From Patescibacteria group bacterium (GTDB lineage: Bacteria > Patescibacteriota > Patescibacteriia > Magasanikbacterales > GWA2-37-8): a stretch of DNA of 64,000 nucleotides. Under the pieces are notes generated by a model. The model was not told where the DNA came from. It saw only the letters and a program-made list of their open reading frames with translations, and made no database searches. The stretch is from positions 183,420 to 247,419 of the forward strand of contig JAQTYG010000001.1 of NCBI GenBank assembly GCA_028688375.1. Reading direction: 5' to 3'. Below are positions 1 through 64,000 of this stretch, in pieces (the stretch's first letter is position 1; every line of letters starts with the position of its first letter). The translations under genes were made by a program, and so were the position numbers.

Positions 1-536
1 TGGCTGAGGGCTTTAACCGAATAAGCCCGATAACCTGAATGCCACTCAGATAAATGCCCGCCGGTCATCACGTTTTCAAAGAAAGTAAGGATTTTGTTAC
101 CGATAAATTTGTACAATGGCATGCCGCCCTTGCGCGCCGCGCCTTTAACCAGCATGCGCGAACCAAAAACCGCCTCTACCCTATCTTCCAAAAGCGGGCT
201 GATTATTTCCGGCAATGCTTCGGGCGCGTATTGTCCGTCGCCGTGCAGCATCACCACGATATCATAACCTCTTTTGATCGCGTAATCATAGCCGCGTTTT
301 TGATTGCCGCCATAACCCAAATTGGCATGATTGCGAAAAATTGACAGTTTTTCAAAACCGTTTTCTCTTTTCCATTCCTCGACCACTAAATTAGTATTAT
401 CCGGCGAATGGTTGTCAAAAACAAAAATTTCCTCCACCATTTCTTTGGTGTCAGCGGGAATTCTATCCAATACCTTGGTAATTGTTGATGCGGCATTATA
501 CGCGACAATCAGTAAGGCGATCCTTTTTTTATTCAT
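1..536 (-). CDS. Glycosyltransferase family 2 (dolichyl-phosphate mannosyltransferase-like), partial; N-terminal part only, runs off the window edge; tandem paralog of the next gene
   Basis: Manual minus-strand translation from ATG at 536..534 gives MNKKRIALLIVAYNAASTITKVLDRIPADTKEMVEEIFVFDNHSPDNTNLVVEEW..., about 80 percent aa identity to the 546..1337 product. Absent from the ORF track because there is no in-window stop. The 54..344 and 331..558 plus-strand ORFs are antisense to it. Confidence 0.7.
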   Translation of the reverse strand, partial: MNKKRIALLIVAYNAASTITKVLDRIPADTKEMVEEIFVFDNHSPDNTNLVVEEWKRENGFEKLSIFRNHANLGYGGNQKRGYDYAIKRGYDIVVMLHGDGQYAPEALPEIISPLLEDRVEAVFGSRMLVKGAARKGGMPLYKFIGNKILTFFENVMTGGHLSEWHSGYRAYSVKALS

Positions 537-545
537 AATAAAAGA

Positions 546-1337
546 CTATTTTTGTTGATAAATAGAAGCAGAAGTATTTTTTTCGAATTTCGCGTACTTT
601 TTTATTCCGAACTTGTGCAATTTATATTGGCAAATAATCTTAAAAAGATTAGCGGCGTATTTCATACCATTCACATAACAAATTTCGTCACCGTAATATG
701 TCGGAACCGGTACTTCCACTATTCTGAAATTATGATCCAAAAACTGGATAATTATTTCACTGTCAAAATGAAAATCGTTCGTGTTCTCTTGCAAGGGAAC
801 CGCGGCCAAGGCCTTGGTGGCGTAAGCTCGATAACCGGAGTGCCATTCGGATAGATGCGCGCCGGTCGCCCAATTTTCAAAAAAAGTCAGCACTTTGTTA
901 CCTACATATTTATATAGGGGCATGCCACCGCGCCGCGCCGCGCCTTTAACCAACATACGCGAACCAAAGACGGCTTCGGCCCGATCGGCGATCAACGGCG
1001 CCAAAATTTCCGGCAATGCTTCGGGCGCGTATTGTCCGTCGCCGTGCAGCATCACCACGATGTCATAACCTCTTTTGACCGCGTAATCATAGCCGCGTTT
1101 TTGATTGCCGCCGTAACCCAAATTAACTGGGTTGCGGAAAACAGTCAACTTTTCCAAGCCGGTTTTTCTCTTCCACTCTTCAGCTACTAAGTGGGTATCA
1201 TCTTTGGAAGCATCGTCAAAAACAAAAATTTCTTCCACCATTTCTTTAACTTCCGTCGGAATACGGTCCAGTACCCGGCTGATGGTGGTGGTGGCGTTAT
1301 AAGCGATAACAAAAATGGCAATTTTCTTTTTGTCCAT
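546..1337 (-). CDS. Glycosyltransferase family 2 (DPM1/GtrB-like)
   Basis: N-terminal GT-A signature IAIFVIAYNATTTISRVLDRIP...FVFDDASKDDT; 263 aa; typical DPM1-like length. Confidence 0.75.
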   Translation of the reverse strand: MDKKKIAIFVIAYNATTTISRVLDRIPTEVKEMVEEIFVFDDASKDDTHLVAEEWKRKTGLEKLTVFRNPVNLGYGGNQKRGYDYAVKRGYDIVVMLHGDGQYAPEALPEILAPLIADRAEAVFGSRMLVKGAARRGGMPLYKYVGNKVLTFFENWATGAHLSEWHSGYRAYATKALAAVPLQENTNDFHFDSEIIIQFLDHNFRIVEVPVPTYYGDEICYVNGMKYAANLFKIICQYKLHKFGIKKYAKFEKNTSASIYQQK

Positions 1338-1350
1338 ACGACTATTTTAT

Positions 1351-2253
1351 TTAAAATAACTGCTTTTTTTTTACTCGACAAATTATTTCGTAAGAATCGA
1401 AAAGATTCAGCGGGATAATTATTTTTTTCAATATCGCCGGGGGTTTGAATCTTAAGATTTTCGGCAGATATTGGCCCGCTCTCTCCAAAAAATAACTCAG
1501 AGTAAAATACCAATTCGGCCGACTCGTCTTCACCAATTCAAAACCGGCTTTATCCAACAATAATTTAAGCGTCTGTAAATTAAAATAATTAATGTGCGCG
1601 ATACGGTAATCCCACCATTTCCAACCCATAATTTTTGCAAAAAATGAACCCACATCCGGTGTCGTCAAAAGCAGGAACCCGTCGTCTTTTAAAACAGCTT
1701 TGACGTTTAACAATACACCGACCGGATCATCCACGTGCTCAATTACATCAACTAGAGTCGCGACATCATATCCGGTCCCCGCGTCCGGATGCGGTAGGGT
1801 GCCCAAAAGTACCGGCAATTTAAGTTCAACCGCTCTTTGTTGCAGCCAAACCGATGGTTCTACGCCGACGGCGTTATAACCAACCCTCTGCGCCTTTTCC
1901 ACTAAAATGCCGCTACCGGCGCCAATATCAATCAACCGGCCGGCTGGCACATATTTTTTTAAACCAGCGAGAATTTTTTTAGCTTGAAGGCCCCGCGGTT
2001 CTCTGGTATTTTCGTATTCCACATCTTCCAGCCCTTCGTAATAACGTCCGATTTCAGCCGTGTCCAAATTTTGTAAAAACCCGCAATCACCGCAACTAAA
2101 CAAATCCAGCGACTGACCATAGTGGGAATCGGTGATAGAAAAATTAACGCTGCTCAACTCGGTTGTCAGGTCGGATTTTTTGGCTAAAACCAGTTTATTA
2201 GAGCCGCATAACCGGCACTTTTTATCGCTCGGTGGCGAGGCCATATCGTTCAT
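1351..2253 (-). CDS. Class I SAM-dependent methyltransferase with N-terminal Cys4 zinc ribbon
   Basis: CRLCGS...CGDCGF zinc-ribbon pair followed by a SAM-binding glycine loop LIDIGAGSGILVEKA and an acidic residue; common in O-antigen/glycan clusters. Confidence 0.65.
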   Translation of the reverse strand: MNDMASPPSDKKCRLCGSNKLVLAKKSDLTTELSSVNFSITDSHYGQSLDLFSCGDCGFLQNLDTAEIGRYYEGLEDVEYENTREPRGLQAKKILAGLKKYVPAGRLIDIGAGSGILVEKAQRVGYNAVGVEPSVWLQQRAVELKLPVLLGTLPHPDAGTGYDVATLVDVIEHVDDPVGVLLNVKAVLKDDGFLLLTTPDVGSFFAKIMGWKWWDYRIAHINYFNLQTLKLLLDKAGFELVKTSRPNWYFTLSYFLERAGQYLPKILRFKPPAILKKIIIPLNLFDSYEIICRVKKKQLF

Positions 2254-2255
2254 AT

Positions 2256-4166
2256 TTATTTTTTTACCGATAGATCTAACATGAAATTCTTACCATCATC
2301 ATATAATACTTTTCGGTTTTTGTATAATTCCATTAAATTATCTTGGAAATCAAAACTATGCTCAGTTTCGGCCCGAAGCCAGGGATTAACATGGACCCGC
2401 AACATGCCGCTGTTCGCCTCTTTGGTAAAATTAGCTTCATTGCCGTAGGAATAAGCCACATATTTCACCCCGACCGACAATAAATAATCGGCCATTTTTT
2501 CACTCCCTTCTCTAAAAGGCAACCCCGGCGGCAAACTGGACCCTCCGGGTAAATCAATTATAAAAATGTTATTCCTCTTAAAATCAAACAAGAAATTTCT
2601 GTCTAATCTGGCTAAAATAATTTCCTGAGGCGGCACAGAGTTTTGCAGACTTTTATATTGACCCAATTCCTCGGCGCTAATCATCTCCGTGTTCAACAGG
2701 CCGATTTTTACGCCATTATCAAAACTAATGTTCCTTTCAAATTCACCCTCCCAAACAATCGCCTTCTGAATATAAACACCGAGCATAAAAACGGCCACCA
2801 TCATGGCATAAATGGAATATTTACCAACGTCATTGAGGACGCTCTTGTTTTCTTTTAACAAAGAGACTAGGAGAATTAAAATGGTGGGCACGACAAAAGA
2901 AAATATATAATAACCCAGCGAATAAGCGCCGACACCATAAATCACAGCCGCGATACCGACTAAGGAACTGACAAAAATGCACAGCAACATCCGCCTGTTG
3001 ACGTTGGTATTTTTAAATGTCAAATAACCTAAAATAATAAGGGGTAAAGTAACATTCAAGCAAGCGAAAATTTCCACTGCGACCCTAATAATGCTATACA
3101 CGTTGAGGGTCAAGTGTGGCCCGGCAAAATTGCCGTAACTCGCGCCGTGATATCCCGCGCCCAAAAACGGATAAAATAAAGTACCGGAAGATTCAAGCAT
3201 GGAAATCATCCAGGGTACCAGGGCGACGGCAAAAAGCGCCAAAACTAACAACGCGTTAAGCAGAATAATTTTTTTATTCTGACGATAAAAAGTCAGGCAA
3301 AAAAAGCAGCAGAACAAGAAGGCCGCCGGAATAATTAGGTTTGTTTTAAGAACAACCAGAGCGGATACCGTCAAACAAAGAACGGCGGTCAATTGCGACC
3401 TGCTTAAATCCCGGGTAAAACACAGTATTCTAAAAATGGCAAAGAAGAAAGCCGCGGCCAATAAAAAGCAGGTTGCATTAACGCTCGGACTGGGTATGAT
3501 GGACACTAAAAAGATAATCAGCAAAGACGCGTTTTTATTTAATTTAGCGTCTTTAAAACATTCGAGTAACAATATTATCAGTAACAAGAGGCCGATGCCG
3601 TTATCCACCAAATGGAGATTTTTAAACGAAGCGAAAGATAACACGGTCGCGTTTAGCAGGTGGCCGCCGCCCAAAGATGGAGCTATTCTTCTCTCGCTAA
3701 AAGGATCCTCGCCTAAATGGCCGGTTTGAATCATCTTCGCCGGAAAAACCAAATAGCCGTGATAGTCGTCGCTCCCGTGAAAAGGAAAAAATGACACAGC
3801 CGTGGCGTATCTGGCTAAAATTATCAGAAAGACAACGGCCGCCACGGCGGCAAATTTTTTATTATTCTTAATAAAGGCCCAGACACCGATTAAATAACCG
3901 ACGGTTGTTTTTATATTTTTTATAAACAAACCAAGCGTTACCAATAAACCAAGAGACAAAAGGCTCCAAAGCGTTGTTCTTGAAATCATTTCAAAAAGAT
4001 TGAGGTAACCGCCGATAATCATAAAAATGGCCACGCCCAAAATAACATATAAACCGAAATCAAGACGCTTTTTATTAAAAAATAAAAAAGTTACTATCTG
4101 ACCAAGGCCGGCAAAAGCCAGGAGTAGCGCCAGGCCGGCGAAAAATACGAGGAAATATGATGACAT
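2256..4166 (-). CDS. Large polytopic membrane protein (at least 12 predicted TM helices) with a C-terminal soluble domain; possible glycan polymerase or membrane glycosyltransferase
   Basis: Translation is dominated by hydrophobic helices (FLVFFAGLALLLAFAGL, LYVILGVAIFMIIGGYL, etc.) and ends in a roughly 180 aa hydrophilic tail; lies inside the glycan cluster. Confidence 0.4.
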   Translation of the reverse strand: MSSYFLVFFAGLALLLAFAGLGQIVTFLFFNKKRLDFGLYVILGVAIFMIIGGYLNLFEMISRTTLWSLLSLGLLVTLGLFIKNIKTTVGYLIGVWAFIKNNKKFAAVAAVVFLIILARYATAVSFFPFHGSDDYHGYLVFPAKMIQTGHLGEDPFSERRIAPSLGGGHLLNATVLSFASFKNLHLVDNGIGLLLLIILLLECFKDAKLNKNASLLIIFLVSIIPSPSVNATCFLLAAAFFFAIFRILCFTRDLSRSQLTAVLCLTVSALVVLKTNLIIPAAFLFCCFFCLTFYRQNKKIILLNALLVLALFAVALVPWMISMLESSGTLFYPFLGAGYHGASYGNFAGPHLTLNVYSIIRVAVEIFACLNVTLPLIILGYLTFKNTNVNRRMLLCIFVSSLVGIAAVIYGVGAYSLGYYIFSFVVPTILILLVSLLKENKSVLNDVGKYSIYAMMVAVFMLGVYIQKAIVWEGEFERNISFDNGVKIGLLNTEMISAEELGQYKSLQNSVPPQEIILARLDRNFLFDFKRNNIFIIDLPGGSSLPPGLPFREGSEKMADYLLSVGVKYVAYSYGNEANFTKEANSGMLRVHVNPWLRAETEHSFDFQDNLMELYKNRKVLYDDGKNFMLDLSVKK

Positions 4167-4167
4167 A

Positions 4168-5103
4168 TTAATTTGGTTGAATTAGTTTAATAAAATTTTC
4201 GGCGCATTTACGGTCGATCAAATTTTCCCGCACATAATCACGCGCGGAAAAATTATCCAAACTATCCATAAAAATTTGTAAACGCTTTTTGAAATCGTCA
4301 GTACCGGAAAAAAACATTCCCGATCGCGCGCTTAAATACGGCGCGCTAATCACCGGATCGCGCCATCGATAGTGTTCGAACCGACAACTTCCGCCATTCC
4401 ATACGAGAGTCGGCACGTTTCTCGCCCAGGCCTCTTGCAGAGCCAATCCCTGGCTTTCCGATTCGGAAACATAGACCATGAATTTAGCTCCGGCCAGTAA
4501 TCTATGATAGTCTTTTTGTTTAAAATGTCCATAGGTAAGGACATCTATTTTAATGGGTAAATTCTTCAATTCTTTCAAAATATGGCCGGGCAATTTGTCA
4601 TCCGAACAATTCTTAAAATATACCACGGCGCCGACCCGGTCGGTTTCATTCAAATTTTCCGGTAAGGCCACTCCCGCCGGCCACACCTTAATTTTATCCG
4701 CTAAAAAAGGGCTGATTGATAAATAAAAATCTCTGACCCAATCGGATGGCTGTAATATCAAATCAATTTCCGGGGTGTTAATTATGCCGTTAAAATCATC
4801 GGGCCCCACGACTAGATTCGGCCCGGCCACCAATTTTTTAAATTTGCCCGCCTTTTTTTCTTTAATCGCCCACTGCAGTGCCACGATACTACCGTTCACA
4901 AAAACCGTATCCCCCGTTTTAATCTCTGCAATTTTAGGATTGATCAGATATGGATATTTTAATTCGTTTAAACCACGCAGCAAACTTCTCAGAACTGCTT
5001 CCGGCCCCCTATTTTTATTTAATAATTTTTTAATCACGCCACGATAGACTTCTTGAGAAAAAAATCCGGCGCTTGGTGATTTTGTTAAAATAATTAAAGA
5101 CAT
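4168..5103 (-). CDS. Glycosyltransferase, GT-B fold (GT4/GT1-like)
   Basis: C-terminal E-x7-E donor-binding motif ESESQGLALQEAWARNVPTLVW is typical of GT4 retaining glycosyltransferases. Confidence 0.5.
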   Translation of the reverse strand: MSLIILTKSPSAGFFSQEVYRGVIKKLLNKNRGPEAVLRSLLRGLNELKYPYLINPKIAEIKTGDTVFVNGSIVALQWAIKEKKAGKFKKLVAGPNLVVGPDDFNGIINTPEIDLILQPSDWVRDFYLSISPFLADKIKVWPAGVALPENLNETDRVGAVVYFKNCSDDKLPGHILKELKNLPIKIDVLTYGHFKQKDYHRLLAGAKFMVYVSESESQGLALQEAWARNVPTLVWNGGSCRFEHYRWRDPVISAPYLSARSGMFFSGTDDFKKRLQIFMDSLDNFSARDYVRENLIDRKCAENFIKLIQPN

Positions 5104-5122
5104 TTTGAGTGGCTCAAATAAA

Positions 5123-6193
5123 TTAGGCCCGCGATTTTTTAGTCTTACTTTTTACAAAATATCTAATTTTAAAATCTTCTAAAAATTTAATCATTTTAAA
5201 TGGACGATATAATCTCGCCAAAAATTTCTTTATGGCGTTTCGCCTTTTAATATATTTTGCTACAATTTTCTCGTATTTTTCCAATTCAACTGCTTTCGCG
5301 GGATTGATATTTCTCCGCCCGGCCGAATTAAACGGTTGATCTATGATGTGTTTTAAAAATTCCTCGAAACCCATTCTCACGGCGGCAAAATTATAGCCCG
5401 GTACAGTTACCGGCTCATTAATAATGCTCAAATATAAGTCATCATTATTATCGACTTCCTTAACTCGTTCTACTACTTGATCGAAAGTAGCATAACGGTG
5501 ACAATTGATAAAGCGTTTTTCGTTAAACTCTTTACCTATTTCAGGATTACCCCAATAAATCGGGATCGTTCTTGCCGCCAATGAACTAACTATTTTTTCT
5601 GTGGTATATCCAAAATTGGAAGAATTTTCGAAAGCAACGGAAAATTTATGTTTTGTCTCAAATTCTAATTTATTCTCCACTCTACGACCAATATTATTCA
5701 GACAGCGACCGCCAGCATTTACTTTTTTATAGTTACTTAGTTTATCGAAAAAAATTTTTCGGGCTGGACCGGCGAGATAATTTGAATAAACAAAACTGCA
5801 AAAATCCGTTTTCTTTAATAAATCCTGTTTAGTAAACCGATTCGTTTCTTTAAAATCGGTATCAATACCCAAAGCCAGCTCATCCCTGTGGTAAAAAACA
5901 TCTATTAAATACCACGGCAGCCTATAATATCTATCTCGAAAATTTAAATAATCATAGCCAACGGCGTAGTCACACAAATTAAAATTGGGGTGAACATTCT
6001 CTCCGGTATAAAATATTTTTATACAACCATCATATTTTAAGTGTTGAAAAGATGAATCATTAAAAAATACATATTCCGGTTTTTCTGAAAATTCAACATC
6101 GTAATATTTTTTTAATATTTTATAAATAAAATGCTCTCGTAACTCATCGTCGCGCTTATTAAATTCGCAAATTTTGATTCGAATTTTTTTCAT
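5123..6193 (-). CDS. Alpha-1,3-fucosyltransferase-like glycosyltransferase (GT10)
   Basis: HKFSVAFENSSNFGYTTEKIVSSLAARTIPIYWG matches the conserved GT10 FucT motif FxxAFENSxxxxYxTEK followed by the PVxxG block. Confidence 0.6.
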   Translation of the reverse strand: MKKIRIKICEFNKRDDELREHFIYKILKKYYDVEFSEKPEYVFFNDSSFQHLKYDGCIKIFYTGENVHPNFNLCDYAVGYDYLNFRDRYYRLPWYLIDVFYHRDELALGIDTDFKETNRFTKQDLLKKTDFCSFVYSNYLAGPARKIFFDKLSNYKKVNAGGRCLNNIGRRVENKLEFETKHKFSVAFENSSNFGYTTEKIVSSLAARTIPIYWGNPEIGKEFNEKRFINCHRYATFDQVVERVKEVDNNDDLYLSIINEPVTVPGYNFAAVRMGFEEFLKHIIDQPFNSAGRRNINPAKAVELEKYEKIVAKYIKRRNAIKKFLARLYRPFKMIKFLEDFKIRYFVKSKTKKSRA

Positions 6194-6194
6194 A

Positions 6195-7154
6195 TTATTT
6201 TATAATCGCGATAATTTGGTTCAAATATTTTTCGTCCCGGCACTCTTCGGGGTTGCGCTCGTTAATTTCATTAAAATATTTAAACGGCACTTTTACTTGT
6301 TTATCCGCTTTGCGCGAAAACATTTCATACTCCATATCTATGTGGCCGATATCAATCACGCGATACCCTAATTTAAACAAATCATAAGCCAAAACTTTAG
6401 CCGTAGGTCCCAATGAAATTAATATCAATTTATCTTTACCGATTTTTATTACCTCATTTTTTATGGCTTCATACTTATCGTAAGCGTCGGTTGGCGGACA
6501 CAATATCCGTTGCAAGGATTTAACATTATCAAATAAATTGTTCCCCACACCCAAACGGCTTTTCTCGCCTTCAATCAAAACCACATCCTTATCTTCCCAA
6601 ATGGAGAATAATTTTTTAAATCTTTCCGCGGCTTTGGATTTATCTTTGAACGCCAAATAAAAGCGCGTCATTCCGGTATTGCCATATGTTCGATCAAACG
6701 ATAACGCACTTTTCCAGGCCGGCCCGTATCTATATATATGATGTACGCCAAACCGATAAGCGTAATATTCCTGCCAATCCTGTCTTTCCCACATATCCGG
6801 AAGCGTAAATAAAAGGCCGTTAACATCGGTTTTTAAAATCATTTCCAACTTTGCCGCCAAATCGGCATCGTATCGTTGGAAACCTAAATCCAAACCGTCG
6901 ATCAAAGAAATCTCACCGTCGCCAAAGCGTATCACGGAGAGATTTTTCTGAATTATTAGATCAATGGTGTCATCCACTGACAATACACGGGGGCGTTTAC
7001 GATTCGGCCGAAAATAGATATTGAAATAATATAAAGCAAAAGCCAGACGCCAACCGATTATTTGGCGAATTTTTAACGGCGTGACGCCTCTTATTGTCTG
7101 AACAATTGATTGGATTAACGTTCTTTTCATAAAATACCCGGAACTTCTAATCAA
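6195..7154 (-). CDS. Putative glycosyltransferase (DUF1792/GT-D-like)
   Basis: RFGDGEISLIDG (DXE-containing) motif and about 320 aa size resemble GT-D/DUF1792 proteins; overlaps neighbours in an operon. Low certainty without an HMM search. Confidence 0.35.
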   Translation of the reverse strand: MIRSSGYFMKRTLIQSIVQTIRGVTPLKIRQIIGWRLAFALYYFNIYFRPNRKRPRVLSVDDTIDLIIQKNLSVIRFGDGEISLIDGLDLGFQRYDADLAAKLEMILKTDVNGLLFTLPDMWERQDWQEYYAYRFGVHHIYRYGPAWKSALSFDRTYGNTGMTRFYLAFKDKSKAAERFKKLFSIWEDKDVVLIEGEKSRLGVGNNLFDNVKSLQRILCPPTDAYDKYEAIKNEVIKIGKDKLILISLGPTAKVLAYDLFKLGYRVIDIGHIDMEYEMFSRKADKQVKVPFKYFNEINERNPEECRDEKYLNQIIAIIK

Positions 7155-7977
7155 AATCTTTTAACATTTTTTCCTTTAACACGCTGTAATTTCCCTCTAT
7201 TGATTCTAAAGAAATTCCTCTCTCCAATTCATACAATCTCGCGTAAGACATTAATCTGAAAAAGGAATAACTTAAAACAATAATCAAGCCCAGAGAGCCA
7301 TTTTTTAAACTTTTTCTATATATCCACCAATATCTGATCATGCCCGCCAACATTCTAAGAACACTAAACTTTTTACCGCGACGATACTTCTCCAGCGCTT
7401 CCTCCTCAGCATAGCGCCAGTGGCTACCGACAAACTTACCTATATTATAAACACTGAAATGCTTTAAAGCGAATTCTTCTTTATCCGGCAACTTCAAGAT
7501 TTGCTTTTTAGTGCCTAAAAATTTCCCCATGCCGTGGATATTATTCTGACTGTAGTCCATAAAATCTTTATGGTAAAAGAAGGGCGAATATCCTTTATGC
7601 GCGTAATGTCGCGTATTGCCCCAAAGATAGGTATAAAGCGGGATCAGCACCATTTTTACTTTATTCTGCATCGAAATTTCCGTCAGTTTTTCTAATAAAC
7701 TTTTCGGTGCCAAATTATCAACATAGCCCCAATAAATCCAATCGGTCTGAATTTTTCTTTTAATAAATTCGAAATTTTCTTGTGTTTCCACCTGAGGCTT
7801 GTCACTGAACGGACGCAAAACAAACTGCGCCCCGGCCTTTTCGCATAGTTCCTTAGTTTGGTCGGTGCTACCGCCATCCAAAACGATAACCGCCCCATAA
7901 TTTTTAAGGTTCCTGATAGCGTATAAAATTCTTTTCTCTTCGTTGCGCGCGAAAAGCACAAAAGTAATATTACTCAT
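7147..7977 (-). CDS. Glycosyltransferase family 2
   Basis: N-terminal ITFVLFARNEEKRILYAIRNL...VLDGGSTDQT GT-A fold signature (DGGSTD = DxD-type motif). Confidence 0.65.
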   Translation of the reverse strand: MSNITFVLFARNEEKRILYAIRNLKNYGAVIVLDGGSTDQTKELCEKAGAQFVLRPFSDKPQVETQENFEFIKRKIQTDWIYWGYVDNLAPKSLLEKLTEISMQNKVKMVLIPLYTYLWGNTRHYAHKGYSPFFYHKDFMDYSQNNIHGMGKFLGTKKQILKLPDKEEFALKHFSVYNIGKFVGSHWRYAEEEALEKYRRGKKFSVLRMLAGMIRYWWIYRKSLKNGSLGLIIVLSYSFFRLMSYARLYELERGISLESIEGNYSVLKEKMLKDFD

Positions 7978-7981
7978 AAAG

Positions 7982-8884
7982 TTAGTTAAAAATATCGCGA
8001 AAAAAATCTACCGTTTGACGGAATCCTTCGCGCCAATTAGTAGCGGCTTGCCAATCAATTTTTTTATTATTTGACAAATCCGCGTGAGAATCCATTATTT
8101 CATCTTTTCGGTAGTCCAATTTACCGAATTGTAAAGACGTTCCACTGTTCGTAATTTCTTTCAAATATTCCACGGCTTCCTTAATAGAAACAGAGCCGCC
8201 GCTGCCGATGCCGAATTCTTCAAAATTTGATAAATTGCTTTGGTGGGTATGCGCGTTAAAAAACGCTTGAGCCACATCGTTAACGAACACGAAGTCGCGT
8301 TTTTGTTCACCGTTTGTTAACGGAATATTTTCAACTTCATTCAACAACTCTTTAACAATGGAGGGGACAAATTTTTTCAGGCCATCATTCGGTCCATACA
8401 TCTGTTCTATTCTTAAATTAAAAAATTTCATTTTGAGATATCTCGTGGCGCGTTTCGCAATGACTAAAAAATTTTTCTTAGTTTCAACATAATAATTTTC
8501 GTTATTCTCAAAAAGTATTTTTTCGTTAAAAAAAGTGTCGGCATTTATAAAACAGCCCACCTTCGCTTTTTCGCCAGCTACTAAAAGGCGGAGGGGAAGA
8601 AGTAAATTTGCTTCTGCTATCTCCGACCACGCCTCCCTCTCCCTGCCATAACAGGTGGCTACGTGAATAATAGTACTGACATCGTATTGGGAAAAACATT
8701 TTTCCACCTCAAATTTATCTAAAGATACCACAACTAACCCAGGGTGATTGGCAAACTTTTTAAGACGCGACGACGAAGAATCGTCGCGAGCCAAAATAAC
8801 CGTGCGATAGCCGTTGGCCAAAAATAATTCCACTATTTTCGAACCAAGGAAGCCGGTGCCGCCAGTTATTAAAATGGTTTGCAT
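7982..8884 (-). CDS. NAD(P)-dependent epimerase/dehydratase family (extended SDR)
   Basis: Rossmann motif ILITGGTGFLGSKIV at the N-terminus and YVETKK catalytic YxxxK. Confidence 0.65.
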   Translation of the reverse strand: MQTILITGGTGFLGSKIVELFLANGYRTVILARDDSSSSRLKKFANHPGLVVVSLDKFEVEKCFSQYDVSTIIHVATCYGREREAWSEIAEANLLLPLRLLVAGEKAKVGCFINADTFFNEKILFENNENYYVETKKNFLVIAKRATRYLKMKFFNLRIEQMYGPNDGLKKFVPSIVKELLNEVENIPLTNGEQKRDFVFVNDVAQAFFNAHTHQSNLSNFEEFGIGSGGSVSIKEAVEYLKEITNSGTSLQFGKLDYRKDEIMDSHADLSNNKKIDWQAATNWREGFRQTVDFFRDIFN

Positions 8885-8893
8885 ATAATAAAA

Positions 8894-9778
8894 TTATTTT
8901 CTTAATCCAATTACTCGTAAAGTGGCCTTGGCTAATTCTTTAAAGGCTACCCAGCAACTGTGCCACAAAAAAAACGCCTCTACTCGATAACGCGGTATAT
9001 CTAAGTCGTAAAAATCGCTGATCCATAGAATACTTTTAATAGTCGCGCGGTTACGCTTTAAATTGGTTTCCAACCCCGTATACGAATCCCAGCGCAAGTT
9101 GTCATTTCGTGTTTTGATTAATGGCTCCGCTAATAACGCAAACCTGCTATCTTTAAAAACATTTAACAAAATAAAAAAATGAACAATGTTGGTGCCAATA
9201 AAAATTTCTTTATTGGCAAAATTTGTCCAAGCTTTTCGGAAAAAAAGCTGCGTAGACATGCTGCTAAAAAATCCCACTAAATCCATATAATTTTTAATGG
9301 ATTTAACAAAATCTGACAAATTGGGATAGACGATATCTTGAGTGATCTGATGATTAGGGAAGGGTAGGACGGGGTTTTTCAGCCAATGGTCATAGCCCCA
9401 ACAATTAAGCATGAGGTACGGAGCTCTGATCGTTTTAATTTTTTGAATTATGACTGAAAAACTTTCCGGGAAAAAAGCGTCGTCGTCGCCAATGGTTAGA
9501 CAATATTCTCCCGAACTTTTCTCTACTGCTTTTAATAAATTGCGATCAAAACCTATATTTTTTTCATTTCTAAAAAATTTAATATTACTAAATTTCTTTT
9601 GGAAACTTTCTACCAGGGAGGCGGTTCCGTCCGTACTGGCGTTGTCGCAAATCACAACTTCGACCTGTTCGAACAGATCTCTGTCTTTAAACTGAGAAAC
9701 GATACTTTCTAAATTTTCTTTTAGGCACTCCGCCCGATTAAGGGTGGGTATACAGATGCTTAAGACCGGATTTTCCAT
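8894..9778 (-). CDS. Glycosyltransferase family 2
   Basis: LSICIPTLNRAECLKENLESIVSQ...VVICDNASTDGT is a classic GT2 N-terminus. Confidence 0.75.
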   Translation of the reverse strand: MENPVLSICIPTLNRAECLKENLESIVSQFKDRDLFEQVEVVICDNASTDGTASLVESFQKKFSNIKFFRNEKNIGFDRNLLKAVEKSSGEYCLTIGDDDAFFPESFSVIIQKIKTIRAPYLMLNCWGYDHWLKNPVLPFPNHQITQDIVYPNLSDFVKSIKNYMDLVGFFSSMSTQLFFRKAWTNFANKEIFIGTNIVHFFILLNVFKDSRFALLAEPLIKTRNDNLRWDSYTGLETNLKRNRATIKSILWISDFYDLDIPRYRVEAFFLWHSCWVAFKELAKATLRVIGLRK

Positions 9779-9831
9779 AAATATTATAAAATTGATTGCA
9801 TAAATTTCGAAAAATGACCATTATGATAAAT

Positions 9832-11784
9832 TTATTCAATATATCGTTCTTTAATTTTATGCTGGCCGTGAAAAAATTTCCCCCCTTTTCTTCCATACCA
9901 AATAATTTCTCTGGCATAAGAGGGTAAATCTCCGCCGAATTCTTCAATATCATGAAAAAGGAGCTTATTTTTTTTATAAACCAAACTGGGTTTATCGGTT
10001 CCACGATAAAACTCATTAAAATACTTGTTGAAATCCCAATTTAAATCCAATTCCGAGGCAGAACGGCGAAAAGGATCAATCAACATTTTGGCGGAATATT
10101 TTATGAGATCGGAAATTTTTTCCTCTTCCTCTTTTCCAAAGTACGATGACAGATATTTTTTTAATTCTTCATAAAATCTTTCTTTGGCTACGATGATATT
10201 GAGAAATGAGCCTTCTTCCGTGGGCCAGCTAATGGCGCCAAATTTTTCAATCACGAATTCCCAGCTTCCACCGTTTATAACACCGTCGATAATACGGGAA
10301 ATTAGGTTCACTTCACGGCCAATAATAGACCCCGGAGAATTCTCGCCGTGTTTTATTAAATCATTATAAAATTGCGCATAAGAAATAGAGCGCTCATTGT
10401 GAGCGAATATGGCGGCGTGTTGCGTTAAGCCTAAACAATGAAAGCACTGAACGGCCCAAGAAAAAATACACGATTTTTTCCAATCTTCCGTAGACATCGC
10501 ATTTGTGCCAATCACAATTTCATCATACTCCTGAATATTATTCGCGCTGGGCACGGAATGAGAGAGGACGGCGGGTACACGCACGGATTTGATGCCGTAA
10601 AATTCTTTATATTTTTTATCACCCATCAAAGAATTGGGTAAAATTTCGCAATTATACACGTTGATTGAGCTGTGTTGTCCGTTTACCAAAAGAGTATCGA
10701 GCCCGGCGCAAAAAGTATCGCGAGATTCGTTAGGTAATCCTAAAATAATTTCCGTGTAAGTTGAGATATTCTCGTTGTTATATTGCCGGAGTAGCTCCTT
10801 GAAATTGTCTATGCGCAAGTTGATTCTTCCCACCGCCTTTAGAGTTTCGGCGTTTAAACTCTGAAATGACAGAGTGACACCCTTGCACATTTTATTTTCA
10901 TTAAGCTTTTTATTCATTTCAAAAATAGCCTGATTGCTATTTTTAGCATAAGCGGTTCTAAATTTCTTCGGAAAATCGTATTTATTTTTAATTTCAATAA
11001 ACTTATCAACAAAATCGTTGTCTCGTTGCAAAATACCGAAATTCGAATCACACCCCATAACAAATTCAATTTTATTTTTACCGAACCACTCTATTTCGTC
11101 CTTCACTCGCTGTTCGTCAAAAGGGACGATGGTTTTGCAATTTGTTAGGGGCGACCCCCAATCACAATAGGCGCAGCCATATGGGCAGCCCCGATTGGTT
11201 TCCAAACTGGCGGTAAAAGAATAAGGTAGTTTTATTATGCCATCAAAAACTCCGCTTAAATACGGGGACGGAATTTTATTGATATTAATTTTTTTCTGTT
11301 CTTTCTTAGTTTTAAAGGTTTCTCCACCCAAGTTAACGCTCAAATTGCTAATTCTGCGAAAATCTTTACCGGGCGAGAGAAGAGCTAATAATATTTCAGC
11401 GAAAGCAACCTCTCCATCACCATGTACTAAAATATCAACATAATTATGCCGCGCGAAAAAATTTTCTGATTCAAAAGGAATCTGGTGGCCGCCAAACACC
11501 ACCAAACAGCTCGGATATTTGGATTTTACCGCCTCTGCTAATTTTTTATTATACTCGAAATTCCAAATATACGAAGATAGGCCCAGAACCTTCGGATCGT
11601 TCAATTTCTTCACCACAATCTCAATATCTTCTTTTAAAAATAAAGGGGGGTTAAATTCGAAATTCTCTCTCAAACCATCAATCGAGAGGCAATAGCTCGC
11701 AATCATGCCGACAGAATAAGGCAAAAAGACGTTGTTGCCGTATTTGTCGCCAACCTGTCCCAAATAAACGTTTCTTTTTTCCAT
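9832..11784 (-). CDS. B12-binding domain radical SAM protein (class B radical SAM, likely C-methyltransferase or related)
   Basis: N-terminal cobalamin-binding-like segment (VVFGGHQIPFE...DILVHGDGEVAF) followed by NRGCPYGCAYCDWGS (CxxxCxxC radical SAM cluster motif); 650 aa. Confidence 0.7.
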   Translation of the reverse strand: MEKRNVYLGQVGDKYGNNVFLPYSVGMIASYCLSIDGLRENFEFNPPLFLKEDIEIVVKKLNDPKVLGLSSYIWNFEYNKKLAEAVKSKYPSCLVVFGGHQIPFESENFFARHNYVDILVHGDGEVAFAEILLALLSPGKDFRRISNLSVNLGGETFKTKKEQKKININKIPSPYLSGVFDGIIKLPYSFTASLETNRGCPYGCAYCDWGSPLTNCKTIVPFDEQRVKDEIEWFGKNKIEFVMGCDSNFGILQRDNDFVDKFIEIKNKYDFPKKFRTAYAKNSNQAIFEMNKKLNENKMCKGVTLSFQSLNAETLKAVGRINLRIDNFKELLRQYNNENISTYTEIILGLPNESRDTFCAGLDTLLVNGQHSSINVYNCEILPNSLMGDKKYKEFYGIKSVRVPAVLSHSVPSANNIQEYDEIVIGTNAMSTEDWKKSCIFSWAVQCFHCLGLTQHAAIFAHNERSISYAQFYNDLIKHGENSPGSIIGREVNLISRIIDGVINGGSWEFVIEKFGAISWPTEEGSFLNIIVAKERFYEELKKYLSSYFGKEEEEKISDLIKYSAKMLIDPFRRSASELDLNWDFNKYFNEFYRGTDKPSLVYKKNKLLFHDIEEFGGDLPSYAREIIWYGRKGGKFFHGQHKIKERYIE

Positions 11785-11801
11785 AGTTTAACTTGCGCAA
11801 T

Positions 11802-13115
11802 CTAAATTTTTACGGACAACTCAATAAAATCGTTCAAATTATCCGCGATATAATCAATCATTTCTCGATTAATCAACGGACCGACACCGATCCAAAAACT
11901 GTTCGCCATGATAAAATCGGTGTTTTGCAGCGCTTCAGCGATCCGATGACCGCAATTATCGCCAATAAAATACGGTTGTTTAGTAATATTCCCCGCAAAA
12001 AGTAATCTGGTGCCGATTTTTTTATCATTTAAATATTTCAATAATTTCGTTCTGTCAATCCCTGTGTTTTCTTTGATGGTTAATATAAATCCGAACCAAC
12101 TGGGATTAGCGCTCGGTAGACATCGGGGTAAAATAAAATAGTTATTAAACCTGCTTAACTGTTCTGATAAAAATTTAAAATTTTCACGTCGCTTGCTAAC
12201 AAAAGTGTTTATTTTTTTCATTTGGGCCAAACCCAACGCCGCCTGGATATCGGTCATTTTTAAATTATATCCCATCTCGCTATAAATATACTTGTGGTCA
12301 TAGCCGTGAGGTAAATTACCCAATTGCCAATTAAATCTGTTTTTGCAGGTGTCATCTTTTCCGGTTGGACACCAGCAATCTCTCCCCCAATCTCTAAAAG
12401 ATCTGATGATTTTATTTAGCAAAGCATCGTTCGTCAGCACCGCTCCGCCTTCGGCGGTAGTGATATGGTGGGCGGGATAAAAACTCAGGGTTGAAATATG
12501 GCCATAACTACCGGTTTTTTTCTGTTTATATTCCGAACCCAAAGCATCGCAGTTGTCTTCGATGAGCCACAACTTTTTTTCTTCGCAGAATTTAGCGACG
12601 CTATCGATTTCGTATGGATTACCCAGAGTATGAGCGATGAAGACGGCTTTTGTTTTTTCAGAAAAAGCTTTTTTGATAGATTCTAAACTTGGATTATAGG
12701 AACCGATTTCCACGTCTACAAATACCGGAATCAACCCGTTCTGTATAATCGGATTAATCGTCGTGGGAAAACCGGCGGCGACGGTAATCACTTCGTCACC
12801 CGGTTTTAATCTTTTGCTTTCCGGTAACTTTTTCGAGGTGAGCGCGGTTAAGGCCAATAGATTCGCCGATGATCCGGAATTAACCAAGGAACAAAAATTA
12901 ACTCCAACGTAGGAAGCCAGCTCCGATTCTAACCTCGCCGAATACTCGCCTTCCGTCCACCAACCTTCCAATACCGCTTCAATCGCCAGAATTAACTCCT
13001 GCTCATCGAAAACCTTACCTGAAATAGGCACGGCCGATTGTCCGGGGATAAATTTTTTTTCGGGAAACCTTTCTTTAAATTCCTGAATTATGTTTTTTTT
13101 CAATTCGTCTCTCAT
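11802..13115 (-). CDS. rfbH: CDP-6-deoxy-D-xylo-4-hexulose 3-dehydrase (E1, RfbH/DdhC family; PMP-dependent DegT/AHBA-synthase fold with [2Fe-2S] motif)
   Basis: 437 aa (canonical RfbH length); SLVNSGSSANLLAL and the Lys-containing region; C-x-C-x7-C iron-sulfur motif DCWCPTGKDDTC characteristic of E1. Confidence 0.75.
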   Translation of the reverse strand: MRDELKKNIIQEFKERFPEKKFIPGQSAVPISGKVFDEQELILAIEAVLEGWWTEGEYSARLESELASYVGVNFCSLVNSGSSANLLALTALTSKKLPESKRLKPGDEVITVAAGFPTTINPIIQNGLIPVFVDVEIGSYNPSLESIKKAFSEKTKAVFIAHTLGNPYEIDSVAKFCEEKKLWLIEDNCDALGSEYKQKKTGSYGHISTLSFYPAHHITTAEGGAVLTNDALLNKIIRSFRDWGRDCWCPTGKDDTCKNRFNWQLGNLPHGYDHKYIYSEMGYNLKMTDIQAALGLAQMKKINTFVSKRRENFKFLSEQLSRFNNYFILPRCLPSANPSWFGFILTIKENTGIDRTKLLKYLNDKKIGTRLLFAGNITKQPYFIGDNCGHRIAEALQNTDFIMANSFWIGVGPLINREMIDYIADNLNDFIELSVKI

Positions 13116-13123
13116 ATTATTTA

Positions 13124-14005
13124 TCAGATAAAAAATTTATTAATATCCAACTTTTGGCATATCTTTTCGTAGTATGCGAACATCTCGGCAATCGCCTCTC
13201 GAAAATCAGTATAATCAATCGGGCCAAATTCATTCATAAATTTCTTGATATCACCGGAGTACTCACGGTTCAGCCCGTTTTCTATAATTTTGATGTCTGT
13301 TTTATTGCCACCATATTCGTTGATAATATTGGCTAAAGACAAAAGATCGATCGTTTGCCCGCGGCCGATATTATAACAGATGCTGGCTGGCTTTACGGTT
13401 ATGAACCGTTCTAAAATTTTTACCAAATCTTTGATAAAGATATAATCGAAATAAACGTTTTTTTTAATCACAATCGGCAAACCAAGAATTTTTCTACAAA
13501 TTGCGTTAGAAATAAATCTAGTTTCATAATCTTCATATTTACCGAAGATGCCAAAAAAACGGAGATGGGTAATCTTATGGTTATTTTCGGCAATTTTTGC
13601 CATTACAAATTTTGCCAAACCATATTCATCAACCGGAATACTTCGGCCAAAACATTCTTCAGAAATTAGATGCAGATCTTTTCTCTTGTCGTATTCTGCT
13701 CCGGAGCCAAAAACAATCATCCGTTTAAAGTATGCCTCGGTATTTAACAAATTAAAATACATTAATAAATTCTTTTGCAAAATACCGGGAAGATTATTCG
13801 TATTTCTATTTCCCCCAACAGTGGCAGCGTGGATAACCAGATCTGGCTGATTTATTTTCATAAAATTCAACACCGCCTCGGTATCTAGCAAATCCAGAGC
13901 GTCTTCATCGGGTGATAAAAATTCGTATTTAGCCCCTAAAATTTCTAATATATTTTTCCCTAAAAAGCCGCTTCCACCGGTTAGAAAAATTTTTAATTTA
14001 GGCAT
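13124..14005 (-). CDS. NAD(P)-dependent sugar 4-ketoreductase/epimerase (extended SDR; RfbJ/RfbS/Rmd-like)
   Basis: KIFLTGGSGFLGKNI Rossmann motif and YGLAK catalytic motif; 293 aa; position between E1 and the transketolase-like genes. Confidence 0.55.
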   Translation of the reverse strand: MPKLKIFLTGGSGFLGKNILEILGAKYEFLSPDEDALDLLDTEAVLNFMKINQPDLVIHAATVGGNRNTNNLPGILQKNLLMYFNLLNTEAYFKRMIVFGSGAEYDKRKDLHLISEECFGRSIPVDEYGLAKFVMAKIAENNHKITHLRFFGIFGKYEDYETRFISNAICRKILGLPIVIKKNVYFDYIFIKDLVKILERFITVKPASICYNIGRGQTIDLLSLANIINEYGGNKTDIKIIENGLNREYSGDIKKFMNEFGPIDYTDFREAIAEMFAYYEKICQKLDINKFFI

Positions 14006-14928
14006 AGAGGTATGATTTTTTGTTCAATTTTTTGAGCGGATAACCCGGCTTGATCGCGCATGTAATCCTGCGTGCCAATAAAATTAAAATACTTATCTTC
14101 GACACCCAATCGTACCAATTTAATATTAAGATTTTCTTCAGCGATAATTTCCGCCATGGTCGAACCTAACCCCCCCAAAATAGTGTGTTCTTCAACCGTG
14201 ATCACCGAGTGGCGATTTCGCAAAATATCTACTATTTTTTCTCTGTTAATCGGTTTTAAAAAGGGACAACTATAAAGTGCCACATTCTCCCCTCTTTCGA
14301 CTAAATCGCTGGCGGCCCTATAGGCTTCTGACAATATGCTACCGCAAGAAAAAATCGCCACGCCGCCGTTCTTTTTATTCTTATAAATCTCCACCAAATC
14401 TCCTAATTTGATACTCTCATAATCCAAATTACTAATAACATTTTTTTCTCCGCCACGATTTAGCCTGATATAACTTGGCCCGCCGGTTATCACCGCTTTT
14501 TTTATTACTTGGACTGCTTCGTTCGGATCGGCCGGACACATTACCTTCATGTTAGGCAGGGCTCTCATGATAGCCAGATCCTCCACGGCGTTATGGGTCG
14601 TGCCTGAAGTGCCATAAGCGAAACCGCCTCCTACGCCAAGAATCGTCACATCCAAATTCTGATAACACAAATCCACTCTAATCTGTTCAAAGCATCTCAT
14701 GATGGCGAACGGAGCGATACTATAAAGAAACACTTTTTTACCACTTAATGCTAAGCCGGCCGCTACACCGATCATATTTTGTTCAGCGATTCCAATATTA
14801 AAAAACCTATCCGGAAATTCCATTTTAAATTTCTCCACCACCGAATAACCCAAATCGGCGGTTATTAAAATAATATCCTGATTCTTCCGCGCTTCTCCAA
14901 TAATATATTCTACGACAGTATTTCTCAT
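13993..14928 (-). CDS. Transketolase-like protein, C-terminal (pyrimidine-binding/C-terminal domain) subunit of a split transketolase
   Basis: 311 aa; ILITADLGYSV...GIAEQNMIGVAAGLALSGKK resembles the transketolase Pyr/C-terminal half; overlaps upstream partner; a canonical full-length tkt exists at 49248..51491. Confidence 0.7.
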   Translation of the reverse strand: MRNTVVEYIIGEARKNQDIILITADLGYSVVEKFKMEFPDRFFNIGIAEQNMIGVAAGLALSGKKVFLYSIAPFAIMRCFEQIRVDLCYQNLDVTILGVGGGFAYGTSGTTHNAVEDLAIMRALPNMKVMCPADPNEAVQVIKKAVITGGPSYIRLNRGGEKNVISNLDYESIKLGDLVEIYKNKKNGGVAIFSCGSILSEAYRAASDLVERGENVALYSCPFLKPINREKIVDILRNRHSVITVEEHTILGGLGSTMAEIIAEENLNIKLVRLGVEDKYFNFIGTQDYMRDQAGLSAQKIEQKIIPLCLN

Positions 14929-14930
14929 AA

Positions 14931-15743
14931 TTAAGATTCGAGCTCTTTTAAAGCTTGCCTATATTGTTCATCGGAAGGGCTCTTGTAATGCCAATCGACT
15001 GAGTTTTCCATAAAACTCACGCCTTTGCCTTTTGTTGTTTTGGCAATTATTACTAAGGGGCGAGAACTATTATTAGACCGGCCCAAAGCGGTCGTTAATT
15101 CCATATAATCATGACCGCTAGTTTCGCGCACTTCGCAGCCAAAAGCCCTGAATTTATCCGCTAAATTATCTTGCGAAATAATCTCTCTTGATTCGCCCAT
15201 ACCCTGTTGATTATTAAAATCAATAATTATTGTTAAATTATCCAATCGCTTCTGCACTGCAAACATTGTCGCCTCCCACACGGAGCCCTCGTCGCACTCG
15301 CCATCACCCATCAAACAAAATATTTTTCTGTTACTATTTTTATCAATTTTCGCCCCTAAGGCCAGTCCGGTGGCGATCGGGAGTCCATGACCCAATGAAC
15401 CGGAAGAGATTTCAATTCCCGGGATACTGCCTCTAATTACATGGCCGGCAAATTGCGTTCCATCAGCGGCGTACTTGTCAATAACGGTGGTATCGCAGAA
15501 ACCGGACTCGACTAAAATTGCATAAAGCGCTACAGCCGCATGGCCCTTACTTAAAATAAAAATATCGCGGTTGTGCGCTTCCGTGTTGTTCGGGTTGATG
15601 TTCATCACTTCAAAATATAGAGCTACAAGTATTTCCACAATGCTAAAACACGAACCGATGTGTGAATTTTTCGTACGATAAATCGCCCGCAAAATATTTT
15701 TTCGGATATTCACCGCTCTTTTTTTAAAATCATCGTACGGCAT
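14931..15743 (-). CDS. Transketolase-like protein, N-terminal (thiamine diphosphate-binding) subunit of a split transketolase
   Basis: GHIGSCFSIVEILVALY, LSKGHAAVALYA, GSLGHGLPIATGLALG and GDGECDEGSVWEA (ThDP/Mg binding GDG...E...N-like block). Confidence 0.7.
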   Translation of the reverse strand: MPYDDFKKRAVNIRKNILRAIYRTKNSHIGSCFSIVEILVALYFEVMNINPNNTEAHNRDIFILSKGHAAVALYAILVESGFCDTTVIDKYAADGTQFAGHVIRGSIPGIEISSGSLGHGLPIATGLALGAKIDKNSNRKIFCLMGDGECDEGSVWEATMFAVQKRLDNLTIIIDFNNQQGMGESREIISQDNLADKFRAFGCEVRETSGHDYMELTTALGRSNNSSRPLVIIAKTTKGKGVSFMENSVDWHYKSPSDEQYRQALKELES

Positions 15744-15759
15744 AATTTAAAATACCATG

Positions 15760-16833
15760 TTATTCGCCGAAATATTCCGCGATCTGGCTGTCCGTAAATT
15801 TACTCGGATCTTCTTTCCCGCCATAAAATTTCTCATACCAACTAAAAGTCTTTTCCAAACTCTGGGTCAAACTCCACTTAGGATGCCAGTCTAATAAAAT
15901 ACCCGCCTTGCTCGCGTCTAATTTAAGCAAATTAGCTTCATGCTTAGAGGCATCTTCAGCAACTTCGAAAACGCCTTGTTGTAATATGGAAATGCCTTTT
16001 TCGACTAATTCTTCAACACGCACGAGGCCGTCCTCTCCGGGACCAAAATTCCAGGCGCCGGACAAGTCTCCATGACCGACAAACATTTTTTTGCCAAGCA
16101 ACAAATAACCGCCCAGCGGTTCTAACACATGTTGCCACGGTCTAACCGCTTTAGGATTTCTAATTATCACCGATTCTTTACGCTCAAAAATTGCTCTAAC
16201 CATATCAGGAATCAATCGATCTCTGGCCCAATCACCCCCGCCGATAACATTGCCGGCTCTGGCGACAGCCACTAAAGTGTCGTGCTTTTGGCCAAAGTCG
16301 CTTGGATTAAAAAACGATCTTATATAGGAGCTCGTCACAATGTCCGCCGCGGCCTTACTCGCACTATATGGGTCATAACCCCCAAGCGCATCCGTTTCTT
16401 TATAAGGATAGTCCTGCTCTTTATTTTCATAAACTTTATCAGTGGTAATAATTACTGCCGATTTCACTCCGCCGGCTTCTTTAATCGCCTGTAAAATATT
16501 AGCCGTACCAATAATATTGGTGGAGAAGGTGGCTAGCGGGTCATCGTAGCTATCCCGAACAATTGGCTGAGCCGCCAGATGAAAAACTATTTCCGGTTTT
16601 TCTATCTCAAAAATATTCTTGATTTTGTTAAAATCACGGATATCGGTAAAATAATTTTTCTTTATTTTTCCAGCCAATTCTAATGTTTCAAACAAGTTAG
16701 GCGCAGTGTCTGGCGGTAAAGAAACACCGACGACTGTCGCGCCCCAATTGACAAGAATCCGGGTTAACCACGAACCTTTGAATCCCGTGTGACCGGTGAT
16801 TAAGATTTTTTTACCACAATAAAATTCTTTCAT
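15760..16833 (-). CDS. rfbG: CDP-glucose 4,6-dehydratase
   Basis: FYCGKKILITGHTGFKGSWLTRILVNWGATVVGVSLPPDT is the hallmark RfbG/DdhB N-terminus; 357 aa. Confidence 0.8.
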   Translation of the reverse strand: MKEFYCGKKILITGHTGFKGSWLTRILVNWGATVVGVSLPPDTAPNLFETLELAGKIKKNYFTDIRDFNKIKNIFEIEKPEIVFHLAAQPIVRDSYDDPLATFSTNIIGTANILQAIKEAGGVKSAVIITTDKVYENKEQDYPYKETDALGGYDPYSASKAAADIVTSSYIRSFFNPSDFGQKHDTLVAVARAGNVIGGGDWARDRLIPDMVRAIFERKESVIIRNPKAVRPWQHVLEPLGGYLLLGKKMFVGHGDLSGAWNFGPGEDGLVRVEELVEKGISILQQGVFEVAEDASKHEANLLKLDASKAGILLDWHPKWSLTQSLEKTFSWYEKFYGGKEDPSKFTDSQIAEYFGE

Positions 16834-16843
16834 ATTATTTATA

Positions 16844-17635
16844 CTAATCCCAAATTTTCCAAAAAGGGTCCTTATGCCAATGTTCGTTCATTTCCTCAAC
16901 TTCTTTATGCGTATCCATGCACTTCCATTTTCCGTCATGACAAAAGACAGATAATTGGCCGGATTTAGCCAGTTTTGGGAATACGCTTTCAATCATGCTA
17001 TCCGGTTCGATCATATCCAATACCTCTCGCTTAAAAACCATAAAACCGCCGTTAATCAAATTTTTTTCCGCGGAGGGCTCCTCTTCAGCGGTTACTTTAT
17101 GTTGAGAAAAATCAACCACTTTCTTGGCCTCACGATCGATATCTAAATAGCCAAAACGGCTAGCCGGTCGAACCGCAGTTATGGTGGCAATAGTATTTTG
17201 GTTTTGATGAAATTTTACTAATTCGGGTATATTTACATCCGCCACCCCATCCCCATAAGTAACCATAAAATAATCGTCGGAGCCGATATAGTTTTTTAAA
17301 CGTCTAATTCTTTCACCGGTTAAACTATCCGTACCGGTTTCAGCGAACACTATCCTAAAGTCATCGCAATCATTGTTGTGGAATGTCGTAGCGCCGGTTT
17401 TAGTATCAAGTGTAAAATCGTTCACAAATGCCCGCCAGTTCAAAAAATAATCTTTAATCATGTTGCTCTTGTAGCCGAGCGCTAAAATAAAATCATTAAA
17501 GCCGTAATGCGCGTATATCTTCATGATATGCCAAAGGATCGGCTTTCCGCCGACTTCCACCAAAGGCTTGGGTTTAAATTCCGTTTCCTCCTTCATACGA
17601 GTGCCCGTGCCGCCACAAAGTATAATGGTTTTCAT
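16844..17635 (-). CDS. rfbF: Glucose-1-phosphate cytidylyltransferase
   Basis: MKTIILCGGTGTRMKEETEFKPKPLVEVGGKPILWHIMKIY is the hallmark RfbF/DdhA N-terminus; 263 aa. Confidence 0.8.
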   Translation of the reverse strand: MKTIILCGGTGTRMKEETEFKPKPLVEVGGKPILWHIMKIYAHYGFNDFILALGYKSNMIKDYFLNWRAFVNDFTLDTKTGATTFHNNDCDDFRIVFAETGTDSLTGERIRRLKNYIGSDDYFMVTYGDGVADVNIPELVKFHQNQNTIATITAVRPASRFGYLDIDREAKKVVDFSQHKVTAEEEPSAEKNLINGGFMVFKREVLDMIEPDSMIESVFPKLAKSGQLSVFCHDGKWKCMDTHKEVEEMNEHWHKDPFWKIWD

Positions 17636-18516
17636 ATGATAGATAACTTCTTTTTAATAAATAAATTAATATTTTTTATCATTATGATCAAGCCAATGAG
17701 CGCTCTGTTGAATACGAATAATGTGCTTGTTCTTTGGTGCAAATATTTTATTTTTAAATTATCCAAATGCGTATAGCTCAACCTTAATTGCCAAATATAC
17801 TGTTCTGAAGAACGGTTGTTCTCGCCATGATACAAATCTAACGGCTGAATCTTGACTTCATTATTAAAATATTTTCTAAAAAATATATTTACTAGAGTCA
17901 TATCGTGTCGAAAAATCTCGCAATCTCTACTAAATATATTTTTATCCTTACCTTTATTTCTCCACTGATCGTTTGGTGAAAAACCAAGAGCCAGGCCCGC
18001 TCGAGCTGAATCGTAAATTTTTTTAAATATTTCGCTAATCCTGGGAGTGTTTTTAAAACCAATTATGCCCGCGTGAACTACAGTTAGACCATCATACCGT
18101 TCATCCAAATCAAAAATCGATTTATAACTGGTTGGCACAATTTTTTTAAACAATTGTTCTTGATCAATCAAAAGCACGTCTTCCTGTTCAATGACGGAGA
18201 AAACCTCGTCTAATGATCTTAAAACTTGGCACCCAGCATCGAGATAAAAATTTAACCGCGCTAAAGGATGGGCAAAAATATAGGCCTTCCAAGTATAGCA
18301 GCCTCGCCAATGATGGCAAAATTCCGGCATTTTTACTACCTTGACATTATCAACCGACTCAAGTTCTCGGCGAAAAATCGGCAATAAGCCGAGGTCATAA
18401 ACAAAAATAGTCGGGTGATTCGGATAAATCAATTTTATCGAGGATAACAAATTTATTACTGAGGGAAAAAATTTGTTTGAAGCAGAAGTTATAATCGCTT
18501 TTTCTAACATAAACAA
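17632..18516 (-). CDS. Hypothetical protein, possibly a nucleotide-diphospho-sugar transferase-like glycosyltransferase
   Basis: ATGA overlap with rfbF start (translational coupling); no confident motif. Confidence 0.3.
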   Translation of the reverse strand: MFMLEKAIITSASNKFFPSVINLLSSIKLIYPNHPTIFVYDLGLLPIFRRELESVDNVKVVKMPEFCHHWRGCYTWKAYIFAHPLARLNFYLDAGCQVLRSLDEVFSVIEQEDVLLIDQEQLFKKIVPTSYKSIFDLDERYDGLTVVHAGIIGFKNTPRISEIFKKIYDSARAGLALGFSPNDQWRNKGKDKNIFSRDCEIFRHDMTLVNIFFRKYFNNEVKIQPLDLYHGENNRSSEQYIWQLRLSYTHLDNLKIKYLHQRTSTLFVFNRALIGLIIMIKNINLFIKKKLSII

Positions 18517-18526
18517 TTTTTTAGAA

Positions 18527-19873
18527 TTACTTGAAAAACATCCCTCTCAAAATTAAAACGCCCTGTCTCCGTGTTGATTTAAATAAAAGGGCGCAAAAAG
18601 GAATGAGGGAATAAGAAATCAGAGTGGCAAAAGCCGCGCCGTTAATCCCGAACCGGGGAATGAAAATAAAATTCAATACAATATTAATCGTCATGCCCAG
18701 TAAATTTATTAAAAAAGATATTTTTGTCTTTTTTTCTCCGATTAAAGCCTGGTTAAGGACCGTGCTTATCGCCACGGCGATGCCGGCCCAAACATAAATC
18801 GACAGAACCGCGGCAGCGGATAAATAATTTTGACCGTAAGCGATTTGGATGATTATTTTAGAAAATAGCGCCATCGGTACCACAAAAATTAAAGACAGAT
18901 AAAACGCTAAACCATATAATCGAGAGAGTCTTTCCTCGTATCTTTCATGGCTAACTGCAACCGCGTTAAGCACCGCTGGAAAAATCGATCCGACGATAAT
19001 AGTGGGAAAAAAATACCATAATTCTGATAAGCGAACCGCCACATCGTAAAATCCGACCGCCGCATTGTCTAAAAGATGTTTGATCATCACCTGATCGATT
19101 CTGGAAAAAATACCCGCGAAGGCAGAGGAAAAAATTAACGGCCAAGAATGCGCTAACAAATCTTTACAGGTTTGTCCGGAAAATTTCCAACTAAATTGAC
19201 CTAATTTATTTCCAACAAAGATAATTACATAGCCTATGGCGTAAAAAACGCTTTCTAAAAAGAAAATGGCGACAAAATAAATCAAATCAAATTTTAAATA
19301 AACGCAGAAAATTTTAAGTGCGGACAAAACCAGACTAACAACTAAGGAGGTGATCACCACCGGTTTGGAAAAAACTTTGGCTTGAAAAAAAGTATTGATT
19401 ATGCCGAAAGACTGAAAGATAAAAGACAAGGAGACGATAAAAATCAAAAAATTAGTATAAAAATCATTGTGATTAAATAAAAAAGTAATTAAAACCAAAA
19501 CGATAGTTAGACAGGCGCCCATTATTTTAAGAACAAAAGCGGACCCCATCAATTCTTTCTTTTTCTCCGGCTCTTTAATTAAATCAACATACAGTATGGC
19601 TTCAATCCCCAAGCCGGCTAAAAAAGAAAATAGGCCAACATAACTAATGACATAACTTACCAAACCATATTTATCCGGACCCAAAGAGCGCACGATATAT
19701 ATATTTACCAAAAAAGCCACGGCGCTAGCCAAAACTTTACCAATCAGATTCCAACCGCTATTAGAAAAATAGCGTTTTAAACCCTGCGATCTCAATTCGA
19801 ATAACCAGCTTTCCGGTAAAAAAAAGCGCGCTATTTTTTTAACAAGTAATTTAATTGGCTTGACAATATTCAT
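18527..19873 (-). CDS. Polysaccharide biosynthesis protein / Wzx-like flippase (MOP superfamily)
   Basis: 448 aa with about 12 TM helices, N-terminal KR-rich cytoplasmic segment; typical Wzx architecture and cluster context. Confidence 0.6.
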   Translation of the reverse strand: MNIVKPIKLLVKKIARFFLPESWLFELRSQGLKRYFSNSGWNLIGKVLASAVAFLVNIYIVRSLGPDKYGLVSYVISYVGLFSFLAGLGIEAILYVDLIKEPEKKKELMGSAFVLKIMGACLTIVLVLITFLFNHNDFYTNFLIFIVSLSFIFQSFGIINTFFQAKVFSKPVVITSLVVSLVLSALKIFCVYLKFDLIYFVAIFFLESVFYAIGYVIIFVGNKLGQFSWKFSGQTCKDLLAHSWPLIFSSAFAGIFSRIDQVMIKHLLDNAAVGFYDVAVRLSELWYFFPTIIVGSIFPAVLNAVAVSHERYEERLSRLYGLAFYLSLIFVVPMALFSKIIIQIAYGQNYLSAAAVLSIYVWAGIAVAISTVLNQALIGEKKTKISFLINLLGMTINIVLNFIFIPRFGINGAAFATLISYSLIPFCALLFKSTRRQGVLILRGMFFK

Positions 19874-19889
19874 AAATATTTTCCACGAT

Positions 19890-20825
19890 TCACTTTTGTT
19901 GTTTTAAAAAATATTCAATGGTTTTCTTTAAACCGTCTTCAAAATTAACAACCGGTTGCCACCCTAAGTACATTTTGGCTTTGGTGTTATCCAGCCGATT
20001 ACGCAACATCTCGCCGGGTCTATCCGGATTATATTCCGGGACAGCCTCGGGCTTCCCTAACAAGTCGGCGATTTTTTTATATAAAACATTCAGACTAATT
20101 TCATTGCTGTTGCCTAAATTAAATATCGGAATAATTTTCTCATCGCTCTCATAATCTAAAGCCAATAAATTAGCTCTTATCACGTCCCCGACATAAGTAT
20201 AATCTCTAGTCTTGGTGCCGTCGCCATAAATAGCCGCTCTCTTCCCGACATTAATAGACCGGATGTAATCAGCCATCGCGCCTCCCGTTTGACGCGGACC
20301 AAAAATGGTGGCAAATCTAAAAATTACGCAATTTAGCCCAAAAACATGACTATAAAATTGGACATAATTTTCTACGGCAAATTTTGAAATGATATATGGG
20401 TTATCCGGCATCACGGGCTCTGTTTCTTTGGTCGGTAAATTATTGGTGTTGCCATAAACAAAACCGGTGGAAGAAAAAATCACCTTCTTGGCTCCATACT
20501 GTTTTGAAAACTCCAGAGTTTTCAAACTACCCGTGATGCTACGAGAATCAAATATCGGATCTTCTACAGATTTTGGCACATTGGTATTGAAACCGAACAT
20601 ATACACAATCTCCGGCCGTTCTTTTTTAAAAACGTCTTCAAAATTTGGGTCATTCATATCTAATTCGTAAAACTCGGCTTTCAAATTTATGTTTTCGCGC
20701 TTGCCGGTGCTCAAATTATCAACCACGACGACTTTCGCTCCTTTCTCCAACAGAGCGTCTACCAAATGCGAACCGATAAATCCGGCTCCTCCGGTAACTA
20801 AAATTGTCTTGTTCTCTAAATTCAT
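19890..20825 (-). CDS. NAD-dependent epimerase/dehydratase (GalE/UDP-sugar epimerase-like SDR)
   Basis: ILVTGGAGFIGSHLV Rossmann motif and YIISK catalytic motif; 311 aa. Confidence 0.65.
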   Translation of the reverse strand: MNLENKTILVTGGAGFIGSHLVDALLEKGAKVVVVDNLSTGKRENINLKAEFYELDMNDPNFEDVFKKERPEIVYMFGFNTNVPKSVEDPIFDSRSITGSLKTLEFSKQYGAKKVIFSSTGFVYGNTNNLPTKETEPVMPDNPYIISKFAVENYVQFYSHVFGLNCVIFRFATIFGPRQTGGAMADYIRSINVGKRAAIYGDGTKTRDYTYVGDVIRANLLALDYESDEKIIPIFNLGNSNEISLNVLYKKIADLLGKPEAVPEYNPDRPGEMLRNRLDNTKAKMYLGWQPVVNFEDGLKKTIEYFLKQQK

Positions 20826-20827
20826 AA

Positions 20828-21487
20828 TTATTTTTTTCTAAACACTGACAATGAATCCTGAACTTCTAAAAATTCTAACGCCGGACTATTTTTTAATTCA
20901 GCAACTAACTTAATCGGTCCGGGCCAACCAATGAACCCGCCCGGTATAGTGGATGTCACCGGCGCGGAATCGTGAAAAGCCACCGTACCGCCTGACTGTA
21001 ATAAAGGAAACCATTGTAAAAAATCCTGTCTAACCGCTTCGTAGGTATGATCGCCATCGATAAAAATAAAATCGAATGGCTGTCGCCAGTTTTTCACCAC
21101 ATTAAAACTATAATCTTTAAAAAAATAAAATTTCGGATAAAAATTTAGGTTTTGCTTTATTTTTTCTTCATTTCCGATTAACCTCTCGTTCATACTGTCT
21201 GGAATAATCGGGTCAATTCCGTAAATGGGCGCTTGGGCCACTTTCGCCATTTCACGGGTGGTTAGGCCATCTAAAACACCTACCTCTACGATACCCACCC
21301 TCGCAATACAGGCATATTTTTGTAAAGTTTTCACTTCTAAATCAGTACTGAAACGATTGCCTTCTTTCGGGGTTTTGGGGAACAAACCCAGCCTAGTTTT
21401 AACCACATTTTTTATCACATGCGCAAACAGGCGCGGGTTACGCTTTAAAATATCAATTTTGTCTATAATTTTTTCTTTCAAATTCAT
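20828..21487 (-). CDS. Class I SAM-dependent methyltransferase (TylF/CmcI-like O-methyltransferase fold)
   Basis: VGVLDGLTTREMAKV and DFIFIDGDHTYEAVRQDF ... VAFHD resemble macrocin-O-methyltransferase-like family members. Confidence 0.5.
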   Translation of the reverse strand: MNLKEKIIDKIDILKRNPRLFAHVIKNVVKTRLGLFPKTPKEGNRFSTDLEVKTLQKYACIARVGIVEVGVLDGLTTREMAKVAQAPIYGIDPIIPDSMNERLIGNEEKIKQNLNFYPKFYFFKDYSFNVVKNWRQPFDFIFIDGDHTYEAVRQDFLQWFPLLQSGGTVAFHDSAPVTSTIPGGFIGWPGPIKLVAELKNSPALEFLEVQDSLSVFRKK

Positions 21488-21497
21488 AAGCGATTTT

Positions 21498-22565
21498 TTA
21501 ATACAATCTCAGCCGTATCAATATCCATTTCAACGGCAATTTAATGTACTTAGAAATAAAATGAACACCAAAGGCCAAATGTCGTTTTCGATTGGTGTAA
21601 TATTTTTTTATAGCACTTTGCTTTTCTTCGGGCGAAATTGTGATGCCGGGTACTAAAAACGGACGCGATAATTTTAAACGGTAATATTCTTTTGATTCAC
21701 GAAATTGCCCCAAAAATATCTCGTGTTTTTTGTAAAGATAATGTACGTTGCGTGCATAAATTGCTTCAAGTCCCGGAGTACCGGTTGTTTTATTATGCAT
21801 AGTTCCCCATTCAACCTCGGATTGAAATTTTAAGGCGAACACATAATTACGCAATCCCGCCTCAAGACAACGCAATGAAATATCATGACAAGACCAACCA
21901 ACCGGAGCCAACTGTTCATCCATAATTCCAATTTTATTTACGACTTCGCATGATAAGCACTGCGGACTGCCGATCGCCACCATGCGTTCAATCATTTCAT
22001 GCGGCGATAAAGGAATTGGGGACATGCCGGTGCCGTAAGCGCTTTCAATAATATTCCGCTCTTCAATTACCGGCTTTCTGCTTCTAAAATATTCACAAAT
22101 TTCCGGTCTGTCTTTTAAATAAATATTTACTCCGTGTCGGAAACCGAGATAACCAATATTAGAATATCCAAAATGATTATAAATTTTGAAAACCAAATTT
22201 TCCAAATCATAATCTTTTATTATTACATCATCCTGCACAATGATATTACACCCCGGCTCATTCTGCGACGCCGCGCGCAATCCGGCATTAATCTTTCTAA
22301 GTTCATGCACATCGGGAGTCAAAACTTTTGTAATTGGAACTTGGGGGTTCTTTTGAATAATTTCATCTATAATTTTTTCTGTATCATCCGTAGGACGGTC
22401 AAATACCGGATAAATATAACTATTTTCTTTACAACAAGCAAGAACCCCCTCCAAAACTTTGCCGATAAGCTCTTCCTTGTTGTGGATTGTAATAATGTAA
22501 TTAAATCGAAAATTCTTCACATTGATAGATAATAAATATTTTAATTGTGAATTGATATTTACCAA
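21498..22565 (-). CDS. Hypothetical protein, possible GT2-like glycosyltransferase
   Basis: N-terminal pattern YIITIHNKEELIGKVLEGVL...FDRPTDDTEKII resembles GT-A N-termini; weak. Confidence 0.3.
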   Translation of the reverse strand: MVNINSQLKYLLSINVKNFRFNYIITIHNKEELIGKVLEGVLACCKENSYIYPVFDRPTDDTEKIIDEIIQKNPQVPITKVLTPDVHELRKINAGLRAASQNEPGCNIIVQDDVIIKDYDLENLVFKIYNHFGYSNIGYLGFRHGVNIYLKDRPEICEYFRSRKPVIEERNIIESAYGTGMSPIPLSPHEMIERMVAIGSPQCLSCEVVNKIGIMDEQLAPVGWSCHDISLRCLEAGLRNYVFALKFQSEVEWGTMHNKTTGTPGLEAIYARNVHYLYKKHEIFLGQFRESKEYYRLKLSRPFLVPGITISPEEKQSAIKKYYTNRKRHLAFGVHFISKYIKLPLKWILIRLRLY

Positions 22566-22810
22566 TCCTTTGTTTTCTCAATGGTTTTCATTTTAACTTT
22601 TTGATAGATATCTGTGGCCCTCACATCAATTTCCGACGAAAGCATTTTTAATAATTCGTGACCCAAAATACGATATTGCTTACCGATTTTATTTGCCTTG
22701 AGCAGGCCGCTTTTCAACATCCGTTTAACCGTACTTTTACTCACCTTGAGAAGGCGTTCGGTTTCTACCGGTGTATATACTTCATTTGGCTTAATTTCCA
22801 TATTCTGCAA
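22559..22810 (-). CDS. Helix-turn-helix DNA-binding protein (excisionase/MerR-like HTH_17 family)
   Basis: 83 aa; ETERLLKVSKSTVKRMLKSGLLKANKIGKQYRI matches the excisionase-family HTH; embedded in the glycan operon with a 7 nt overlap upstream. Confidence 0.55.
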   Translation of the reverse strand: MQNMEIKPNEVYTPVETERLLKVSKSTVKRMLKSGLLKANKIGKQYRILGHELLKMLSSEIDVRATDIYQKVKMKTIEKTKDW

Positions 22811-22827
22811 TATCTATAATCGCATAT

Positions 22828-23697
22828 TTAAACCATTTGGCCGCGAATAATTGCTAAATTGTGTTCCAAATTATTGAAATTAAAATCAAACTTTTCTACC
22901 GCTAATTTATTAATCGTGGAACAATTCATCGGGCGCTTCGCAATTTGACCGAGCGATTTCGTGCCAACCGGCACGAGCAAATTTTTATCCCAACCAAAAT
23001 AATCACAAATTTTTACGGCGAAATCATATCGTCCGAATATTTCATTGCCAGTAGCGACAAATTTACCGACGACATCACTGGCTATGGCTTTTTTTATTAG
23101 ACGACACAAATCTAGAACAAAAGTCGGATTGCTGATTTGGTCAGTCATTATTCGCATGGCTTTTCCATCTTTCATATTACGATATAATTGCATAAAAAAA
23201 TTCATACCATCCGGGTCCCAGCCGTAAATAACCGTTGGCCTAAATATGATGTAATTTTTTAAAGCGGACACGATTTTTTCCCCTTCAACTTTCGTTTCGC
23301 CGTAATACTGCGCGGGATTAACCGCGTCATTTTCATCATAGCCGCCTTTCTTCCCGTCATAAACGTAATCGGATGAAATGTAAATTATCTTTTTATCGTG
23401 GTGCGCCGACCAAGCGGCCAGTATTTTTGTCGGCAAGACGTTGCACTTGTCCGCGAGCTCTTTTTCCATTTCGCATTTTTCCACATTAGACAAAGCCGCG
23501 AGGTGAACGATGACATCGGGTTGAAAACCATCTAAGATGTTTTTCAGAGCCGCCCTGTCGCTCACGTCAATCACTTTATCCACGAATTCGTTTTTTACGA
23601 TATCTATTCCGCAAATTTCAAAATCCGGCTTCAAAATTGAATAAAGATTTTTGCCGACAAAACCGCCGGAGCCGGTAATTAAAATCTTTTTACTCAT
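22828..23697 (-). CDS. rfbD: dTDP-4-dehydrorhamnose reductase-like (RmlD family SDR)
   Basis: KILITGSGGFVGKNL; 289 aa; adjacent to a cupin 3,5-epimerase. Confidence 0.65.
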   Translation of the reverse strand: MSKKILITGSGGFVGKNLYSILKPDFEICGIDIVKNEFVDKVIDVSDRAALKNILDGFQPDVIVHLAALSNVEKCEMEKELADKCNVLPTKILAAWSAHHDKKIIYISSDYVYDGKKGGYDENDAVNPAQYYGETKVEGEKIVSALKNYIIFRPTVIYGWDPDGMNFFMQLYRNMKDGKAMRIMTDQISNPTFVLDLCRLIKKAIASDVVGKFVATGNEIFGRYDFAVKICDYFGWDKNLLVPVGTKSLGQIAKRPMNCSTINKLAVEKFDFNFNNLEHNLAIIRGQMV

Positions 23698-24217
23698 ATT
23701 TTATTTCCCAGTTATAGGGAATTTCTTTTGAAAACGGGTCCATTCTTTTTATTTCGTCCGGAGAATGGGGATGAGTGGCACAGTTAGCGACAATCGCCTC
23801 TTCAACGCCGATACCTTTGAAACCGTTCCAAACACCTGGCGGAATTGCCACCAAACTATAATTTTTATCACCAATGAATATCACTTGTAATTCGCCTTTA
23901 GTCGAAGAATCTTCCCGCGCGTCAAACAAAACGACTTTGATATTGCCCTTAACCACCGCGTAATTTAACGTCATTTCCGTATGCAGATGCCAACCCTTGA
24001 CTACCCCTGGATATACGGTAGAAAAATACATTTCACCAAATTGCTTAAATTCCGGGTCAGTGACTTTGAGCATATGCATAATGCTGCCACGTTCATCGGC
24101 AATCTTACGCAAAGGTTTAATAATAACTCCGTCTATCATATTTATTGTATTAATGTGATTAAAAGCCCAATAATTTGAATAAAAAATGACACATAGATAG
24201 TCTAACAGAGGTGTCAT
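23690..24217 (-). CDS. rfbC: dTDP-4-dehydrorhamnose 3,5-epimerase-like (RmlC cupin)
   Basis: MIDGVIIKPLRKIADERGS...YFSTVYPGVVKGWHLH matches the RmlC family; true start is probably the internal Met at 24139 (protein starting MIDGV), because the upstream extension is hydrophobic nonsense. Confidence 0.7.
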   Translation of the reverse strand: MTPLLDYLCVIFYSNYWAFNHINTINMIDGVIIKPLRKIADERGSIMHMLKVTDPEFKQFGEMYFSTVYPGVVKGWHLHTEMTLNYAVVKGNIKVVLFDAREDSSTKGELQVIFIGDKNYSLVAIPPGVWNGFKGIGVEEAIVANCATHPHSPDEIKRMDPFSKEIPYNWEIKYE

Positions 24218-24236
24218 TAGGTGTCAAAAGGTGTCA
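24210..24236. promoter_or_regulatory. Three phased direct repeats GGTGTCA (TGACACC on the coding strand) at exact 10 bp spacing, immediately upstream of rmlC
   Basis: ggtgtcattaggtgtcaaaaggtgtcagg read directly; helical-turn phasing suggests a transcription-factor operator. Confidence 0.4.
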
Positions 24237-24250
24237 GGAAGAGTTATCCA

Positions 24251-24288
24251 CAGGGCACTAGAGAAAGCTTCGCTTTCACAGTGCCCTG
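24251..24288. repeat. Perfect nested hairpin (CAGGGCACT ... AGTGCCCTG with inner GAAAGC-TTC-GCTTTC) between fcl and rmlC
   Basis: Inverted repeats read directly; sits at the boundary where GC content shifts from about 50 percent to AT-rich. Confidence 0.5.
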
Positions 24289-24320
24289 CAGGCAGGGCGG
24301 GGTATACACCACTTCCGGAC

Positions 24321-25277
24321 TTATGCGGGGCGAGGCGCTTTATACCACTCATAAACGGACTTAACCCCCTCTTTCAGCCCGATCTTTTGCTTCCAGCCCA
24401 AAGCATTAATTTTGGAGATGTCCAATAATTTTTGTGGGGTGCCGTCCGGTTTGGAATCGTCCCAGACTACTTCTCCCTTACAATCGACGACTTGCTTTAT
24501 CAATTCGGCCAGCTCTCTGATGGTCACATCATTACCGGCGCCCAAATTAAAATATATTTCCCCCTTCTCGCTTTGTTCTTTAGTCGGATTGAAATTGTTC
24601 ATTAAAAAAACACAACCATCGGCCATATCATCCACGTGTAAAAATTCTCGATGCGGAGCGCCGGTCCCCCAAACCTCTACTGTCGGCGCGTTATTTATTT
24701 TTGCTTCGTGAAATTTACGAATCAGCGCCGGAATGACGTGAGAGTTTTTTAAATCAAAATTATCGTTCGGACCGTATAAATTTGTCGGCATGACAGCGAA
24801 AAAATCGGTGCCGTATTGCCGATTATAGCTCTGGCACATTTTTATTCCGGCAATTTTAGCCAGAGCGTAAGAATCGTTGGTCGGCTCAAGTTTGCCGGTC
24901 ATTAAGTATTCCTCTTTAATCGGTTGGGGGCATTCGCGCGGGTAAATACAGGAAGAACCGAGAAATAATAATTTTTTTACGCCGTTTAGATAAGACTGGT
25001 GAATGATATTATTTTGGATCTGTAAATTTTCGTAAATAAACTGCGCCGGATAAGTGTTGTTGGCTAAAATTCCACCGACTTTGGCCGCGGCCAAGAAAAC
25101 ATACTCCGGTTTGGCTTCAGAAAAAAAATCGGCCACAGCTGATTGATTGGTCAAATCCAATTCGACCAAAGTACGGAATATCAAATTGGTATAGCCTTCG
25201 GCCTGAAGCCGGCGCACTAAAGCCGAGCCGACCAAGCCGGTATGCCCCGCCACATAAATTTTAGCGTTCTTCTCCAT
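24321..25277 (-). CDS. fcl: GDP-L-fucose synthase (GDP-4-keto-6-deoxy-D-mannose 3,5-epimerase/4-reductase)
   Basis: [31 protein letters not shown] is a near-canonical Fcl/WcaG N-terminus; 318 aa. Confidence 0.8.
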
Positions 25278-25282
25278 AATAT

Positions 25283-26347
25283 TTACTCCCTCCCCCTCTT
25301 ATTCTCCCCCTCTGGCAGGGGGAGAGAAGCGCCCTCCGCTTCACACATGATTTTCACCAGCTCTACGAACTTTACTTTCGGTTCCCAACCAAATGCTTGT
25401 TTGGCCTTGGTGGCGTCGCCCAACAGAAAATCCACTTCCGCCGGACGATAATACTCCGGATCAATGGCAATAATCACCTGGCCGGTTTTTTTATCCACGC
25501 CTTTTTCTTCCAGACCACTCCCCTGCCAAATCAATTCAAAACCGAAATATTTAGCCGCTTCTTCGGCGAACTCCCGCACGCTATGCGATTCGCCGGTGGC
25601 AATAACATAATCGTCCGGCTTATCTTGCTGGAGCATCTGCCACATCGCCTCCACATAATCTTTGGCGTAACCCCAATCGCGTTTGGCTTCCAAGTTGCCG
25701 AGGAATAATTTTTCTTGTTTACCGGCTTTTATTTGCGCTAAACCGTGAGTAATTTTTTTCGTAACGAAAGTTCCGCCTCGACGCGGTGATTCATGGTTGA
25801 AAAGAATGCCGTTGCAAATAAACATGCCGTAGGACTCCCGATAATTCACCGCGATATTATGCGCGTAAACCTTGGCGCAACCATACGGACTGCGGGGATA
25901 AAAAGGTGTAGTTTCTTTTTGCGGCGTCTCCAACACTTTACCAAACATTTCTGAAGAACCGGCTTGATAAAATTTTGTTTTAAAACCGGTGTCGCGAATG
26001 GCATCCAGCAAACGCAGGGTGCCCACCCCGTCGGCATCAGCCGTATACTCCGGTAATTCAAAACTGACTTTAACGTGGCTTTGCGCGCCCAAATTGTACA
26101 CCTCGTCCGGTTTAACTTTTTCTATAATGCGGTTGAGGTTACTGCCATCAGTTAAATCACCATAATGCAGGAACATTTTTGCGCCCTGGTTATGCGGGTC
26201 GCTATAAATATGGTCAATTCGTCCGGTGTTGAAACTGCTGGAGCGGCGGATAATACCGTGCACTTCATAACCCTTATCCAACAAAAACTCCGCTAGGTAA
26301 GAGCCATCTTGGCCGGTGATACCGGTGATAAGCGCTTTTTTAGGCAT
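25283..26347 (-). CDS. gmd: GDP-mannose 4,6-dehydratase with a C-terminal extension encoded by an inserted palindromic repeat
   Basis: [35 protein letters not shown] is the canonical Gmd N-terminus; the last 17 codons ([16 protein letters not shown]) derive from repeat family C. Confidence 0.8.
25286..25340. repeat. Intragenic palindromic repeat element family C, copy 1 (CTCCCTCCCCCTCTTATTCTCCCCCTCTGGCAGGGGGAGAGAAGCGCC)
   Basis: 45/48 nt identical to 31337..31384; contains the TCTCCCCCT/AGGGGGAGA inverted repeat; lies inside the gmd 3' end, in frame. Confidence 0.75.
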
Positions 26348-26360
26348 AAAATAATTATGA

Positions 26361-28511
26361 TTATTTTTTAGTCGCAGCGGCCGCGGTGGAGGTGCCGTTG
26401 GGGAATATTTGATTAATGTAATCTTTGTCTTGGTCCGTAAAAACCGCTTTATTCTTGTCGGCCAAAGTCCAAACCGACGGTATTTTTTCCGGCTGTCCGG
26501 TCAATTGGTAGATATAGGCTAAACGCCAGTAACCTTCTCCCGGACGCGGATTGTCAGCAATGGTTTGCAATAATAAACTAACCGCTTCATCCGGTTTATT
26601 TATCTGCGTATCCAACATGGCCAGCGCATAGATAATTTGCTGACGATGCGGAGAGTTAACTAGCGCTTGGCGTAAATAATTTTCCGATTCTTGAACGTAA
26701 AGTTGGTTATTTTCGATATACGCCTTGAATTGCGCCAATTGATAGAGGTTTAGATAGTTGCGCACATCTAAGGGATGGAGAATCGTATTCTTATTCAATT
26801 CGGCATAACAAAAATCCAAAACGCTTTTTATTATTTCATTGTTTAAGCTTTTCTGCTTTTCCGCGGCGTATAACATTTGCACGGCCGAACGACTCAAGTC
26901 GCTTCTAATATCATCAATATGAGGCGACCCGACAGAGACGGCGATTTTCATTTTTTCCAAACTGGCTGATGGATTAAGCGAAAGGGTTTTGATCGCATCC
27001 AACGTGGCCATGTTCGCCCGAGCCGGTTGGATATTAAAAATAAGGATGACGATAAAAGTCAGCAGGCCGACGGTGCAGACCGCGCCCAAACTAATCCGTT
27101 CGTTCGGTTCCGTTTTATAATTTTTATTTTTCTCGTTTCCCGCTATTTGCTCTTTATCGGTTGTAAGCTGATTAATCATCGCCAACCAACACATGAAATA
27201 TAGATACGAAGTAATATTTTCAAACACGGTAAGGTTACTGACAAAATGCGCGGCTAAAAATCCGCAACCAATCGCCAAAAGATGAACATCGATGCGTTCT
27301 CGCCGATAAGCTTGGATCAGCGCGATGGCCGCCACGATAAACAACGCGAAATACGTTAAAAAACCGACCGCACCCTGCACCGCTAATGTGTTCATGACAA
27401 TGTTGTGCGCGTTATCGAACCACGTTTCACTATAACCAAAATCCAGCGAGCGAGCGGTGTAATTGTAATTAAACGCGTAGAAATAATTATTCGGACCCCA
27501 GCCGAAAAACGGCCGTTGTAAAAAGCTTTCCCAAGCAATTTCCCAGGCCACCCAGCGCGGAGTCGCTTTGACATCTGTCCAGGAGGTATTTACCGCGCGG
27601 CCCACAGCCGGCATATTACTAACAAAATCAGTTTTGCGATAATTGTAAAGCAAGCCGACGATCAACACTACCAAAATCATTAAACCGAATAAAGAATATC
27701 GAGTTTTCGGATGTCCGCGAAGAGCCAGGGCGTAGGTAAAAATACACGCGCCGACGCCGGCCAGCAAACCCAATACCGCTCCTCTGGTACCACTGTAAAG
27801 GAGGCCGAGAAAAGCAAAGAACATCAAAAATAAATATATGCCTTGCCAAATTCTATTTTTATCTTTTACAAAAAGTAGAAACGCCAAAAACAAGAGGAAT
27901 AAACCATAGCCACCAACATAAATCGGGTTGCCTAGAGTACTGCCGACACGGCCGCTGCCCCCATTCAAAAGCAAATCCGGATTGGCGATTTGCAAAGCGC
28001 CGACAAACATAACGAGCGAGCCGGCTAAAAGAAGGACCCGCAACAACCATTTCCAATCAGTCCAAGTTTTAAAAAACTGGCTGGCCAATAAATAAAAAAC
28101 AAAGTAATGAAGGATGGTATAAAAGCCAAGCATTCTCTCGTGATTATCCCAAAAACTATGATAGGCGTCCGCGCCGACAAAAGTGGAGATGCCAAAACTA
28201 ATGACATAAAACGCGACCACGGCCGCGGTCAACGGCGTAAAACGCGGTTTGTATTCTTGCCAATTGATGATCAGAAGCAAAATATAAGCGCCGAGCATTA
28301 TTTCCACTAAAGAGCGGAACACCACTATTTTCGGCACGATAAAAGGGAAAATAAACGAACTGGGAATAACGATAAGCGGTACAAAAAAACTGACGTAAAT
28401 CAGGGCCTTGATAACAAATTCTAATTTCTTGCGATTCATATTAAATAAGGATAAAAAACCGGCCAGAACCCGGTTTATTCTTCTGGATCCCCGCCTGCGC
28501 GAGGATGACAA
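26361..28511 (-). CDS. O-antigen ligase/polymerase-like (Wzy_C-type) polytopic membrane protein with C-terminal TPR repeats
   Basis: Many TM helices; periplasmic loop [11 protein letters not shown] resembles the O-antigen ligase family motif; C-terminal about 250 aa TPR-like ([12 protein letters not shown]). Real start is probably the internal MNRKK. Confidence 0.5.
28478..28508. repeat. REP-like hairpin element family A (degenerate copy): CTGGATCCCCGCCTGCGCGAGGATGACA
   Basis: Matches the consensus CTGGATTCCCGCC-TKCGC-GGGAATGACA seen at 46637, 49256, 58753 and 42180. Confidence 0.55.
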
Positions 28512-28622
28512 ATTAATGATATTATTTTACGCAAAAACGGGCTAAACGTCAAATGGTAGTCGCGTATTGATTGTGCGGGGAAAATATGATACCCTAAGTA
28601 CTCGGACGACGAACAAAAAAAT

Positions 28623-29078
28623 ATGCAATACCGGACAAAAAATGAAAGTGAGACGGCGGAAGTTGGCAGAAAAACGGCAGCCGAACTCAACGGCGGTGAT
28701 ATCTTGTGTTTATACGGAGATCTGGGAGCCGGCAAGACAACCCTGGTAAAAGGGTTGGCCCGAGGGCTAGGACTTCGGCGCCGGATCACCAGCCCGACGT
28801 TCGCGCTAATGAATATATACGACGTACGAACCGCGAAAGACGCGGCGGTGCGCAAATTGGTTCACATCGACACCTACCGCTTGGAGAATGAGCGGGAATT
28901 AGTTGAAATCGGAATTGAAGATTATCTGGGCGCGCCGAACACGATTTGCGTGATTGAGTGGCCGGAAAAAATTAAGGGATTGCTTAAAAATAAAAAAACG
29001 CTCAATGTGCGGATTGAGCATACAAAAACCGGAAGGACGATCGTAGTAAACAGAAATTTGAAAACAGAAAACAGGTAA
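28623..29078 (+). CDS. tsaE: tRNA threonylcarbamoyladenosine biosynthesis ATPase TsaE
   Basis: GDLGAGKTTLVKGLARGLG Walker A and SPTFALMNIYD are typical of TsaE/YjeE; 151 aa. Confidence 0.8.
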   Translation: MQYRTKNESETAEVGRKTAAELNGGDILCLYGDLGAGKTTLVKGLARGLGLRRRITSPTFALMNIYDVRTAKDAAVRKLVHIDTYRLENERELVEIGIEDYLGAPNTICVIEWPEKIKGLLKNKKTLNVRIEHTKTGRTIVVNRNLKTENR

Positions 29079-29093
29079 GTGACGATTTTCTGT

Positions 29094-29648
29094 TTACTGC
29101 TTTCTAATTACTGTTTTCTTTTGGCTATACCGGCATCCACAATAATTCTGCCGATAAATGCCTCTCTCTTCGACTAGTTTCTTTGCCTTGATCTGTCGCC
29201 CAGATTTCTTCCAATCTTCCGGGTAAAACTTGATGCCAAATTCATCCGCCAGCGCCCAGCCGATCGGGTTTATCACCTCGGCTTTTTTGTTTCGGCCCAT
29301 GGTCAGTGAGGTGGCAAACAAACTAAAACCATGTTGCGCGGCGTATTCGGCCGTTCGGCGCAGGCGCAAACCAAAACAAACCGGACAGCGCTCCCCCATC
29401 TCAGGCTCATGTTCCAGCCCGGCGACAGCCTTATCCCATTTGGTCGACTCATAATCAGCGTCCACCATCGAGATTTGCCATTCGTCACACACGCGTACCA
29501 CTTCGGCCTTGCGTTTTAAATATTCCGCTTCGGGATAAATGTTGGGATTATAAAAAAAGACGGTCAGAACGTATTTTGACCGGAGCTCATCAATGACGGC
29601 AATGGAGCAGGGCGCACAGCAGACGTGCAACAATAATTTTATTGGCAT
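29094..29648 (-). CDS. queH: Epoxyqueuosine reductase QueH (DUF208)
   Basis: KLLLHVCCAPCS and CGCRYS cysteine motifs. The ORF track extends to 29681 with a TTG start; the ATG at 29648 (MPIKLLLHVCCAPC) is the more plausible start. Confidence 0.75.
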   Translation of the reverse strand: MPIKLLLHVCCAPCSIAVIDELRSKYVLTVFFYNPNIYPEAEYLKRKAEVVRVCDEWQISMVDADYESTKWDKAVAGLEHEPEMGERCPVCFGLRLRRTAEYAAQHGFSLFATSLTMGRNKKAEVINPIGWALADEFGIKFYPEDWKKSGRQIKAKKLVEERGIYRQNYCGCRYSQKKTVIRKQ

Positions 29649-29659
29649 AAAATTCTTAA

Positions 29660-29770
29660 AATCCCAATAACCAATTCCCAATGACCAAAAAATGACTAAA
29701 ATTCAAATGACCAATTGGATATTGGGATTTGTGATTTGATTGGTCATTGGACATTAGAGCTTGGTCATTA
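29660..29770. promoter_or_regulatory. Array of ATGACCAA / TTGGTCAT direct and inverted repeats in the queH upstream region
   Basis: atgaccaa (29681), aatgaccaat (29706), attggtcatt (29739), ttggtcatt (29761); palindromic half-sites suggest a dimeric regulator operator. Confidence 0.4.
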
Positions 29771-31006
29771 TCCTAAGTACTTCTTTCCTCGCAATTCCTT
29801 CGGAAGGTACTCTTGGTCTTCCTTATAATCAAACTCCGGAGAATATTTATAGTCCTTGCCGTAACCGATTTCTTTCATAAACTTGGTCGGCGCATTGCGC
29901 AAATGCAACGGCACACCGAGATGCGAGGTGGCGCGAGCGTCCTCGGCCGCCGCGCCGTAGGCCGTATATAACAAATTAGATTTTTTTGACTTGGCGCAAT
30001 AGACCACGGCCTGGGCCAAATGCACGGTGCACTCCGGATAACCGATTTTATGGCAAGCGTCGTAAGCGGCATTGGCCTGGATCATGGCCTCGCCGTTGGC
30101 CATACCGATATCTTCGCTGGCGAATCGCAATACTCGACGCGCCACGTAAAGCGGGTCGGCTCCGCCTTCCAGCATGCGCGCCAACCAATACAAAGCGGCG
30201 TCCGGATCGCTGCCGCGCATGGATTTGTGCAGAGCGGAAATGAGATTGTAAAACTCTTCGCCTTTTTTATCAAAAATCAAATGGGTTTTTTGCAAAGCCT
30301 CTTTGATATCCTCTTTGGTAATTTTAATAGACGACTTACCTCCTTTAACTTGCGCCTTCACCGCCAGCTCCAAACCGTTCAACGCCACGCGCGCGTCACC
30401 GCCGGCCAGCTCGGCTAATATTTCAATGACCTGGTCGTCAATTTTAATATTCAAATTTCCCAGACCGCTGTCTTTGTCGGCTAAAGCGCGCCGGATAATA
30501 GCCGTGATATCCGCCGGCGCGAGTGATTTTAAAATAAATACGCGCGACCGCGACAGCAGCGCGCCGATGATTTCAAACGACGGATTTTCCGTGGTGGCGC
30601 CGATTAAAATCAACGTCCCTTTTTCCACGTAAGGCAACAGCGCGTCTTGTTGGGCCTTATTCCAACGATGGATTTCATCAATAAACAAAACCGTGCGCCG
30701 GCCCTCGGCCAATTTTTCCTTGGCTTCTGCCACCACTCGGCGCAACTCTTCTTTACCGCTCATCACCGCGGAAATCTGCACAAAATGCGCGTGGGATTTT
30801 TCCGCCACAATGCCGGCTAAAGTGGTCTTCCCCACTCCGGGCGGACCCCAAAAAATAAGCGAGGAAACATCGTCGCTTTCCACTAATTTTCGCAGGAGAC
30901 GCCCCGCGCCGACCACCTCCTCCTGCCCGAAAAAATCTTCAAAATTTTTCGGCCGCATTCTGTCGGCGAGCGGCGCTGTATTTTTACTCGCTGGCCTCTC
31001 GCTCAT
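29768..31006 (-). CDS. rarA: Replication-associated recombination protein A (AAA+ ATPase)
   Basis: FWGPPGVGKTTLAGIVAEKS Walker A, LFIDEIHRWNKAQQDALLPYVE (Walker B/sensor), 412 aa; MgsA/RarA architecture. Confidence 0.8.
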   Translation of the reverse strand: MSERPASKNTAPLADRMRPKNFEDFFGQEEVVGAGRLLRKLVESDDVSSLIFWGPPGVGKTTLAGIVAEKSHAHFVQISAVMSGKEELRRVVAEAKEKLAEGRRTVLFIDEIHRWNKAQQDALLPYVEKGTLILIGATTENPSFEIIGALLSRSRVFILKSLAPADITAIIRRALADKDSGLGNLNIKIDDQVIEILAELAGGDARVALNGLELAVKAQVKGGKSSIKITKEDIKEALQKTHLIFDKKGEEFYNLISALHKSMRGSDPDAALYWLARMLEGGADPLYVARRVLRFASEDIGMANGEAMIQANAAYDACHKIGYPECTVHLAQAVVYCAKSKKSNLLYTAYGAAAEDARATSHLGVPLHLRNAPTKFMKEIGYGKDYKYSPEFDYKEDQEYLPKELRGKKYLG

Positions 31007-31015
31007 ATGATGATG

Positions 31016-33169
31016 TTATGTTTTTTCTTGTGGCGTCGAAGCGATTTGCTCTGCCAACTCCTGTAAAATTTCTTCACGCGTGCGCTCGAAACCGGCGTCA
31101 TCCAAAATCACGAACCCGCCGTCGGCCTCTTCTTTCACCACGAAAGAATCGGGCACAATATCGCTTAAAAATTTACGCGCCGCGCCGGCGGCCATCTCGG
31201 ACGACATCCCTTCGCTCTTAAAACGGTGGCTTAGCGACAATTCGGCCTGGCGCCGCGCCGTCTCAATCGCTTTAGAAACTTCCGCGCCCTGTTCGGCTCT
31301 TTTTATGGCGCCCAGATGTTCGCGCAAGCGTTGGTCCTCCCTCCCCCTCTTTTTCTCCCCCTCGGGCAGGGGGAGAGACGCGCCGTCTTCTCGCCCGCTT
31401 TCTCCGTCAGCTCGTTCCGCGCTACCGACCGCGGTTTTGACTACCCGGCTGTTGGTGGCTTTTTGCAATTCCAACAGCAAATCATTGATATCTTCTCCGT
31501 TCGGCAAAGCTACTGTCACTTCATCCCCGCCGACTAAAGTAAAAATTTTATCTTTAGAATAATATCGGCCACAAACCTCCGCCACCTTGGCGCGCACCTC
31601 GCGCATTCTTTTTGTGGTGCTGTCCCCGGCTTTCAACGAGGCCTCGGCTAAACTTATTTTACCCGCATCAATGTCGTTCAACAAACGCTCATATTCCAAA
31701 AGCAAATCCACGCCCAAATCCATCACGTCAATGGAGACATACACCGCGTCCGGCATTTTCATCGCCTCGGAATGAAAAATTTCCGGCGAGGCGCAGGTCG
31801 CGTCTTTTTGATCTACTTTCAAAATGGCCGCGACGGCTTGGCGGTCGGCTTGATTAAGGTCCTTCATTTTCGCCAAATCAATCAAGCGCCGGGTTTTATC
31901 GACTTTGTTTTTCAAGGTATCGTCGGCCGAACCAGGCAATGAATTTTTCCCGGCAATTTCATCGGCGGTAAGCGGTTTGAATAAATCTAACAAATTAACT
32001 CGGCGAATATATTGTTCAACTTTTTTTACCGCTTCTTCTTGGCCGGGCGCCGGTTCAAATTTATTTTTTCTGATCGCCCTGACTAAATCACGATTGATCG
32101 TCCGCCGGCCGTCCACGGTTTGCCAAACCTCAAACGGCAAGCCGTTTTTATCTTTAATTACACCGGCCAATTCTTTACCCGAAGCGATAATATTTCCGAT
32201 TTCAGCTTTAATAAATTTAGCGTCATATTCCCCGCCGTATTTTTTCTGCTCGCCATGCCGTAAAACCTGCGCCATCTGTTGGCTTTCGGCCACGGCCAAA
32301 GCGGCCGGGGTGTAGTCGCCGGATTTTGGCGAAGCGCCAACTTTGCTGGCGCCAAAAGTCGCTTTAAAACCCCACTGGCCGAGCTTGTTTTTAAAACTAT
32401 CCAATTTTTTTAATTTGGCTTCTTTGGCCGCCGGCGCCAGGGACGAATTTTTTAATTCTGTTTCTTTGGTTTTGATAGTTTCCAGAATCACTTTTACCAT
32501 GGCCTGATCCAATTGCCGACCGAGAGCGTTCATAATGTCGGCGGTTTTATCCGGGCCGCCCAATTCTTTTATTTTTTCTTGGTTCGGTTTCAAAATCCCA
32601 CTGCGAAAATCCTGATGCAAAATTTCCAGTCCATGGTGTTCGGCCAGCGAAGCCATGTAGTTTTTTCTGTGGTCAATAATTTCGTCAGTTAACTGTTGAC
32701 CGAATAATTCGTCGTTAAAATATTTGACGGAAAAAATACCGGCCGGCATGGAAAAATATATGGCCGTATCGCCCTGGCGCAATTCGCTAAAAATCTTTTG
32801 CCAGCTGCGCGACTCCAAGGACGAGGCGATATTGGCTGATTCGCGATCTGTCAGCTCTGCCATCTCTCCACCCGCCAATTTATTAATAAATTCCGCCCGC
32901 GCCAAAGCGCCACGAGTGCGTTCCAGCGTCGCCGAGTCAACCAATTCCGTTTCCACCCGCCGTTGATATTCGCGCGTTTTCTTTTTGTCCGGACTGACTA
33001 ATTCCACCACTGCTGCGCCCTCGTCAAGACCGTCAATCATCAGGCGGTCCACCGCGTTCTCCACATCCGCTTCAGATATTTCAATCTCCCGTCCTTGAGG
33101 GGCGATTTCCGGCGACTGGGGATAAATTTCTTTCTCAGGCAAAATTGCCGCGGCTTTGTTATTGGTCAT
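31016..33169 (-). CDS. Hypothetical 717 aa protein, coiled-coil/charged N-terminal region and a C-terminal degenerate GGDEF-like (nucleotide cyclase fold) domain; carries an in-frame repeat insertion
   Basis: VSIDVMDLGVD ... GDSTTKRMREV ... LVGGDEVTVALP parallels the DxD...GDE...GGDEF blocks of diguanylate cyclases (GGDEV instead of GGDEF); segment [16 protein letters not shown] comes from repeat family C. Confidence 0.35.
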   Translation of the reverse strand: MTNNKAAAILPEKEIYPQSPEIAPQGREIEISEADVENAVDRLMIDGLDEGAAVVELVSPDKKKTREYQRRVETELVDSATLERTRGALARAEFINKLAGGEMAELTDRESANIASSLESRSWQKIFSELRQGDTAIYFSMPAGIFSVKYFNDELFGQQLTDEIIDHRKNYMASLAEHHGLEILHQDFRSGILKPNQEKIKELGGPDKTADIMNALGRQLDQAMVKVILETIKTKETELKNSSLAPAAKEAKLKKLDSFKNKLGQWGFKATFGASKVGASPKSGDYTPAALAVAESQQMAQVLRHGEQKKYGGEYDAKFIKAEIGNIIASGKELAGVIKDKNGLPFEVWQTVDGRRTINRDLVRAIRKNKFEPAPGQEEAVKKVEQYIRRVNLLDLFKPLTADEIAGKNSLPGSADDTLKNKVDKTRRLIDLAKMKDLNQADRQAVAAILKVDQKDATCASPEIFHSEAMKMPDAVYVSIDVMDLGVDLLLEYERLLNDIDAGKISLAEASLKAGDSTTKRMREVRAKVAEVCGRYYSKDKIFTLVGGDEVTVALPNGEDINDLLLELQKATNSRVVKTAVGSAERADGESGREDGASLPLPEGEKKRGREDQRLREHLGAIKRAEQGAEVSKAIETARRQAELSLSHRFKSEGMSSEMAAGAARKFLSDIVPDSFVVKEEADGGFVILDDAGFERTREEILQELAEQIASTPQEKT
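31337..31384. repeat. Intragenic palindromic repeat element family C, copy 2
   Basis: tccctccccctctttttctccccctcgggcagggggagagacgcgcc; near-identical to 25286..25340; translated in frame within the 717 aa ORF. Confidence 0.75.
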
Positions 33170-33492
33170 AAATGTTTAATTTTTTTAACAAGATCTTTTA
33201 TCGCCGTTGAATCTACCGCTAATTTCTGCGCGGCCCGGGCGGATAAAACTTTCTGTCTCGCTCGCGCGCCGACAGCCAAGACTCGTTCCGCGAATTTCGG
33301 ATCTTCGGTCTGGCGTTTTTTAATCTCTTCTTTTTGGAAAGCGATCACTTCCAGCAAAATTTTTGCCAGATGCTCAAGGCCGGACGGCGGTAATTCTCCC
33401 GCCCGATTCAAAATTTCCGCCTTAAAGGACGGGGCAAAAATAAAGATTCGGCGCAATAATTCACCGATGTTTTTAGCTTTTTTTTCCTCCAT
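33166..33492 (-). CDS. Hypothetical small protein (108 aa), translationally coupled to the 717 aa gene
   Basis: ATGA stop/start overlap at 33166..33169; AGGAG Shine-Dalgarno 9 nt upstream; charged helical protein, no recognisable motif. Confidence 0.45.
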   Translation of the reverse strand: MEEKKAKNIGELLRRIFIFAPSFKAEILNRAGELPPSGLEHLAKILLEVIAFQKEEIKKRQTEDPKFAERVLAVGARARQKVLSARAAQKLAVDSTAIKDLVKKIKHL

Positions 33493-33533
33493 ACGTTATG
33501 CTCCTATTTTATCACTTTACACCAACGGGGTCA

Positions 33534-33575
33534 AAAAAACCCGCCCCGCATTTTGCGGGGCGGGGCGGGCTTTTT
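33534..33575 (-). terminator. Rho-independent terminator (GC hairpin CCCGCCCCGC-loop-GCGGGGCGGG followed by T7 on the minus strand) downstream of the FN3-repeat protein gene
   Basis: Read directly; a perfect 10 bp GC stem plus a U-tract. Confidence 0.8.
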
Positions 33576-33581
33576 CAGCAT

Positions 33582-36110
33582 TTATTGCGCTGTCTGAAAG
33601 TAATGGAAGCTGCGATAATCAGACCAGGGAGTATAGGTTGAATTATTTAATTTGGCGCGCACTCGGAAACGATAGGTGTTATCTGTGCCCGGCGCCCAAT
33701 AGCTGTAAGAATTACTACCGGTGATATAGGTATTAACAAGCGCCCACTGGCTGGAATAACCGTTGCAATAATCGCAGGCCACTTCCACGTCGTAATTTTG
33801 GGCGTTGCTGACCGAATACCAGCCCAGATTAACCGAGCGCGAACTTTGATTGATCGCCGCGTTGTTGGCCGGAGTATAAACTACCGGCGCATTGCCGTAA
33901 GAATTGCCGTTGGAAGAACCGCCGGCGTTAACCGAGAACTCTCGCCAATCAGACCAATTGGAATAAGCGCCATCGGAAAATTTCGTGCGCACGCGCATTC
34001 GATAATTATTATCGTACGAAAAATACATGGTGGCGAAATTGCTCCAGGCGGTCTGGGTGCGTTCCTCATACCAGCCGGTGCCGGATTTGTAATTGACGTT
34101 TATTTCGTAAGAAACAGAATGGCTATCATTTGACCAAGTGGCGTAAACATTGCGGCCGGTAAATGTCTGGCCGGCGTTCGGCATACTGATCAAAGGCGCG
34201 TCATCTAAATGATCATAACCGCCGCCATACGGCCCAACCATAAACTCTCGCCAATCAGACCAATCGCCGTAGGAATTATCCCAAAATTTAGCGCGAGCGC
34301 GCAAACGATAATAACCGTCATTGGTTACGTTGAAATTTAAACTATTTTGGATAGAGCCGTAAATACCGTCAGGCGTGCCATAGACATACCAGGTATTTCC
34401 AGATTTGTAATTAACCTCTACTGCATAAACATAAGCGCTGGGGACAGCGGTCCAACTGGAATAAACGGTGTGGTAGGTTAAGTACTGATCCTCGGTCGGA
34501 TTATATACGGAAATCCCGTTGGAATTGGAATTGTATTTATAATGGAAATAGCGATAATCAGACCAGGTGGTAAAATTGCCATTGCCTAAATTGGCGCGCA
34601 CGCGAAAATGGCACCAGGTATCGTCGCCGTGAACGGCATATAAATTATAGACGGCGCCGAACGGCAAATACGGATAAATAGTTTCAGTGCCATAGCCGTC
34701 GCAAGTCATTTCTATGATGTAACCGGTAACACCGGACACGCCGCTCCAACTTAAAGACACCATGCGACTGCCATTTTCAACCACGGCATTTTGCGCCGGA
34801 GTATAAATTACGGGGGCGGTAGTGTTATTATTGGTGCCGACGGTAAACTCTCGCCAGTCAGACCAATCGCTGTAGACAGAAGTGGTAAAATGGGCGCGGA
34901 CGCGGAAACGATATTTGTTATCGTCGCTAATATTCAGAGTGGGATTAACGTTGTAGACAGAGGTGTTGCTTTTGTTCACCCAAGCGCCATTGGAAAAATA
35001 ATCAAGATCCATTTCATAAGCCTGTGCGCCGGAATTGCTGGTCCAGCTGGCATTCACGAGATGATCATTGAAAACCTGGCCCTGCCACGGCGCGGTGATC
35101 ACCGGCGCGTCGTAATTGTGACTTCCGTTGTCATAATAAAAATGGTTGTATTCGCTCCACCCGCCGTAACTGCCGTTGCGGAAAGCGCGGACGCGGAAAC
35201 TGTATTGGCCAAAAACGCCGGAAGATAAAGTGACAGAAGTGTCGCTCGCGGTAATCGTGTTTTCCACCACCAAAACCCAAAATGAACCATTGTTTCTGGT
35301 CACTTGATATTGGTAAGCGGTGGCGCCGGCCACGACCGACCAATCCAAAGTTACATTATTACTTGTCAAATGGGCTTCATCAGTCGGCAAAAGAAGCGAC
35401 GGGACGGTTAAATCCGTGCCCGAATGCGTATCCACCTTAAAATACCGCCACTCAGACCAGTTGGTGTAGGTGTTGTTGGATAATTGCGCGCGAATTTTCA
35501 CGCGGTAACTGTTATCCCAAATGCCTTCGCCGATCACGTAATTATTGCTGGTTTGATAATCAACAAAATTTTTCCAAACGCCGTTGGAAGAATATTCCAC
35601 CGTAATAAAATAGGTTTGCGCGCTGACGACCGAGTTCCAATGGAAATCCGTGGAGTCCCAATCCATCGTTTGGTTGGCGCCTGGCACGGTAATCACCGGA
35701 GCGGTGGTCACCGGAGTTTGGGCGGAAGTATTAAATCTAAAATATTTATAATCAGACCAGTAACCGGCGGTAGCGCCATCATAAGCGCGGACACGCCAGC
35801 GGAATTGGTTGTCGCCCGGCATGGTTACGGTCAAAGTTCTGGCCGTAGTAGAATAGGTTTTAGCGCCCTGCCATTTGTTGGTTTTGCTGACGCAAACATC
35901 GCAGGTCACTTCCACTTCATACTTGGTGGCGTGGGAGACACTATCCCAGGTGAAGGTGGTTTGACGCGGATAATTAGTCAAGGTTTGATTGGACGCCGGA
36001 GCGGTCAAGTACGGAGCCGATAAAACCGAGGCCTTGGCCGTACCGACAGCAAAAAACGACGCCACAAAAATGACGGCGAGCCAAGCAACGATTTGGGGAT
36101 ATTTACGCAT
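33582..36110 (-). CDS. Secreted/cell-surface protein with about 8 tandem fibronectin type III-like repeats
   Basis: N-terminal signal peptide MRKYPQIVAWLAVIFVASFFAVGTAKA; recurrent about 95 aa units each ending Y/F-RFRVRA ... WSDWREF / WSDYRYF. Confidence 0.7.
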   Translation of the reverse strand: MRKYPQIVAWLAVIFVASFFAVGTAKASVLSAPYLTAPASNQTLTNYPRQTTFTWDSVSHATKYEVEVTCDVCVSKTNKWQGAKTYSTTARTLTVTMPGDNQFRWRVRAYDGATAGYWSDYKYFRFNTSAQTPVTTAPVITVPGANQTMDWDSTDFHWNSVVSAQTYFITVEYSSNGVWKNFVDYQTSNNYVIGEGIWDNSYRVKIRAQLSNNTYTNWSEWRYFKVDTHSGTDLTVPSLLLPTDEAHLTSNNVTLDWSVVAGATAYQYQVTRNNGSFWVLVVENTITASDTSVTLSSGVFGQYSFRVRAFRNGSYGGWSEYNHFYYDNGSHNYDAPVITAPWQGQVFNDHLVNASWTSNSGAQAYEMDLDYFSNGAWVNKSNTSVYNVNPTLNISDDNKYRFRVRAHFTTSVYSDWSDWREFTVGTNNNTTAPVIYTPAQNAVVENGSRMVSLSWSGVSGVTGYIIEMTCDGYGTETIYPYLPFGAVYNLYAVHGDDTWCHFRVRANLGNGNFTTWSDYRYFHYKYNSNSNGISVYNPTEDQYLTYHTVYSSWTAVPSAYVYAVEVNYKSGNTWYVYGTPDGIYGSIQNSLNFNVTNDGYYRLRARAKFWDNSYGDWSDWREFMVGPYGGGYDHLDDAPLISMPNAGQTFTGRNVYATWSNDSHSVSYEINVNYKSGTGWYEERTQTAWSNFATMYFSYDNNYRMRVRTKFSDGAYSNWSDWREFSVNAGGSSNGNSYGNAPVVYTPANNAAINQSSRSVNLGWYSVSNAQNYDVEVACDYCNGYSSQWALVNTYITGSNSYSYWAPGTDNTYRFRVRAKLNNSTYTPWSDYRSFHYFQTAQ

Positions 36111-36114
36111 AGGC

Positions 36115-36160
36115 TTGTTTATTAGTTTATTGGTTAATTGGTTTATTAGTAATTAGGAAT
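36115..36160. promoter_or_regulatory. AT-rich short direct repeats (TTTATTAGT / TTAATTGG) upstream of the FN3-protein gene, possible UP element or binding-site array
   Basis: gtttattagtttattggttaattggtttattagtaattagg read directly. Confidence 0.25.
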
Positions 36161-36202
36161 ACGCTTAGTTTAGCAAAAAGTGACTTACTAACATAGCACA
36201 TC

Positions 36203-36231
36203 TTGACAAAAATGTCAATACATGCTATATT
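36203..36231 (+). promoter_or_regulatory. Near-consensus sigma70 promoter (TTGACA-17-TATATT) whose -35 is embedded in the palindrome TTGACAAAAATGTCAA
   Basis: Read directly; drives the GC-rich two-gene cassette starting at 36304. Confidence 0.65.
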
Positions 36232-36303
36232 TCTCTGTTCTAGCTCTTTGCCCAATTCAAGGGAATCAGGCCGTTTTTACGGCTTTCAACAAAGGAGCGA
36301 GCC

Positions 36304-36546
36304 ATGAAAAGGGTTTATTACTACCACTTTCCTGGTGGTCCGGGCGGGATCTTCGGAGCCAGCCCCTACGGCCAGATCATGATCCGCGACCTGGCGGATG
36401 GCGGGAAGGAGACGTACAGCGAGTATCTCACTGATATCGAGCTCCTGATCCTCCTGCTGAATGAACTGGCGAAGGACCCGCGGTGCAACAAGAACGACAT
36501 CGCTCGGGCCAAGGCCGAGATCCAGCGGAAGCTGGGCAAGAAGTAG
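36304..36546 (+). CDS. Hypothetical small protein (80 aa), GC-rich cassette gene 1
   Basis: AAAGGAG Shine-Dalgarno 7 nt upstream of ATG; about 60 percent GC versus under 40 percent in flanks; no recognisable domain. Confidence 0.55.
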   Translation: MKRVYYYHFPGGPGGIFGASPYGQIMIRDLADGGKETYSEYLTDIELLILLLNELAKDPRCNKNDIARAKAEIQRKLGKK

Positions 36547-36548
36547 CC

Positions 36549-37016
36549 ATGGAGACCACGCACGCCCACACCAACTTGTGCGAATGCGGACTATGCTGTG
36601 AGGGCAACCCGCATGTCTACATCGAGCTCAAAAACAAAAAACAGCGCCATGGGCCATTCGAATCGGCCTTCGAGGCGCTGATATTCCTCTTCGGGCGAAC
36701 CGCCAGCAAGGTGGTCACCAAAGAGGAGACCGGAAAGGAGGTCCTGACCGCCGATCTGGACAAGAAAGAGGCGGTCGAGATCGGCCAGTGGATTCTGAAC
36801 ATCCTGCCCCACGGCCGGACCGACACCACCACCGCCGCCACCGAGCTCAAGCGCGAGCTCGAACGCCACCACAACGGACAGTCCGTCCGCCTGCTTGAAC
36901 TGGCGGACGCTATGTTCGCTCCCCTGTTGGAAGGGGAAAAGTCCTTTGATAAGCTCCCACCGCCCCGAGAGCGCGAGAAGCTCTCGCTACGATACGTCGT
37001 GGCTACCGGCGGTTGA
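36549..37016 (+). CDS. Hypothetical protein (155 aa) with N-terminal Cys cluster (CECGLCCEGNPH), GC-rich cassette gene 2
   Basis: ATG immediately after the gene 1 stop (the ORF track's longer 36483 start overlaps gene 1 and is less likely); followed by a terminator at 37040. Confidence 0.5.
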   Translation: METTHAHTNLCECGLCCEGNPHVYIELKNKKQRHGPFESAFEALIFLFGRTASKVVTKEETGKEVLTADLDKKEAVEIGQWILNILPHGRTDTTTAATELKRELERHHNGQSVRLLELADAMFAPLLEGEKSFDKLPPPREREKLSLRYVVATGG

Positions 37017-37039
37017 GCTTCCGACCCACCCGCACCCCC

Positions 37040-37077
37040 GGCCGTCCTGACACATGTTAGGACGGCCTTTCTCTTTT
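37040..37077 (+). terminator. Rho-independent terminator (GGCCGTCCT-loop-AGGACGGCC followed by TTTCTCTTTT)
   Basis: Read directly, 9 bp perfect stem plus a U-rich tract. Confidence 0.7.
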
Positions 37078-37086
37078 ATACACGGA

Positions 37087-37115
37087 TTGACTTTGGCCGA
37101 TTTTTACGCTATAAT
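37087..37115 (+). promoter_or_regulatory. Near-consensus sigma70 promoter TTGACT-17-TATAAT
   Basis: Read directly; no ORF follows, only a structured approximately 130 nt segment ending in a terminator. Confidence 0.6.
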
Positions 37116-37217
37116 TTTTTAGCTATTATAATCCGCCCGTTTAGGAACGGGCAACGAACATGGCCCGTTCGTCTATCAGTTAGGACACGGCCCTCTCAAG
37201 GCTGAAAGACGGGTGCG

Positions 37218-37236
37218 ATTCCCGTACGGGCTACAA
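37218..37236. repeat. 19 nt direct repeat ATTCCCGTACGGGCTACAA, copy 1 (tRNA-3'-end-like)
   Basis: Identical 19-mer recurs at 37449..37467. Confidence 0.6.
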
Positions 37237-37245
37237 AATTAAAAG

Positions 37246-37270
37246 GTCCAGCGCAAGCTGGGTTTTTTAA
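37246..37270 (+). terminator. Rho-independent terminator CCAGC-GCAA-GCTGG followed by GTTTTTTAATTTT
   Basis: Read directly (GNRA-like tetraloop hairpin plus U-tract). Confidence 0.65.
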
Positions 37271-37296
37271 TTTTGTAATTTGTCCAGGGAATCGCA

Positions 37297-37317
37297 CCTG
37301 CCTGCCGGCAGGCAGGC
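37297..37317. repeat. GC-rich palindromic repeat family D (CCTGCCTGCCGGCAGGCAGGC), left flank of the AT-rich defense island
   Basis: 20/21 identical to 42257..42277; core TGCCTGCCGGCAGGCA is a perfect palindrome. Confidence 0.55.
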
Positions 37318-37448
37318 GGGCAGGAGCGAGCAACGAAGTTTTTGCGGAAGCAAAAACGAGGAAGCGAGAGTCGGCGGACTTCCAGTGAAAGTCCGCCGCT
37401 GCCCAGGACAAGGAGCCGAGCCGATTGTGGTCGGCTCGGCGACGCGGA

Positions 37449-37467
37449 ATTCCCGTACGGGCTACAA
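37449..37467. repeat. 19 nt direct repeat ATTCCCGTACGGGCTACAA, copy 2
   Basis: Identical to 37218..37236; preceded by several GC hairpins (GGCGGACTT..AAGTCCGCC, GCCGAGCCGA..TCGGCTCGGC). Confidence 0.6.
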
Positions 37468-37544
37468 CTGGCTTTTTGCTGAGGTTCCAGTTCACCAGCA
37501 CACTTTTTGCCCACTCGCTTTTGGCGGGACGATTTCAAGTTTTT

Positions 37545-37925
37545 TTATTTTTTGACAACATTGTCCTTGTTAAACAAAAAACCCACTACTATCAATGCTA
37601 ACCCGATCGTTTTTAAAAAACTCTCTCCAACAAAAAATGGCACAATATAACCTTCGTTAAAGCTCATCCATTTAAATCCTACTGCCACTATAACAAAAAA
37701 ATCAAAAACAACAATTGAAATGATAACCCGTAATAACCAATCAGACCATGTCCTTCTCATGCCCATTATATCCAGTCTTTCGCGAGCCAAAATTTGCGCA
37801 ATTATTTTATCCTGCTCCAGCTGGCTCATTTTCCTTTGTGTTTCTAAATCAGGCCCAACAATATCGTAAGTCGTTTGTTCCTCCAATATCTTTTTGACTT
37901 CCTCAACTGTTACGCGATTTTCCAT
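37545..37925 (-). CDS. Small membrane protein (126 aa, soluble N-terminal domain plus 2 TM helices); holin-like or membrane anchor
   Basis: WLLRVIISIVVFDFFVIVAVGF and LKTIGLALIVVGFLF hydrophobic helices; overlaps the ImmA-like gene by 16 nt. Confidence 0.45.
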   Translation of the reverse strand: MENRVTVEEVKKILEEQTTYDIVGPDLETQRKMSQLEQDKIIAQILARERLDIMGMRRTWSDWLLRVIISIVVFDFFVIVAVGFKWMSFNEGYIVPFFVGESFLKTIGLALIVVGFLFNKDNVVKK

Positions 37926-38506
37926 AAATTCAGCTTCTTCATTCTGAAAGCCATCATTTCATTTGACACTCCGAACATTTTGGCCAGCAGATCAATATCA
38001 TCTTTTGTAATTTTGTATTTATTTATTATTTCTTCAGCCATGTTTTTAGGCACAAGAATATTAGCGGCAAAACAATTAGCCTCTTGCTCTACCGGGCTAT
38101 AATTTCCATTAATGATTGTTTGTCGCAATAACACATTGTAGTCGGAAGGCTTATGTTCCATTTTAAAGTGTCCCAACTCATGTGCTATAGTGAACATCTG
38201 ACGATTTGCTGGGTCGTCATTGTTAACAAAAATTATCTTCTTTTCAATATCTAAGAAACCAGCGACGGATTGAAGCTTCTCGGGCATTTTAATAAAACGC
38301 AATTCCAGCCCCTCGCCTTTGGCAATTTGAAAAACATTAACAACGGGTTCGGTTACACCATATTTTACCAACAAATCATTGGCTAATTCTTCACATTTTG
38401 GAAAATTTGCCTCGCCCATATAATAATGGTTAATTTTTACTTCTGCTGTTGGTAGTATAGCACAATAAAGAAATTTTGACGATTTTAAATTTTTCTTTAT
38501 GCACAA
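37910..38506 (-). CDS. ImmA/IrrE family zinc metallo-endopeptidase (DUF955)
   Basis: HEXXH motif FTIAHELGHFKMEH plus downstream EQEANCFAANILVP are typical of ImmA/IrrE; real start is probably the internal MGEANFP. Confidence 0.65.
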   Translation of the reverse strand: MCIKKNLKSSKFLYCAILPTAEVKINHYYMGEANFPKCEELANDLLVKYGVTEPVVNVFQIAKGEGLELRFIKMPEKLQSVAGFLDIEKKIIFVNNDDPANRQMFTIAHELGHFKMEHKPSDYNVLLRQTIINGNYSPVEQEANCFAANILVPKNMAEEIINKYKITKDDIDLLAKMFGVSNEMMAFRMKKLNLWKIA

Positions 38507-39289
38507 TCAAGTAAAATCTATAAATTTAGCCTGGTATTTATCCTTCCACTGACTTTTAGAGATAACCCTCTCAGAATAAACACCGGGAGGCGGCCAGTTC
38601 ACCTCCGAAATTTTAATACTACCATCTTGGTACACCTCTTCTACAAACGCAACATGACCTACTGCAGGATTTTTTAAACTTCCGACGAACGACATGGCAC
38701 AACCGGCCTTTGGTTCTTCCAGAATCCTGTACTGGGCACTTCTTTGAAAAATCCCTGCCCATAAGCCCCCATTACGCGGTCTTTCTGCTGGCCATTTGAT
38801 AGTGATGCCCATTTGCTGAATTTTATAATGAACATACTCTACGCACTGAAGATCGTCTCTTCGTGCTCCTCCACCAAACTCATCATTAATAATTTTGCGT
38901 AATTTTATGGAATTTGCATCAGTCGCGAGATTTTTTTCGTGATTATGAAAAGCTGGCACGACATCCTGAAATACTTCTTTTTTCTGCAAATTTTCCAATG
39001 CGATTGGAACGACTTCTACTAAATAAAATTTAGAAACCCAGCCGTTTTTCCCATCAGCATTGACCCTAAACCAGTCGCCATTTTCTTCAACAGCCTCAAC
39101 CTTAGTACTAAAAGCGAGTTTTGCGATAATATTATCGTTGTTAATCTTTTCCGGGCTGGAACGCATGCGTAACCCATCGGAAGCACTGACAAATAACTCT
39201 TTAGTGGAAAATTGTGGAGTTATATCTGCTACATTTGTTTTTTCTTCGAAGTCAAACGTTTGATTGCACTTAGGACAAGTTATCGGCAT
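38507..39289 (-). CDS. Zinc-ribbon - SH3-like - CHAP domain protein (putative peptidoglycan amidase/endopeptidase; endolysin-like, no signal peptide)
   Basis: N-terminal CPKCNQTF zinc ribbon; NGDWFRVNADGKNGWVSKFYL SH3b-like; C-terminal QCVEYVHYKI ... GHVAFVEEV consistent with CHAP Cys/His catalytic residues. Confidence 0.55.
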   Translation of the reverse strand: MPITCPKCNQTFDFEEKTNVADITPQFSTKELFVSASDGLRMRSSPEKINNDNIIAKLAFSTKVEAVEENGDWFRVNADGKNGWVSKFYLVEVVPIALENLQKKEVFQDVVPAFHNHEKNLATDANSIKLRKIINDEFGGGARRDDLQCVEYVHYKIQQMGITIKWPAERPRNGGLWAGIFQRSAQYRILEEPKAGCAMSFVGSLKNPAVGHVAFVEEVYQDGSIKISEVNWPPPGVYSERVISKSQWKDKYQAKFIDFT

Positions 39290-39335
39290 ATAATATTTTC
39301 GGGTTATTTATAATATCATTATACTAGAAAGAATC

Positions 39336-40427
39336 TTATTTTCCAGATTTGGTTCGATTATCTTGCTTACACAACATTTGGCAATTCTCGGCAACAGTTT
39401 TACCACCCTCGTGCCACGGCTTTATATGGTCGGCTTCCATTTCTTCTATTTCAAAACGCTTCTTGCATTTTTTACAAATTCCTTTTTGCCTCTCATACGC
39501 TTCGCGCTTCATTTTGTCCGTAAAAGCACGAATCGAAAGAAATTTTTCTTGTCCCGTTAAAACATACGGGTAAATACCGGATTTTTTTGTAACATCTTCA
39601 TCTTGCATTAACTCTTTGATCTCGGCTTCAAGTTTACCGGCGTTCAATTTCCTATCTTTGAATTGATTATACAGTTCACCCCATTGCACGCCACTCATTT
39701 CTCGGCGATAATTTGTAAAAATTTTACGCACCCACGCAATCACGTCTTGAAAATACTGCCACAATGCTTCCGCATCCTTTTTATTTTGATGTTTGGCCAT
39801 GTAATCTTCTATCTTGCCGTCGTTAATCCACGAAAGTGCTGTTTCTAAATACTCCTGGCGAATTGGCGAGCCGTTAACTAATTGCCCGCCGTCGTTCGCT
39901 AACAAATATGCCGCGCAATTTGATTTGCTGAATTTAAGTTTGGCGTCAGAGAGCCATGGCCCGGTATATACCGCGTTGCGTATTTCTTGGTCAGTCAATT
40001 TTTCACCGGCAATATTAATAATTCTAAACCAGTCCAGTCGTTCTTTGTCTGTACCCTCGCAGAAATATATCATCAGTTCATAATCCAAAATCTGTTTTTG
40101 TTCTTCGTTGGTCAAGTTGTGAAAAAAACGATCATTCAGCGAAAAATCGCCATTAATATATTGCCCGATACTAATGGTGCGCTGTTGGCCGTCCAAAACT
40201 TCGAAATTTCCTTGGTCGGTCTTGACCCAGTACATCACATTAAGCGGAAAGCTATTTTTAATCGTTTCAAGCACGGCATCCCGCTGTTTGCCGGTATAAA
40301 CAAATTCGCGCTGATATTTGGGGCGGATATCCAGCTTACCGCCATACGCGACCACGCCTTCTTCGGCGCTGTCTTTGTAACCAACGACCACTTTACGCAC
40401 CGAAATTTTATGTAATTCAATTTTCAT
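39336..40427 (-). CDS. DUF262 (ParB/GmrSD N-terminal-like) - HNH endonuclease fusion protein; candidate restriction/defense nuclease
   Basis: VLDGQQRT (DGQQR signature of DUF262); C-terminal CKKCKKRFEIEEMEADHIKPWHEGGKTVAENCQMLCKQDNRTK HNH motif. Confidence 0.7.
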   Translation of the reverse strand: MKIELHKISVRKVVVGYKDSAEEGVVAYGGKLDIRPKYQREFVYTGKQRDAVLETIKNSFPLNVMYWVKTDQGNFEVLDGQQRTISIGQYINGDFSLNDRFFHNLTNEEQKQILDYELMIYFCEGTDKERLDWFRIINIAGEKLTDQEIRNAVYTGPWLSDAKLKFSKSNCAAYLLANDGGQLVNGSPIRQEYLETALSWINDGKIEDYMAKHQNKKDAEALWQYFQDVIAWVRKIFTNYRREMSGVQWGELYNQFKDRKLNAGKLEAEIKELMQDEDVTKKSGIYPYVLTGQEKFLSIRAFTDKMKREAYERQKGICKKCKKRFEIEEMEADHIKPWHEGGKTVAENCQMLCKQDNRTKSGK

Positions 40428-40428
40428 A

Positions 40429-41382
40429 TTATTTTTTTACTTTCTTATTTTTAACTAAAATTCTAAAATATGTAAATTTCCCATTTATTGACAGGTCTTT
40501 ATCATCATCGCCCTTACGAAACTTCACAATTTCAAACTGGTCCGGATTATATTTATCAATAAAAGTTATCGGCACACCAATAACGCCGTTATAATCATAG
40601 GGAATATCCGTATATTTGTCTACGTTGATTGCATCATAATTATCATAATGTGGATATTCCTCGGGGTTGTATTTTTTATATAATGTTATAAATTCCTTAT
40701 GCTTTTCAACCTCAAGGCTTGTGAACCAACACGAAGTTGAAACTCGCGCGATTTTCTTACCGTTCTCATCAATATGGTGAAACAATTCCCAATCGTCTGG
40801 CACCATAAAGAACATACCGACGTTAAAATTGGTGTAACCTGTTCGAATTTTGTCTTCTTTGAATAACTTAAAAATTTCTTTATAAGTTATCGCATTGGTA
40901 TTGCCGATAATCAAAAACCTCTTATCGTACTCCATCAGCTGCGCCATATACTCACGAAATAGTGAAAATGGCGGGTTTGTTACTATGATGTCAGCTTGTT
41001 TGAGAAGGTCAATACATTCCTTGCTTCGGAAATCGCCGTCGCTTATCATTTCGGTCATAAATTCATCCGGGTCGGGCATGCGATTACCATTTTTATCCCC
41101 AGCGTATTCCAATTTATAAGGTTTTTTATTGGTAAATAAAGTTGCGCCTTTGAAATGGGTGGCAATCAATTTCTTCAATCCTAAATGTTCAAAATTTCTA
41201 CTGAAATATTTAACAAAGTTACTTTCTCTCGGGTCATCGCAATTACAAAATACCACCTTTCCTCGAAACTGATCTTTATAATGCTTGATTTCATTTTCAA
41301 TATCGGCAAGCTGGGTATAAAACTCGTCTTTCTTTTCTTTACTTGCCTTATGCAAACTTTTATTTGATGATTTAGTTACCAT
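40429..41382 (-). CDS. N6-adenine DNA methyltransferase of the M.EcoRI family
   Basis: KDEFYTQLADIENEIKHYKDQFRGKVVFCNCDDPRESNFVKYF and IIVTNPPFSLFREY (NPPF catalytic motif) closely parallel M.EcoRI-family methylases; 317 aa; 1 nt gap to the downstream gene and 2 nt to the upstream gene. Confidence 0.7.
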   Translation of the reverse strand: MVTKSSNKSLHKASKEKKDEFYTQLADIENEIKHYKDQFRGKVVFCNCDDPRESNFVKYFSRNFEHLGLKKLIATHFKGATLFTNKKPYKLEYAGDKNGNRMPDPDEFMTEMISDGDFRSKECIDLLKQADIIVTNPPFSLFREYMAQLMEYDKRFLIIGNTNAITYKEIFKLFKEDKIRTGYTNFNVGMFFMVPDDWELFHHIDENGKKIARVSTSCWFTSLEVEKHKEFITLYKKYNPEEYPHYDNYDAINVDKYTDIPYDYNGVIGVPITFIDKYNPDQFEIVKFRKGDDDKDLSINGKFTYFRILVKNKKVKK

Positions 41383-41384
41383 AA

Positions 41385-42134
41385 TTATCTTCTTGTTATC
41401 AAGTCATACGCCAAGCTGGCGAGTGATATATAATGAATTGCTAAATTTTTATCCAAATCTTGAGCGGGAGTATGCGCTTTTTCATTCCGCAAAAATTGGA
41501 TGGACATATGTAAAAATTTTACTCCCTCAAAAAAATCTTTTTCCGCGTCATTTTTCGGTTTCCGCCCAAAAATTATTTCTTGGTTCGATTCCGCAAACGC
41601 CTCGTGCGCTTTTTCTTTGCCGGTAATATCTCTGAGCTTTTGACGAACGATTTTATACGCTTCTTCTACGGCGTTAAAATAATGCCCACTATTCAGAAAT
41701 TTTTGAACATGGTCAAAAACTTCTTTTTGCAAAATTATATTGATATTACCGTTCTTAAAGGTGGCTTGGGATATATTTTCAACTTTCACTTTTACCCCAA
41801 GAAGTTTTTCGCCAATGTTTTTAGCGGCGGTCATTCTGTCGGCTGGAAAATCATCTCGTTTCAAATTATCCAATAAAATCTGATTTTCAATATATTCAAT
41901 GAGTTTCAAAATACTTTTTCCAACGATTTTATCGTCTGCGTTCGTCCATAGGCCACGGAGACGATTTGCTTTTGAACCGCTGGCATAATTGTACCTTTGA
42001 TTGTAAATATCAATGCCGATGTCATCTCTAAAAAATTCACCCATTGTTCGGTCGGAAAAATTCAAAACATAACCACTGCCCATCTGGAGTAGTTTTTCAA
42101 GTGTCTGTTTTTCGAGTGTAGTCAGTTCTGCCAT
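41385..42134 (-). CDS. HEPN domain protein (TIGR02391/Swt1-like, Rx4-6H motif); Abi-like RNase candidate
   Basis: C-terminal FLRNEKAHTP provides the HEPN R-x4-H motif; first gene of the three-gene operon; sigma70-like promoter (TTGCGA-16/17-TAGAAT) immediately upstream at about 42140..42175. Confidence 0.55.
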   Translation of the reverse strand: MAELTTLEKQTLEKLLQMGSGYVLNFSDRTMGEFFRDDIGIDIYNQRYNYASGSKANRLRGLWTNADDKIVGKSILKLIEYIENQILLDNLKRDDFPADRMTAAKNIGEKLLGVKVKVENISQATFKNGNINIILQKEVFDHVQKFLNSGHYFNAVEEAYKIVRQKLRDITGKEKAHEAFAESNQEIIFGRKPKNDAEKDFFEGVKFLHMSIQFLRNEKAHTPAQDLDKNLAIHYISLASLAYDLITRR

Positions 42135-42139
42135 AATCT

Positions 42140-42480
42140 TATTCTATTCTATACTTATTAGAAAGATTCGCAATATATTTCTGGATTCCCGCCAGAGTTT
42201 ATCCTCGCGAAAGCGGGGGCGGGAATGACAGGGCTTCGCCGCGACCTCACCCCAGCCCTGCCTACCGGCAGGCAGGCCTCTCCTTATCAAGGAGAGGGGC
42301 GCCGGAGGGATTCCTCCACTACGGTCGGAATGACAGGACTTCCCCTCGCCCCCTCTTTATATAAGAGGGGGAAAGATCCTTCGCTTCGCTCAGGATGACA
42401 AGTGGCGGGAATGACAGGGTGACGAGAAGATCCTTCTCTCCGCTCAGGGTGACACCGCAAATTGCGGTGTCACTTTCTCT
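42140..42480. repeat. Repeat-dense intergenic region: at least five REP-like elements (families A, B, D plus the CTCTCCTTATCAAGGAGAGG hairpin and the GTGACACCGC-AAATT-GCGGTGTCAC hairpin)
   Basis: Family A at 42180..42232, D at 42257..42277, B-type at 42371..42400 and 42424..42454, perfect 10 bp hairpin at 42451..42473. Confidence 0.6.
42257..42277. repeat. GC-rich palindromic repeat family D (CCTGCCTACCGGCAGGCAGGC), right flank of the defense island
   Basis: 20/21 identical to 37297..37317. Confidence 0.55.
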
Positions 42481-43762
42481 CCCACTCCCCCGTCTGCCTG
42501 ACTAAAAGTTCAGACGCGCGGAGCGGTTCGGCCATTAATTCTTTGACGATTTTTTCCATCCGTACACCCTGCGAGCCTTTGATTAAAACTACATCGCCTT
42601 CTTTGATGGCGTCTTGTAAAAATTTCCCGGCGCTGGCACTGTCGGCAAAAGTCACCACGCGGTGTTCTTCCATCCCAGCCTCGCGCGCCGCTTGGGCCGT
42701 TTGTTTGGACGCCTCCCCCACCGTCACCAAGACATCAACCCCCAATTCCGCCACGCGCCGGCCGATATCACGATGGGCGCTTTCCGTTTCCAAACCCAGC
42801 TCCAGCATATCGCCGAGCACGGCGTAACGTTCGGCGTCGGCCTTGATGTCAATATTTTTAAGCGTCTTCAGCGCCGAGATGGTCGGTTCGGGCGAAGAAT
42901 TATAGCTGTCATCAATCAGCATGGTTTTTTTAATGCCCGGAATCAAACACATATGCCCGGCCAATGGTTTCAAATCGCGCAACGCGCCGGCCGCTTCCAC
43001 AAAATTCACGCCGAAAATATGGCCGATGGCCAGACCGGCCAAAGCCGCCGGAATCAAATGTTCGGCCATGGCGCCGGGTAAAAATACCGGCACGATGTTG
43101 CCCCGAAAATTAACCTTGAAATTCAAACCGGTCGGCCAGTTGGTCTCCGGGTCGGGAATAATATTGACATCAGTCGCCTGAAAATCCGCACCGTCTTTAA
43201 AACCGAAAGTGACCACCTCGGCTTTAGTTTTGGCGTTTTGCATCACCAGGTCATTGTCATAATTCAGCACGGCAAAACCTTCTTCGGTCAGATGAGAAAC
43301 AATGACACGCTTCTCCTGAATAATTTTTTTGAGGGTTTTAAAAAATTCTATATGCACCGGCGCGATGTAGGTCAACACGCCGACTTTACACGGCGCGGTC
43401 TCCACCAAATATTGAATGTCGCCCGGCTTATCCGAGCCCATTTCCAACACTAAAATTTCCGGATAATTTTCCGTTTTCCCGCCAATTAATTTTAACGCCC
43501 GGCCAAAAACTTTCAACCAACCGAAAATCGACCGGCCCGGAGTTTTATCAACACCGATAACGGTCAAGGGCAAGCCGATTTCGTTATTATAATTTTTAAC
43601 ATTGGCGCGAACGTTGAAACGCGTCCGCAGCACCGCCACCGCCGCTTCTTTGGTGGAAGTTTTGCCGATGGAACCGGTGATGCCGACAACATCGGGGCGA
43701 TATTTTTTTAAAATCGCCTTTGCTAATAATTTTAGGATGAGTTGGAGAAGGGATTTTAACAT
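42470..43762 (-). CDS. murF: UDP-N-acetylmuramoyl-tripeptide--D-alanyl-D-alanine ligase
   Basis: DVVGITGSIGKTSTKE P-loop, Mur ligase middle/C-terminal conservation; 430 aa. Confidence 0.8.
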   Translation of the reverse strand: MLKSLLQLILKLLAKAILKKYRPDVVGITGSIGKTSTKEAAVAVLRTRFNVRANVKNYNNEIGLPLTVIGVDKTPGRSIFGWLKVFGRALKLIGGKTENYPEILVLEMGSDKPGDIQYLVETAPCKVGVLTYIAPVHIEFFKTLKKIIQEKRVIVSHLTEEGFAVLNYDNDLVMQNAKTKAEVVTFGFKDGADFQATDVNIIPDPETNWPTGLNFKVNFRGNIVPVFLPGAMAEHLIPAALAGLAIGHIFGVNFVEAAGALRDLKPLAGHMCLIPGIKKTMLIDDSYNSSPEPTISALKTLKNIDIKADAERYAVLGDMLELGLETESAHRDIGRRVAELGVDVLVTVGEASKQTAQAAREAGMEEHRVVTFADSASAGKFLQDAIKEGDVVLIKGSQGVRMEKIVKELMAEPLRASELLVRQTGEWERK

Positions 43763-43768
43763 AAATTA

Positions 43769-45502
43769 TTATTTATCCTTTTGGATATTGTAATATTTCA
43801 AAGCGAAATCGGCCACGTCTTTGAATACCACCGCGGCGGTGGATTCCGCCCATTGGCGTTCCGGTTTTTCAAACTTTACCACCATGACAAATTTTATATC
43901 ACTGCCGGTCGGGGCGTAACCGCAAAAAGTATGGTTGGTTTCTTCGGTGTAACCGCCCGGTCCGGGAATTTGCGCCGTGCCGGTTTTGCCGGCGACATAA
44001 TATCCGCCCATTTTCACCGTGGCCCGATAAGTTTTTTCCACCACCGAAGTAAGCATGCCGGTAATCAATTTGGAAGCGCGCGGAGAAATAGCTTGCGCCA
44101 CCACGGTCGGGTCTGTTTTTTCCACTTTGCCGTTGGAGTACCTAATTTCTTTAATCAAATATGGTTTAAGCACCTGCCCGCCGTTGGCTAGGGCCGAATA
44201 GGCTACCGCCAATTGCAACGGGGTCACGGTTATGCCTTGCCCGAACGATGCTTGGGCGGTGGAAAGAACGGACTTTTTTTCCAAAGAGGAAATGTTGCCC
44301 GGCATTTCCGTATCCAACGGAACGCCCGTTTGCTGGCCAAAGCCGAATTTTTCAATATACGATTTCATGGTCTCCTGCGGCATTTTCTCCGACACCCAAA
44401 TCATACCCGTATTGATGGAATTTTCCAAGACCTCGGTCATGGTGACGCGCGGACCGTAACATTTGCCCAGCGCGTTGTGAATGGTGTATTTGCCGAACTG
44501 GCGCTCGCACGGGTCGGAAAAAGTGGTATTAGGCGAGACCAGCCCCTGGTCCAAAACCGACGACATCACAATCGGTTTAAAAACCGAACCCGGTTCATAA
44601 GGCGTAAAAATCGCCGTGTTATTAAACGCCTCCATATTTTTAACCTCGGAAAAATTATTCGGGTCATAACCGGGCAAGCTACACATGGCGATAATGGCGC
44701 CGGTGGCCGGGTCCATCATCACCAGCGAAGCGCTTTGGGCGTTGAACGCTTTCAGGCCTTCGGCCAGCCGACTACAAGCTTTGTACTGAATGGCGCGGTC
44801 AATGGTCAACACTAAATCAGCGCCGTTCTCCGCTTCCACCGAAGTCAAGCCGGCCAAAGAAATCCAACCGCCACCTTCCGCTCTTTCCCCGGAAAAAAAG
44901 CCCGTTTTGCCGGCCAAGGTTTTATTCCAATAACCTTCCACGCCGTATTTACCGGCCAAATTGTCTTCCTGGTCAAAAGCGCAAAATCCGAGCGCGCCGG
45001 CGCTACTGGCGCCTTCCGGATAATAACGATAAATTTCCGTGGTGGCATAAATGCCAGTCAATTTCGCCGCCTCCAGCTGGCTCCATTGTTCTTCCGGAAT
45101 TTTCCGCGCGATTGGTTCATAGGGGTCGTCGGCCTTGCTTAATTTAGCGCGCAACTCTTCCAGCGCTTCGTCGGGTAAAGCGAGCACGGTTTTAATTTTT
45201 TGCGCCGTCGCGTCCACTGCCTCTTTTTTTATTTCTTTAGGCACGGCGTAAATTTTGTAATAGGCGCGATTAATCGCCGCCGGATAAGTGTCGCCGTTGC
45301 GCGAGTCGGAAAAATAAATTTGGCCTCGGGCCGGATGAATTTTTTGATAAATCTCGTGCGTGTCCAAAGCCATGGTGGCGTAATAATCATGTTGCAAAAT
45401 CTGCAACCGGAACAGCTGGATCACCACCAACAAAATCGCCAAGCCGAAAATCAGCGAGAGGTAGCGAATTTCACGATATTGTTCGGCGTGATGAGTGAAC
45501 AT
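43769..45502 (-). CDS. ftsI: Penicillin-binding protein 2/FtsI-type peptidoglycan D,D-transpeptidase
   Basis: N-terminal TM anchor; EPGSVFKP (SxxK), SINT (SxN) and KTGTA (KTG) active-site triad motifs. Confidence 0.8.
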   Translation of the reverse strand: MFTHHAEQYREIRYLSLIFGLAILLVVIQLFRLQILQHDYYATMALDTHEIYQKIHPARGQIYFSDSRNGDTYPAAINRAYYKIYAVPKEIKKEAVDATAQKIKTVLALPDEALEELRAKLSKADDPYEPIARKIPEEQWSQLEAAKLTGIYATTEIYRYYPEGASSAGALGFCAFDQEDNLAGKYGVEGYWNKTLAGKTGFFSGERAEGGGWISLAGLTSVEAENGADLVLTIDRAIQYKACSRLAEGLKAFNAQSASLVMMDPATGAIIAMCSLPGYDPNNFSEVKNMEAFNNTAIFTPYEPGSVFKPIVMSSVLDQGLVSPNTTFSDPCERQFGKYTIHNALGKCYGPRVTMTEVLENSINTGMIWVSEKMPQETMKSYIEKFGFGQQTGVPLDTEMPGNISSLEKKSVLSTAQASFGQGITVTPLQLAVAYSALANGGQVLKPYLIKEIRYSNGKVEKTDPTVVAQAISPRASKLITGMLTSVVEKTYRATVKMGGYYVAGKTGTAQIPGPGGYTEETNHTFCGYAPTGSDIKFVMVVKFEKPERQWAESTAAVVFKDVADFALKYYNIQKDK

Positions 45503-45534
45503 GGATTAAGGAGTAAGGAGTAAGGAATAACGGT

Positions 45535-45580
45535 TGCCGAAGGGATCCTTCCCCCGCATCTTGCGGGGTCAGGATGACAG
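45535..45580. repeat. REP-like element family B (CCGAAGGGATCCTTC-hairpin-TCAGGATGACA) preceded by tandem AGGAGTA repeats
   Basis: Shares its 5' block and 3' GGATGACA with copies at 42371, 42424 and intragenic 61280. Confidence 0.55.
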
Positions 45581-46624
45581 ACGGGTGACGACGGATTTGT
45601 TCGCCAGTTGACCGCAGGCGGCGGAAATATCGGCCCCTTGTGAAACGCGCATGGTGGCGATAAAACCTTTGGCCAGCAAGCGGTCGCGCCAATTTTTAAT
45701 CAGCGTTTCAGAGGCGCTGGTCCATTTTTTATCCGTGGCGTTATACGGAATTAAATTTATTCTCACCCGGCCGAGACGGGAGGCAAAATCGGCCAAGGCC
45801 TTAAAATGTTTAGCGTCGTCATTAATGCCGGCGAGAAATAAATATTCCAAACCGAGGAAATGCGTGCGATTGCCGAAACGAGCATGATATTTTTTCGCCC
45901 AATCAGTCATAAACTCAAAAAACTTCGGCGGTTGGGACGGAATAATTTTTTTGCGCTCGCCCTCAATGGCGCTGTGCAACGACAGAGCAAAACGCACGGC
46001 GGGAAAATCTTTATCTGCCACCATTTTCTCCATGCCGGCTATCACCCCGCCGGTGGAAATGGTGATTTTAGTCGGACCGACATCGGTATATTTTAAAATT
46101 AAATTAATCGCTTTTTTGACTTCATCGTAATTCAACAGCGGTTCGCCTTGGCCCATAAAAACAATGTTGTCCACTCGTCCGGCGCCCTGTTCGGTTAAAT
46201 ATTTTTGCCAAAAACGGTACTGGCCGACAATTTCTTCCGCCGTTAAATTTCTTTTAAACCCGAGCCGGCCGGTGGCGCAAAAAACGCATTTCATGGCGCA
46301 ACCGACTTGCGATGACACGCAAATGGTAAAACGATTCGTCCCGGCTTTGGTTTGTTTTTTGGAAGCCCGGCCGAGCAAAACGGTTTCCACCGCCAAACCG
46401 TCAGCCAAACGCAGGAGGGCTTTTTTCGTGTCATCAATCTTGCTTTCCTCAATCACTAACGGCGCCACGGCTTGCCACGGTATCTCCGCCAATTCTTGGC
46501 GTAAATCTTTGGGCAAGGTGGTGACGGTGGTAAAACCGGTGATGGCCGGATCAAACCAAGCGCGATAAATTTGGTCGCGCCGATAAGCCGGCTGGTCGCT
46601 TAAAATTGTGTCCAAATTTTTCAT
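45569..46624 (-). CDS. rlmN: 23S rRNA (adenine2503-C2)-methyltransferase / tRNA m2A37 methyltransferase
   Basis: Radical SAM motif GCAMKCVFCATG, 351 aa, conserved C-terminal Cys. Confidence 0.8.
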   Translation of the reverse strand: MKNLDTILSDQPAYRRDQIYRAWFDPAITGFTTVTTLPKDLRQELAEIPWQAVAPLVIEESKIDDTKKALLRLADGLAVETVLLGRASKKQTKAGTNRFTICVSSQVGCAMKCVFCATGRLGFKRNLTAEEIVGQYRFWQKYLTEQGAGRVDNIVFMGQGEPLLNYDEVKKAINLILKYTDVGPTKITISTGGVIAGMEKMVADKDFPAVRFALSLHSAIEGERKKIIPSQPPKFFEFMTDWAKKYHARFGNRTHFLGLEYLFLAGINDDAKHFKALADFASRLGRVRINLIPYNATDKKWTSASETLIKNWRDRLLAKGFIATMRVSQGADISAACGQLANKSVVTRLSS

Positions 46625-46636
46625 GATAAATAGTGT

Positions 46637-46664
46637 CTGGATTCCCGCCTGCGCGGGAATGACA
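46637..46664. repeat. REP-like hairpin family A: CTGGATTCCCGCCTGCGCGGGAATGACA
   Basis: Stem ATTCCCGC/GCGGGAAT; intergenic between the P-type ATPase and rlmN. Confidence 0.65.
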
Positions 46665-46675
46665 AGGTGAAAAAA

Positions 46676-49189
46676 TTAATTGTCTTCTCTACCCCGGATA
46701 ACCACAAAACCGGCGAAAACCGAAACGATAAACGAAACAACAAAAATCAGACCAAACGTTAGCCAAGAAATTGTCGCCAAATGAAATAACCCGCGCAAAA
46801 ACGGCACGAAAAAAATCACGGTTAAACCCAGAAAAGTGGCCAAAGAAATTATCGCCAAAGTTAAGTTGTTTTTTATCTGTTGCCATTCGCGCGTGGTGAA
46901 AATCAGCATAATCTGCGACACCACCAGCGAACCAAAAGCTAGAGTGGTGCCGGTAAAAAAGTCGTGGCGGATAAAGCCGAAATAACAGTACAGGCCAAAA
47001 CTGACGATAAAAATAGCCAGCGCCTGAACCACCACTTGTTTCCAAAGCCTGGGGTTGATGAGAGGTTCATCCACCGGACGCGGGGGCACGCGCATCACGT
47101 TGCGCGGAGCTTTTTCTTTTTCAAAACCCAGCACCGCCGCCGGATCGCAAATTAATTCTAAGAAAATTATATGGATGGGGAGAAAAATTAACGGCTGGCC
47201 AAAAAACAACGGGATGACGGCCAACCCGACAATCGGTAAATGAAAAGATAGCAAAAACATAAAAGCCTGTTGCATGTTGCGGTAGGTTTTTCGACCCTCT
47301 TTGACCGCGCGGGCGATGGTGGCAAAATTATCGTCCATCAGTACGATACCGGCCGCCTGGCGCGCCACTTCCGTGCCTTTCTGACCCATGGCCACGCCGA
47401 TGTTGGCCTTTTTCAAAGCCGGCGCGTCATTGACGCCGTCGCCGGTCATGGCCACTACTTCGCCGTTTTTTTGCAAGGCTTCCACGATTAAAAATTTTTG
47501 GTCCGGCCGAACGCGGGCGAAAATGTTATGTTCCGCCACGGTTTTTCGCAAAGCGGACGGCGACATTTTTTCCAGTTCATCCCCGCTGATAATCATGTCG
47601 TCGTGCTTCAGACCGACCTGTTCCGCCACATTGTGCGCTGTCATTTTGTTATCACCGGTAATCATCATCACCCGAATGCCGGCTTCCTGGCACATCTGGA
47701 TCGCCTCGCGCACGCGTGAACGCGGGGGGTCGCTCATGGCCAGCAGGCCGACGAAATTCATGGCGGTCGGGGCGATGATTGACTCACGGTCGCAATTTTT
47801 TACCGCCAAAGCGATGACGCGCAAACCGGCCGCGGCAAATTCTTCATAAACGGCCAATTTTTGTTTTTTCTCCGCTTCGGATAACGCGCAATTACCGATG
47901 ATCACTTCCGGCGCGCCGACCGAATATTGGGCGCAAGCGCCGGTAATTTTATCGCGCCAAATATGGTGGACCATTTTGGTGTGGGCGTCAAAAGGACTGT
48001 CTTTAAGCAGTTCAAAACCATCAAAAAATTCCTGGACATTGACGCCAATTTTGGCGGTAAAATTTTGCGCTTCAATTTCCAGCGGGTCGGTGGCGATGCG
48101 TTCCAACGAAAGAATCGCCGGCTTCATCAAATCAACCAGCGCCGTCGGGTCGGACATGGTTTTTATCTCAAACGCCTTGTGGTTGTAGAAAACCCGCTCC
48201 AATGACATGCGGCCTTCGGTCAGTGTGCCGGTTTTGTCGGTACAAATTACCGTGGCCGAACCAAGGGTTTCCACCATCGCCATTTCGCGCACCAAGGCGT
48301 TTTTCTTAGCCAAACGCCAGACGCCCAGAATCAAGAAAACGCTGAAAACAACGGGAAATTCCTCGGGAATCAAGGACATGGCCATGGTCAAAGCGCCCAG
48401 AGTCGCTTCTTTCCAGCCCTGAGCCAACGCTAAAATTAAACCGACGGTGCCGGACGAGAGCATGGCGACGATGGCGATGCTCCGGATTAAATGATTAATT
48501 TTTTTCTGCAACGGGGTTTTTTCTTTAATGATTTTTTCCAACAACGAACCGAGCCGGCCGTATTGGGTGTGCAGGCCGGTGGAATCAACAAATAATTCAC
48601 CCCCACCTTGAGTCACCAGCGTGCCTTGAAATAATTTATGCTCGCCGGCAATGTCGGCCGGTTTGTCCGGCAAAGATTTTTTCGTGGCCGGGGATGATTC
48701 GCCGGTCAGAACCGCTTCATCCACCAGCAGGCCGGGTCCGGAAAACAAAAAGCCATCGGCCGGCAATTTATCTCCGGCGGTCAGATGCACCAGATCGCCG
48801 GGCACGAGATTTTTTATATCTAAAGTAATAAGACGACCACCACGATAAACTTTGCATTGTTCGCTGATCATTTTATCCAATTCGGCCACGGCTTGGTCGG
48901 TTCTCTTTTGTTGAAAATATTGCATCAAACCGATTGGGATAATGGACAGAAAGAAAACCGCCGTTTCCACCAGATCGCCGATGAAATAATAAACCACGGC
49001 GGTGATGATGATTAGCAGCATCATCGGTTCGGAAAAAATATCCCAGAGCATTTTCAGGCGGGTTTTTCTTTTTATTCTCGGCCGTTCATTGGGGCCGTAT
49101 TTGACAGCGAGTTCGGCGGCCTGCTTAACTGACAAACCGCGGTAGGTGTTTTTCTCGCTCCAAATTGATTGAATAATTTCTGTGTTCAT
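46676..49189 (-). CDS. P-type cation-transporting ATPase (P2-type, Ca2+/Mg2+-like)
   Basis: ICTDKTGTLTEG phosphorylation motif, MTGDGVNDAPAL hinge motif, 10 TM architecture, 837 aa. Confidence 0.8.
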   Translation of the reverse strand: MNTEIIQSIWSEKNTYRGLSVKQAAELAVKYGPNERPRIKRKTRLKMLWDIFSEPMMLLIIITAVVYYFIGDLVETAVFFLSIIPIGLMQYFQQKRTDQAVAELDKMISEQCKVYRGGRLITLDIKNLVPGDLVHLTAGDKLPADGFLFSGPGLLVDEAVLTGESSPATKKSLPDKPADIAGEHKLFQGTLVTQGGGELFVDSTGLHTQYGRLGSLLEKIIKEKTPLQKKINHLIRSIAIVAMLSSGTVGLILALAQGWKEATLGALTMAMSLIPEEFPVVFSVFLILGVWRLAKKNALVREMAMVETLGSATVICTDKTGTLTEGRMSLERVFYNHKAFEIKTMSDPTALVDLMKPAILSLERIATDPLEIEAQNFTAKIGVNVQEFFDGFELLKDSPFDAHTKMVHHIWRDKITGACAQYSVGAPEVIIGNCALSEAEKKQKLAVYEEFAAAGLRVIALAVKNCDRESIIAPTAMNFVGLLAMSDPPRSRVREAIQMCQEAGIRVMMITGDNKMTAHNVAEQVGLKHDDMIISGDELEKMSPSALRKTVAEHNIFARVRPDQKFLIVEALQKNGEVVAMTGDGVNDAPALKKANIGVAMGQKGTEVARQAAGIVLMDDNFATIARAVKEGRKTYRNMQQAFMFLLSFHLPIVGLAVIPLFFGQPLIFLPIHIIFLELICDPAAVLGFEKEKAPRNVMRVPPRPVDEPLINPRLWKQVVVQALAIFIVSFGLYCYFGFIRHDFFTGTTLAFGSLVVSQIMLIFTTREWQQIKNNLTLAIISLATFLGLTVIFFVPFLRGLFHLATISWLTFGLIFVVSFIVSVFAGFVVIRGREDN

Positions 49190-49247
49190 GTGGTTTTAAA
49201 TAGCTCTCGTTGTCACCCCCGACCCGATCGGGGGTCCAGGAACTCGC

Positions 49248-51491
49248 TTACTTTTCTGGATTCCCGCCTTCGCGGGAATGACAAATATGTACATTTTTTT
49301 TAACGAGGCTCTCCGTGTCCAAACCAGCTTGACCGTAGACTTCCGTCGCTCGGCCGGATTTAAGAAAATGATCCACGCCGATGAGGCGGTTCTGATAACC
49401 GGCCGGTTGGATAAACTCGCGGGTAAATTCATTCCAGCCGTTGTGCAGAGCGATAACAGTGGCCCTTTCTTCATCGGATAAAATGGCTTGCGCTTTTTTC
49501 GGATCGGTTTTTTCCAGTTCCACAAATAATTCCGGCGAAGTGACGACAACGATTTTTACGTCCAATTTTTGTTTGGCTAAATCGGGCAGGGCTAGTAAAA
49601 CATTTTGCAGAAGCGTGGCGCCACAAACCGCCAGCGCGATTTTTTTGCCGGCGCCGGTGTATTCTTTATAGATGTAAGCGCCATCGCAGGCGGATGAGGC
49701 CGGCGTATTTTTTCTGTCTAACACCGGAGTCTCCGAACGGGACAGGGCCAAAACAATCGGCTCGCCTTTCTCCAAAGCGAAAAACAGCATCTCAATTACT
49801 TCATTGGCATCGGTCGGCTTGTAAACTTTTATCCCGGGATAAGCGTCAAACAAAGACATCCAATACATGCCCTGGTGGGTCGGGCCGTCTTCGCCTGTTT
49901 CCGGGCCGTCATGTGTGGCCAGAGCGATAAAAAAGCCCTGTGTAGCCGGATTGGCGGCATTGGCCACCAGCGCCAAATGCACGGCGTGACCATACATAGC
50001 GGTAAAAACGCCGTAAGTGCCGAACACTGATACCGGCCGGAAACCGCCGGGTAAAACATCCTGCGTCAAGGCCATAGACATCATGGCCATATTTTGTTCA
50101 GCGATGCCAAAACGAATGCCCCGGCCGAACTTATTTTGCGCGTTGATGATGCCATAAACATGCTCCGACTGGCCGAGCAAAACCGATTTGCTCAAATCCC
50201 CCGCTCCGGCGTAAAAAAACGCGGTCTGCTCCATCAACCATTTGCACCAGAGCTCGGAGGCCTGGCGCATGCTAATTTTGTCGCCGGGCTTGAAGGCAAG
50301 TTCGGGCGGGAGGTTTTTCGGACGCTTGATGCCACGCGGATTTATCAGCGGACGATTGGGCAAAGTTTTTTTCATCCGCGCTATCAGTTCAGATTCCGGT
50401 TCAATTTTGTCCGCGCCTTTTTCCAATTGCCAATCAATAAACGAAGCATCGTCTTCAGTCAACGCGTCCAAAATCTTTTGAATATCACGGGCGACATTTC
50501 CCTTTTCTCCGGGCGCGCTAAAACCAAGCTGTTTCAAAATTTTTACATAATCTTCATGGTCGGTCGGCGAACCATGCGAGGCAGTGGTGTTTTCTTTGGC
50601 GCCGTATTCTTTGCCTTTGATAGTGTGGGCGATAATTGCTGTCGGCCGGCTGTTGTCAAAACCTTGGCGGGCGATGGCGTAGGCGTAAAGAAGTTCGTTG
50701 ACATTGTGGCCATTTGCTTCAATCACATTCCAACCAAAACCGAGCCAATAATTCAAATACGGCGCGCTCATGGCTTCTTCAATCGGGCCGTCAATACCAA
50801 AATGATTGTAATCAAGTGAGACGATAATATTGTCGGTGGCGGTGGCGACCAAAACATTGCGCGCTTCAAAAGTCATGCCCTCTTCGCTCTCGGCATCGCC
50901 CATCATCACCCAAACTTTGGTCGGCAGACCGCAACTGGCGTGCGCGATAGCCATACCGCCGGCGGCGGAAAAACCATGGCCGGACGGACCGGTGCAATAG
51001 TCGGCATAGGGATATTGGCTTTCGGCATGACCGGGCGGACCGTCCAAACGGCGGAATTGCGACAAGTGTTCGGGCAGAACGCAATTAACCACGGCTTCAG
51101 AAAATTGGCGACCGGCTCGGCGCATGGCTTCATAGTATAGCGCCTGTCCGCCGTACAAAAGCGGGGTGCAGTGGCCGGCGCTCCAAATCAACCGGTCTCG
51201 GCCGGGATGTTTGGGGTCGGCCGGATCAAAGGCCAGCGAACCGCCCAGGGTAAGCGCTAAAAATTGTTCCACTTTGGAGCTACTGCCCCCGGGATGGCCG
51301 GACCGGGCGCCTTCCACGGTGGCAAAAATAAGGCCACGGAGAATTTTGGCCAGACGGTCTAAACGAGAAATGTCTAGGCCGTTATATGGCTCCAATTCAG
51401 CGTCTTGCAATTTAATATATGTAGCGCCGTCGTTTTTTCCGTTTACTGTCAATTTTTTCAGGTCTTTGGCAACAAGGGGGTTAAGGGGCAT
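49248..51491 (-). CDS. tkt: Transketolase (full length, with an approximately 60 aa N-terminal extension)
   Basis: GHPGGS ThDP motif, GDG..EG block, FGIAEQNMAMM pyrimidine-binding region; 747 aa. Confidence 0.8.
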   Translation of the reverse strand: MPLNPLVAKDLKKLTVNGKNDGATYIKLQDAELEPYNGLDISRLDRLAKILRGLIFATVEGARSGHPGGSSSKVEQFLALTLGGSLAFDPADPKHPGRDRLIWSAGHCTPLLYGGQALYYEAMRRAGRQFSEAVVNCVLPEHLSQFRRLDGPPGHAESQYPYADYCTGPSGHGFSAAGGMAIAHASCGLPTKVWVMMGDAESEEGMTFEARNVLVATATDNIIVSLDYNHFGIDGPIEEAMSAPYLNYWLGFGWNVIEANGHNVNELLYAYAIARQGFDNSRPTAIIAHTIKGKEYGAKENTTASHGSPTDHEDYVKILKQLGFSAPGEKGNVARDIQKILDALTEDDASFIDWQLEKGADKIEPESELIARMKKTLPNRPLINPRGIKRPKNLPPELAFKPGDKISMRQASELWCKWLMEQTAFFYAGAGDLSKSVLLGQSEHVYGIINAQNKFGRGIRFGIAEQNMAMMSMALTQDVLPGGFRPVSVFGTYGVFTAMYGHAVHLALVANAANPATQGFFIALATHDGPETGEDGPTHQGMYWMSLFDAYPGIKVYKPTDANEVIEMLFFALEKGEPIVLALSRSETPVLDRKNTPASSACDGAYIYKEYTGAGKKIALAVCGATLLQNVLLALPDLAKQKLDVKIVVVTSPELFVELEKTDPKKAQAILSDEERATVIALHNGWNEFTREFIQPAGYQNRLIGVDHFLKSGRATEVYGQAGLDTESLVKKNVHICHSREGGNPEK
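49256..49283. repeat. REP-like hairpin family A: CTGGATTCCCGCCTTCGCGGGAATGACA
   Basis: Between the tkt stop and the ATPase start; preceded by an 8 bp GC hairpin ACCCCCGA..TCGGGGGT. Confidence 0.65.
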
Positions 51492-51723
51492 ATTTTGTTT
51501 GAATAATACAAAAAAGTCAGCTATTTAGCTGCTTATATTTTACCATTTTTCCGGGCGGACAACAAGAAAAACCGGGTTGCCAATTGACGACGAACTGTAT
51601 ATAATGATATCCACCAAGTATAATTGACAGCCGTCGCCTTTTATGTTAAATTTTAATGTCAGTTTTAGCCGTTCTTTGACAGAATATTTTTAGAAGGAAC
51701 AACCAAAAAAGGAGGGAAATGAA

Positions 51724-52251
51724 ATGAAAGAGGAAAAAACAGTGGTAAGGGCCTACCTGGCCAATCAGTTTGGGTTCTCGGAAACCGGCCGGTACGTGCT
51801 TGACAGCCTCATCAAGCCGAGGATCACGGCCATGGGCATTGTGATTCTCGACCCGTTTGAGGAGTGCGGAAAGGAACTGGACTTCGCCCATCTTGCCCGC
51901 TTGAAGCGCCATGATAAGGTGACGGCCTATTGGACGGAATTCAACGCGAAAGTGACGCACATAAACAACGCGCTGATGCGCGACTCCAACTGCCTCCTGG
52001 CCGTCTTGGACGGCGGGCACGCGATTGACGACGGCGTCGCAAGCGAAATCGGCTACTACGCCGGCATTCGACAGGGAAAAATTTTCGCCGTCAGAAGCGA
52101 TTTTCGCTGTGGCGAAAACATGGCGGCGGCCATCAACCCCCAAATTCTCGGCTACATCCAACAAAGCGGCGGTTCTCTGTCCGTCTGTCCCGATGCCATG
52201 AAAAAATGGTTCGCGGCCATTCAGACGTGGAAAGAGATGCTCGCGCGGTAG
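51724..52251 (+). CDS. Nucleoside 2-deoxyribosyltransferase family protein
   Basis: AAGGAGGG Shine-Dalgarno; VLDGGHAIDDGVASEIGYYAG matches the NDT family D-x-G-x-x-x-E-x-G-Y-A motif. The opposite-strand 218 aa ORF is rejected. Confidence 0.65.
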   Translation: MKEEKTVVRAYLANQFGFSETGRYVLDSLIKPRITAMGIVILDPFEECGKELDFAHLARLKRHDKVTAYWTEFNAKVTHINNALMRDSNCLLAVLDGGHAIDDGVASEIGYYAGIRQGKIFAVRSDFRCGENMAAAINPQILGYIQQSGGSLSVCPDAMKKWFAAIQTWKEMLAR

Positions 52252-52352
52252 CATGCCGGCTAGAAATCCCCTCCTCATTTCATTCGCCCTTTCGCGAGGC
52301 AAAACGAGCCTTCTCGCCTTGCCTCCTTCTAAAAATATTTTGTATTAAAAGT

Positions 52353-52388
52353 CCGCCACGTGCGTAGTTATGCGTGGCGGGTTTTTTG
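52353..52388 (+). terminator. Rho-independent terminator CCGCCACG-loop-CGTGGCGG followed by GTTTTTT
   Basis: Read directly; downstream of the NDT gene. Confidence 0.65.
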
Positions 52389-52391
52389 TGT

Positions 52392-52427
52392 AAAAAAATG
52401 AGCCCGCGACGGACGACGTCGGAGCTC
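52392..52427 (-). terminator. Rho-independent terminator (GAGCTCCGACG..CGTCGCGGGCTC hairpin followed by a U-tract on the minus strand) after small paralog A
   Basis: Same element recurs at 52907..52943 after paralog B. Confidence 0.55.
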
Positions 52428-52456
52428 GAGAGAAAGAACGGGGGTGTGGCGGTAGG

Positions 52457-52840
52457 CTACTTGGCGAGGTCGGCGGGCACGGGAGGACCTTCGACGACAG
52501 GGAGACCGAGAAGGCGCTGCTGTTCGGGCGTGAGCAGGCTGAGAGCTTTCTTGACCGCTTCGGCCCGGATCGCTTCCTGGTCGCTGAGTTCGACCGGAGT
52601 GTTGTTGAGAACATATCCAGTCTTGCCGTCTTTCGTCAGGACGGACACCTCCACCACATTGCCGTCTCTACCGTACCAGGCCCTCCCCCTACCTTCCGCT
52701 GTGGCCAGGTCTTTGTCGGAGAAATATCCTCCGATATTCCAGCTGTTGCCCATCTCGTTATCGGAGAGTTGTAACATATACCATGTTTCAACTCGCCAAC
52801 CAGCCAGACCTTCTTTGAGCAGTTCCGGCACCATGTTCAT
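52457..52840 (-). CDS. Hypothetical small protein, paralog A (127 aa) of a tandem duplicated cassette
   Basis: AAGGAGG Shine-Dalgarno; shares GWRVETWY, VLTKDGKTG and LLGLP blocks with paralog B; TTGACA-17-TAAAGT promoter at about 52880..52908. Confidence 0.55.
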   Translation of the reverse strand: MNMVPELLKEGLAGWRVETWYMLQLSDNEMGNSWNIGGYFSDKDLATAEGRGRAWYGRDGNVVEVSVLTKDGKTGYVLNNTPVELSDQEAIRAEAVKKALSLLTPEQQRLLGLPVVEGPPVPADLAK

Positions 52841-52906
52841 TCCCTCCTTTTGGGTTGTTGCTGTTTTAGGTTCGAATGCACTTTACTATGAGTGTATTTT
52901 TTTGTC

Positions 52907-52943
52907 AAAAAAAATGAGCCCGCGACGGACGACGTCGGAGCTC
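52907..52943 (-). terminator. Rho-independent terminator after small paralog B (duplicate of 52392..52427), immediately followed by the TTGACA -35 of the paralog A promoter
   Basis: Read directly. Confidence 0.55.
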
Positions 52944-52973
52944 TGAAAGAAGGAGCGGGGGTATGGCGGTAGG

Positions 52974-53345
52974 CTATCTGAGGAAAGGCAGGCCGAGAAG
53001 CTGACACTCTTCGGCGGTGAGTACGGTTCCGATTTTTTTGAGGGCTTCGGCTTTTCTGGCGGCGAGCCGGTTTTCCTCGTCTTCGATCTCGATTACTTCC
53101 CCGCGGAGAGTCCAGCCAGTCTTGTCGTCTTTGGTCAGGACGTGAACCGCTTCCACGACCGCGTCCGAACAAGCTGAGCAGGAACCTCGTTCGTCCCCGT
53201 GTGCGAGGCGAGCCTGATTCTCGCTGGGAAAATACCTCACCTTATCTCCGGCAGGAACCGCGCCGGCAGATAAGGTCATCAGTCCGTACCAGGTTTCCAC
53301 TCGCCAACCGACCTTTTTCAGGTCCTCCATGAGTTCTTCCCACAT
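52974..53345 (-). CDS. Hypothetical small protein, paralog B (123 aa); Cys-containing variant (CSACSD)
   Basis: AAGGAGGG Shine-Dalgarno; TTGACA-17-TAGAGT promoter at about 53395..53425; paralogous to 52457..52840. Confidence 0.55.
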   Translation of the reverse strand: MWEELMEDLKKVGWRVETWYGLMTLSAGAVPAGDKVRYFPSENQARLAHGDERGSCSACSDAVVEAVHVLTKDDKTGWTLRGEVIEIEDEENRLAARKAEALKKIGTVLTAEECQLLGLPFLR

Positions 53346-53431
53346 TTTTCCCTCCTTTTGGGTTGTTACTATTTTGAGTCCGGATTTATTCGCACTCTAA
53401 CCTAAAAAAATGTTTTTGTCAAAAAAAAACG

Positions 53432-55693
53432 CTATTTCTTTAAATACCACAGTCTCCCCTCTTCAAACATTTGGCGCTTCCATTGAAAATAGTTAAAATA
53501 TTCGCACAGCGTGAGCGGAGTCGCGGGGTCGGCGGAAATATTCTCGGCGTCGCAATTCAAATCCGCCGGCAAAGAATAACTCATCCGGCGCGTACCCGAT
53601 ACGTCTTCGTTGATCCAAAGTCCAAACTCGTGCATGCCGAGCAAATCGGGATATTGGTCGCGATCGTCAAAAATGGAATGCCCTTCAAAAGTGTTCGGCC
53701 CATTTAGCCCCAGCAGCTGCAAAATCGTCGGCGCGAAATCCATGGCCGACGCGTAAGTATCCACGTCTTTAGGCAAAATATTCCCCGGCACATACATCAT
53801 AAAAGCCAGCTCGTCGTAAAAATTCATCTTGCCGGTTTCGGCCGGAAAATAATCTTTGGTGTAAGCGGCGGGAAAAACCGCGTGGTCGGCGATGGCCACC
53901 ACGATGGTATTATTCGCGAATTCGCTCGCTTTAAATTGTTCCCAGAATTTTTTGAAAGCGTTGTCAGTGGTGTAAATAGTGTTGAGCAAACGATTTTTTC
54001 CTGCTTCGTATTTTATTTCATCTTTTACCAAATCAAACGGCGGATGCGTGTCCACAGTGGAAAGCATCATCAAGAACGGCTGGGCGCGTTTGGATAATTC
54101 ATCAAAAAATACGGGAAACATTTGGTGGTCGGAATAACCCCAAGCCAATGGCTCGCCGGATATTTTTTTCGCCAGTTCATCCGTGCCCCAAAATTCTTTC
54201 ACGCCCATACTGGCCAAAATCGTATCTTTATTGGCGTAATCTTTATCCACCGCCGTCATATAAAAATTATCGCGCCAGCCGGCCTCATTCAGCGCCTCCG
54301 GCAGACAAAACAAGTGGAGATTCTGTAAATGTTTTTCCATTTCAATTTCATTGTGGCCGGTGGGTGGCAAAAACGAACAAAGCTCGGCCATCAAACCGGT
54401 GACGGTCGGCGTGGAGGGATTATAAACATGGTGGAAAATCGTGGTGGACGAATCCTCGGCCATGGCTTTGAGGCCGGGAGTCAGACCGGCCAAACGCGGA
54501 TTGTAAACTTCGGTCAGCCGGCTGGAAAATGACTCCAAAAAAACAATGATAATGTTCGGTGGCTCGGCCAACAACTTATCGGGTAATAATTTTTTATCGG
54601 ATTGATAAATTTTTTCTTTTTGATTGATGTAAAAATTGTCAGCATTGTAATTCAGGCCGAACCGTTTTAATTTTTCTCTGACTACCGGCGATAATTCCAC
54701 ATTTTTTTCCGCGCCCTTAAAATACGAGTAAAAAGATTTGATGATGGCCGCTTCCGGCGTATTGCGCAGGGAGGCGACGGCGAAAAAAGACAAAACCGCC
54801 AGGCCGATGATGGCAGCGTCAAAAAAATACCAATAGCGGGCGCCGGTCAGACGATGCGAAGCGAGAAATTTTTTGAAAATTAAAACAAACGCGACGCCGG
54901 TGGCTAAAAATAGCGCCGCCGATACCACGGCTGATTTCCAAAAAATAAAGAAGCCCCCGCCCTCGGCGTGCTCCAACATCACCGGACTTAAATAGAGCCC
55001 GGAATTGTAAATGATGCTGGCGTTGGCGAAACTGACCAACAGGGCCAGGACGAACGCCGTTAACCAAAAAATCCAAAACAAATGACGCCAACGATTTTTT
55101 AATCGTAAATACAAAAAACTGGCCAGAGCAAAACCGCCCAGCCAAAACATAGTGAGGGCGAAAGAGCGAAACAGGACGATGTTAAAAAATTTAACATTAG
55201 AATCAAGGATGTAATATTTATAGGCGAAATACTGAAAAACGGCGCTGGTGATAAAAATAAAAACCGACAGAACGAATTGACTGCGGGCGACGACACGCCA
55301 ATTTTGGGTGGCTGGATGTTGACCGAGATAATAATCCAAACGCCAAAATAACAGGCCGAGCACGGCGCCGAACCAAAGCAAACTGATAATTTCCGAACGA
55401 CTGAAAAAAATCAGGAAAAAAAGCGAAGCGATGAAAAAAAATTCATTCAAAAAATTGAAAAACTCGTTGGACCAATAAGCGTGCCGGCCGAAACGGATCA
55501 CCAGATAACGGTAAACTTTTTTAGCGATAAACCAAACCAGCCAGATCGCCAACCAAACCGCCAGCCAGACAATAATAAAACGAACCCGCGGATGGCGCGG
55601 GAAATGATACCATTGCCAGCCGGAGGCGATGATAATACTGGCCGCGGGCGCTAACAGCCGCGGGATTATTTTGTTAAACCAATCAAATTTCAT
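53432..55693 (-). CDS. LTA synthase family protein / phosphoglycerol (sulfatase-type) transferase with N-terminal polytopic membrane domain
   Basis: Multiple N-terminal TM helices; C-terminal alkaline-phosphatase-superfamily blocks IIIVFLESFSS and STVDTHPPF. Confidence 0.65.
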   Translation of the reverse strand: MKFDWFNKIIPRLLAPAASIIIASGWQWYHFPRHPRVRFIIVWLAVWLAIWLVWFIAKKVYRYLVIRFGRHAYWSNEFFNFLNEFFFIASLFFLIFFSRSEIISLLWFGAVLGLLFWRLDYYLGQHPATQNWRVVARSQFVLSVFIFITSAVFQYFAYKYYILDSNVKFFNIVLFRSFALTMFWLGGFALASFLYLRLKNRWRHLFWIFWLTAFVLALLVSFANASIIYNSGLYLSPVMLEHAEGGGFFIFWKSAVVSAALFLATGVAFVLIFKKFLASHRLTGARYWYFFDAAIIGLAVLSFFAVASLRNTPEAAIIKSFYSYFKGAEKNVELSPVVREKLKRFGLNYNADNFYINQKEKIYQSDKKLLPDKLLAEPPNIIIVFLESFSSRLTEVYNPRLAGLTPGLKAMAEDSSTTIFHHVYNPSTPTVTGLMAELCSFLPPTGHNEIEMEKHLQNLHLFCLPEALNEAGWRDNFYMTAVDKDYANKDTILASMGVKEFWGTDELAKKISGEPLAWGYSDHQMFPVFFDELSKRAQPFLMMLSTVDTHPPFDLVKDEIKYEAGKNRLLNTIYTTDNAFKKFWEQFKASEFANNTIVVAIADHAVFPAAYTKDYFPAETGKMNFYDELAFMMYVPGNILPKDVDTYASAMDFAPTILQLLGLNGPNTFEGHSIFDDRDQYPDLLGMHEFGLWINEDVSGTRRMSYSLPADLNCDAENISADPATPLTLCEYFNYFQWKRQMFEEGRLWYLKK

Positions 55694-56053
55694 CTAGCTT
55701 TCAAAATTGTAAGTTTTTTCCTCCCGAACGCGACGCTTATCTTTTTTAATTTTTTCGCGCTGGAGAATTTTGTGTTTCTTCAATTCGCCTTCCAGATAAT
55801 CGCGCACCTTGTCAATCGCTTTGTAGAGATTTTTTTCGTTTTTGGAGGCAAACAAATCCACGCCCGGCACGTCCAGCCGGCATTCGGCGATAAACACCTC
55901 GCCTTTCAGGTGGTGGTCGGTTTCCTTGCCGACTTTTACTTCCGCTTTAATGATTTGATCGTAAAATTTTTCCAAACCACCGATTTTTTTATCCACGTAA
56001 GCCTTGATCGCTTCGGTTAAATCCATGCCCTTGCCACTGATGATGATTTTCAT
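55694..56053 (-). CDS. hpf: Ribosome hibernation promoting factor (RaiA/HPF family)
   Basis: MKIIISGKGMDLTEAIKAYVDKKIGGLEKF matches the YfiA/HPF family; 119 aa. A 12 nt direct repeat ATTGAAGATTTA x2 lies upstream (56058..56082). Confidence 0.75.
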   Translation of the reverse strand: MKIIISGKGMDLTEAIKAYVDKKIGGLEKFYDQIIKAEVKVGKETDHHLKGEVFIAECRLDVPGVDLFASKNEKNLYKAIDKVRDYLEGELKKHKILQREKIKKDKRRVREEKTYNFES

Positions 56054-56098
56054 AAAATTGAAGATTTAGGATTGAAGATTTATGATTAAATTTGGAAT

Positions 56099-57043
56099 TT
56101 ATGGCATGATGATTTCTACTTCCGGTTCAAGCCAGACCCTATACTTATCATACACTCTTCCTTTTATTTCTTCAACCAGAGCGACGACATCGGCTTGAGT
56201 AGCATTGCCGGCGTTGATAATAAAATTGCCGTGTTGCGGAGAAACCTGCGCGCCGCCGATTTTCACGCCTTTTAGGCCGGCTTGTTCCACCAACCAACCG
56301 GCCGGAATCATGCCTCGTTCGCGATAAATCTCCGGTAAGTTGCCGGGCAAAGCGCCCGGCCAATCGCCGGTTTTGATATTTTTAAAAAAACTGCCGGCCG
56401 AAGGCACCGTCGGCAATTTCTGCGACCGACCGAGTAAAATCTCCTGCATTTTTTTAACCACCGACGCTTGGTCGGATGGGATAAGTTTGAAGGTCGCGCG
56501 CAAAACCACTCCCCCATCGCGCTTGAAAATACTATCGCGATAACCGAAGGCGCACTCGGCCGAGGTGAGCGCCGTTGTTTCGCCGTTACGCCACGCTTCA
56601 ACCTGTTTAATATTTTGGGCCATATCCGAACCGTGCGCGCCAGCGTTGCCACGAACCGCTCCGCCGACCGTACCCGGGATGCCGGTCGCCCATTCCAATC
56701 CGGACAAACCGCGCGCCGCGGCTTCGTTGACCGCCGTGGATAACAGCGCGCCAGCTTCAATAATAATTTCGTCTTTGTCCGTCCGACATTTGGCGCAGTC
56801 AATTTTAATCACCACGCCACTAAACCCTTCATCCGGCGCCAGCACGTTTGACCCGCCACCGAGAATAAAAAAATCCTCACCCGCGCCGGATAGGAAATTT
56901 AATAAAGCGGGCAGTTTATCCGCCTCGCTGACTGTCACCACATATTTGGCCGGTCCGCCGATTTTAAAAGTGGTGTGCCGGGATAACAACACGTTAGTCT
57001 TGGTTTTTCCGTATTTTTTCAGCTCGGGATAGAGCAGATCCAT
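56099..57043 (-). CDS. murB: UDP-N-acetylenolpyruvoylglucosamine reductase
   Basis: LSRHTTFKIGGPAKYVV FAD-binding N-terminus and GGSN motif; 314 aa. Confidence 0.8.
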   Translation of the reverse strand: MDLLYPELKKYGKTKTNVLLSRHTTFKIGGPAKYVVTVSEADKLPALLNFLSGAGEDFFILGGGSNVLAPDEGFSGVVIKIDCAKCRTDKDEIIIEAGALLSTAVNEAAARGLSGLEWATGIPGTVGGAVRGNAGAHGSDMAQNIKQVEAWRNGETTALTSAECAFGYRDSIFKRDGGVVLRATFKLIPSDQASVVKKMQEILLGRSQKLPTVPSAGSFFKNIKTGDWPGALPGNLPEIYRERGMIPAGWLVEQAGLKGVKIGGAQVSPQHGNFIINAGNATQADVVALVEEIKGRVYDKYRVWLEPEVEIIMP

Positions 57044-57045
57044 AC

Positions 57046-58743
57046 TTGCTTTTTTCCTTATTTCCAGGTATTATTACCCCATTATATGGGAAAAATATGG
57101 TCTTGGCAAATGAAGTAAAAACAACGCTAAAAAAGAAACTCGGCCGGAAGCGGCTTTTTTATGTCTGCCGAGACGCGGAGCGCGCCGAAGCCGGACTTTT
57201 GCTTGGCCTGGCGAACTTTTTTATCGTGACCAACGACGGCCCCTATAGCCGCCAGCTGGCAAAGAAATACCGGAATATTTTGATTGTCCGAGGAAAGAAA
57301 ATTTTAGGCACGCATGAAATTCTGGCTAATTCCGCGATTAAGAAAAAAATTCGCCGAGGTGATTTTATTTTACTCTTTAAGCAGATGGAAAAAATTGAAA
57401 AAATCTGCGCCGAGCGCGGCTGGGTTTTGCTGAACCCGCCGACGGCGCTGGCCACGCGAGTGGAAGAAAAAATCTCGCAAGTGAAGTGGCTGGGCGCGTT
57501 AAAAAAATATTTGCCGTTGATTAAAATTGATATTTTAAAAAATATTTCCTGGGGCGGAAAAAAATTCATTTTACAATTTAATCGCGCTCACACCGGCGGT
57601 GGCACCATGTTGATTGACACGGCCAAAAAACTGAACGATTTAAAAAAGAAATTTCCGGCGCGCGAGGCGCGACTGGCCAAATTCGTGGCGGGGCCGAGTT
57701 TTACGGCCAACTGCGTTGTGTCGGGCAAAAAGGTTTTGCTTGGCAATATCAGCTACCAAATCACCGGCTTACGGCCGTTTACTGACAATCCCTTCGCCAC
57801 TATCGGCAATGACTGGGCTTTGCCGAAGAAAATTTTGAATAAAGAACAGCTGGGCGCGATTGAAACTATCGCCCGGGCCGTGGGCGCGAAATTAGCGCGT
57901 GATGGTTGGCGCGGACTGTATGGCATTGACGTTTCCATAGACGAAAAAACCGGGCGCGTCTATTTGATTGAAATCAACGCCCGACAACCGGCTTCCACCA
58001 GTTGGGAATCAATCTTACAGAATGAACACCGGATAATGGGTGGATTGACCGTGTTCGAAGCGCACTTATTAGCTTTACTGAAATGCGCCAGCGGACAAAA
58101 AATTATTCCGATTAGCAACGGCGCGCAAATTATTCAACGGGTAACCAAGGATACGCCACGATTGCCGGAGCCGAAACTTTTTAAACCGATTGAATTCCAT
58201 TACATCCGCTACGAAAATACAGAAATTGATAACGATCTTTTGCGGTTGCAGACCGGGTGCGGGGTAATGGCCAAGCATAGTCAGTTAAATCCGCACGGGG
58301 AAGAACTTTCCGTTTTTGTCCGTTTTACCCGAAGCCGACGGGCTTCTAACTGCCCGCGGGCCGGCGCGATCATTACACGGAACGGGCGCATCCTTTTGCT
58401 GAAACGCCACCGTTACGGGTATAATTACTGGGTGGTGCCGGGCGGAACACCCGAAAAAAACGAGAATATGGCCACGACCGCCAGACGAGAAATCCTGGAA
58501 GAAACCGGTTTGCGCGCGATACTTGATACCCAACAACCGCCGCTTCGTATTAACGGTACCCGCGATGAAACTTACTATTTTACGAAATCATTCAACGGGC
58601 GGGCGCGGTTGGGCGGACCGGAAAGAAAAAGTAGTTGTCCGGAAAACCACTACACTTTGAAGTGGGTGCCGATTAAAGAACTTAAAAAAATAAATTTGTT
58701 GCCGGTAGAATTAAAGGAAAAATTGATAAAAATATTGTGTTAA
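57046..58743 (+). CDS. Fusion protein: N-terminal ATP-grasp ligase domain plus C-terminal NUDIX hydrolase domain
   Basis: ATP-grasp-like core ending RVYLIEINARQ; Nudix box GGTPEKNENMATTARREILEETGL (Gx5Ex7REUxEExGU). Start could alternatively be the ATG at 57097 (MVLANEV), which has a GGGAAA RBS. Confidence 0.55.
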   Translation: MLFSLFPGIITPLYGKNMVLANEVKTTLKKKLGRKRLFYVCRDAERAEAGLLLGLANFFIVTNDGPYSRQLAKKYRNILIVRGKKILGTHEILANSAIKKKIRRGDFILLFKQMEKIEKICAERGWVLLNPPTALATRVEEKISQVKWLGALKKYLPLIKIDILKNISWGGKKFILQFNRAHTGGGTMLIDTAKKLNDLKKKFPAREARLAKFVAGPSFTANCVVSGKKVLLGNISYQITGLRPFTDNPFATIGNDWALPKKILNKEQLGAIETIARAVGAKLARDGWRGLYGIDVSIDEKTGRVYLIEINARQPASTSWESILQNEHRIMGGLTVFEAHLLALLKCASGQKIIPISNGAQIIQRVTKDTPRLPEPKLFKPIEFHYIRYENTEIDNDLLRLQTGCGVMAKHSQLNPHGEELSVFVRFTRSRRASNCPRAGAIITRNGRILLLKRHRYGYNYWVVPGGTPEKNENMATTARREILEETGLRAILDTQQPPLRINGTRDETYYFTKSFNGRARLGGPERKSSCPENHYTLKWVPIKELKKINLLPVELKEKLIKILC

Positions 58744-58752
58744 TTTTAATAA

Positions 58753-58780
58753 CTGGATTCCCGCCTTCGCGGGAATGACA
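58753..58780. repeat. REP-like hairpin family A: CTGGATTCCCGCCTTCGCGGGAATGACA, overlapping the start codon of the next gene
   Basis: The ATGACA of the repeat supplies the ATG at 58775. Confidence 0.65.
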
Positions 58781-59602
58781 ATGATTATGTTATCCGCGCG
58801 AGCTGAAAAAGTTATCCGCGATTATTTCAACCTTCCTTTTGAGGGTTTGACTGGCGTGCGCTGTCCTTATTTTAACAACGCCCGGCGCAATCGGCGCGGA
58901 CAACTGCGCGGGCTGATCGGTAAAGGCACACCGGAAGAAATCGCGGAGGAGGCGCGAATCATTTCCACTCAATATCGCCATAATATTTTTGATAAAGATG
59001 GCCACTGCTGTGTGCACGCGACGCATAATGACGAAGAAAAAATTGAAGACGTGAGAAAATTTTTGATTGATAATGATCTGGGAATTGATTGTTCCGGATT
59101 TGTCAGCCATGTCCTGATTGAACATTACAAAGAAACCAGGGGCGTGGATATCGCCCGCCGGTTTCACTTTTGGCCGATAAAAAATTTCTGGCGCTGGCTG
59201 GTGGCGCGTTTGCGTCCGGTGGAAAACATGTCGGTCCGCGTAATGGCTAAGGACGCTAACACTAACAAGATCGCCGATGGGCGAAGCGGTTTTGATTGGT
59301 CGCGCTTAGAATCGGCGGATTTAGTGATCATGATGGAAACCGGACCGAACAAAAAAAGAAACCACGTGTTGCTGATTGAAGACAACGAGGGCTCGGTGAT
59401 TAGATACACGCACGCCCGCGCCTGGTCGGCTGAAGGCAAATACGGACATGGGGTGGCGCGCGGAGAGATCCGTCTAACCAAACCGGGCGGTAATTTGTTG
59501 GAACAAGCCTGGGAAGAACTGGGCCGAGCCGGAGAAGATAATGAAACATTTTTAGAAGCAACAGGGGCTAAACTGTTGGAAGTAAGACGGATAAGAATAT
59601 AG
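58775..59602 (+). CDS. Hypothetical protein with NlpC/P60-like papain-fold cysteine peptidase motif
   Basis: GIDCSGFVSHVL resembles the NlpC/P60 catalytic Cys block; a downstream His (NHVLLI) is present. Weak. Confidence 0.35.
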   Translation: MTMIMLSARAEKVIRDYFNLPFEGLTGVRCPYFNNARRNRRGQLRGLIGKGTPEEIAEEARIISTQYRHNIFDKDGHCCVHATHNDEEKIEDVRKFLIDNDLGIDCSGFVSHVLIEHYKETRGVDIARRFHFWPIKNFWRWLVARLRPVENMSVRVMAKDANTNKIADGRSGFDWSRLESADLVIMMETGPNKKRNHVLLIEDNEGSVIRYTHARAWSAEGKYGHGVARGEIRLTKPGGNLLEQAWEELGRAGEDNETFLEATGAKLLEVRRIRI

Positions 59603-59676
59603 AAGCTGGAAGTTGGAAGATGGAAGAATGACAGGCCGATTAAAAATTAAAAATTACAAAATTAAAAATTTTCACT

Positions 59677-60810
59677 ATGATGTCTTGCCAGCCATTTTCA
59701 CCGGAATTATTGGAGCAGGCATTTTTGTATCTTTTGTGCGCGACCATTGGCGCGTTTATTTTAGCGCCGTTACTAACCAAATTTTTATACAAATTTAAAA
59801 TTACCCGCCGAAGCGAATATGACTTCACTTTGCAGGGCGCGGATCGAGCGGGAAAAGTCGGCACGCCGATCATGGGTGGTTTATTAGTCATTGTGGTGGT
59901 CACGATCATTACTTTACTTTTTAATTGGGAACGCAGTTATACCTATGTGCCGATCGGTGTGATGGGTCTGTCGGCCTTGCTCGGCGCGGCTGATGATTTG
60001 ATGAACATTTTCGGGGCAAAAAGACGCTCTCGTTCGTTCGCTAATACTTGGCTTCTGGTAAGAATACACCGACATTGGTACGCGCGAATTTTTTATTTTT
60101 GCAGTCTGCCCTGGGTGGCTTTTCGCCAGCTGGCCAGCGCGCTCGGTTCACATCCGGGGCGCGGAATTCAGGTGCACGAAAAACTGCTGATGCAATTTAT
60201 CGCCGGCGGAGTGACGGCTTGGTGGATCTATTTTAAACTGGGAGAAAATTGGCGCTCGCTTTGGGTGCCGTTTGACGGCGTGATTAATCTCGGCTGGTGG
60301 ATTATTCCTTTGGTGATTTTACTGGTGATGTTCACGGCCAACGCGGTCAACATCGCCGACGGCTTGGACGGTCTGGCCGGCGGAGCGTTGATTATGACCT
60401 TTCTCGGCCTGATGATTATCAGTTGGATTGAGGGCCGGGTGGCGTTTACTTTGCTCAATGGTACGGTGGTGGGGGCGCTGATTGCTTATACTTACTTTAA
60501 TATCAAACCGGCGCGATTCCAAATGGGCGATGTCGGCACACTGGGATTAGGCGCGCTTTTTGCCATCAACGCCATTGCCGTTAATAAAACCATTCTGATT
60601 CCCCTACTCGGCTTTATTTTTTACGTGGAAGCGATTTCTGTGCTGATCCAAATTTTCTGCCGCCGAATGTTGGGCAAAAGATTTTTCAAAATGGCCCCCA
60701 TTCATCATCACTTTGAGTTTCGCGGTTGGAGTGAGGAAAAAATTGTGATGCGCTTTTGGCTGATTCACTCTTTCTTTGTGATTGTGGCCGTGTGGCTGGC
60801 GTTACATTAA
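59677..60810 (+). CDS. mraY: Phospho-N-acetylmuramoyl-pentapeptide transferase
   Basis: NAVNIADGLDGLAGG and QMGDVGTLGLGA motifs of the MraY/WecA family; 10 TM; 377 aa. Confidence 0.8.
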   Translation: MMSCQPFSPELLEQAFLYLLCATIGAFILAPLLTKFLYKFKITRRSEYDFTLQGADRAGKVGTPIMGGLLVIVVVTIITLLFNWERSYTYVPIGVMGLSALLGAADDLMNIFGAKRRSRSFANTWLLVRIHRHWYARIFYFCSLPWVAFRQLASALGSHPGRGIQVHEKLLMQFIAGGVTAWWIYFKLGENWRSLWVPFDGVINLGWWIIPLVILLVMFTANAVNIADGLDGLAGGALIMTFLGLMIISWIEGRVAFTLLNGTVVGALIAYTYFNIKPARFQMGDVGTLGLGALFAINAIAVNKTILIPLLGFIFYVEAISVLIQIFCRRMLGKRFFKMAPIHHHFEFRGWSEEKIVMRFWLIHSFFVIVAVWLALH

Positions 60811-60895
60811 AACAGTTCTCGGTGCACAGTTCACAGTACACAGTACGCAGTACACGGAAAAAAATGTCATCTGTAAACTGAGAACTGTGAACTCC
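60811..60895. repeat. Long imperfect inverted repeat (CAGTTCTC..GAGAACTG; CACAGTTCACAG..CTGTGAACTGTG) enclosing tandem heptamers CACAGTA-CACAGTA-CGCAGTA
   Basis: Read directly between the mraY stop (60810) and the next gene start (60902). Confidence 0.55.
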
Positions 60896-60901
60896 ATAAT
60901 T

Positions 60902-61591
60902 ATGGACAGATACTTAACCTGGGACGAAAAAACAATCACGGATTTTTCCGATGCCAATGTCAGCGCCCTGTATGAGCGCGGTTTTGTTTTTACGCGCCTG
61001 GGCAAGGGGCAGATGGCGCAGACTAGAAGCGTGCGTGTCGACTTGAACAAATTTGAATTAACCAGCGAAAATCGCCGAGTGTTGAAAAAAACAGAAAACG
61101 TGCGGTTAAATGTTGTGTCGCTCCCCCATCCGAATTATGACTGGCGGATACATAAAATGGGCTTTGATTTTTATACGACAAAATTCGGGCCCGGAACTTT
61201 TTCCGCCAATAAGATCAAGGAACTTTTGATCAGCGAAAATAGTAATTTTAATTTGCTTTTTAAGTACTCTCTCGATGCCCCGAAGGGATCCCTCGACTCC
61301 GCTCGGGATGACAAAAATGAGCCGGTCGGCTACTGTATTTGCTATACCAATTCCGATTGGCTACATTACGCTTATCCGTTTTATGATTTGAATGTCGACG
61401 CGCCGAATTTAGGTATCAGCATGATGACCAAGGCGATTGTCTGGGCCAAGGAAAACGGAAAAAAATATGTTTGTCTCGGTAGCGCGAAAGATGCCGCAGC
61501 GATTTACAAGTTTCAATTTTCCGGCGTGGAATGGTTTGACGGTAAAGAATGGAAAACGGATGTTGAAGAACTAAAAAAAATATTAAAATAA
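60902..61591 (+). CDS. GNAT-fold aminoacyl-tRNA-dependent transferase-like protein (FemAB/DUF2156-like), carrying an in-frame REP insertion
   Basis: C-terminal AAAIYKFQFSGVEW resembles the Fem-family G..YRFK.GFG ending; start chosen at 60902 rather than 60782 to avoid overlap with mraY and the hairpin. Weak. Confidence 0.4.
   Translation: MDRYLTWDEKTITDFSDANVSALYERGFVFTRLGKGQMAQTRSVRVDLNKFELTSENRRVLKKTENVRLNVVSLPHPNYDWRIHKMGFDFYTTKFGPGTFSANKIKELLISENSNFNLLFKYSLDAPKGSLDSARDDKNEPVGYCICYTNSDWLHYAYPFYDLNVDAPNLGISMMTKAIVWAKENGKKYVCLGSAKDAAAIYKFQFSGVEWFDGKEWKTDVEELKKILK
61280..61313. repeat. REP-like element family B inserted in frame within a CDS (CCGAAGGGATCCCTCGACTCCGCTCGGGATGACA, encoding PKGSLDSARDD)
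   Basis: The 5' 15 nt and 3' GGGATGACA match the intergenic copies at 45535 and 42371/42424. Confidence 0.6.
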
Positions 61592-61614
61592 CTATAAAAA
61601 TTGCACTTTGCCAT

Positions 61615-62421
61615 ATGGAAAAATTTAACTCATCCAAACACGGGCATCTTACCAAAGATTTGCCGCTTAGCTTTCTTTCTCTGCCGGTCTATCTTGATTT
61701 TTGCGCGCATATTCTTGAAAGAAACGGCGAGCCAATAATAGTCCGGCAGGACGCTTTATATGAGCACGAATTTCCTTCAATCTTTTTGCCCAAGAACCCT
61801 CAAAATTGGCAACGGGCTTCAATGGCAATGATAACAAAGCATGATATTGAGAAGATTAAAGCACACAGCATCGAAGTTGGCATTGAAACTCCGACGGAAA
61901 CCGAGTTTTTTTATAACACAAATGATTTTGTGAATCCGCGCGGGAAATTAAAGGAGCGCATTAATCAATTTGAAAATAATTACGATTTTGTTTTAAAAAA
62001 TACTTACAGTAAAGATGCGCTCGCAACGTTTTTTAAAACGTGGGAAGGGCAAAAAGAATGCGCCAACGATTGGTTTGAAAAAGAAAGCGCCGACTTTTTC
62101 TTTTATTGTTTGGAAAATCTTGAAAAATATGGCATTGCCCAAGTGTATGTAGAAGTGGAAAACAAATTAGTCGGTTTTGCGTGGGGAGTAAAACATTTAG
62201 GAAATAATTGGGCGGGGTTGCACATGAAGGTTGACTATAACTACAAAGGGCTGAGCCGTTTTATTCATCACGAGAGAGCAAAAATATTTTCCGGGTATGA
62301 TATGTTTACTTTGGGCACGGGTTGCGAGGACCCCGGACTGATTCAGTTCAAAAAAGAACTGAAACCGGTTAAAGAGCAGGAATATTTTTACGTATTCACT
62401 CGCGGAATAATCACTTCATGA
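61615..62421 (+). CDS. GNAT-fold aminoacyl-tRNA-dependent transferase-like protein (DUF2156 / MprF C-terminal-like)
   Basis: 268 aa; the GLIQFKKELKPV ending and central VGFAWGV block resemble DUF2156/Fem family members. Weak. Confidence 0.4.
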   Translation: MEKFNSSKHGHLTKDLPLSFLSLPVYLDFCAHILERNGEPIIVRQDALYEHEFPSIFLPKNPQNWQRASMAMITKHDIEKIKAHSIEVGIETPTETEFFYNTNDFVNPRGKLKERINQFENNYDFVLKNTYSKDALATFFKTWEGQKECANDWFEKESADFFFYCLENLEKYGIAQVYVEVENKLVGFAWGVKHLGNNWAGLHMKVDYNYKGLSRFIHHERAKIFSGYDMFTLGTGCEDPGLIQFKKELKPVKEQEYFYVFTRGIITS

Positions 62422-62422
62422 T

Positions 62423-63283
62423 ATGAAAAATAATTTGGAGCAAAGACTTCTCTCCGATAAAATTGAACAGGAGAAACACATGGAGGAGCTGATTAGAAAT
62501 TTGGACGTTCTGTCTTCAATAGACAGTTTTTCGACACATGAAGACGAGATTAGAGCATATTTAAAAGAAATTTTGGAAAAATTCGAGATGAAATGCGAGG
62601 TGGACGAAAAAGGCAATCTCTGGGGAGAATCGGAAAAAGGAAAACAAAAAAATATCTTAGTGTCGGCACATATGGATAAGGTCGGAGCGGGAAATCCGGT
62701 AGCACATATTGGAAACCGACTAAAGGGACGGCTGGATAACGCGCTCGGTTTATCAATTATCATTGAATTATTAAAAAACGGCTTAAAACCGTCGGTACTT
62801 TTTACCGTTGAAGAAGAATCAGATTACGAAGTTGTAAGAGAGGGTCTGCCCGCGTTTGAAGAGCGAGAGCTCCCGAATGGCCTTTATCATGCCGGCGCAC
62901 GATTCGCGGCGGAACAACTGGTTAAACAACTTGAAAAACCAAGCCTGGCAATAGTGGTGGATGTTACAAGAATGGGAAAGGTGGGCGACGGGCCGATTAT
63001 TTATACTTCTTCCGGCTATAAAAAGCCGGGAACACAATCTTATTTCTCTCCAAAAATTCTAAAAAAGATAGCGAAAATTATAAACCCACTTGGTATCGGC
63101 GTCAGCTATCAGGAGGGAAATCCCAACGATGCCACAGAGATGGCTAGTGTTCCAGGAATGGAGATTCTTGCCGTTGAGATTCCTGTTATAAATAACCATA
63201 CCGCGAATGAAGAAGCCGACCTTGGAGACGTTGAGAAAACAATAAAAATCTTAACTAGTATTATAGAAAATTTTGAATTTTAA
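62423..63283 (+). CDS. M42/M20-like metallopeptidase family protein (short form)
   Basis: SAHMDKVG resembles the M42 (FrvX/glutamyl aminopeptidase) HMDEIG metal-binding block; 286 aa is shorter than canonical. Confidence 0.4.
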   Translation: MKNNLEQRLLSDKIEQEKHMEELIRNLDVLSSIDSFSTHEDEIRAYLKEILEKFEMKCEVDEKGNLWGESEKGKQKNILVSAHMDKVGAGNPVAHIGNRLKGRLDNALGLSIIIELLKNGLKPSVLFTVEEESDYEVVREGLPAFEERELPNGLYHAGARFAAEQLVKQLEKPSLAIVVDVTRMGKVGDGPIIYTSSGYKKPGTQSYFSPKILKKIAKIINPLGIGVSYQEGNPNDATEMASVPGMEILAVEIPVINNHTANEEADLGDVEKTIKILTSIIENFEF

Positions 63284-63324
63284 GTTGTAATTTTGATTTT
63301 TGCCTTTTGCCTTTTGATTTATTT

Positions 63325-64000
63325 ATGAAGCACATCCACTTTATTGGCATTTGCGGGGTCGGCATGAGCGCGCTGGCCATTCTTTGGAAAAAGAAAGGGT
63401 TCAAAGTAACCGGCTCGGACGCGGGATTTTATCCGCCTGTTTCCACTCATCTGGAGGAAAATGGGATTGATTTTTATGCCGGCTGGCATCCGGAAAAAAT
63501 GTCTACGCCGGATTTGGTGGTGGTCGGCAATGTGGCCGGTTCGGTCAATCCGGAGTGGCTCTATGTGCAGGAACATAATATCCCGTATGTTTCCTATCCG
63601 GAATTAATCGCGCAAAACTTAGTGCGTAAAAATTCTATAGTCTGCGCCGGCACTTGGGGTAAAACTTCCACTACCGCGCTCCTCGCCTACATTTTAAAAA
63701 CAGCGAATTTTAAGCCGGCCTATATGTTTGGGGGCTTGTCCCTGAGCCTGCCATATGCCGCCGATGACGAGGGTGGCGACTGGAGTGTGTTGGAAGGAGA
63801 TGAATACAAAACAGGTAAAGACCATCCGGAAGCGAAATTTTTTTCTTACAAACCGACTCATTTGCTCCTGACCGGCCTGGCTTGGGATCACTTTGATATG
63901 TATCCGACCGAGGAATCTTACTACGAAGCTTTTACCAAGCTTTTAGGCGGCATGCCGACAGACGGACTGGCGGTGGTGTGCGCGGACGATGAGAATATCA
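63325..64000 (+). CDS. murC: UDP-N-acetylmuramate--L-alanine ligase, N-terminal part (runs off the window)
   Basis: MKHIHFIGICGVGMSALAIL matches the MurC N-terminus (HFIGIGGxGMSGLA); GTWGKTSTTALLAYIL P-loop; not in the ORF track because there is no stop in the window. Confidence 0.75.
   Translation, partial: MKHIHFIGICGVGMSALAILWKKKGFKVTGSDAGFYPPVSTHLEENGIDFYAGWHPEKMSTPDLVVVGNVAGSVNPEWLYVQEHNIPYVSYPELIAQNLVRKNSIVCAGTWGKTSTTALLAYILKTANFKPAYMFGGLSLSLPYAADDEGGDWSVLEGDEYKTGKDHPEAKFFSYKPTHLLLTGLAWDHFDMYPTEESYYEAFTKLLGGMPTDGLAVVCADDENI

Follow-up and report, generated by a model that had tools for sequence, protein, structure and literature searches.

An AT-rich, variable part of a probable surface-glycan gene cluster at a conserved site in a Patescibacteria bacterium

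In the window (the whole stretch of DNA analysed, 64 kb), a cluster of at least 28 genes starts at 28511 and runs leftwards out of the window, covering at least 28.5 kb. Its Pfam and NCBIfam content confirms an earlier reading as glycan biosynthesis. On the right, it is bounded by the divergent housekeeping gene TsaE (28623..29078, plus strand; Pfam TsaE, E 3e-40); a minus-strand ORF called at 28475-28855 is a spurious antisense of TsaE. All other cluster genes described below are on the minus strand. Between 2256 and 24200, 22 genes were found, including one for an 83-aa HTH_17 protein. The earlier note had counted about 25 tightly spaced genes on a single strand; the strand and the packing are as described, with intergenic gaps mostly from -13 to +19 nt, one of 53 nt, and 103 nt to fcl. 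The single strand itself cannot be kept as an island trait: almost every protein gene between 1 and 57,043 lies on the minus strand, with TsaE as the sole confirmed exception, and strandedness is thus not peculiar to this region. Neither is 2256 a boundary, as the note had taken it to be, because glycan genes continue to its left as far as position 1 and leave the window there.

The first cluster gene (26361..28511, GC 44.0%) encodes a polytopic membrane protein with about 11 TM in a TM scan, a Wzy_C domain (O-antigen ligase/O-OTase/polymerase; Pfam E 1e-20) and a C-terminal TPR region, weak in the window copy (TPR_19) and clear in the L089 orthologue. A promoter-like site lies nearby at 28552-28524. 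Orthologues with 46-56% identity open the locus in the relatives L087-L091 and L010. Next come gmd, GDP-mannose 4,6-dehydratase (25283..26347; TIGR01472 584 bits, over cut-off; GC 48.1%), and fcl, GDP-L-fucose synthase (24321..25277; NF047922 485.6 bits, just below the 500 cut-off; GC 44.4%). In L087, L089 and L091, gmd copies of 75-81% identity immediately follow the Wzy_C gene and fcl is 71-77% identical. The last anchor gene occupies an apparent 262-nt gap and is where the variable part begins. It encodes the excisionase-type HTH_17 DNA-binding protein (22559..22810; Pfam E 2.7e-11, 44 bits, and TIGR01764 31 bits, both over cut-off; GC 36.9%), with homologues immediately after fcl in L089 (80%), L087 (73%) and L091 (58%).

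Two genes separate fcl from HTH_17 in the window. The first AT-rich gene encodes an RmlC-like cupin, similar to sugar-nucleotide 3,5-epimerases (23690..24217; Pfam dTDP_sugar_isom E 9e-12, and FdtA), which scores far under the rmlC cut-off; in L087, L089 and L091, a comparable gene is missing between fcl and HTH_17. The other encodes an RmlD-like 4-keto-sugar reductase (22828..23697; Pfam RmlD_sub_bind E 2e-55; TIGR01214 187.9 bits, under the 224 cut-off).

The variable part contains several further sugar-nucleotide enzymes. An SDR-type epimerase/dehydratase (19890..20825; Pfam Epimerase E 2.4e-52, under specific NCBIfam cut-offs) is followed downstream by an RfbF-like glucose-1-phosphate cytidylyltransferase (16844..17635; TIGR02623 276.9 bits, just below the 300 cut-off), RfbG, CDP-glucose 4,6-dehydratase (15760..16833; TIGR02622 467.9 bits, over cut-off), an SDR reductase/epimerase (13124..14005; Pfam Epimerase E 2e-23; GC 34.8%), RfbH, CDP-6-deoxy-D-xylo-4-hexulose 3-dehydrase (E1) (11802..13115; NF011936 671 bits, over cut-off), for which no E3 reductase partner was seen, and another SDR epimerase/reductase (7982..8884; Pfam Epimerase E 3e-30). 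Between RfbG and the second SDR gene lies a transketolase-like TPP enzyme split in two (13993..15743; N half 14931-15743, C half 13993-14928), with the Pfam domains Transketolase_N, Transket_pyr and Transketolase_C. Its top PDB match is the split-chain transketolase 6yak (E 6e-64), and a separate full-length transketolase is present in the backbone (49248-51491). A cobalamin-dependent radical SAM C-methyltransferase, TokK/CysS/KedN5-like, is encoded at 9832..11784 (Pfam B12-binding and Radical_SAM; KedN5 family 278 bits, under cut-off). It matches TokK 7kdx (E 1.6e-106) and CysS (E 4e-50) in PDB, and a 72-74% identical copy was found in the Magasanikbacteria CG10 locus. Two class I SAM methyltransferases complete the set (20828..21487, Methyltransf_24, Pfam E 2e-16; 1351..2253, Methyltransf_23, Pfam E 1.7e-27), the latter kept behind GT-C in both L083 and the P0005 contig.

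Glycosyltransferases are spread along the cluster. The GT2 family is represented by GT2d (21498..22565; Pfam Glycos_transf_2 E 8e-7), GT2c (8894..9778; Pfam E 1.4e-24), GT2b (7147..7977; Pfam E 1e-7) and two tandem paralogues (3..1337; 546-1337 complete, 3-536 partial, off the window; Pfam GT2) sharing a 300-nt repeat of 83% identity. The top NCBIfam similarities of this pair are AglJ, PpgS, dolichyl-P hexose transferase and ArnC, all under cut-off, and by sequence their products resemble polyprenyl-phosphate sugar synthases. We also found a GT-D fold enzyme of the SP_1767 family (6195..7154; Pfam GT-D E 1e-83; TIGR03728 315.8 bits, over cut-off; 78% identity in L083/L093), a GT10 alpha-1,3-fucosyltransferase (5123..6193; Pfam FucT_N and Glyco_transf_10), the most AT-rich gene (GC 32.4%), and a 311-aa GT1-like protein (4168..5103; Pfam Glycos_transf_1 E 3e-5, weak and under cut-off), whose gene is also the neighbour of GT-C in L083 and L085. 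The product of 2256..4166 received no assignment from Pfam or NCBIfam; it is a GT-C fold membrane glycosyltransferase with about 13 TM, a C-terminal extracytoplasmic domain and invariant D133-D134. Export is represented by a Wzx-type (MOP family) flippase (18527..19873; Pfam Polysacc_synt E 4e-30; about 13 TM, weak Wzx NCBIfam matches). The 294-aa protein at 17632..18516 (GC 34%; weak DUF1647 match, E 0.001; no sequence match in PDB) is possibly a soluble glycosyltransferase. No priming phosphoglycosyl transferase is present in the visible cluster, the only Glycos_transf_4 gene of the window being MraY, and no acceptor protein for the glycan was identified.

Judging by protein similarity, the host, a tiny uncultured bacterium represented by a MAG, belongs to the Patescibacteria (CPR) and is close to Candidatus Magasanikbacteria, the group of the MgsA relatives; exact matches carry the annotation 'Patescibacteria group bacterium' PHD72. 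As a group, Patescibacteria/CPR are known for having neither LPS nor an outer membrane. A classical LPS O-antigen cluster, with the Wzy_C protein as WaaL ligase on lipid A-core, is therefore very improbable, despite the Wzy_C domain of this protein and its weak resemblance to WaaL (structure 7tpg), the O-antigen-like gene repertoire, and the NCBIfam name of RfbH ('lipopolysaccharide biosynthesis protein'). Peptidoglycan genes are present in the window, with none for lipid A or core, and the O-oligosaccharyltransferases WsfB and PglL likewise combine Wzy_C with a C-terminal TPR. S-layer glycan clusters have 30-43% GC, less than their genomes, with the minimum in the strain-specific centre; their ORFs overlap, and they include a Wzy_C + TPR O-OTase (PMC2943079). 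The locus is like them in its low GC, packed ORFs and Wzy_C + TPR protein. Of the two kinds of locus named in the earlier note, O-antigen and S-layer glycan, the latter thus seems the better analogue.

The 22-kb stretch is AT-rich, as had been noted. GC is 0.386 in 2256-24200 vs 0.479 in 24201-37900 and 0.485 in 42135-64000, so that composition within the 64-kb window is far from uniform. Lines of 60 bases with less than 30% GC make up 60 of 365 (16%) in the stretch; for the two backbone segments together, the figure is 12 of 592 (2%). Genes average 0.387 GC in the stretch vs 0.481 in the backbone, with GC3 of 0.401 vs 0.540 (Mann-Whitney p ~1e-6 to 5e-7), and GC1 and GC2 shift along with GC3. 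In an unsupervised GC segmentation, position 24,200 is the strongest single change point, which upholds the right limit of the region; left of 2256, to position 1, GC is intermediate (44%). The values near 50-55% once given for fcl, gmd and the housekeeping genes are too high: the first two have the GC reported above, and the other backbone genes range from ~39 to 53% (mean 48%). The mosaic described in the earlier note does stand, with the GDP-fucose genes in the conserved part, nearer to backbone GC, and an AT-rich part that appears exchangeable. A second AT-rich segment (37545-42134, 37.6% GC) adjoins a tRNA-Glu and is unrelated to the glycan region.

Every relative examined, these being metagenomic loci, has a glycan cluster at the corresponding site. 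In L089, unk717, MgsA (76%), QueH (70%), TsaE (60%), Wzy_C (56%), gmd (75%), fcl (71%) and HTH_17 (80%) were found, with the order TsaE-QueH-MgsA kept; L087 and L091 have Wzy_C-gmd-fcl-HTH_17, and L010 has MgsA-QueH-Wzy_C. The genes that follow differ. After the anchor, L089 and L091 carry Wzm/Wzt ABC export and other glycosyltransferases vs Wzx in the window. L083/L093 share with the window a block of rfbH, GT2c, GT2b, GT-D, FucT, GT1-like, GT2a, GT-C and MT genes (46-78% identity, mostly 63-78%), while a YerE-like TPP enzyme and a SAM C-methyltransferase replace the split transketolase and the B12 radical SAM enzyme. The CG10 Magasanikbacteria locus combines still other modules, and the combinations differ among L083/L093, L085/L092 and the window. 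All of these comparisons span genera or families, at no more than ~90% identity, and gene order is in general little conserved over such distances; it is at this depth that exchange is read.

The deficit in GC is also recurrent. Relative to its own backbone, the variable part is lower by 6.6-8.7 points in L087-L091, 4.7 in L085 and 9.8 in the window, and orthologue GC follows host GC, the window copies being 6-9 points over the CG10 copies. Since six further genomes show this deficit and orthologues move in GC with their host, low GC is a lasting property of the locus and no proof of recent import. The HTH_17 anchor itself is AT-rich (35-41% GC) in four genomes; therefore low GC alone does not mark exchanged DNA.

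The earlier note had proposed a horizontally acquired island. A discrete 22-kb segment from a low-GC donor, recently inserted beside native gmd/fcl and not yet ameliorated, would account for the abrupt step at 24,200, the 9-10 point deficit at all three codon positions, a FucT gene of 32% GC under its 70%-identical L093 orthologue (38.5%), the RmlC-like/RmlD-like pair between fcl and HTH_17 in the window genome only, and an excisionase-type HTH gene within the cluster. However, that gene is a conserved component of the locus among relatives rather than a mobile-element relic, the cluster part visible in the window is free of integrase, transposase and tRNA genes and of long direct repeats at its flanks, and the site is occupied in all relatives examined. 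The named best homologues also come from the host's own candidate lineage: all are Patescibacteria or Magasanikbacteria for RfbH (up to 77% identity) and Patescibacteria for the GT10 FucT (55-71%) and the GT-C protein, and cluster proteins reach 71-77% with their best named Patescibacteria homologues, near the 78% of backbone MgsA. Together with the recurrent deficit, this makes a recent insertion quite unlikely.

Vertical inheritance without transfer is also rather unlikely. The AT-richness would then result from relaxed codon selection under weak expression, from the amino acids favoured in membrane proteins and glycosyltransferases, or from local mutational bias. The constant negative offset across seven genomes of differing backbone GC, the orthologues changing in step with the host and the AT-rich HTH_17 anchor fit such an origin, and low GC is general in O-antigen, capsule and S-layer glycan loci (PMC2943079). 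On the other hand, relatives with 71-80% identical anchors have unrelated downstream sets, even in the export system, modules are reshuffled, and the shift extends beyond GC3 to GC1 and GC2. We consider it probable that this is a hypervariable surface-glycan or protein-glycosylation locus at a conserved site, diversified by cassette exchange inside the CPR gene pool, presumably through recombination, with no recent insertion from outside. Its AT-richness would come from long-term exchange in this low-GC pool and, in addition, from a lasting AT offset specific to the locus.

Under this reading, the AT-rich region would be the variable, serotype-like part of a large one-strand locus, fixed at MgsA-QueH-TsaE, opening with Wzy_C/TPR, gmd, fcl and HTH_17 and varying downstream between relatives. 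In the cytoplasm, gmd and fcl may supply GDP-L-fucose, likely consumed by the GT10 fucosyltransferase, and RfbF, RfbG and RfbH a CDP-3,6-dideoxy-4-keto-hexose. The split transketolase-like enzyme could then add a two-carbon branch to this keto sugar, by analogy with YerE, a TPP-dependent sugar-branching enzyme, and with the transketolases proposed in miharamycin and amipurimycin biosynthesis (PMC12247030), before SDR reduction. The branched CDP-sugar would be C-methylated by the TokK-like enzyme. GT2, GT10, GT-D and GT1-like transferases and the two SAM methyltransferases may build an oligosaccharide on a polyprenyl carrier, to be moved across the membrane by Wzx. On the outer side, the GT-C enzyme, supplied by the polyprenyl-P-sugar synthase (GT2a), may decorate the glycan, and the Wzy_C/TPR protein would transfer or polymerise it onto a surface acceptor, most likely protein since the host group has no LPS.

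Variable glycan genes at a fixed site are the textbook pattern of cell-surface glycan loci and not that of a newly inserted foreign island. The type of locus is familiar, its host is unusual, and some of its sugar enzymology is of interest.

The interval 2256-24200 departs clearly from its surroundings in base composition, with a GC content of 0.386 against 0.479 for 24201-37900 and 0.485 for 42135-64000. Lines of 60 nt with less than 30% GC make up 16% of the interval, versus about 2% of the backbone segments. Mean gene GC is 0.387 in 21 island genes vs 0.481 in 20 backbone genes, and the shift is seen at each codon position (GC1 0.434 vs 0.522, GC2 0.327 vs 0.381, GC3 0.401 vs 0.540), with Mann-Whitney p ≤2e-4 for all GC measures and about 1e-6 for GC and GC3. 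Binary segmentation in 100-nt bins placed the strongest single GC change point at 24,200, matching the right boundary drawn in the earlier note. The AT-richness described there is thus borne out (38.6% vs about 48-49% GC, GC3 0.40 vs 0.54) and is a real and statistically solid observation. The contrast had been overstated, since fcl (24321-25277), gmd (25283-26347) and the housekeeping genes, put at 50-55% GC, have 44.4%, 48.1% and, for the other backbone genes, about 39 to 53%. The interval holds 22 genes and not about 25, and its left limit, 2256, is a mere gene boundary, as a methyltransferase and two tandem GT2 paralogues run on past position 1. The packing on the minus strand was described correctly but is not special to the island, since almost all genes from 1 to 57,043 are also on that strand, TsaE (28623-29078, plus) being the sole confirmed exception. 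A minus-strand ORF at 28475-28855 (126 aa), overlapping the start of the Wzy_C gene, was rejected as spurious antisense of TsaE, whose conservation explains the tblastn "homologues" of this ORF in relatives. At 57043/57046 the orientation flips between MurB (minus) and an ATP-grasp/NUDIX gene (plus), 2 nt apart, and the minimum of cumulative GC skew coincides with this flip at about 57,040; the place could be the edge of an inversion or a strand switch linked to replication.

The earlier note took this composition as the mark of a horizontally acquired island. We compared backbone and variable-part GC per locus in seven genomes, including the window, where the values are 0.489 and 0.391. In every comparison locus the backbone exceeds the variable part in GC: L087 (0.463 and 0.390), L088 (0.403 and 0.337), L089 (0.451 and 0.364), L090 (0.448 and 0.378), L091 (0.430 and 0.347) and L085 (0.363 and 0.316), and the relatives' loci have 30-46% GC. 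Orthologue GC follows host GC, the rfbH, B12 radical SAM, GT2b (7147-7977), GT2c (8894-9778), GT1-like and GT-C genes of the window lying 6-9 GC points above their copies in the CG10 Magasanikbacteria locus. The conserved HTH_17 anchor gene is itself at 35-41% GC. In the identity lists, RfbH (up to 77%), FucT (up to 71%) and the GT-C protein each have named best matches from Patescibacteria/Magasanikbacteria only, and best-match identities of cluster proteins (71-77%) are comparable to that of the backbone protein MgsA (78%). No integrase, transposase, tRNA or flanking or boundary repeat was found in 1-28511, the visible cluster, and scans for repeats, promoters and terminators gave no island-boundary signal above background. 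The sole candidate for a mobility gene, the excisionase-type HTH, was rejected, being a conserved locus gene in relatives. Deviating GC is present, but the best named matches of these cargo proteins are Patescibacteria, and neither mobility genes nor repeats accompany the cargo in 1-28511. The recurrent GC deficit, the host-tracking orthologues, the AT-rich HTH_17 gene, the Patescibacteria matches and the absence of mobility genes argue together against recent entry of the DNA from outside this lineage, and a deficit that tracks host GC in seven genomes is a caution that low GC is not proof of recent foreign import. They favour instead an exchange of cassettes within the CPR gene pool, which is generally low in GC, together with an AT offset that is specific to the locus and persists.

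The order of genes in relatives is informative in this respect. A scan of metagenomes with the Wzy_C protein returned five loci. L089 shows unk717, MgsA (76%), QueH (70%), a divergent TsaE (60%), Wzy_C (56%), gmd (75%) and fcl (71%), then HTH_17 (80%); L087 and L091 have Wzy_C-gmd-fcl-HTH_17, and L010 has MgsA-QueH-Wzy_C, reaching the contig end. HTH_17 homologues thus directly follow fcl in three related loci, with 58-80% identity, and the protein may regulate the locus, or its gene may act as an anchor of homology when cassettes are exchanged. The RmlC-like/RmlD-like pair between fcl and HTH_17 is found in the window alone, compared with L087, L089 and L091. Past the anchor, the window has Wzx and another gene set, whereas L089 and L091 contain Wzm/Wzt (with a Wzt_C domain), other glycosyltransferases and split-transketolase genes that are distantly related (40% and 27% identity). 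In none of L087-L091 is the site behind the Wzy_C anchor empty; each time a different glycan gene set fills it, which points to replacement and not to insertion or deletion. Other Magasanikbacteria loci around MgsA, from distant relatives with at most 78% identity and little synteny, have no cluster homologues within 10 kb, a weak test of presence or absence at such distance.

The loci found via the GT-C and RfbH proteins show modules shuffled between them. L083/L093 have in common with the window rfbH (71%), GT2c, GT2b, GT-D (78%), FucT (70%), the GT1-like protein, GT2a, GT-C (66%) and the methyltransferase, while a YerE-type TPP enzyme and a SAM C-methyltransferase replace the split transketolase and B12 radical SAM enzyme of the window. 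The CG10 locus (L092 and L085), of more than 30 kb, mixes rfbH (75%), the YerE-type enzyme, the B12 radical SAM enzyme (72-74%), GtrA, a 917-aa protein and a GT-C homologue (40%). Taken together, the comparative data say that the interval is probably the variable part of a resident locus and not an inserted island. The reading as a glycan locus of mosaic composition was right. The reading as a horizontally acquired island or O-antigen locus should give way to that of a surface-glycan locus of a CPR bacterium, hypervariable and at a conserved site.

In transcription order, from 28511 leftwards on the minus strand, the cluster begins with a polytopic Wzy_C-domain protein (26361-28511; Wzy_C E 1e-20) with C-terminal TPR, which are weak in the window protein (E 0.002) and clear in an orthologue (TPR_19, 37.6 bits). 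It is followed by gmd and fcl, an RmlC-like cupin and an RmlD-like reductase, and the 83-aa HTH_17/excisionase-type DNA-binding protein (22559-22810), concealed in a seeming 262-nt gap at 22566-22827. Then come a GT2, a Methyltransf_24 protein, an SDR, the Wzx flippase, a 294-aa protein with no family assigned, and RfbF-like and RfbG proteins, RfbG above its curated cut-off and RfbF at 276.9 for a cut-off of 300.25. The N and C halves of a split transketolase and an SDR lie between rfbG and rfbH, whose product (E1 3-dehydrase) is above the curated cut-off. The next gene (9832-11784) encodes a cobalamin radical SAM methylase related to TokK (7kdx, E 1.6e-106), CysS and the KedN5 family. This TokK/CysS-like enzyme has a 72-74% identical copy in the Magasanikbacteria CG10 locus, and the host, as a CPR bacterium, is presumably unable to synthesise cobalamin. 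Downstream are GT2, SDR and GT2 genes, a GT-D enzyme of the SP_1767 family, a GT10 alpha-1,3-fucosyltransferase (FucT, the most AT-rich gene), a weak GT1-like protein, the 636-aa membrane protein (2256-4166), a Methyltransf_23 protein and the two tandem GT2 paralogues (3-1337), which resemble polyprenyl-phosphate sugar synthases (AglJ, PpgS, ArnC). The paralogues have in common a 300-nt stretch with 83% identity (22-321 and 823-1122), and independent short-read (Logan) assemblies of the same organism, two short contigs reached through the GT-C protein, end exactly at this tandem repeat.

The 636-aa protein has the features of a GT-C fold, namely a polytopic N-terminal module whose first external loop has conserved acidic residues, and an external domain at the C-terminus; this last domain has no WWDYG motif of the STT3/PglB/AglB oligosaccharyltransferases. 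No family was assigned to it in the Pfam and NCBIfam copies searched, and a full profile search delimits a family of 2,622 clusters at 50% identity. PDB sequence searches of the 636-aa and 294-aa proteins gave nothing useful, P0025, said to bear PF26626, had no match in the Pfam copy searched, and an Rfam search gave no match within the cluster. Neither a priming phosphoglycosyl transferase in 1-28511 nor an E3 (RfbI/AscD-type) partner of RfbH in the window was found. The only Glycos_transf_4 gene of the window (59677-60810) was rejected as a priming transferase, being MraY. The distal ends of sister loci bear Bac_transf or Glycos_transf_4 genes.

From this content, gmd and fcl would supply GDP-L-fucose to the GT10 enzyme, and RfbF, RfbG and RfbH would produce a CDP-3,6-dideoxy-4-keto-hexose. 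The latter is the acceptor of YerE in yersiniose biosynthesis, and hydroxyacetyl branches on keto sugars are proposed to be added by transketolases (PMC12247030). By analogy, the split transketolase, the adjacent SDR and the TokK-like methylase would therefore plausibly make a C-branched, C-methylated dideoxyhexose. Several SDRs and the RmlC/RmlD-like pair could be the terminal enzymes of the dideoxyhexose pathway. The glycan would be built up on a polyprenyl carrier before Wzx flips it, the GT-C enzyme would modify it outside the membrane with a polyprenyl-P-sugar from GT2a, and the Wzy_C/TPR protein would carry out the final transfer or polymerisation.

As to the host, the closest homologues of MgsA among species-representative genomes are Candidatus Magasanikbacteria MAGs (up to 78% identity), and exact matches to three window proteins come from records named "MAG: Patescibacteria group bacterium" (locus tag PHD72_), on a contig of 281 kb. 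For MgsA and GT2a, look-ups of identical proteins gave no match. CPR/Patescibacteria bacteria are known to have neither LPS nor an outer membrane, so an O-antigen in the strict sense is unlikely. O-antigen-type content is present, with nucleotide-sugar genes, glycosyltransferases and Wzx export in one cluster. The similarity of the Wzy_C protein to the WaaL ligase is marginal (E 0.013).

Among known systems, the S-layer glycan (slg) and protein O-glycosylation clusters of monoderms, as in Geobacillus stearothermophilus NRS 2004/3a and Paenibacillus alvei CCM 2051T, are like this locus in extending over tens of kb on a single strand with tight packing, in combining nucleotide-sugar genes, glycosyltransferases and methyltransferases, in using either Wzx or Wzm/Wzt export, and in encoding a Wzy_C-domain transferase with TPR (WsfB, PglL). 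S-layer glycan clusters of Gram-positive bacteria have 30-43% GC, below their genome and with the minimum in the strain-specific centre, and show overlapping ORFs and a Wzy_C plus TPR transferase, as WsfB and PglL (PMC2943079); the domain architecture predicted for the window protein is the one reported for these two. Unlike slg clusters, the window has a CPR host, a GT-C enzyme and a CDP-dideoxyhexose branch with split transketolase and B12 radical SAM methylase, with no S-layer or target protein gene identified in it and no WsaP-/WecA-type priming transferase in the visible part.

The O-antigen (rfb/wb*) and capsule loci of Enterobacteria are similar in their fixed site, with conserved 5' genes followed by a replaceable AT-rich centre, and in having alternative Wzx/Wzy or ABC-transporter pathways at one locus; the RfbF/G/H dideoxyhexose genes of the window match those of Salmonella and Yersinia. 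They differ in the anchor genes (galF/gnd or JUMPstart, vs Wzy_C/TPR-gmd-fcl-HTH_17), and the window comes from a host in which neither LPS nor an outer membrane is expected and shows no E3 (RfbI/AscD) gene. Comparable too are TPP-dependent pathways of branched sugars, among them that of yersiniose A, a CDP-3,6-dideoxy-4-C-(1-hydroxyethyl)-hexose made with YerE/YerF; the YerE acceptor is what RfbF/G/H would yield, and a TPP enzyme and an SDR lie between rfbG and rfbH in the window. L083/L093 and L092 have a YerE-type TPP enzyme at the equivalent place, whereas the enzyme of the window is a split transketolase and not of the YerE/acetolactate-synthase type, and the TokK-like methylase is extra. 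The known systems nearest to GT2a and GT-C are the polyprenyl-P-sugar synthase/GT-C pairs ArnC/ArnT, PpgS/Rv3779 and GtrB/GtrC. The window differs in that its GT-C protein matched no family in the Pfam and NCBIfam copies searched and in that no GtrA-type flippase gene was seen, one being present in the sister locus L085.

Elsewhere in the window there is another AT-rich segment, at 37545-42134 and with 37.6% GC, immediately 3' of tRNA-Glu(CTC) (37162-37234). It codes for a 126-aa protein of no family, an M78 (IrrE-like) peptidase, an SH3+CHAP amidase, a GmrSD_N+HNH nuclease, an EcoRI-type adenine methyltransferase and a Hypoth_Ymh protein. The tRNA 3' end (37218-37236) has an exact 19-nt copy at 37449-37467, like the scar of an att site, and the segment looks like a tRNA-adjacent defence or mobile island. 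It is flanked by long GC-rich intergenic stretches (36111-37195 and 42135-42469) with short palindromic or repeated motifs, e.g. GGCGGGAATGACAGG and CCTGCCGGCAGGCAGG. Two large proteins of 717 and 842 aa, with no confident family, are encoded at 31016-36110. Homologues of the former (30-33% identity) adjoin MgsA in L001, L020 and L089. The latter, a secreted protein 5 kb from the cluster, carries a hydrophobic segment at its N-terminus, and its one Pfam match, to an Ig-like family, is weak and below threshold; the codon-position GC of its gene is unusual (GC1 < GC2). It is a candidate surface protein that nothing ties to the glycan cluster.

O-antigen, capsule and S-layer glycan loci are well known to have a low-GC, one-strand layout with a variable centre. 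The finding is thus of an ordinary kind, and the host context and sugar enzymology are of more interest than the island as such. RfbF/G/H, the split transketolase and the TokK-like B12 radical SAM enzyme form a candidate route to a new branched sugar, in a cluster that also includes a GT-C family to which the Pfam and NCBIfam copies searched give no assignment. The surface biology of CPR bacteria is almost unknown, and a literature search on CPR glycan islands found nothing specific. Here a very reduced CPR genome gives at least 28 kb to one surface glycan, at a site diversified across relatives, a sign that phages or host contact select strongly for a diverse cell surface. As a joint reading, which we put forward tentatively and consider rather doubtful as a whole, Magasanikbacteria, which are ultra-small and probably host-dependent, would keep a dedicated serotype-switching locus, with the fixed anchor Wzy_C/TPR-gmd-fcl-HTH_17 and interchangeable Wzx- or ABC-type cassettes that can occupy about 3% of a genome of about 1 Mb. 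The cassette of this genome would then produce a fucosylated glycan with a previously undescribed C-branched, C-methylated 3,6-dideoxyhexose, made via the split transketolase and the TokK-like enzyme and completed outside the cell by a GT-C family not yet characterised. If this is true, such a glycan would be a main determinant of host attachment and phage susceptibility.

Follow-up and report, generated by a model that had tools for sequence, protein, structure and literature searches.

Why should a transketolase (TK), split over two genes, lie in the middle of an operon for a CDP-sugar? The 64-kb window that we analysed (64,000 nucleotides in all) comes from a Patescibacteria MAG. It carries seven tightly packed genes on the minus strand, running from 17635 to 9832 in the order rfbF, rfbG, the N- and C-terminal TK subunits (TK-N and TK-C), an SDR, E1/RfbH and a B12 radical SAM enzyme (rSAM) (Table 1). 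The gaps between them measure -13 to +17 nt, which makes them a single operon and leaves hidden genes without room. A large cell-surface glycan cluster spans roughly 546-28511, and this operon forms its nucleotide-sugar part. Profile and structure-sequence matches agreed with the first-pass annotation on the identities of RfbF, RfbG, E1, the split TK, the SDR and rSAM. That annotation had also put the TK halves, the SDR and rSAM between rfbG and E1, which is right for the TK halves and the SDR but not for rSAM, found downstream of E1. The split TK and rSAM each belong to large glycan-specific enzyme families, and the operon probably builds a carbon-branched and/or C-methylated sugar that is previously undescribed. 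As had been claimed, no account of this gene combination was found in the literature searched, a set of incomplete coverage with most subscription papers outside it.

Table 1. Features of the window and loci in which TK gene context was recorded
Feature	Coordinates or locus	Strand	Profile
rfbF, glucose-1-phosphate cytidylyltransferase, makes CDP-glucose	16844..17635	-	TIGR02623, PF00483
rfbG, CDP-glucose 4,6-dehydratase, makes CDP-4-keto-6-deoxy-D-glucose	15760..16833	-	TIGR02622
TK-N, split TK N-terminal (PP-domain) subunit, glycan-cluster 'W-H-Y / IGL' clade	14931..15743	-	PF00456, 126 bits
TK-C, split TK C-terminal subunit (Pyr + C domain), rebuilt acceptor pocket	13993..14928	-	PF02779 + PF02780
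Extended SDR (group A), TK companion, predicted ketoreductase	13124..14005	-	PF01370
rfbH/E1, PMP- and [2Fe-2S]-dependent CDP-4-keto-6-deoxyglucose 3-dehydrase	11802..13115	-	NF011936
Cobalamin-dependent rSAM, TokK/ThnK/CysS type, 650 aa	9832..11784	-	PF02310 + PF04055
GT2, downstream of rSAM, module membership uncertain	9778-8894	-	Pfam
SDR (group B), after GT2, module membership uncertain	8884-7982	-	Pfam
RmlC-like gene	24217-23690	-	PF00908
RmlD-like gene	23697-22828	-	PF04321
Comparator outside the module: canonical full-length TK, 747 aa, housekeeping type	49248..51491	-	PF00456, PF02779, PF22613
TK context locus, CPR	L003-L005		
TK context locus, Micrarchaeota	L010		
TK context loci, Burkholderiales (incl. 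cultured Paucibacter hankyongi)	L013-L017, L022		
TK context loci, Clostridia	L009; C. sporogenes L095		
TK context locus, Christensenella	L023		
TK context locus, Methanobacteriaceae	L019		
TK context locus, Paenibacillus elgii	L096		

The core of the operon is conventional. RfbF scored 277 bits against TIGR02623, slightly below the cut-off of 300 bits, and 211 bits against the Salmonella enzyme (1TZF), while RfbG reached 468 bits with TIGR02622 (cut-off 278) and 383 bits with Yersinia 1RKX. E1 matched NF011936 at 671 bits and Yersinia E1 (3BCX) at 514 bits; it has the C-W-C-x7-C motif with an upstream Cys, a His at the catalytic Lys position, and the motifs EDNCDALG, RDCWCPTGKDDTC and YPAHHIT. 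At the level of sequence, these matches establish a route in which RfbF and RfbG lead to CDP-4-keto-6-deoxy-D-glucose and the Fe-S/PMP enzyme E1 then takes off the 3-hydroxyl.

The E3 reductase had been reported missing from the window, and we found likewise: a profile search of ORFs of at least 150 aa gave no Fer2, FAD_binding_6 or NAD_binding_1 protein, and tblastn of the 64 kb with two bona fide E3 proteins (E <= 1) gave no match. E3 also went undetected in the related CPR and DPANN loci where TK adjoins E1. This coincidence, together with a weak PFOR_II match of TK-C, would fit a split TK that replaces E3 by feeding electrons to the Fe-S cluster of E1 in a PFOR-like way. However, TK lacks both Fe-S and flavin domains, locus L001 has E1 but no E3 or TK, Burkholderiales loci combine E3, E1 and TK, and TK occurs without E1 in Clostridia, Christensenella and methanogens. 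Since TK is found both with E3 and without E1, it is not an E3 replacement; the idea is effectively refuted by distribution across loci, its probability being as good as nil, and the missing E3 is unrelated to TK. As there is no E3 gene nearby, we propose that E1 would be supplied with electrons by a general ferredoxin or flavodoxin system, in the manner of SpnQ, for which E3-independent E1-type chemistry is known (PMC8987622).

The split TK keeps, by alignment, every ThDP and catalytic residue in a rebuilt acceptor pocket. TK-N matched the split TK of Carboxydothermus hydrogenoformans (6YAK) at 219 bits and retains H26, H66, H100, D155, N185 and H261; TK-C, made of Transket_pyr and Transketolase_C domains, retains R358, E411, H473 and R520. 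Set against canonical split TKs, one of which (from C. hydrogenoformans) has been characterised biochemically, the clade differs by H461G, D469L/S, F434I, S357M, S432Y, L466Y and G262Y, with D469S in our enzyme. The W-H-Y motif was present in all of the 120 best TK-N matches, and H461 was missing from every one of the 150 best TK-C cluster representatives, among which position 469 was hypervariable, which is what one expects of a residue that sets specificity. In NCBI the protein is labelled simply 'transketolase', and it is ~47% identical to a genuine split TK, so one could suspect a pentose-phosphate enzyme that hitch-hikes in the cluster by chance. We consider this very improbable. The window already holds a canonical full-length TK, in which all 16 TktA positions checked, R358, S385, H461, D469 and R520 among them, hold the same residue or a conservative substitute (F434Y); the split enzyme is translationally coupled to its neighbours, has a different pocket and, in a phylogeny, falls apart from housekeeping split TKs inside a glycan-cluster-specific clade. 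The earlier statement that the split copy is not the housekeeping enzyme thus holds.

In a NJ tree this clade was monophyletic and took in every locus with RfbF/RfbG adjoining TK. RfbF/RfbG lay nearby in 13 of 24 loci with the glycan-cluster type and in 2 of 47 with canonical split TKs (Fisher p = 3e-6; p = 1.5e-4 on independently scanned loci only), and the association is non-random. Clade members adjoin CDP-glucose 4,6-dehydratase genes in CPR, DPANN, Burkholderiales, Clostridia, Paenibacillus and methanogens, and the tight order RfbF-RfbG-(SDR)-TKN-TKC-(SDR) recurs in at least six phyla. Because RfbF-RfbG-TK-SDR operons without E1 exist (Clostridia, Christensenella, Methanobacteriaceae), the TK module does not depend on E1. 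TK-C is fused to a GT2 in L007 and to a TylC3-type NDP-hexose C-methyltransferase in P0296.

The clade always comes with a companion reductase: an SDR, an aldo-keto reductase or, in some members, a fused Zn-ADH. Here it is the group A SDR (motifs TGGSGFLG and YGLAK), whose first 13 nt overlap the end of the TK-C gene. Each of the five E1 loci with TK and without E3 (the window, L003, L004, L005, L010) has an orthologue, at 38-52% identity, and none was found in the TK-less E1 locus L001. The protein is weakly RmlD- and GDP-fucose-synthase-like, and is predicted to be a ketoreductase acting on a branch carbonyl or at C-4.

The best explanation of these data, to which we give a slightly better than even chance, is TK-type C2 branching of a CDP-4-keto sugar, a role predicted from gene context, fusions and active-site changes. 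The two-subunit TK would be a specialised ThDP carboligase that accepts a CDP-4-keto-(3,)6-(di)deoxyhexose instead of an aldose phosphate and attaches a two-carbon unit at C-4. We favour a glycolaldehyde/hydroxyacetyl unit because the donor-side histidines (H26, H100, H261, H473) are kept, with a DXS-like, pyruvate-derived acetyl as the alternative. The SDR would then reduce the new side-chain ketone, and the product would be a 3,6-dideoxy-4-C-(1,2-dihydroxyethyl or 1-hydroxyethyl)-hexose.

The choice of donor decides how new this chemistry would be. If TK took pyruvate like DXS, the module would be a non-homologous replacement of YerE/YerF making the known yersiniose (3,6-dideoxy-4-C-(1-hydroxyethyl)-hexose) rather than a glycolyl-type branch. 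TK-C scores nearly as well with the DXS model (177 bits) as with TK models (184 bits) and reaches 130 bits with DXS structures, the clade-specific G262Y adjoins the donor-site H261, and the known sugar-branching alpha-KADH2 enzymes all use pyruvate (PMC12247030). TK-N, however, is clearly of TK type (126 bits with PF00456 vs 31 bits with DXP_synthase_N). Moreover, H100 and H473 are invariant, and TK engineering requires both to be changed before the enzyme accepts pyruvate. We therefore regard a pyruvate donor as somewhat unlikely. Two relatives (L003 and L004) carry both a YerE-like enzyme and TK, so TK does not simply take the place of YerE; the same loci are awkward for C2 branching, since two branching enzymes would then be rivals for the same intermediate.

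Other observations also speak against branching. The closest likeness of the SDR is to C-4 ketoreductases, and if it reduced C-4 directly, no ketone would be left for TK. In about half of the clade members examined, RfbF/RfbG are not within 10 kb; in Bacteroides, Abditibacteriota and Lachnoclostridium loci, the genes next to the clade member encode an aldo-keto reductase, a Bac_transf protein and in some cases LicD but no 4,6-dehydratase, a setting that may hint at a polyol-phosphate route. The retention of R358 and R520/K, phosphate binders in canonical TK, leaves room for a phosphorylated small acceptor. All this would suit a TK whose product is a small, separate ketol or ketose(-phosphate), turned by the reductase into a polyol or non-sugar glycan substituent akin to the CDP-arabinitol or CDP-glucitol side routes, while RfbF/RfbG/E1 and the SDR give an unbranched CDP-3,6-dideoxyhexose. 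Yet the conserved gene order and the TK-C fusions run counter to such a division, the loss of H461 and D469 speaks against hydroxy-aldehyde phosphate acceptors, and the operon lacks any kinase, phosphatase or second cytidylyltransferase that could serve a polyol route. We judge it unlikely.

Whether rSAM acts on the same sugar is a separate matter. It combines B12-binding and Radical_SAM domains (CPYGCAYC) and scores 278 bits with the KedN5-family model (below its cut-off of 700), 360 bits with TokK (7KDX) over residues 19-571 and 174 bits with CysS. Across 116 family members, the CX3CX2C motif and the residues matching TokK W76, W215 and R280 show little or no variation; the enzyme thus shares with TokK the subgroup-specific Trp residues and the Arg that binds an anionic group. 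On these features it is predicted to be an sp3 C-methyltransferase, maybe iterative. It would add at least one methyl to an unactivated carbon of a glycan sugar, maybe the branched one. The C-methylation first suggested for it stands in so far as TokK and CysS, both proven iterative C-methylases, are close relatives of rSAM, but the enzyme is tied to the dideoxyhexose/TK module in a facultative way only.

The family is present in many glycan clusters. Homologues with 72% identity (L088, L092) have no E1, TK or YerE within 10 kb, those with 42-44% (P0040 locus, L087) sit in other glycan clusters without these genes, and in L001 and L003 the neighbours of rSAM are GT2 and GtrA genes rather than genes for sugar nucleotides. 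The glycan cluster also holds two SAM methyltransferases, possible O-methyl suppliers. rSAM could hence work outside the pathway, on another sugar, on a lipid-linked or polymer-level glycan or on an O-methyl group (CysS/KedN5-type O-methyl to O-alkyl), or catalyse a non-methylating rearrangement, and we place this just short of an even chance. Against it, rSAM starts 17 nt after E1 in the same operon, three CPR loci have it less than 6 kb from E1 plus a ThDP brancher, and the R280-equivalent Arg suggests an anionic substrate such as a nucleotide diphosphate. Non-methylating chemistry is in itself unlikely given the score with TokK and the conserved TokK/CysS-specific Trp residues.

The group B SDR, 35-38% identical to SDRs after E1 in L001 and L003, is possibly a CDP-3,6-dideoxyhexose 4-reductase of paratose/abequose-synthase type. 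A profile search of window ORFs gave no RmlA or RmlB of the dTDP-glucose pathway, and the RmlC-/RmlD-like pair could form a second, AscE/AscF-like branch that also starts from the CDP-4-keto intermediate.

[quoted passage not shown] The product that we favour for the present operon, a C-4-branched dideoxyhexose, would be of yersiniose type, yet made by an enzyme non-homologous to the known yersiniose brancher.

The seven genes of the operon follow one another with gaps of −13 to +17 nt, leaving therefore no space for a hidden gene between them. The gene set proposed in the first-pass annotation was correct; the B12-dependent radical SAM protein (rSAM), which had been placed between rfbG and the gene for the RfbH-type 3-dehydrase (E1), follows E1 instead. 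Promoter and terminator scans within the operon yielded nothing above chance. Operon proteins are 100% identical to NCBI entries MDD2757943.1 and MDD2757947.1 (MAG of a Patescibacteria group bacterium, 281-kb contig), and the nearest relatives are Candidatus Magasanikbacteria.

Genes of the CDP-sugar operon, with window coordinates and order of transcription (TK-N and TK-C, N- and C-terminal subunits of the split transketolase)
Gene	Coordinates	Strand	Order
rfbF	17635-16844	minus	first
rfbG	16833-15760	minus	second
TK-N	15743-14931	minus	third
TK-C	14928-13993	minus	fourth
SDR (group A)	14005-13124	minus	fifth
rfbH/E1	13115-11802	minus	sixth
B12-rSAM	11784-9832	minus	seventh

The surrounding glycan cluster (approximately 546-28511) runs on the minus strand throughout and has a G+C content of 36-41%, against 45-52% in its flanks. 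Its other products are a Wzx flippase and glycosyltransferases (several GT2, one GT-D, one GT10 fucosyltransferase and one GT1), together with those of gmd and fcl, proteins resembling RmlC and RmlD, a pair of SAM methyltransferases and a 716-aa Wzy_C protein. Two of its genes, at 2256-4166 (636 aa) and 17632-18516 (294 aa), had no match in Pfam or NCBIfam; the second lies between wzx and rfbF, the place where a Wzy polymerase would be expected. The presence, in a CPR genome, of a GT10 alpha-1,3-fucosyltransferase with gmd and fcl, plus the O-antigen-ligase-like Wzy_C protein (5123-6193 and 24321-28511), implies a fucosylated surface polymer. The RmlC- and RmlD-like genes are adjacent to each other (22828-24217), yet there is no RmlA or RmlB within the window; this pair may act on the CDP-4-keto intermediate in an AscE/AscF-like manner, giving a second, L-configured CDP sugar. 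Just beyond the cluster, in a stretch of higher G+C, two ORFs (31016-33169, 717 aa, and 33582-36110, 842 aa) had no Pfam match at E ≤ 1e-5. Further on, a low-GC (36-39%) island at 37162-42134, beside a tRNA-Glu(ctc) gene (37162-37234), encodes an M78 (IrrE-like) peptidase, a CHAP+SH3 lysin-like protein, a GmrSD_N+HNH nuclease, an EcoRI-type adenine methylase and a Hypoth_Ymh protein, and resembles an integrated element, either a defence/RM island or the remnant of a prophage.

RfbF scored 277 bits with TIGR02623, slightly below the 300-bit equivalog cut-off, and 211 bits with 1TZF across its full length, while RfbG scored 468 bits with TIGR02622 (cut-off 278) and 383 bits with 1RKX. E1 reached 671 bits with NF011936 (cut-off 423) and 514 bits with the Yersinia E1 (3BCX). 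In E1, a histidine replaces the catalytic lysine of aminotransferases (YPAHHIT), and the four cysteine ligands of the [2Fe-2S] cluster are found in the arrangement C-x57-C-x-C-x7-C (EDNCDALG; RDCWCPTGKDDTC), all three motifs aligning with those of 3BCX. Taken together, these scores and residues support the synthesis of CDP-4-keto-6-deoxyglucose and the removal of its 3-OH as firmly as sequence alone can.

E3, the NAD(P)H-dependent [2Fe-2S] flavoprotein that is the usual reductase of E1, had been noted as missing, and our searches agree: no ORF of 150 aa or more in the window encodes a Fer2/FAD_binding_6/NAD_binding_1 protein, and with the E3 sequences of L022 and L017 as queries tblastn found no match at E ≤ 1, be it in the window, in the CPR loci L001-L005 or in the Micrarchaeota locus L010. 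A genuine E3 is encoded directly upstream of rfbF in the Burkholderiales loci L013, L016, L017 and L022; Paenibacillus elgii (L096) has E1 and no E3 nearby. The absence of E3 from the window is real, but has a precedent, because SpnQ, an E1-type enzyme, works with general ferredoxin or flavodoxin reductase pairs (PMC8987622). Could another protein of the operon take its place? The split transketolase (TK) is ruled out by its distribution: it occurs beside E3 in Burkholderiales, and therefore is not an E3 surrogate, and elsewhere it occurs without E1. The group A SDR was considered since it is found only in loci devoid of E3, and was set aside because it has no redox cofactor domain besides that for NAD(P) and because it tracks TK and not E1 (L001 has E1 without this SDR).

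The closest characterised relative of the split TK is the split TK of Carboxydothermus hydrogenoformans (6YAK/6YAJ; 219 and 197 bits for the two subunits), and its scores with NF004559 (257 and 184 bits) lie below the cut-off of 488. Using the numbering of E. coli TktA, it keeps the ThDP, metal and catalytic residues H26, H66, H100, D155, N185, H261, R358, E411 and H473. The acceptor and phosphate ligands of characterised TKs are however not present, as the window enzyme carries H461G, D469S and F434I; we take H461 to be a ligand of the substrate phosphate and D469 to bind the C2-OH of the acceptor. The TK-N and TK-C sequences of the window and of 72 related loci were joined pairwise (73 pairs) and aligned, with the C. 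hydrogenoformans enzyme, against TktA; two classes emerged. Canonical split TKs (class 1) have F434, H461 and D469, and come from Lachnospiraceae, Dehalococcoidia, Bathyarchaeia and C. hydrogenoformans. Class 2, to which the window enzyme belongs with its S469, has I434, G461 and L469. Ten positions part the classes cleanly (G262Y, S357M, G377L, N386V, S432Y, F434I, A448D, H461G, L466Y and D469L), and nearly all of them border the substrate channel. In a neighbour-joining tree class 2 forms one clade, apart from C. hydrogenoformans and the canonical split TKs of Lachnospiraceae type.

The W-H-Y motif that gives the clade its name was present in the 120 best TK-N matches among 5.8 billion proteins (120/120). 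None of the 150 best TK-C representatives (50% clustering) has H461, 144 of them having G461 instead, and Y432 and Y466 are almost invariant in the same set. Position 469 is on the other hand hypervariable (L in 76, A in 24, Q in 16, E in 8, H in 6, and others), a pattern that fits a residue tuning acceptor specificity. It does not serve as a marker of E1 presence: we found no clean correlation, the residue being L with E1 (S in the window) and L or Q without it. The clade comprises at least 150 clusters at 50% identity, from CPR, DPANN, methanogens, Firmicutes, Bacteroidota and Proteobacteria. Two loci, L053 and L060, represent a small sister group of split TKs with a different acceptor signature (Q434/S461/Y469, with H358 and W520).

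The split TK had been proposed not to be the housekeeping enzyme. This stands: a housekeeping role is ruled out by the rebuilt pocket, the separate clade and the presence in the window of a full-length, 747-aa TK (51491-49248) with all canonical residues, including R358, S385, H461, D469 and R520. Judged by its residues and tree position, the split enzyme is a TK by fold, yet falls outside canonical TK on acceptor site and phylogeny.

The closest genomic contexts were taken from contigs encoding TK homologues, since the genome scan with TK-N gave no relative above 49% identity. TK adjoins RfbF and RfbG (homologues 39-80% identical) in the window and in another 12 loci included in the tree, spread over several phyla: CPR (L003, L004 and L005), a Micrarchaeota archaeon (L010), Burkholderiales (L013, L015, L016, L022 and the cultured Paucibacter hankyongi, L017), a Clostridia MAG (L009), Christensenella (L023) and Methanobacteriaceae (L019). 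The cultured Clostridium sporogenes (L095) and Paenibacillus elgii (L096) add two more. Among 71 typed loci, RfbF/RfbG lie within 10 kb of TK in 13 of 24 class 2 loci vs 2 of 47 canonical ones (p = 3e-6, for loci that are phylogenetically non-independent, though spread over several phyla), and in both canonical cases the genes are at least 7 kb away. Clade TKs without RfbF/RfbG in view are still in polysaccharide loci: the 11 such loci hold Bac_transf (6 ORFs), epimerase/dehydratase (5) and GT1 (4) genes, and LicD too.

The RfbF-RfbG-TKN-TKC-SDR order is found without E1 in L009, L019, L023 and L095, so that E1 is optional to the TK module. A reductase is in every case beside TK, be it of the SDR families, an aldo-keto reductase (Bacteroides, Abditibacteriota and Lachnoclostridium loci) or a Zn-ADH, fused within the TK protein P0320. 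Other fusions join TK-C to a TylC3-type NDP-hexose C-methyltransferase (P0296; Methyltransf_23 + Methyltransf_14), to another methyltransferase (P0357) and to a GT2. The latter comes from a gammaproteobacterial MAG (L007), where positions 127-6631 encode in a row an SDR(4,6-dehydratase-like)-DegT fusion (763 aa), TK-N, the TK-C-GT2 fusion (633 aa) and a 491-aa B12-rSAM, a compact fused form of the module. The C. sporogenes locus (L095, 5982-20301) presents RfbF-RfbG-(C-methyltransferase)-SDR-TKN-TKC together with a TylC3-like C-methyltransferase, in a flagellar glycosylation island and 9 kb upstream of a flagellin gene. Two of the CPR loci, L003 and L004, complicate the picture by encoding a YerE-like enzyme in addition to TK: the products of these clusters would be either two distinct branched sugars or a single one with two branches. 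In L003 (Magasanikbacteria, 5271-8828), this YerE-like ThDP enzyme is in the same operon as TK and E1, with an acetaldehyde dehydrogenase and a DmpG-type 4-hydroxy-2-oxovalerate aldolase, the gene set that would be expected for an erwiniose-type long-branch sugar in a CPR bacterium.

What would the split TK do in such an operon? Branching of a nucleotide sugar is our best model, and we lean toward it by a modest degree. Carboligation at the C-4 ketone is the simplest chemistry fitting TK context and residues: the enzyme would transfer its donor unit onto the C-4 ketone of a CDP-4-keto-(3,)6-(di)deoxyhexose, leaving a carbonyl in the side chain for the companion reductase to reduce. TK sits with enzymes making an NDP-4-keto-6-deoxyhexose, as do the ThDP-dependent branchers of keto sugars. 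R358 and R520/K could hold the sugar-1-diphosphate, and the loss of H461, D469 and F434 would make space for a pyranose without an alpha-hydroxy aldehyde. In the YerE/YerF system of yersiniose, C-4 of CDP-4-keto-3,6-dideoxy-D-glucose receives a carbon unit from a ThDP enzyme, and the ketone so formed is the substrate of a reductase (PMC12247030), so that the same logic would here be run by another ThDP superfamily.

Two alternatives bear on this model, one on the donor and the other on the reaction itself. A hydroxylated C2 unit (of glycolaldehyde type) is the favoured donor because H26, H100, H261 and H473 are kept; pyruvate may also be the donor, as TK-C scored 177 bits with DXS models and the G262Y replacement adjoins H261. 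The main rival to sugar branching is that TK makes a separate ketol or polyol substituent, with the SDR just reducing C-4 of the E1 product. The SDR of the operon is RmlD/Fcl-like, in agreement with such a role, and the association of TK with the makers of a 4-keto sugar speaks for branching; we consider the separate substituent rather improbable.

The rSAM protein scored above cut-off for PF02310 (37.5 bits; cut-off 32.1) and PF04055 (37.1 bits; cut-off 29.5), and bears the CX3CX2C motif as C200-x3-C204-x2-C207. Its closest structural relative is TokK, a carbapenam C-methylase that works iteratively (7KDX; 360 bits over query residues 19-571, with ~40% identity over ~550 residues), CysS coming second with 174 bits. 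The alignment ends at residue 571 of 650 (588 of 681 in TokK), leaving Y652 of TokK outside it, and conservation among 116 homologues falls past residue 450. The KedN5-family model NF033712 gave 278 bits, vs a cut-off of 700, over residues 62-403 only; by these scores the family is a sister of the KedN5 family and not KedN5 itself. Equivalents of TokK W76, the tryptophan under the corrin (in YIWNF, 116/116 homologues), and W215, the active-site tryptophan (in CDWGS, 114/116), are retained; both are reported as hallmarks specific for the TokK, ThnK and CysS group. Invariant or nearly so is also the equivalent of R280, which binds the substrate carboxylate in TokK. These scores and residues make rSAM a well-supported candidate for a C-methyltransferase, whose substrate would carry an anionic group and be methylated at an sp3 carbon; the enzyme may be iterative.

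C-methylation by this enzyme had been suggested earlier as part of the dideoxy sugar pathway. TokK-type residues fit such an activity; its association with the dideoxy module is only facultative. In this large family (3,902 matches at E ≤ 1e-3, mostly of ~650 aa and many from CPR), every context examined was a glycan cluster. The rSAM gene accompanies a YerE-like enzyme and E1 in L001, and E1, TK and a YerE-like enzyme in L003. In L088 and L092 the homologues are 72% identical, yet the 10 kb around them contain neither E1 nor TK nor YerE, and the homologues of Rhodospirillaceae and Yanofskybacteria (42-44% identical) lie among other SDR, DegT and GT genes. A metagenome scan with rSAM returned 7 loci only, too few for statistics. 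Three homologues (P0087, P0099 and P0111) are 991-1123 aa long and contain intein, Hint or LAGLIDADG Pfam domains, showing that inteins have inserted in this radical SAM family.

A TK clade with a rebuilt pocket in CDP-sugar operons across bacteria and archaea offers concrete, culturable test systems, namely the flagellin glycan of C. sporogenes, P. elgii and P. hankyongi. CPR and DPANN envelopes are almost unknown, and new monosaccharides are predicted on their surfaces. Clade TKs would also be new biocatalysts for chiral tertiary alcohols, and the glycan-associated family of TokK-like B12-rSAM enzymes points to radical C-alkylation of sugars beyond antibiotic pathways. As a speculative extension, to which we give only a minor share of our belief, W-H-Y TKs would be a third, perhaps the commonest, route to carbon-branched nucleotide sugars of prokaryotic surface glycans. 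The window product would be further alkylated by a TokK-like iterative rSAM to a C-branched, C-methylated or C-ethylated 3,6-dideoxyhexose, a class unknown from any glycan, with E1 working without E3.

The gene combination had been presented as undescribed, and our literature searches, mostly open-access, found nothing on it. Within the same scope, with subscription journals largely outside the search, there was nothing on TK in CDP-sugar, O-antigen, capsule or flagellar glycosylation loci, nor on a TokK-like enzyme in glycan clusters. To our knowledge, biochemical proof that a ThDP enzyme can C-branch a keto sugar is limited to the YerE-like and alpha-KADH2 types. Three candidate precedents were dropped: pillarose, a 4-C-glycolyl sugar that a review assigns to an alpha-KADH2 enzyme plus oxidation (PMC12247030); a link of transketolase to pneumococcal cps and CDP-arabinitol, unsupported in Bentley 2006 or elsewhere; and a Clostridium butyricum paper whose transketolase is the pentose-phosphate enzyme.

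With respect to E1, the window enzyme is by sequence a full member of the classical E1/E3 systems (AscC/AscD, RfbH/RfbI), with its His-for-Lys replacement and four cysteines. In the classical CDP pathway E3 is directly upstream of rfbF, as in the Burkholderiales relatives, whereas it is missing in the window and in the CPR, DPANN and Paenibacillus relatives; SpnQ likewise has no dedicated reductase nearby (PMC8987622). The rSAM protein has in common with TokK, ThnK, CysS and KedN5 the three-domain architecture and the CX3CX2C motif, and with TokK specifically the corrin and active-site tryptophans. These four belong to antibiotic clusters and have carbapenam, aryl O-methyl or enediyne precursors as their substrates, while the window family is found in glycan clusters, mostly of CPR.

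The predicted logic of the operon is like that of YerE/YerF and ErwE-type systems, with RfbF, RfbG and E1 supplying the substrate, a ThDP addition and a reductase, and in L001, a related CPR locus, YerE-like genes stand where TK does here. YerE and ErwE are however single-chain TPP_enzyme_N/M/C proteins of the decarboxylase superfamily using 2-keto acids as donors, whereas the window enzyme is a two-subunit TK fold; as both types coexist in L003 and L004, they are not simple substitutes. The alpha-KADH2 enzymes (AviB1/B2, KbDH-alpha/beta) are heterodimeric ThDP enzymes that extend NDP-keto sugars by a C2 branch, at either C-3 or C-4 (PMC12247030), but with an alpha subunit of E1_dh type, dTDP sugars, antibiotic clusters and pyruvate as donor. 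TK-N is of PF00456 type (126 bits, vs 34 for E1_dh and 30 for TPP_enzyme_C), so that by its domain scores the split TK at most works like YerE-like or alpha-KADH2 enzymes and is a member of neither family.

Fold, ThDP, metal and catalytic residues are common to the window TK, the C. hydrogenoformans enzyme and TktA, and the two-subunit organisation to the first two; the window clade is separate, with H461, D469, F434, S357, S432 and L466 replaced, and its context is glycan biosynthesis instead of central metabolism. [quoted passage not shown] By description the window clade is set apart from this actinomycete secondary metabolism, being found in primary surface-glycan loci of many phyla, both bacterial and archaeal, and tied to CDP-glucose genes. 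The predicted chemistry is a putative ThDP-dependent sugar branching by a distinct and widespread clade of TKs.

Follow-up and report, generated by a model that had tools for sequence, protein, structure and literature searches.

Intrastrand triplex motifs of class II consist of a pyrimidine, a purine and a reverse-Hoogsteen domain, which follow each other in this order and pair through the triplets G·G-C, A·A-T and T·A-T (PMC4666352). The member of this class in E. coli was named BoxC, next PIT elements and next TM_ECO, and has the consensus CCCTCNCCC-N3-6-GGGNGAGGG-N3-GGGNGAGGG (PMC4666352). Such elements have been described from E. coli, other Proteobacteria and Cyanobacteria (Hoyne & Maher 2000; Holder et al. 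2015, PMC4666352). Single-stranded DNA of TM_ECO forms a stable triplex in vitro, none was detected in vivo, and a purine-motif triplex is unable to form in RNA (PMC4666352). In E. coli, TM_ECO and PIT elements have neither promoter nor terminator activity and show no strand bias, and in strain K-12 TM_ECO is always intergenic (PMC4666352). Its loops vary more than its stems, it is sometimes arranged in inverted pairs, rearrangement is locally increased, and no tie to mobile elements was found by Holder et al. (PMC4666352).

Short palindromic repeats are also known from within genes. Intragenic REPs of 20-40 bp, tagged by GTAG or CGTC, are in frame in known proteins of several species, lie also at ORF ends and were considered tolerated passengers (Di Nocera et al. 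2013, PMC3733652); their catalogue includes RPE-4 and RPE-6 (PMC3733652). Rickettsia palindromic elements (RPEs), as far as they are described in the summary of Ogata et al. 2000 in PMC10969869, are ~100-150 bp long, occur in Rickettsia only and code for a conserved peptide of 30-50 aa. Here we describe a repeat from a Magasanikbacteria genome (CPR/Patescibacteria), which was studied in a window of 64 kb, i.e., the whole stretch of DNA analysed. The best Gmd hits, by their names, place the lineage in Candidatus Magasanikbacteria.

A three-block repeat in two unrelated genes

The repeat occurs at 25286-25336 and at 31337-31387, both on the minus strand, and the two copies are identical at 47 of 51 positions. 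Over the shorter span of the initial annotation, the identity is 45/48 as claimed there, with 0 copies expected by chance. Its palindrome, TCTCCCCCT-N5-AGGGGGAGA, has a 9-bp stem and a 5-nt loop. With up to 3 mismatches (<=3) allowed, this palindrome is found twice within the window, as opposed to 0 times in 100 shuffles, and the count of two for the exact repeat family refers to these 64 kb only.

Read 5' to 3' on the coding (minus) strand, both copies have the order TCTCCCCCT-N5-AGGGGGAGA-N3-AGAGGGGGA-GGGAG. The initial annotation had described a hairpin-forming element. The palindrome is indeed present, but the description was incomplete, as the third conserved block (AGAGGGGGA) had been missed. 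This block starts 3 nt after the hairpin and is the mirror image of the purine arm, being neither a direct nor an inverted copy of it. The four differences between the copies all fall into the loops or the 5' extension and none into the three 9-nt blocks; the variable positions are found in the 5' extension G-A-(G/C)-GGCGC(T/G)TC, in loop 1, GCC(A/C)G, and in loop 2, A(T/A)A. The genes and the parts of the repeat are as follows:

24321..25277, minus strand: fcl (GDP-L-fucose synthase), ATG 5 nt past the gmd stop
25283..26347, minus strand: gmd (GDP-mannose 4,6-dehydratase), 354 aa, matching Pfam GDP_Man_Dehyd and TIGR01472, stop TAA at 25285..25283
25286..25336, minus strand: repeat copy 1, 51 nt, encoding 16 residues of gmd
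25336..25326, minus strand: copy 1, 5' extension GAGGGCGCTTC
25325..25317, minus strand: copy 1, pyrimidine (Y) block TCTCCCCCT
25316..25312, minus strand: copy 1, loop 1, GCCAG
25311..25303, minus strand: copy 1, purine (R) block AGGGGGAGA
25302..25300, minus strand: copy 1, loop 2, ATA
25299..25291, minus strand: copy 1, reverse-Hoogsteen block AGAGGGGGA
25290..25286, minus strand: copy 1, tail GGGAG
31016..33169, minus strand: 717-aa hypothetical protein, NCBI PHD72_01130, no Pfam/NCBIfam match
31337..31387, minus strand: repeat copy 2, 51 nt, with 47/51 positions as in copy 1, inside the 717-aa ORF, where it encodes (D) and 16 residues
31376..31368, minus strand: copy 2, Y block
between the Y and R blocks, minus strand: copy 2, loop 1, GCCCG
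31362..31354, minus strand: copy 2, R block
between the R and reverse-Hoogsteen blocks, minus strand: copy 2, loop 2, AAA
31350..31342, minus strand: copy 2, reverse-Hoogsteen block
31341..31337, minus strand: copy 2, tail GGGAG

Nearest-neighbour folding (ViennaRNA) yielded the 9-bp hairpin only and left the third block single-stranded. The z-scores of the hairpin are unremarkable because shuffled G/C runs fold just as well. Intrastrand triplex motifs are defined in ITxF by a homopyrimidine stretch of 6-15 nt and a homopurine block with full Watson-Crick complementarity, separated by a loop of 1-6 nt, and by a third block that follows after another 1-6 nt. This third block is antiparallel to the purine block, places G opposite G-C and A or T opposite A-T, and may contain up to one mismatch (<=1). 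Both copies conform, with TCTCCCCCT and AGGGGGAGA around GCCAG or GCCCG and with AGAGGGGGA after a 3-nt loop, and the triplet rule holds at 9/9 positions in each. A custom scan by ITxF-like rules returned 3 motifs of class II from the window, compared with 0 from 100 shuffles. By the published structural definition, the element can be classed from its sequence as a class II purine-motif intrastrand triplex motif, i.e., as belonging to the structural class of BoxC, PIT and TM_ECO. The conservation of stems versus loops in the two copies matches the pattern published for TM_ECO (PMC4666352). The TM_ECO/BoxC consensus itself does not fit, with blocks that differ at several positions, and both window copies lie within ORFs and not, as in that family, exclusively in intergenic DNA.

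Two further triplex-type motifs of the window are intergenic:

42338..42371, minus strand: third class II triplex-type motif, CCCCCTCT-N7-AGAGGGGG-CGA-GGGGAAGT, 1 mismatch, with a different stem
42245..42299, minus strand: fourth triplex-type motif, CCCCTCTCCTTGATAAGGAGAGG[CCTGCCTGCCGGTAGGCAGG]GCTGGGGTGAGG, with a palindrome nested in loop 2

Both lie in an intergenic BIME-like mosaic at 42135-42470, which comprises at least six different palindromic units including these two motifs, one of them with CCTGCCTGCCGGTAGGCAGG in loop 2. A second palindromic family, CTGGATTCCCGCCTKCGCGGGAATGACAA, has four copies at gene boundaries (28483-28511, 46637-46665, 49256-49284 and 58753-58781). Three clustered GC-rich hairpins are found at 37297-37440, just downstream of tRNA-Glu (37162-37234). 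The unit of the first of these, CCTGCCTGCCGGCAGGCAGG, is also nested in triplex motifs of other phyla (L049), and a close variant lies beside the motif at L037. Overall, the window holds 14 perfect GC-rich hairpins where ~1 is expected. Judging from these hairpins, the second palindrome family and the intergenic mosaic, the genome has generally been colonised by such repeats, and the element is one of several small palindromic repeat families that have colonised this Magasanikbacteria genome.

Further features of the window were recorded alongside. A 63-nt direct repeat (52382-52444 and 52898-52960; 84% identical, 516 nt apart) begins with TTTTTTGT.AAAAAAATGAGCCCGCGACGGACGACGTCGGAGCTC. At the left edge, a 300-nt direct repeat (22-321 and 823-1122) is 83% identical over a distance of 801 nt, and an 842-aa ORF at 33582-36110, for which no Pfam match was found, carries internal repeats with a period of ~300 nt (families D2, D3 and D7). 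The G+C content is 36-41% at 1-24 kb, in a polysaccharide gene cluster, and ~50% at 42-54 kb. A replication origin at the GC-skew turn at ~57 kb was considered and rejected; DnaA is not encoded there and the turn coincides with a change of gene orientation.

The gmd-fcl junction and the linker of the 717-aa protein

Both the TIGR01472 gmd model and Pfam GDP_Man_Dehyd match Gmd only to residue 337 of 354. Past the end of the enzyme proper, at about residue 338 (..KIMCEAE), the final 16 codons are the repeat. The tail reported in the initial annotation is thus real; the 17 residues given there correspond to 16 residues and the stop, i.e., 17 codons. The nearest 120 Gmd orthologues (77-90% identity) end in ...KIMCEAE followed by 0 to ~15 variable residues, and the peptide encoded by the repeat is present in 0/120 of them. 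The presence of this tail in orthologues had been named as the observation that would speak against a lineage-specific extension; the test was run, and the extension holds as lineage-specific.

In the closest syntenic relatives, whose Gmd is 90% and 85% identical, the stop codon comes right after CEAE(EYA/E) and is followed by an unrelated spacer of 65 or 48 nt before fcl. Homology between the window and these relatives ends after GAAGCGGAG and restarts at TTATGGAGAA. Two more relatives have gmd-fcl spacers of 167 and 196 nt, so that spacers in relatives range from 48 to 196 nt. The native spacer is missing in the window, where gmd reads through the repeat to a TAA located 5 nt before the fcl ATG. 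Given the normal stop and the unrelated spacers of the relatives, the element therefore replaces the gmd stop codon and the entire gmd-fcl spacer. The earlier proposal of an in-frame insertion at the 3' end of gmd holds as to the reading frame, in which the repeat is translated, but has to be amended in that a replacement and not a simple insertion took place. The exact ancestral empty site is not reconstructable, because the spacer is hypervariable among relatives (48, 65, 167 and 196 nt, all unrelated). One element-free relative (L138) was obtained from the sample that also yielded the element-bearing contig.

At the gmd/fcl junction of another Magasanikbacteria contig (L145:2508-2547) lies a different palindrome, TCTGTCATTCCTGCGAAAGCAGGAATC. 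There, the Gmd tail reads VPSVIPAKAGI* with the stop TAA, and the fcl ATG follows 4 nt on. This tail is a translated member of the CTGGATTCCCGCCTKCGCGGGAATGACAA family. By eye, the gmd-fcl spacer of another locus (L139) seems to contain a degenerate copy of the same VPSVIPAKAGI palindrome family.

Copy 2 is situated in an unconserved acidic linker of the 717-aa protein, at about residues 596-612. Three homologues of this protein are known (67% identical, 36% identical and one syntenic 679-aa ORF), and the segment is absent from 3/3 of them. At the corresponding place, all three have a linker without conservation, which is mostly acidic and shorter by 8-18 residues. Absence from the 120 Gmd orthologues and from the three homologues of the 717-aa protein identifies both copies as lineage-specific acquisitions, and both are placed at positions where relatives vary in length.

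A further statement of the initial annotation was that two unrelated proteins contain a translated copy of one DNA element, and this is the case, with both copies being in frame in gmd and in the 717-aa ORF. The blocks, made only of purines or only of pyrimidines, contain no stop codon, and in the two window copies a single sense frame is closed, by the loop-2 TAA of copy 1. With no stop codon in frame, the element is therefore read through as protein. A protein search with the 97-aa six-frame concatenate of the repeat gave no match at E<=10.

Same-stem modules in other genomes

We scanned viral contigs and bacterial genomes (one genome per species) with a pattern of the stem only (TCTCCCCCT-N5-AGGGGGAGA) and obtained 15 stretches in viral contigs and at least 120 in the bacterial genomes. 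By our own tally, ~30 full-module loci among the matches listed belong to CPR (Saccharibacteria, Falkow-, Uhr-, Morani-, Doudna- and Nomurabacteria, and others). Non-CPR full-module loci among the matches listed come from at least 12 groups, including Dehalococcoidia, Binatia, Ignavibacteria, Planctomycetes, Brocadia, Abditibacteria and Bacteroidota. The third block, AGAGGGGG(T), was not part of the search pattern. With <=1 mismatch and a distance of 0-6 nt, it accompanies 89 of the 146 stem matches listed (61%) on one or both sides, where a rough calculation puts the chance expectation well below 1%.

The rule extends beyond the searched stem. In ~10 more loci among the matches listed, a further hairpin, variable and with compensatory changes, is placed between the stem and the third block. 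Other purine stems in the same loci are next to a mirror of their own purine arm, e.g. TCCCCTCCTT..AAGGAGGGGA-taa-AGGGGAGGT and TCCTCTCCC..GGGAGAGGA-tta-AGGTGAGGG. In these hairpins, G is the base that reads a stem G at 95% of positions, and a stem A is read by A and by T with about the same frequency. With 0-1 mismatch allowed, 151/440 of the other stems have an antiparallel match, as compared with 52/440 for the parallel control (loci from the matches listed), a set of 440 that partly consists of the searched stem shifted by one base. A switch between alternative hairpins was also considered and was ruled out, as the third block mirrors the purine arm and direct copies are much rarer. These sequence comparisons show the three-block rule and its covariation; the hairpins nested in loop 2 and the recurrence of identical blocks across phyla are new here.

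The 40-nt core of the subfamily to which the window copies belong (loop GCCNG, third block ...GGGGGAGGGAG) is found exactly in 5 JGI contigs, the flanks of which are unrelated, and close variants exist in Cerribacteria, Uhrbacteria and other Patescibacteria. TM_ECO-like units are present in other loci that we fetched, e.g. L045 and L100. Larger arrangements were seen as well. In Abditibacteria (L036:20-200, L040, L076 and L102), the triplex module and a small additional hairpin together make up the two terminal inverted repeats of a palindrome that is ~130-190 nt long, MITE/REPIN-like and present at several loci in two Abditibacteria genomes. The MAG MFD04944.bin.1.291 (L018, L029, L034, L107 and L114) contains many near-identical composite units with two different triplex motifs in inverted arrangement, which resemble the pairs of type A and type B reported for TM_ECO of E. 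coli.

Same-stem modules are also translated elsewhere. They lie in frame in long ORFs confirmed by Pfam as IleRS, CysRS, MnmA, FeFe-hydrogenase, pyruvate/2-oxoacid:ferredoxin oxidoreductase (POR) and UvrA, and the Pfam domain matches in these enzymes are 15-63 residues longer than the models. Modules in coding hosts occur in both orientations without preference and in at least three frames (SPPxxGGD, NLPLxKGE and LPLPEGE). Two JGI copies of the exact 40-nt core are inside long ORFs (one QueA-like by eye, one of 737 aa), in a frame that differs from that of the window copies. The IleRS of L070 and the UvrA of L055 contain further translated palindromic repeats (..DSSSASGGLRMTN.. and ..DSSADSLGMTN.., respectively), which suggests that multiple repeat families invade coding sequence in these lineages.

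Origin of the element and comparison with known systems

We consider it likely that the element represents a short, non-coding and dispersed DNA repeat from the class of intrastrand triplex motifs, that its two copies are recent acquisitions and that the peptide is a passenger. One acquisition would have taken the place of the gmd stop codon and the spacer before fcl, and the other would have entered the variable linker of the 717-aa protein. Single-stranded DNA of the element may form a hairpin with the third block lying in its major groove and pairing through G·G-C and A·A-T triplets. This fold would form only transiently in single strands, and the element would act, if at all, as DNA. Read-through would add a peptide rich in Pro, Gly, Glu and Arg, probably unstructured and neutral, at sites that tolerate variation. 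Spread most likely involves either copying via transient single-stranded DNA in replication or repair or an enzyme that mobilises the element in trans. Mobility is inferred from the distribution only; neither a target-site duplication nor a terminal tag shared by the copies was found, nor a transposase domain among the 16 window proteins scanned.

In a rival explanation, the repeat is a transposable element of the RPE, REP or MITE type and a dedicated enzyme, e.g. a RAYT-like HUH tyrosine transposase, recognises and inserts the folded single strand with a preference or tolerance for coding DNA. In-frame copies in unrelated genes, as known for RPEs and intragenic REPs (PMC3733652), would fit this explanation, and so would the Abditibacteria module that serves as both terminal inverted repeats of a MITE/REPIN-like palindrome and the many near-identical copies in one MAG (L018, L029, L034, L107, L114). 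The tetranucleotide CGTC, the tag of one REP superfamily, is found directly 5' of the Y block of copy 2; copy 1, however, has CTTC at this edge, and neither tetranucleotide is present in the JGI copies, the flanks of which are unrelated. At 40-51 nt, the element is far below the length of RPEs, and it also lacks the marks of a MITE, with no target-site duplication at either copy and the hairpin arms as the sole inverted repeat. A non-exhaustive scan of 16 window proteins revealed no transposase domain, and TM_ECO is without a link to mobile elements (Holder et al., PMC4666352). We thus regard a dedicated transposable element as unlikely. A function in RNA is more improbable still. Here, the repeat would be a cis-acting element of the gmd-fcl operon, whose hairpin stabilises or processes the mRNA or whose purine tract GGAGGGAG is a ribosome-binding site coupling translation of fcl to that of gmd. 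The tract ends 8 nt before the fcl ATG, and in several other loci an ATG follows 2-15 nt after AGAGGGGG. A ribosome-binding site for fcl was nevertheless rejected: 43/46 long ORFs of the window lack a Shine-Dalgarno-like motif, so the lineage does not rely on such motifs and this role is unlikely. The leaders of these ORFs are A/T-rich. A terminator was likewise rejected, since the coding-strand hairpin is followed by ATA-AGAGGGGGAGGGAG and not by a T-run, and a known RNA family was rejected as the window and 18 related loci gave no Rfam match at the gathering score and only noise at E<=10. Copy 2 is located mid-gene, modules in other genomes lie in either orientation to the host gene, and the fact that modules in coding hosts have no preferred orientation speaks against an RNA-level role. 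PIT elements, moreover, are without promoter or terminator activity in E. coli (PMC4666352).

The two remaining explanations carry little weight. The shared peptide LPLPEGE.KRGRE could be a selected protein motif that arose by convergence or domain shuffling, with the palindrome being incidental, and the same frame and strand of both window copies would agree with this. The peptide is, however, absent from all orthologues, and the nucleotide identity of 92% includes synonymous sites. Other proteins have this DNA translated in different frames (SPPARGG.., NLPLxKGE..), it is also intergenic, and what covaries is the triplet rule of the nucleic acid, not the peptide. This explanation is already effectively refuted. 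An artefact of assembly or sequencing at a G/C-rich palindrome might be suspected in a MAG-derived sequence, as palindromes can mis-assemble, and its probability is negligible. An independent assembly (SRR22315506, Logan) agrees with the window at every position of a 5062-nt stretch that contains the element, and the repeat is therefore not an assembly artefact; long ORFs are preserved in both copies, and the same core recurs in unrelated public datasets.

Taking the dispersed triplex-type repeat as the preferred reading, we propose a broader one only tentatively, and with some doubt: triplex-type repeats might form a cross-phylum family that routinely invades coding genes (aminoacyl-tRNA synthetases, UvrA, MnmA) in CPR, other uncultivated lineages and phages, and the folded single-stranded triplex, not a tag, might be what is recognised for copying. 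If true, this family would be a structurally defined and widespread equivalent of RPEs, and some of the many short insertions that CPR proteins carry would stem from it. For annotation, protein tails or segments in CPR such as SPPxxGGD, VIPAKAGI or the repeat-encoded tail of Gmd are read-through repeats and not domains, and are unfit for calls of homology or function. For repeat biology, an intrastrand-triplex architecture that is strictly intergenic in E. coli is tolerated here inside essential genes. The same 9-nt blocks in many phyla, together with the reverse-Hoogsteen third block, provide comparative evidence for constraint on the three-block fold itself, and the element supplies a concrete oligonucleotide and loci for work on triplex formation and the spread of repeats.

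How, then, does the element compare with the described systems? With RPEs, as far as these are described in PMC10969869, it shares a selfish-looking palindrome that is in frame in unrelated genes and adds a peptide segment. In contrast to them, it has 40-51 nt instead of ~100-150 bp, crosses phyla and is read in at least three frames, so that a conserved peptide is not encoded. The resemblance to RPEs put forward in the initial annotation therefore applies to its behaviour, with in-frame copies in unrelated genes, but not to its anatomy, which is the three-block triplex architecture of a known class (PMC4666352). That such behaviour had been unreported for this lineage agrees with our literature searches, by topic and by raw sequence, in which nothing relevant on palindromic elements of this kind in CPR/Patescibacteria was found; in-frame short palindromes as such are already documented in several non-rickettsial species (PMC3733652). 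With intragenic REPs, the element has in common that a short palindromic repeat lies in frame and also at an ORF end; unlike REPs, it possesses a third mirror block. A conserved GTAG/CGTC tag was not evident in the copies compared (CGTC at copy 2 only), and no RAYT association was seen among the 16 window proteins scanned.

The closest likeness is to BoxC/PIT/TM_ECO. Shared are the 9-nt pyrimidine block, a loop of 3-6 nt, the complementary purine block, a 3-nt loop and the antiparallel purine block, in addition to a multi-copy, dispersed distribution, conserved stems with variable loops, inverted pairs, no strand bias and no known function. The element differs from TM_ECO in its blocks (TCTCCCCCT/AGGGGGAGA/AGAGGGGGA versus CCCTCNCCC/GGGNGAGGG/GGGNGAGGG), in its CPR/Patescibacteria host and in its copies, which lie in coding sequence and are translated whereas TM_ECO is intergenic; some relatives of the window element, moreover, carry a whole extra hairpin nested in loop 2. 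Taken together, the in-frame passenger behaviour and the structural class are each already known, and what is new is the stem family, the CPR host and the coding location of a triplex-type repeat. Going by our literature searches, the element is first noted here in CPR, and it is a real but rather ordinary example of bacterial repeats of a known kind.
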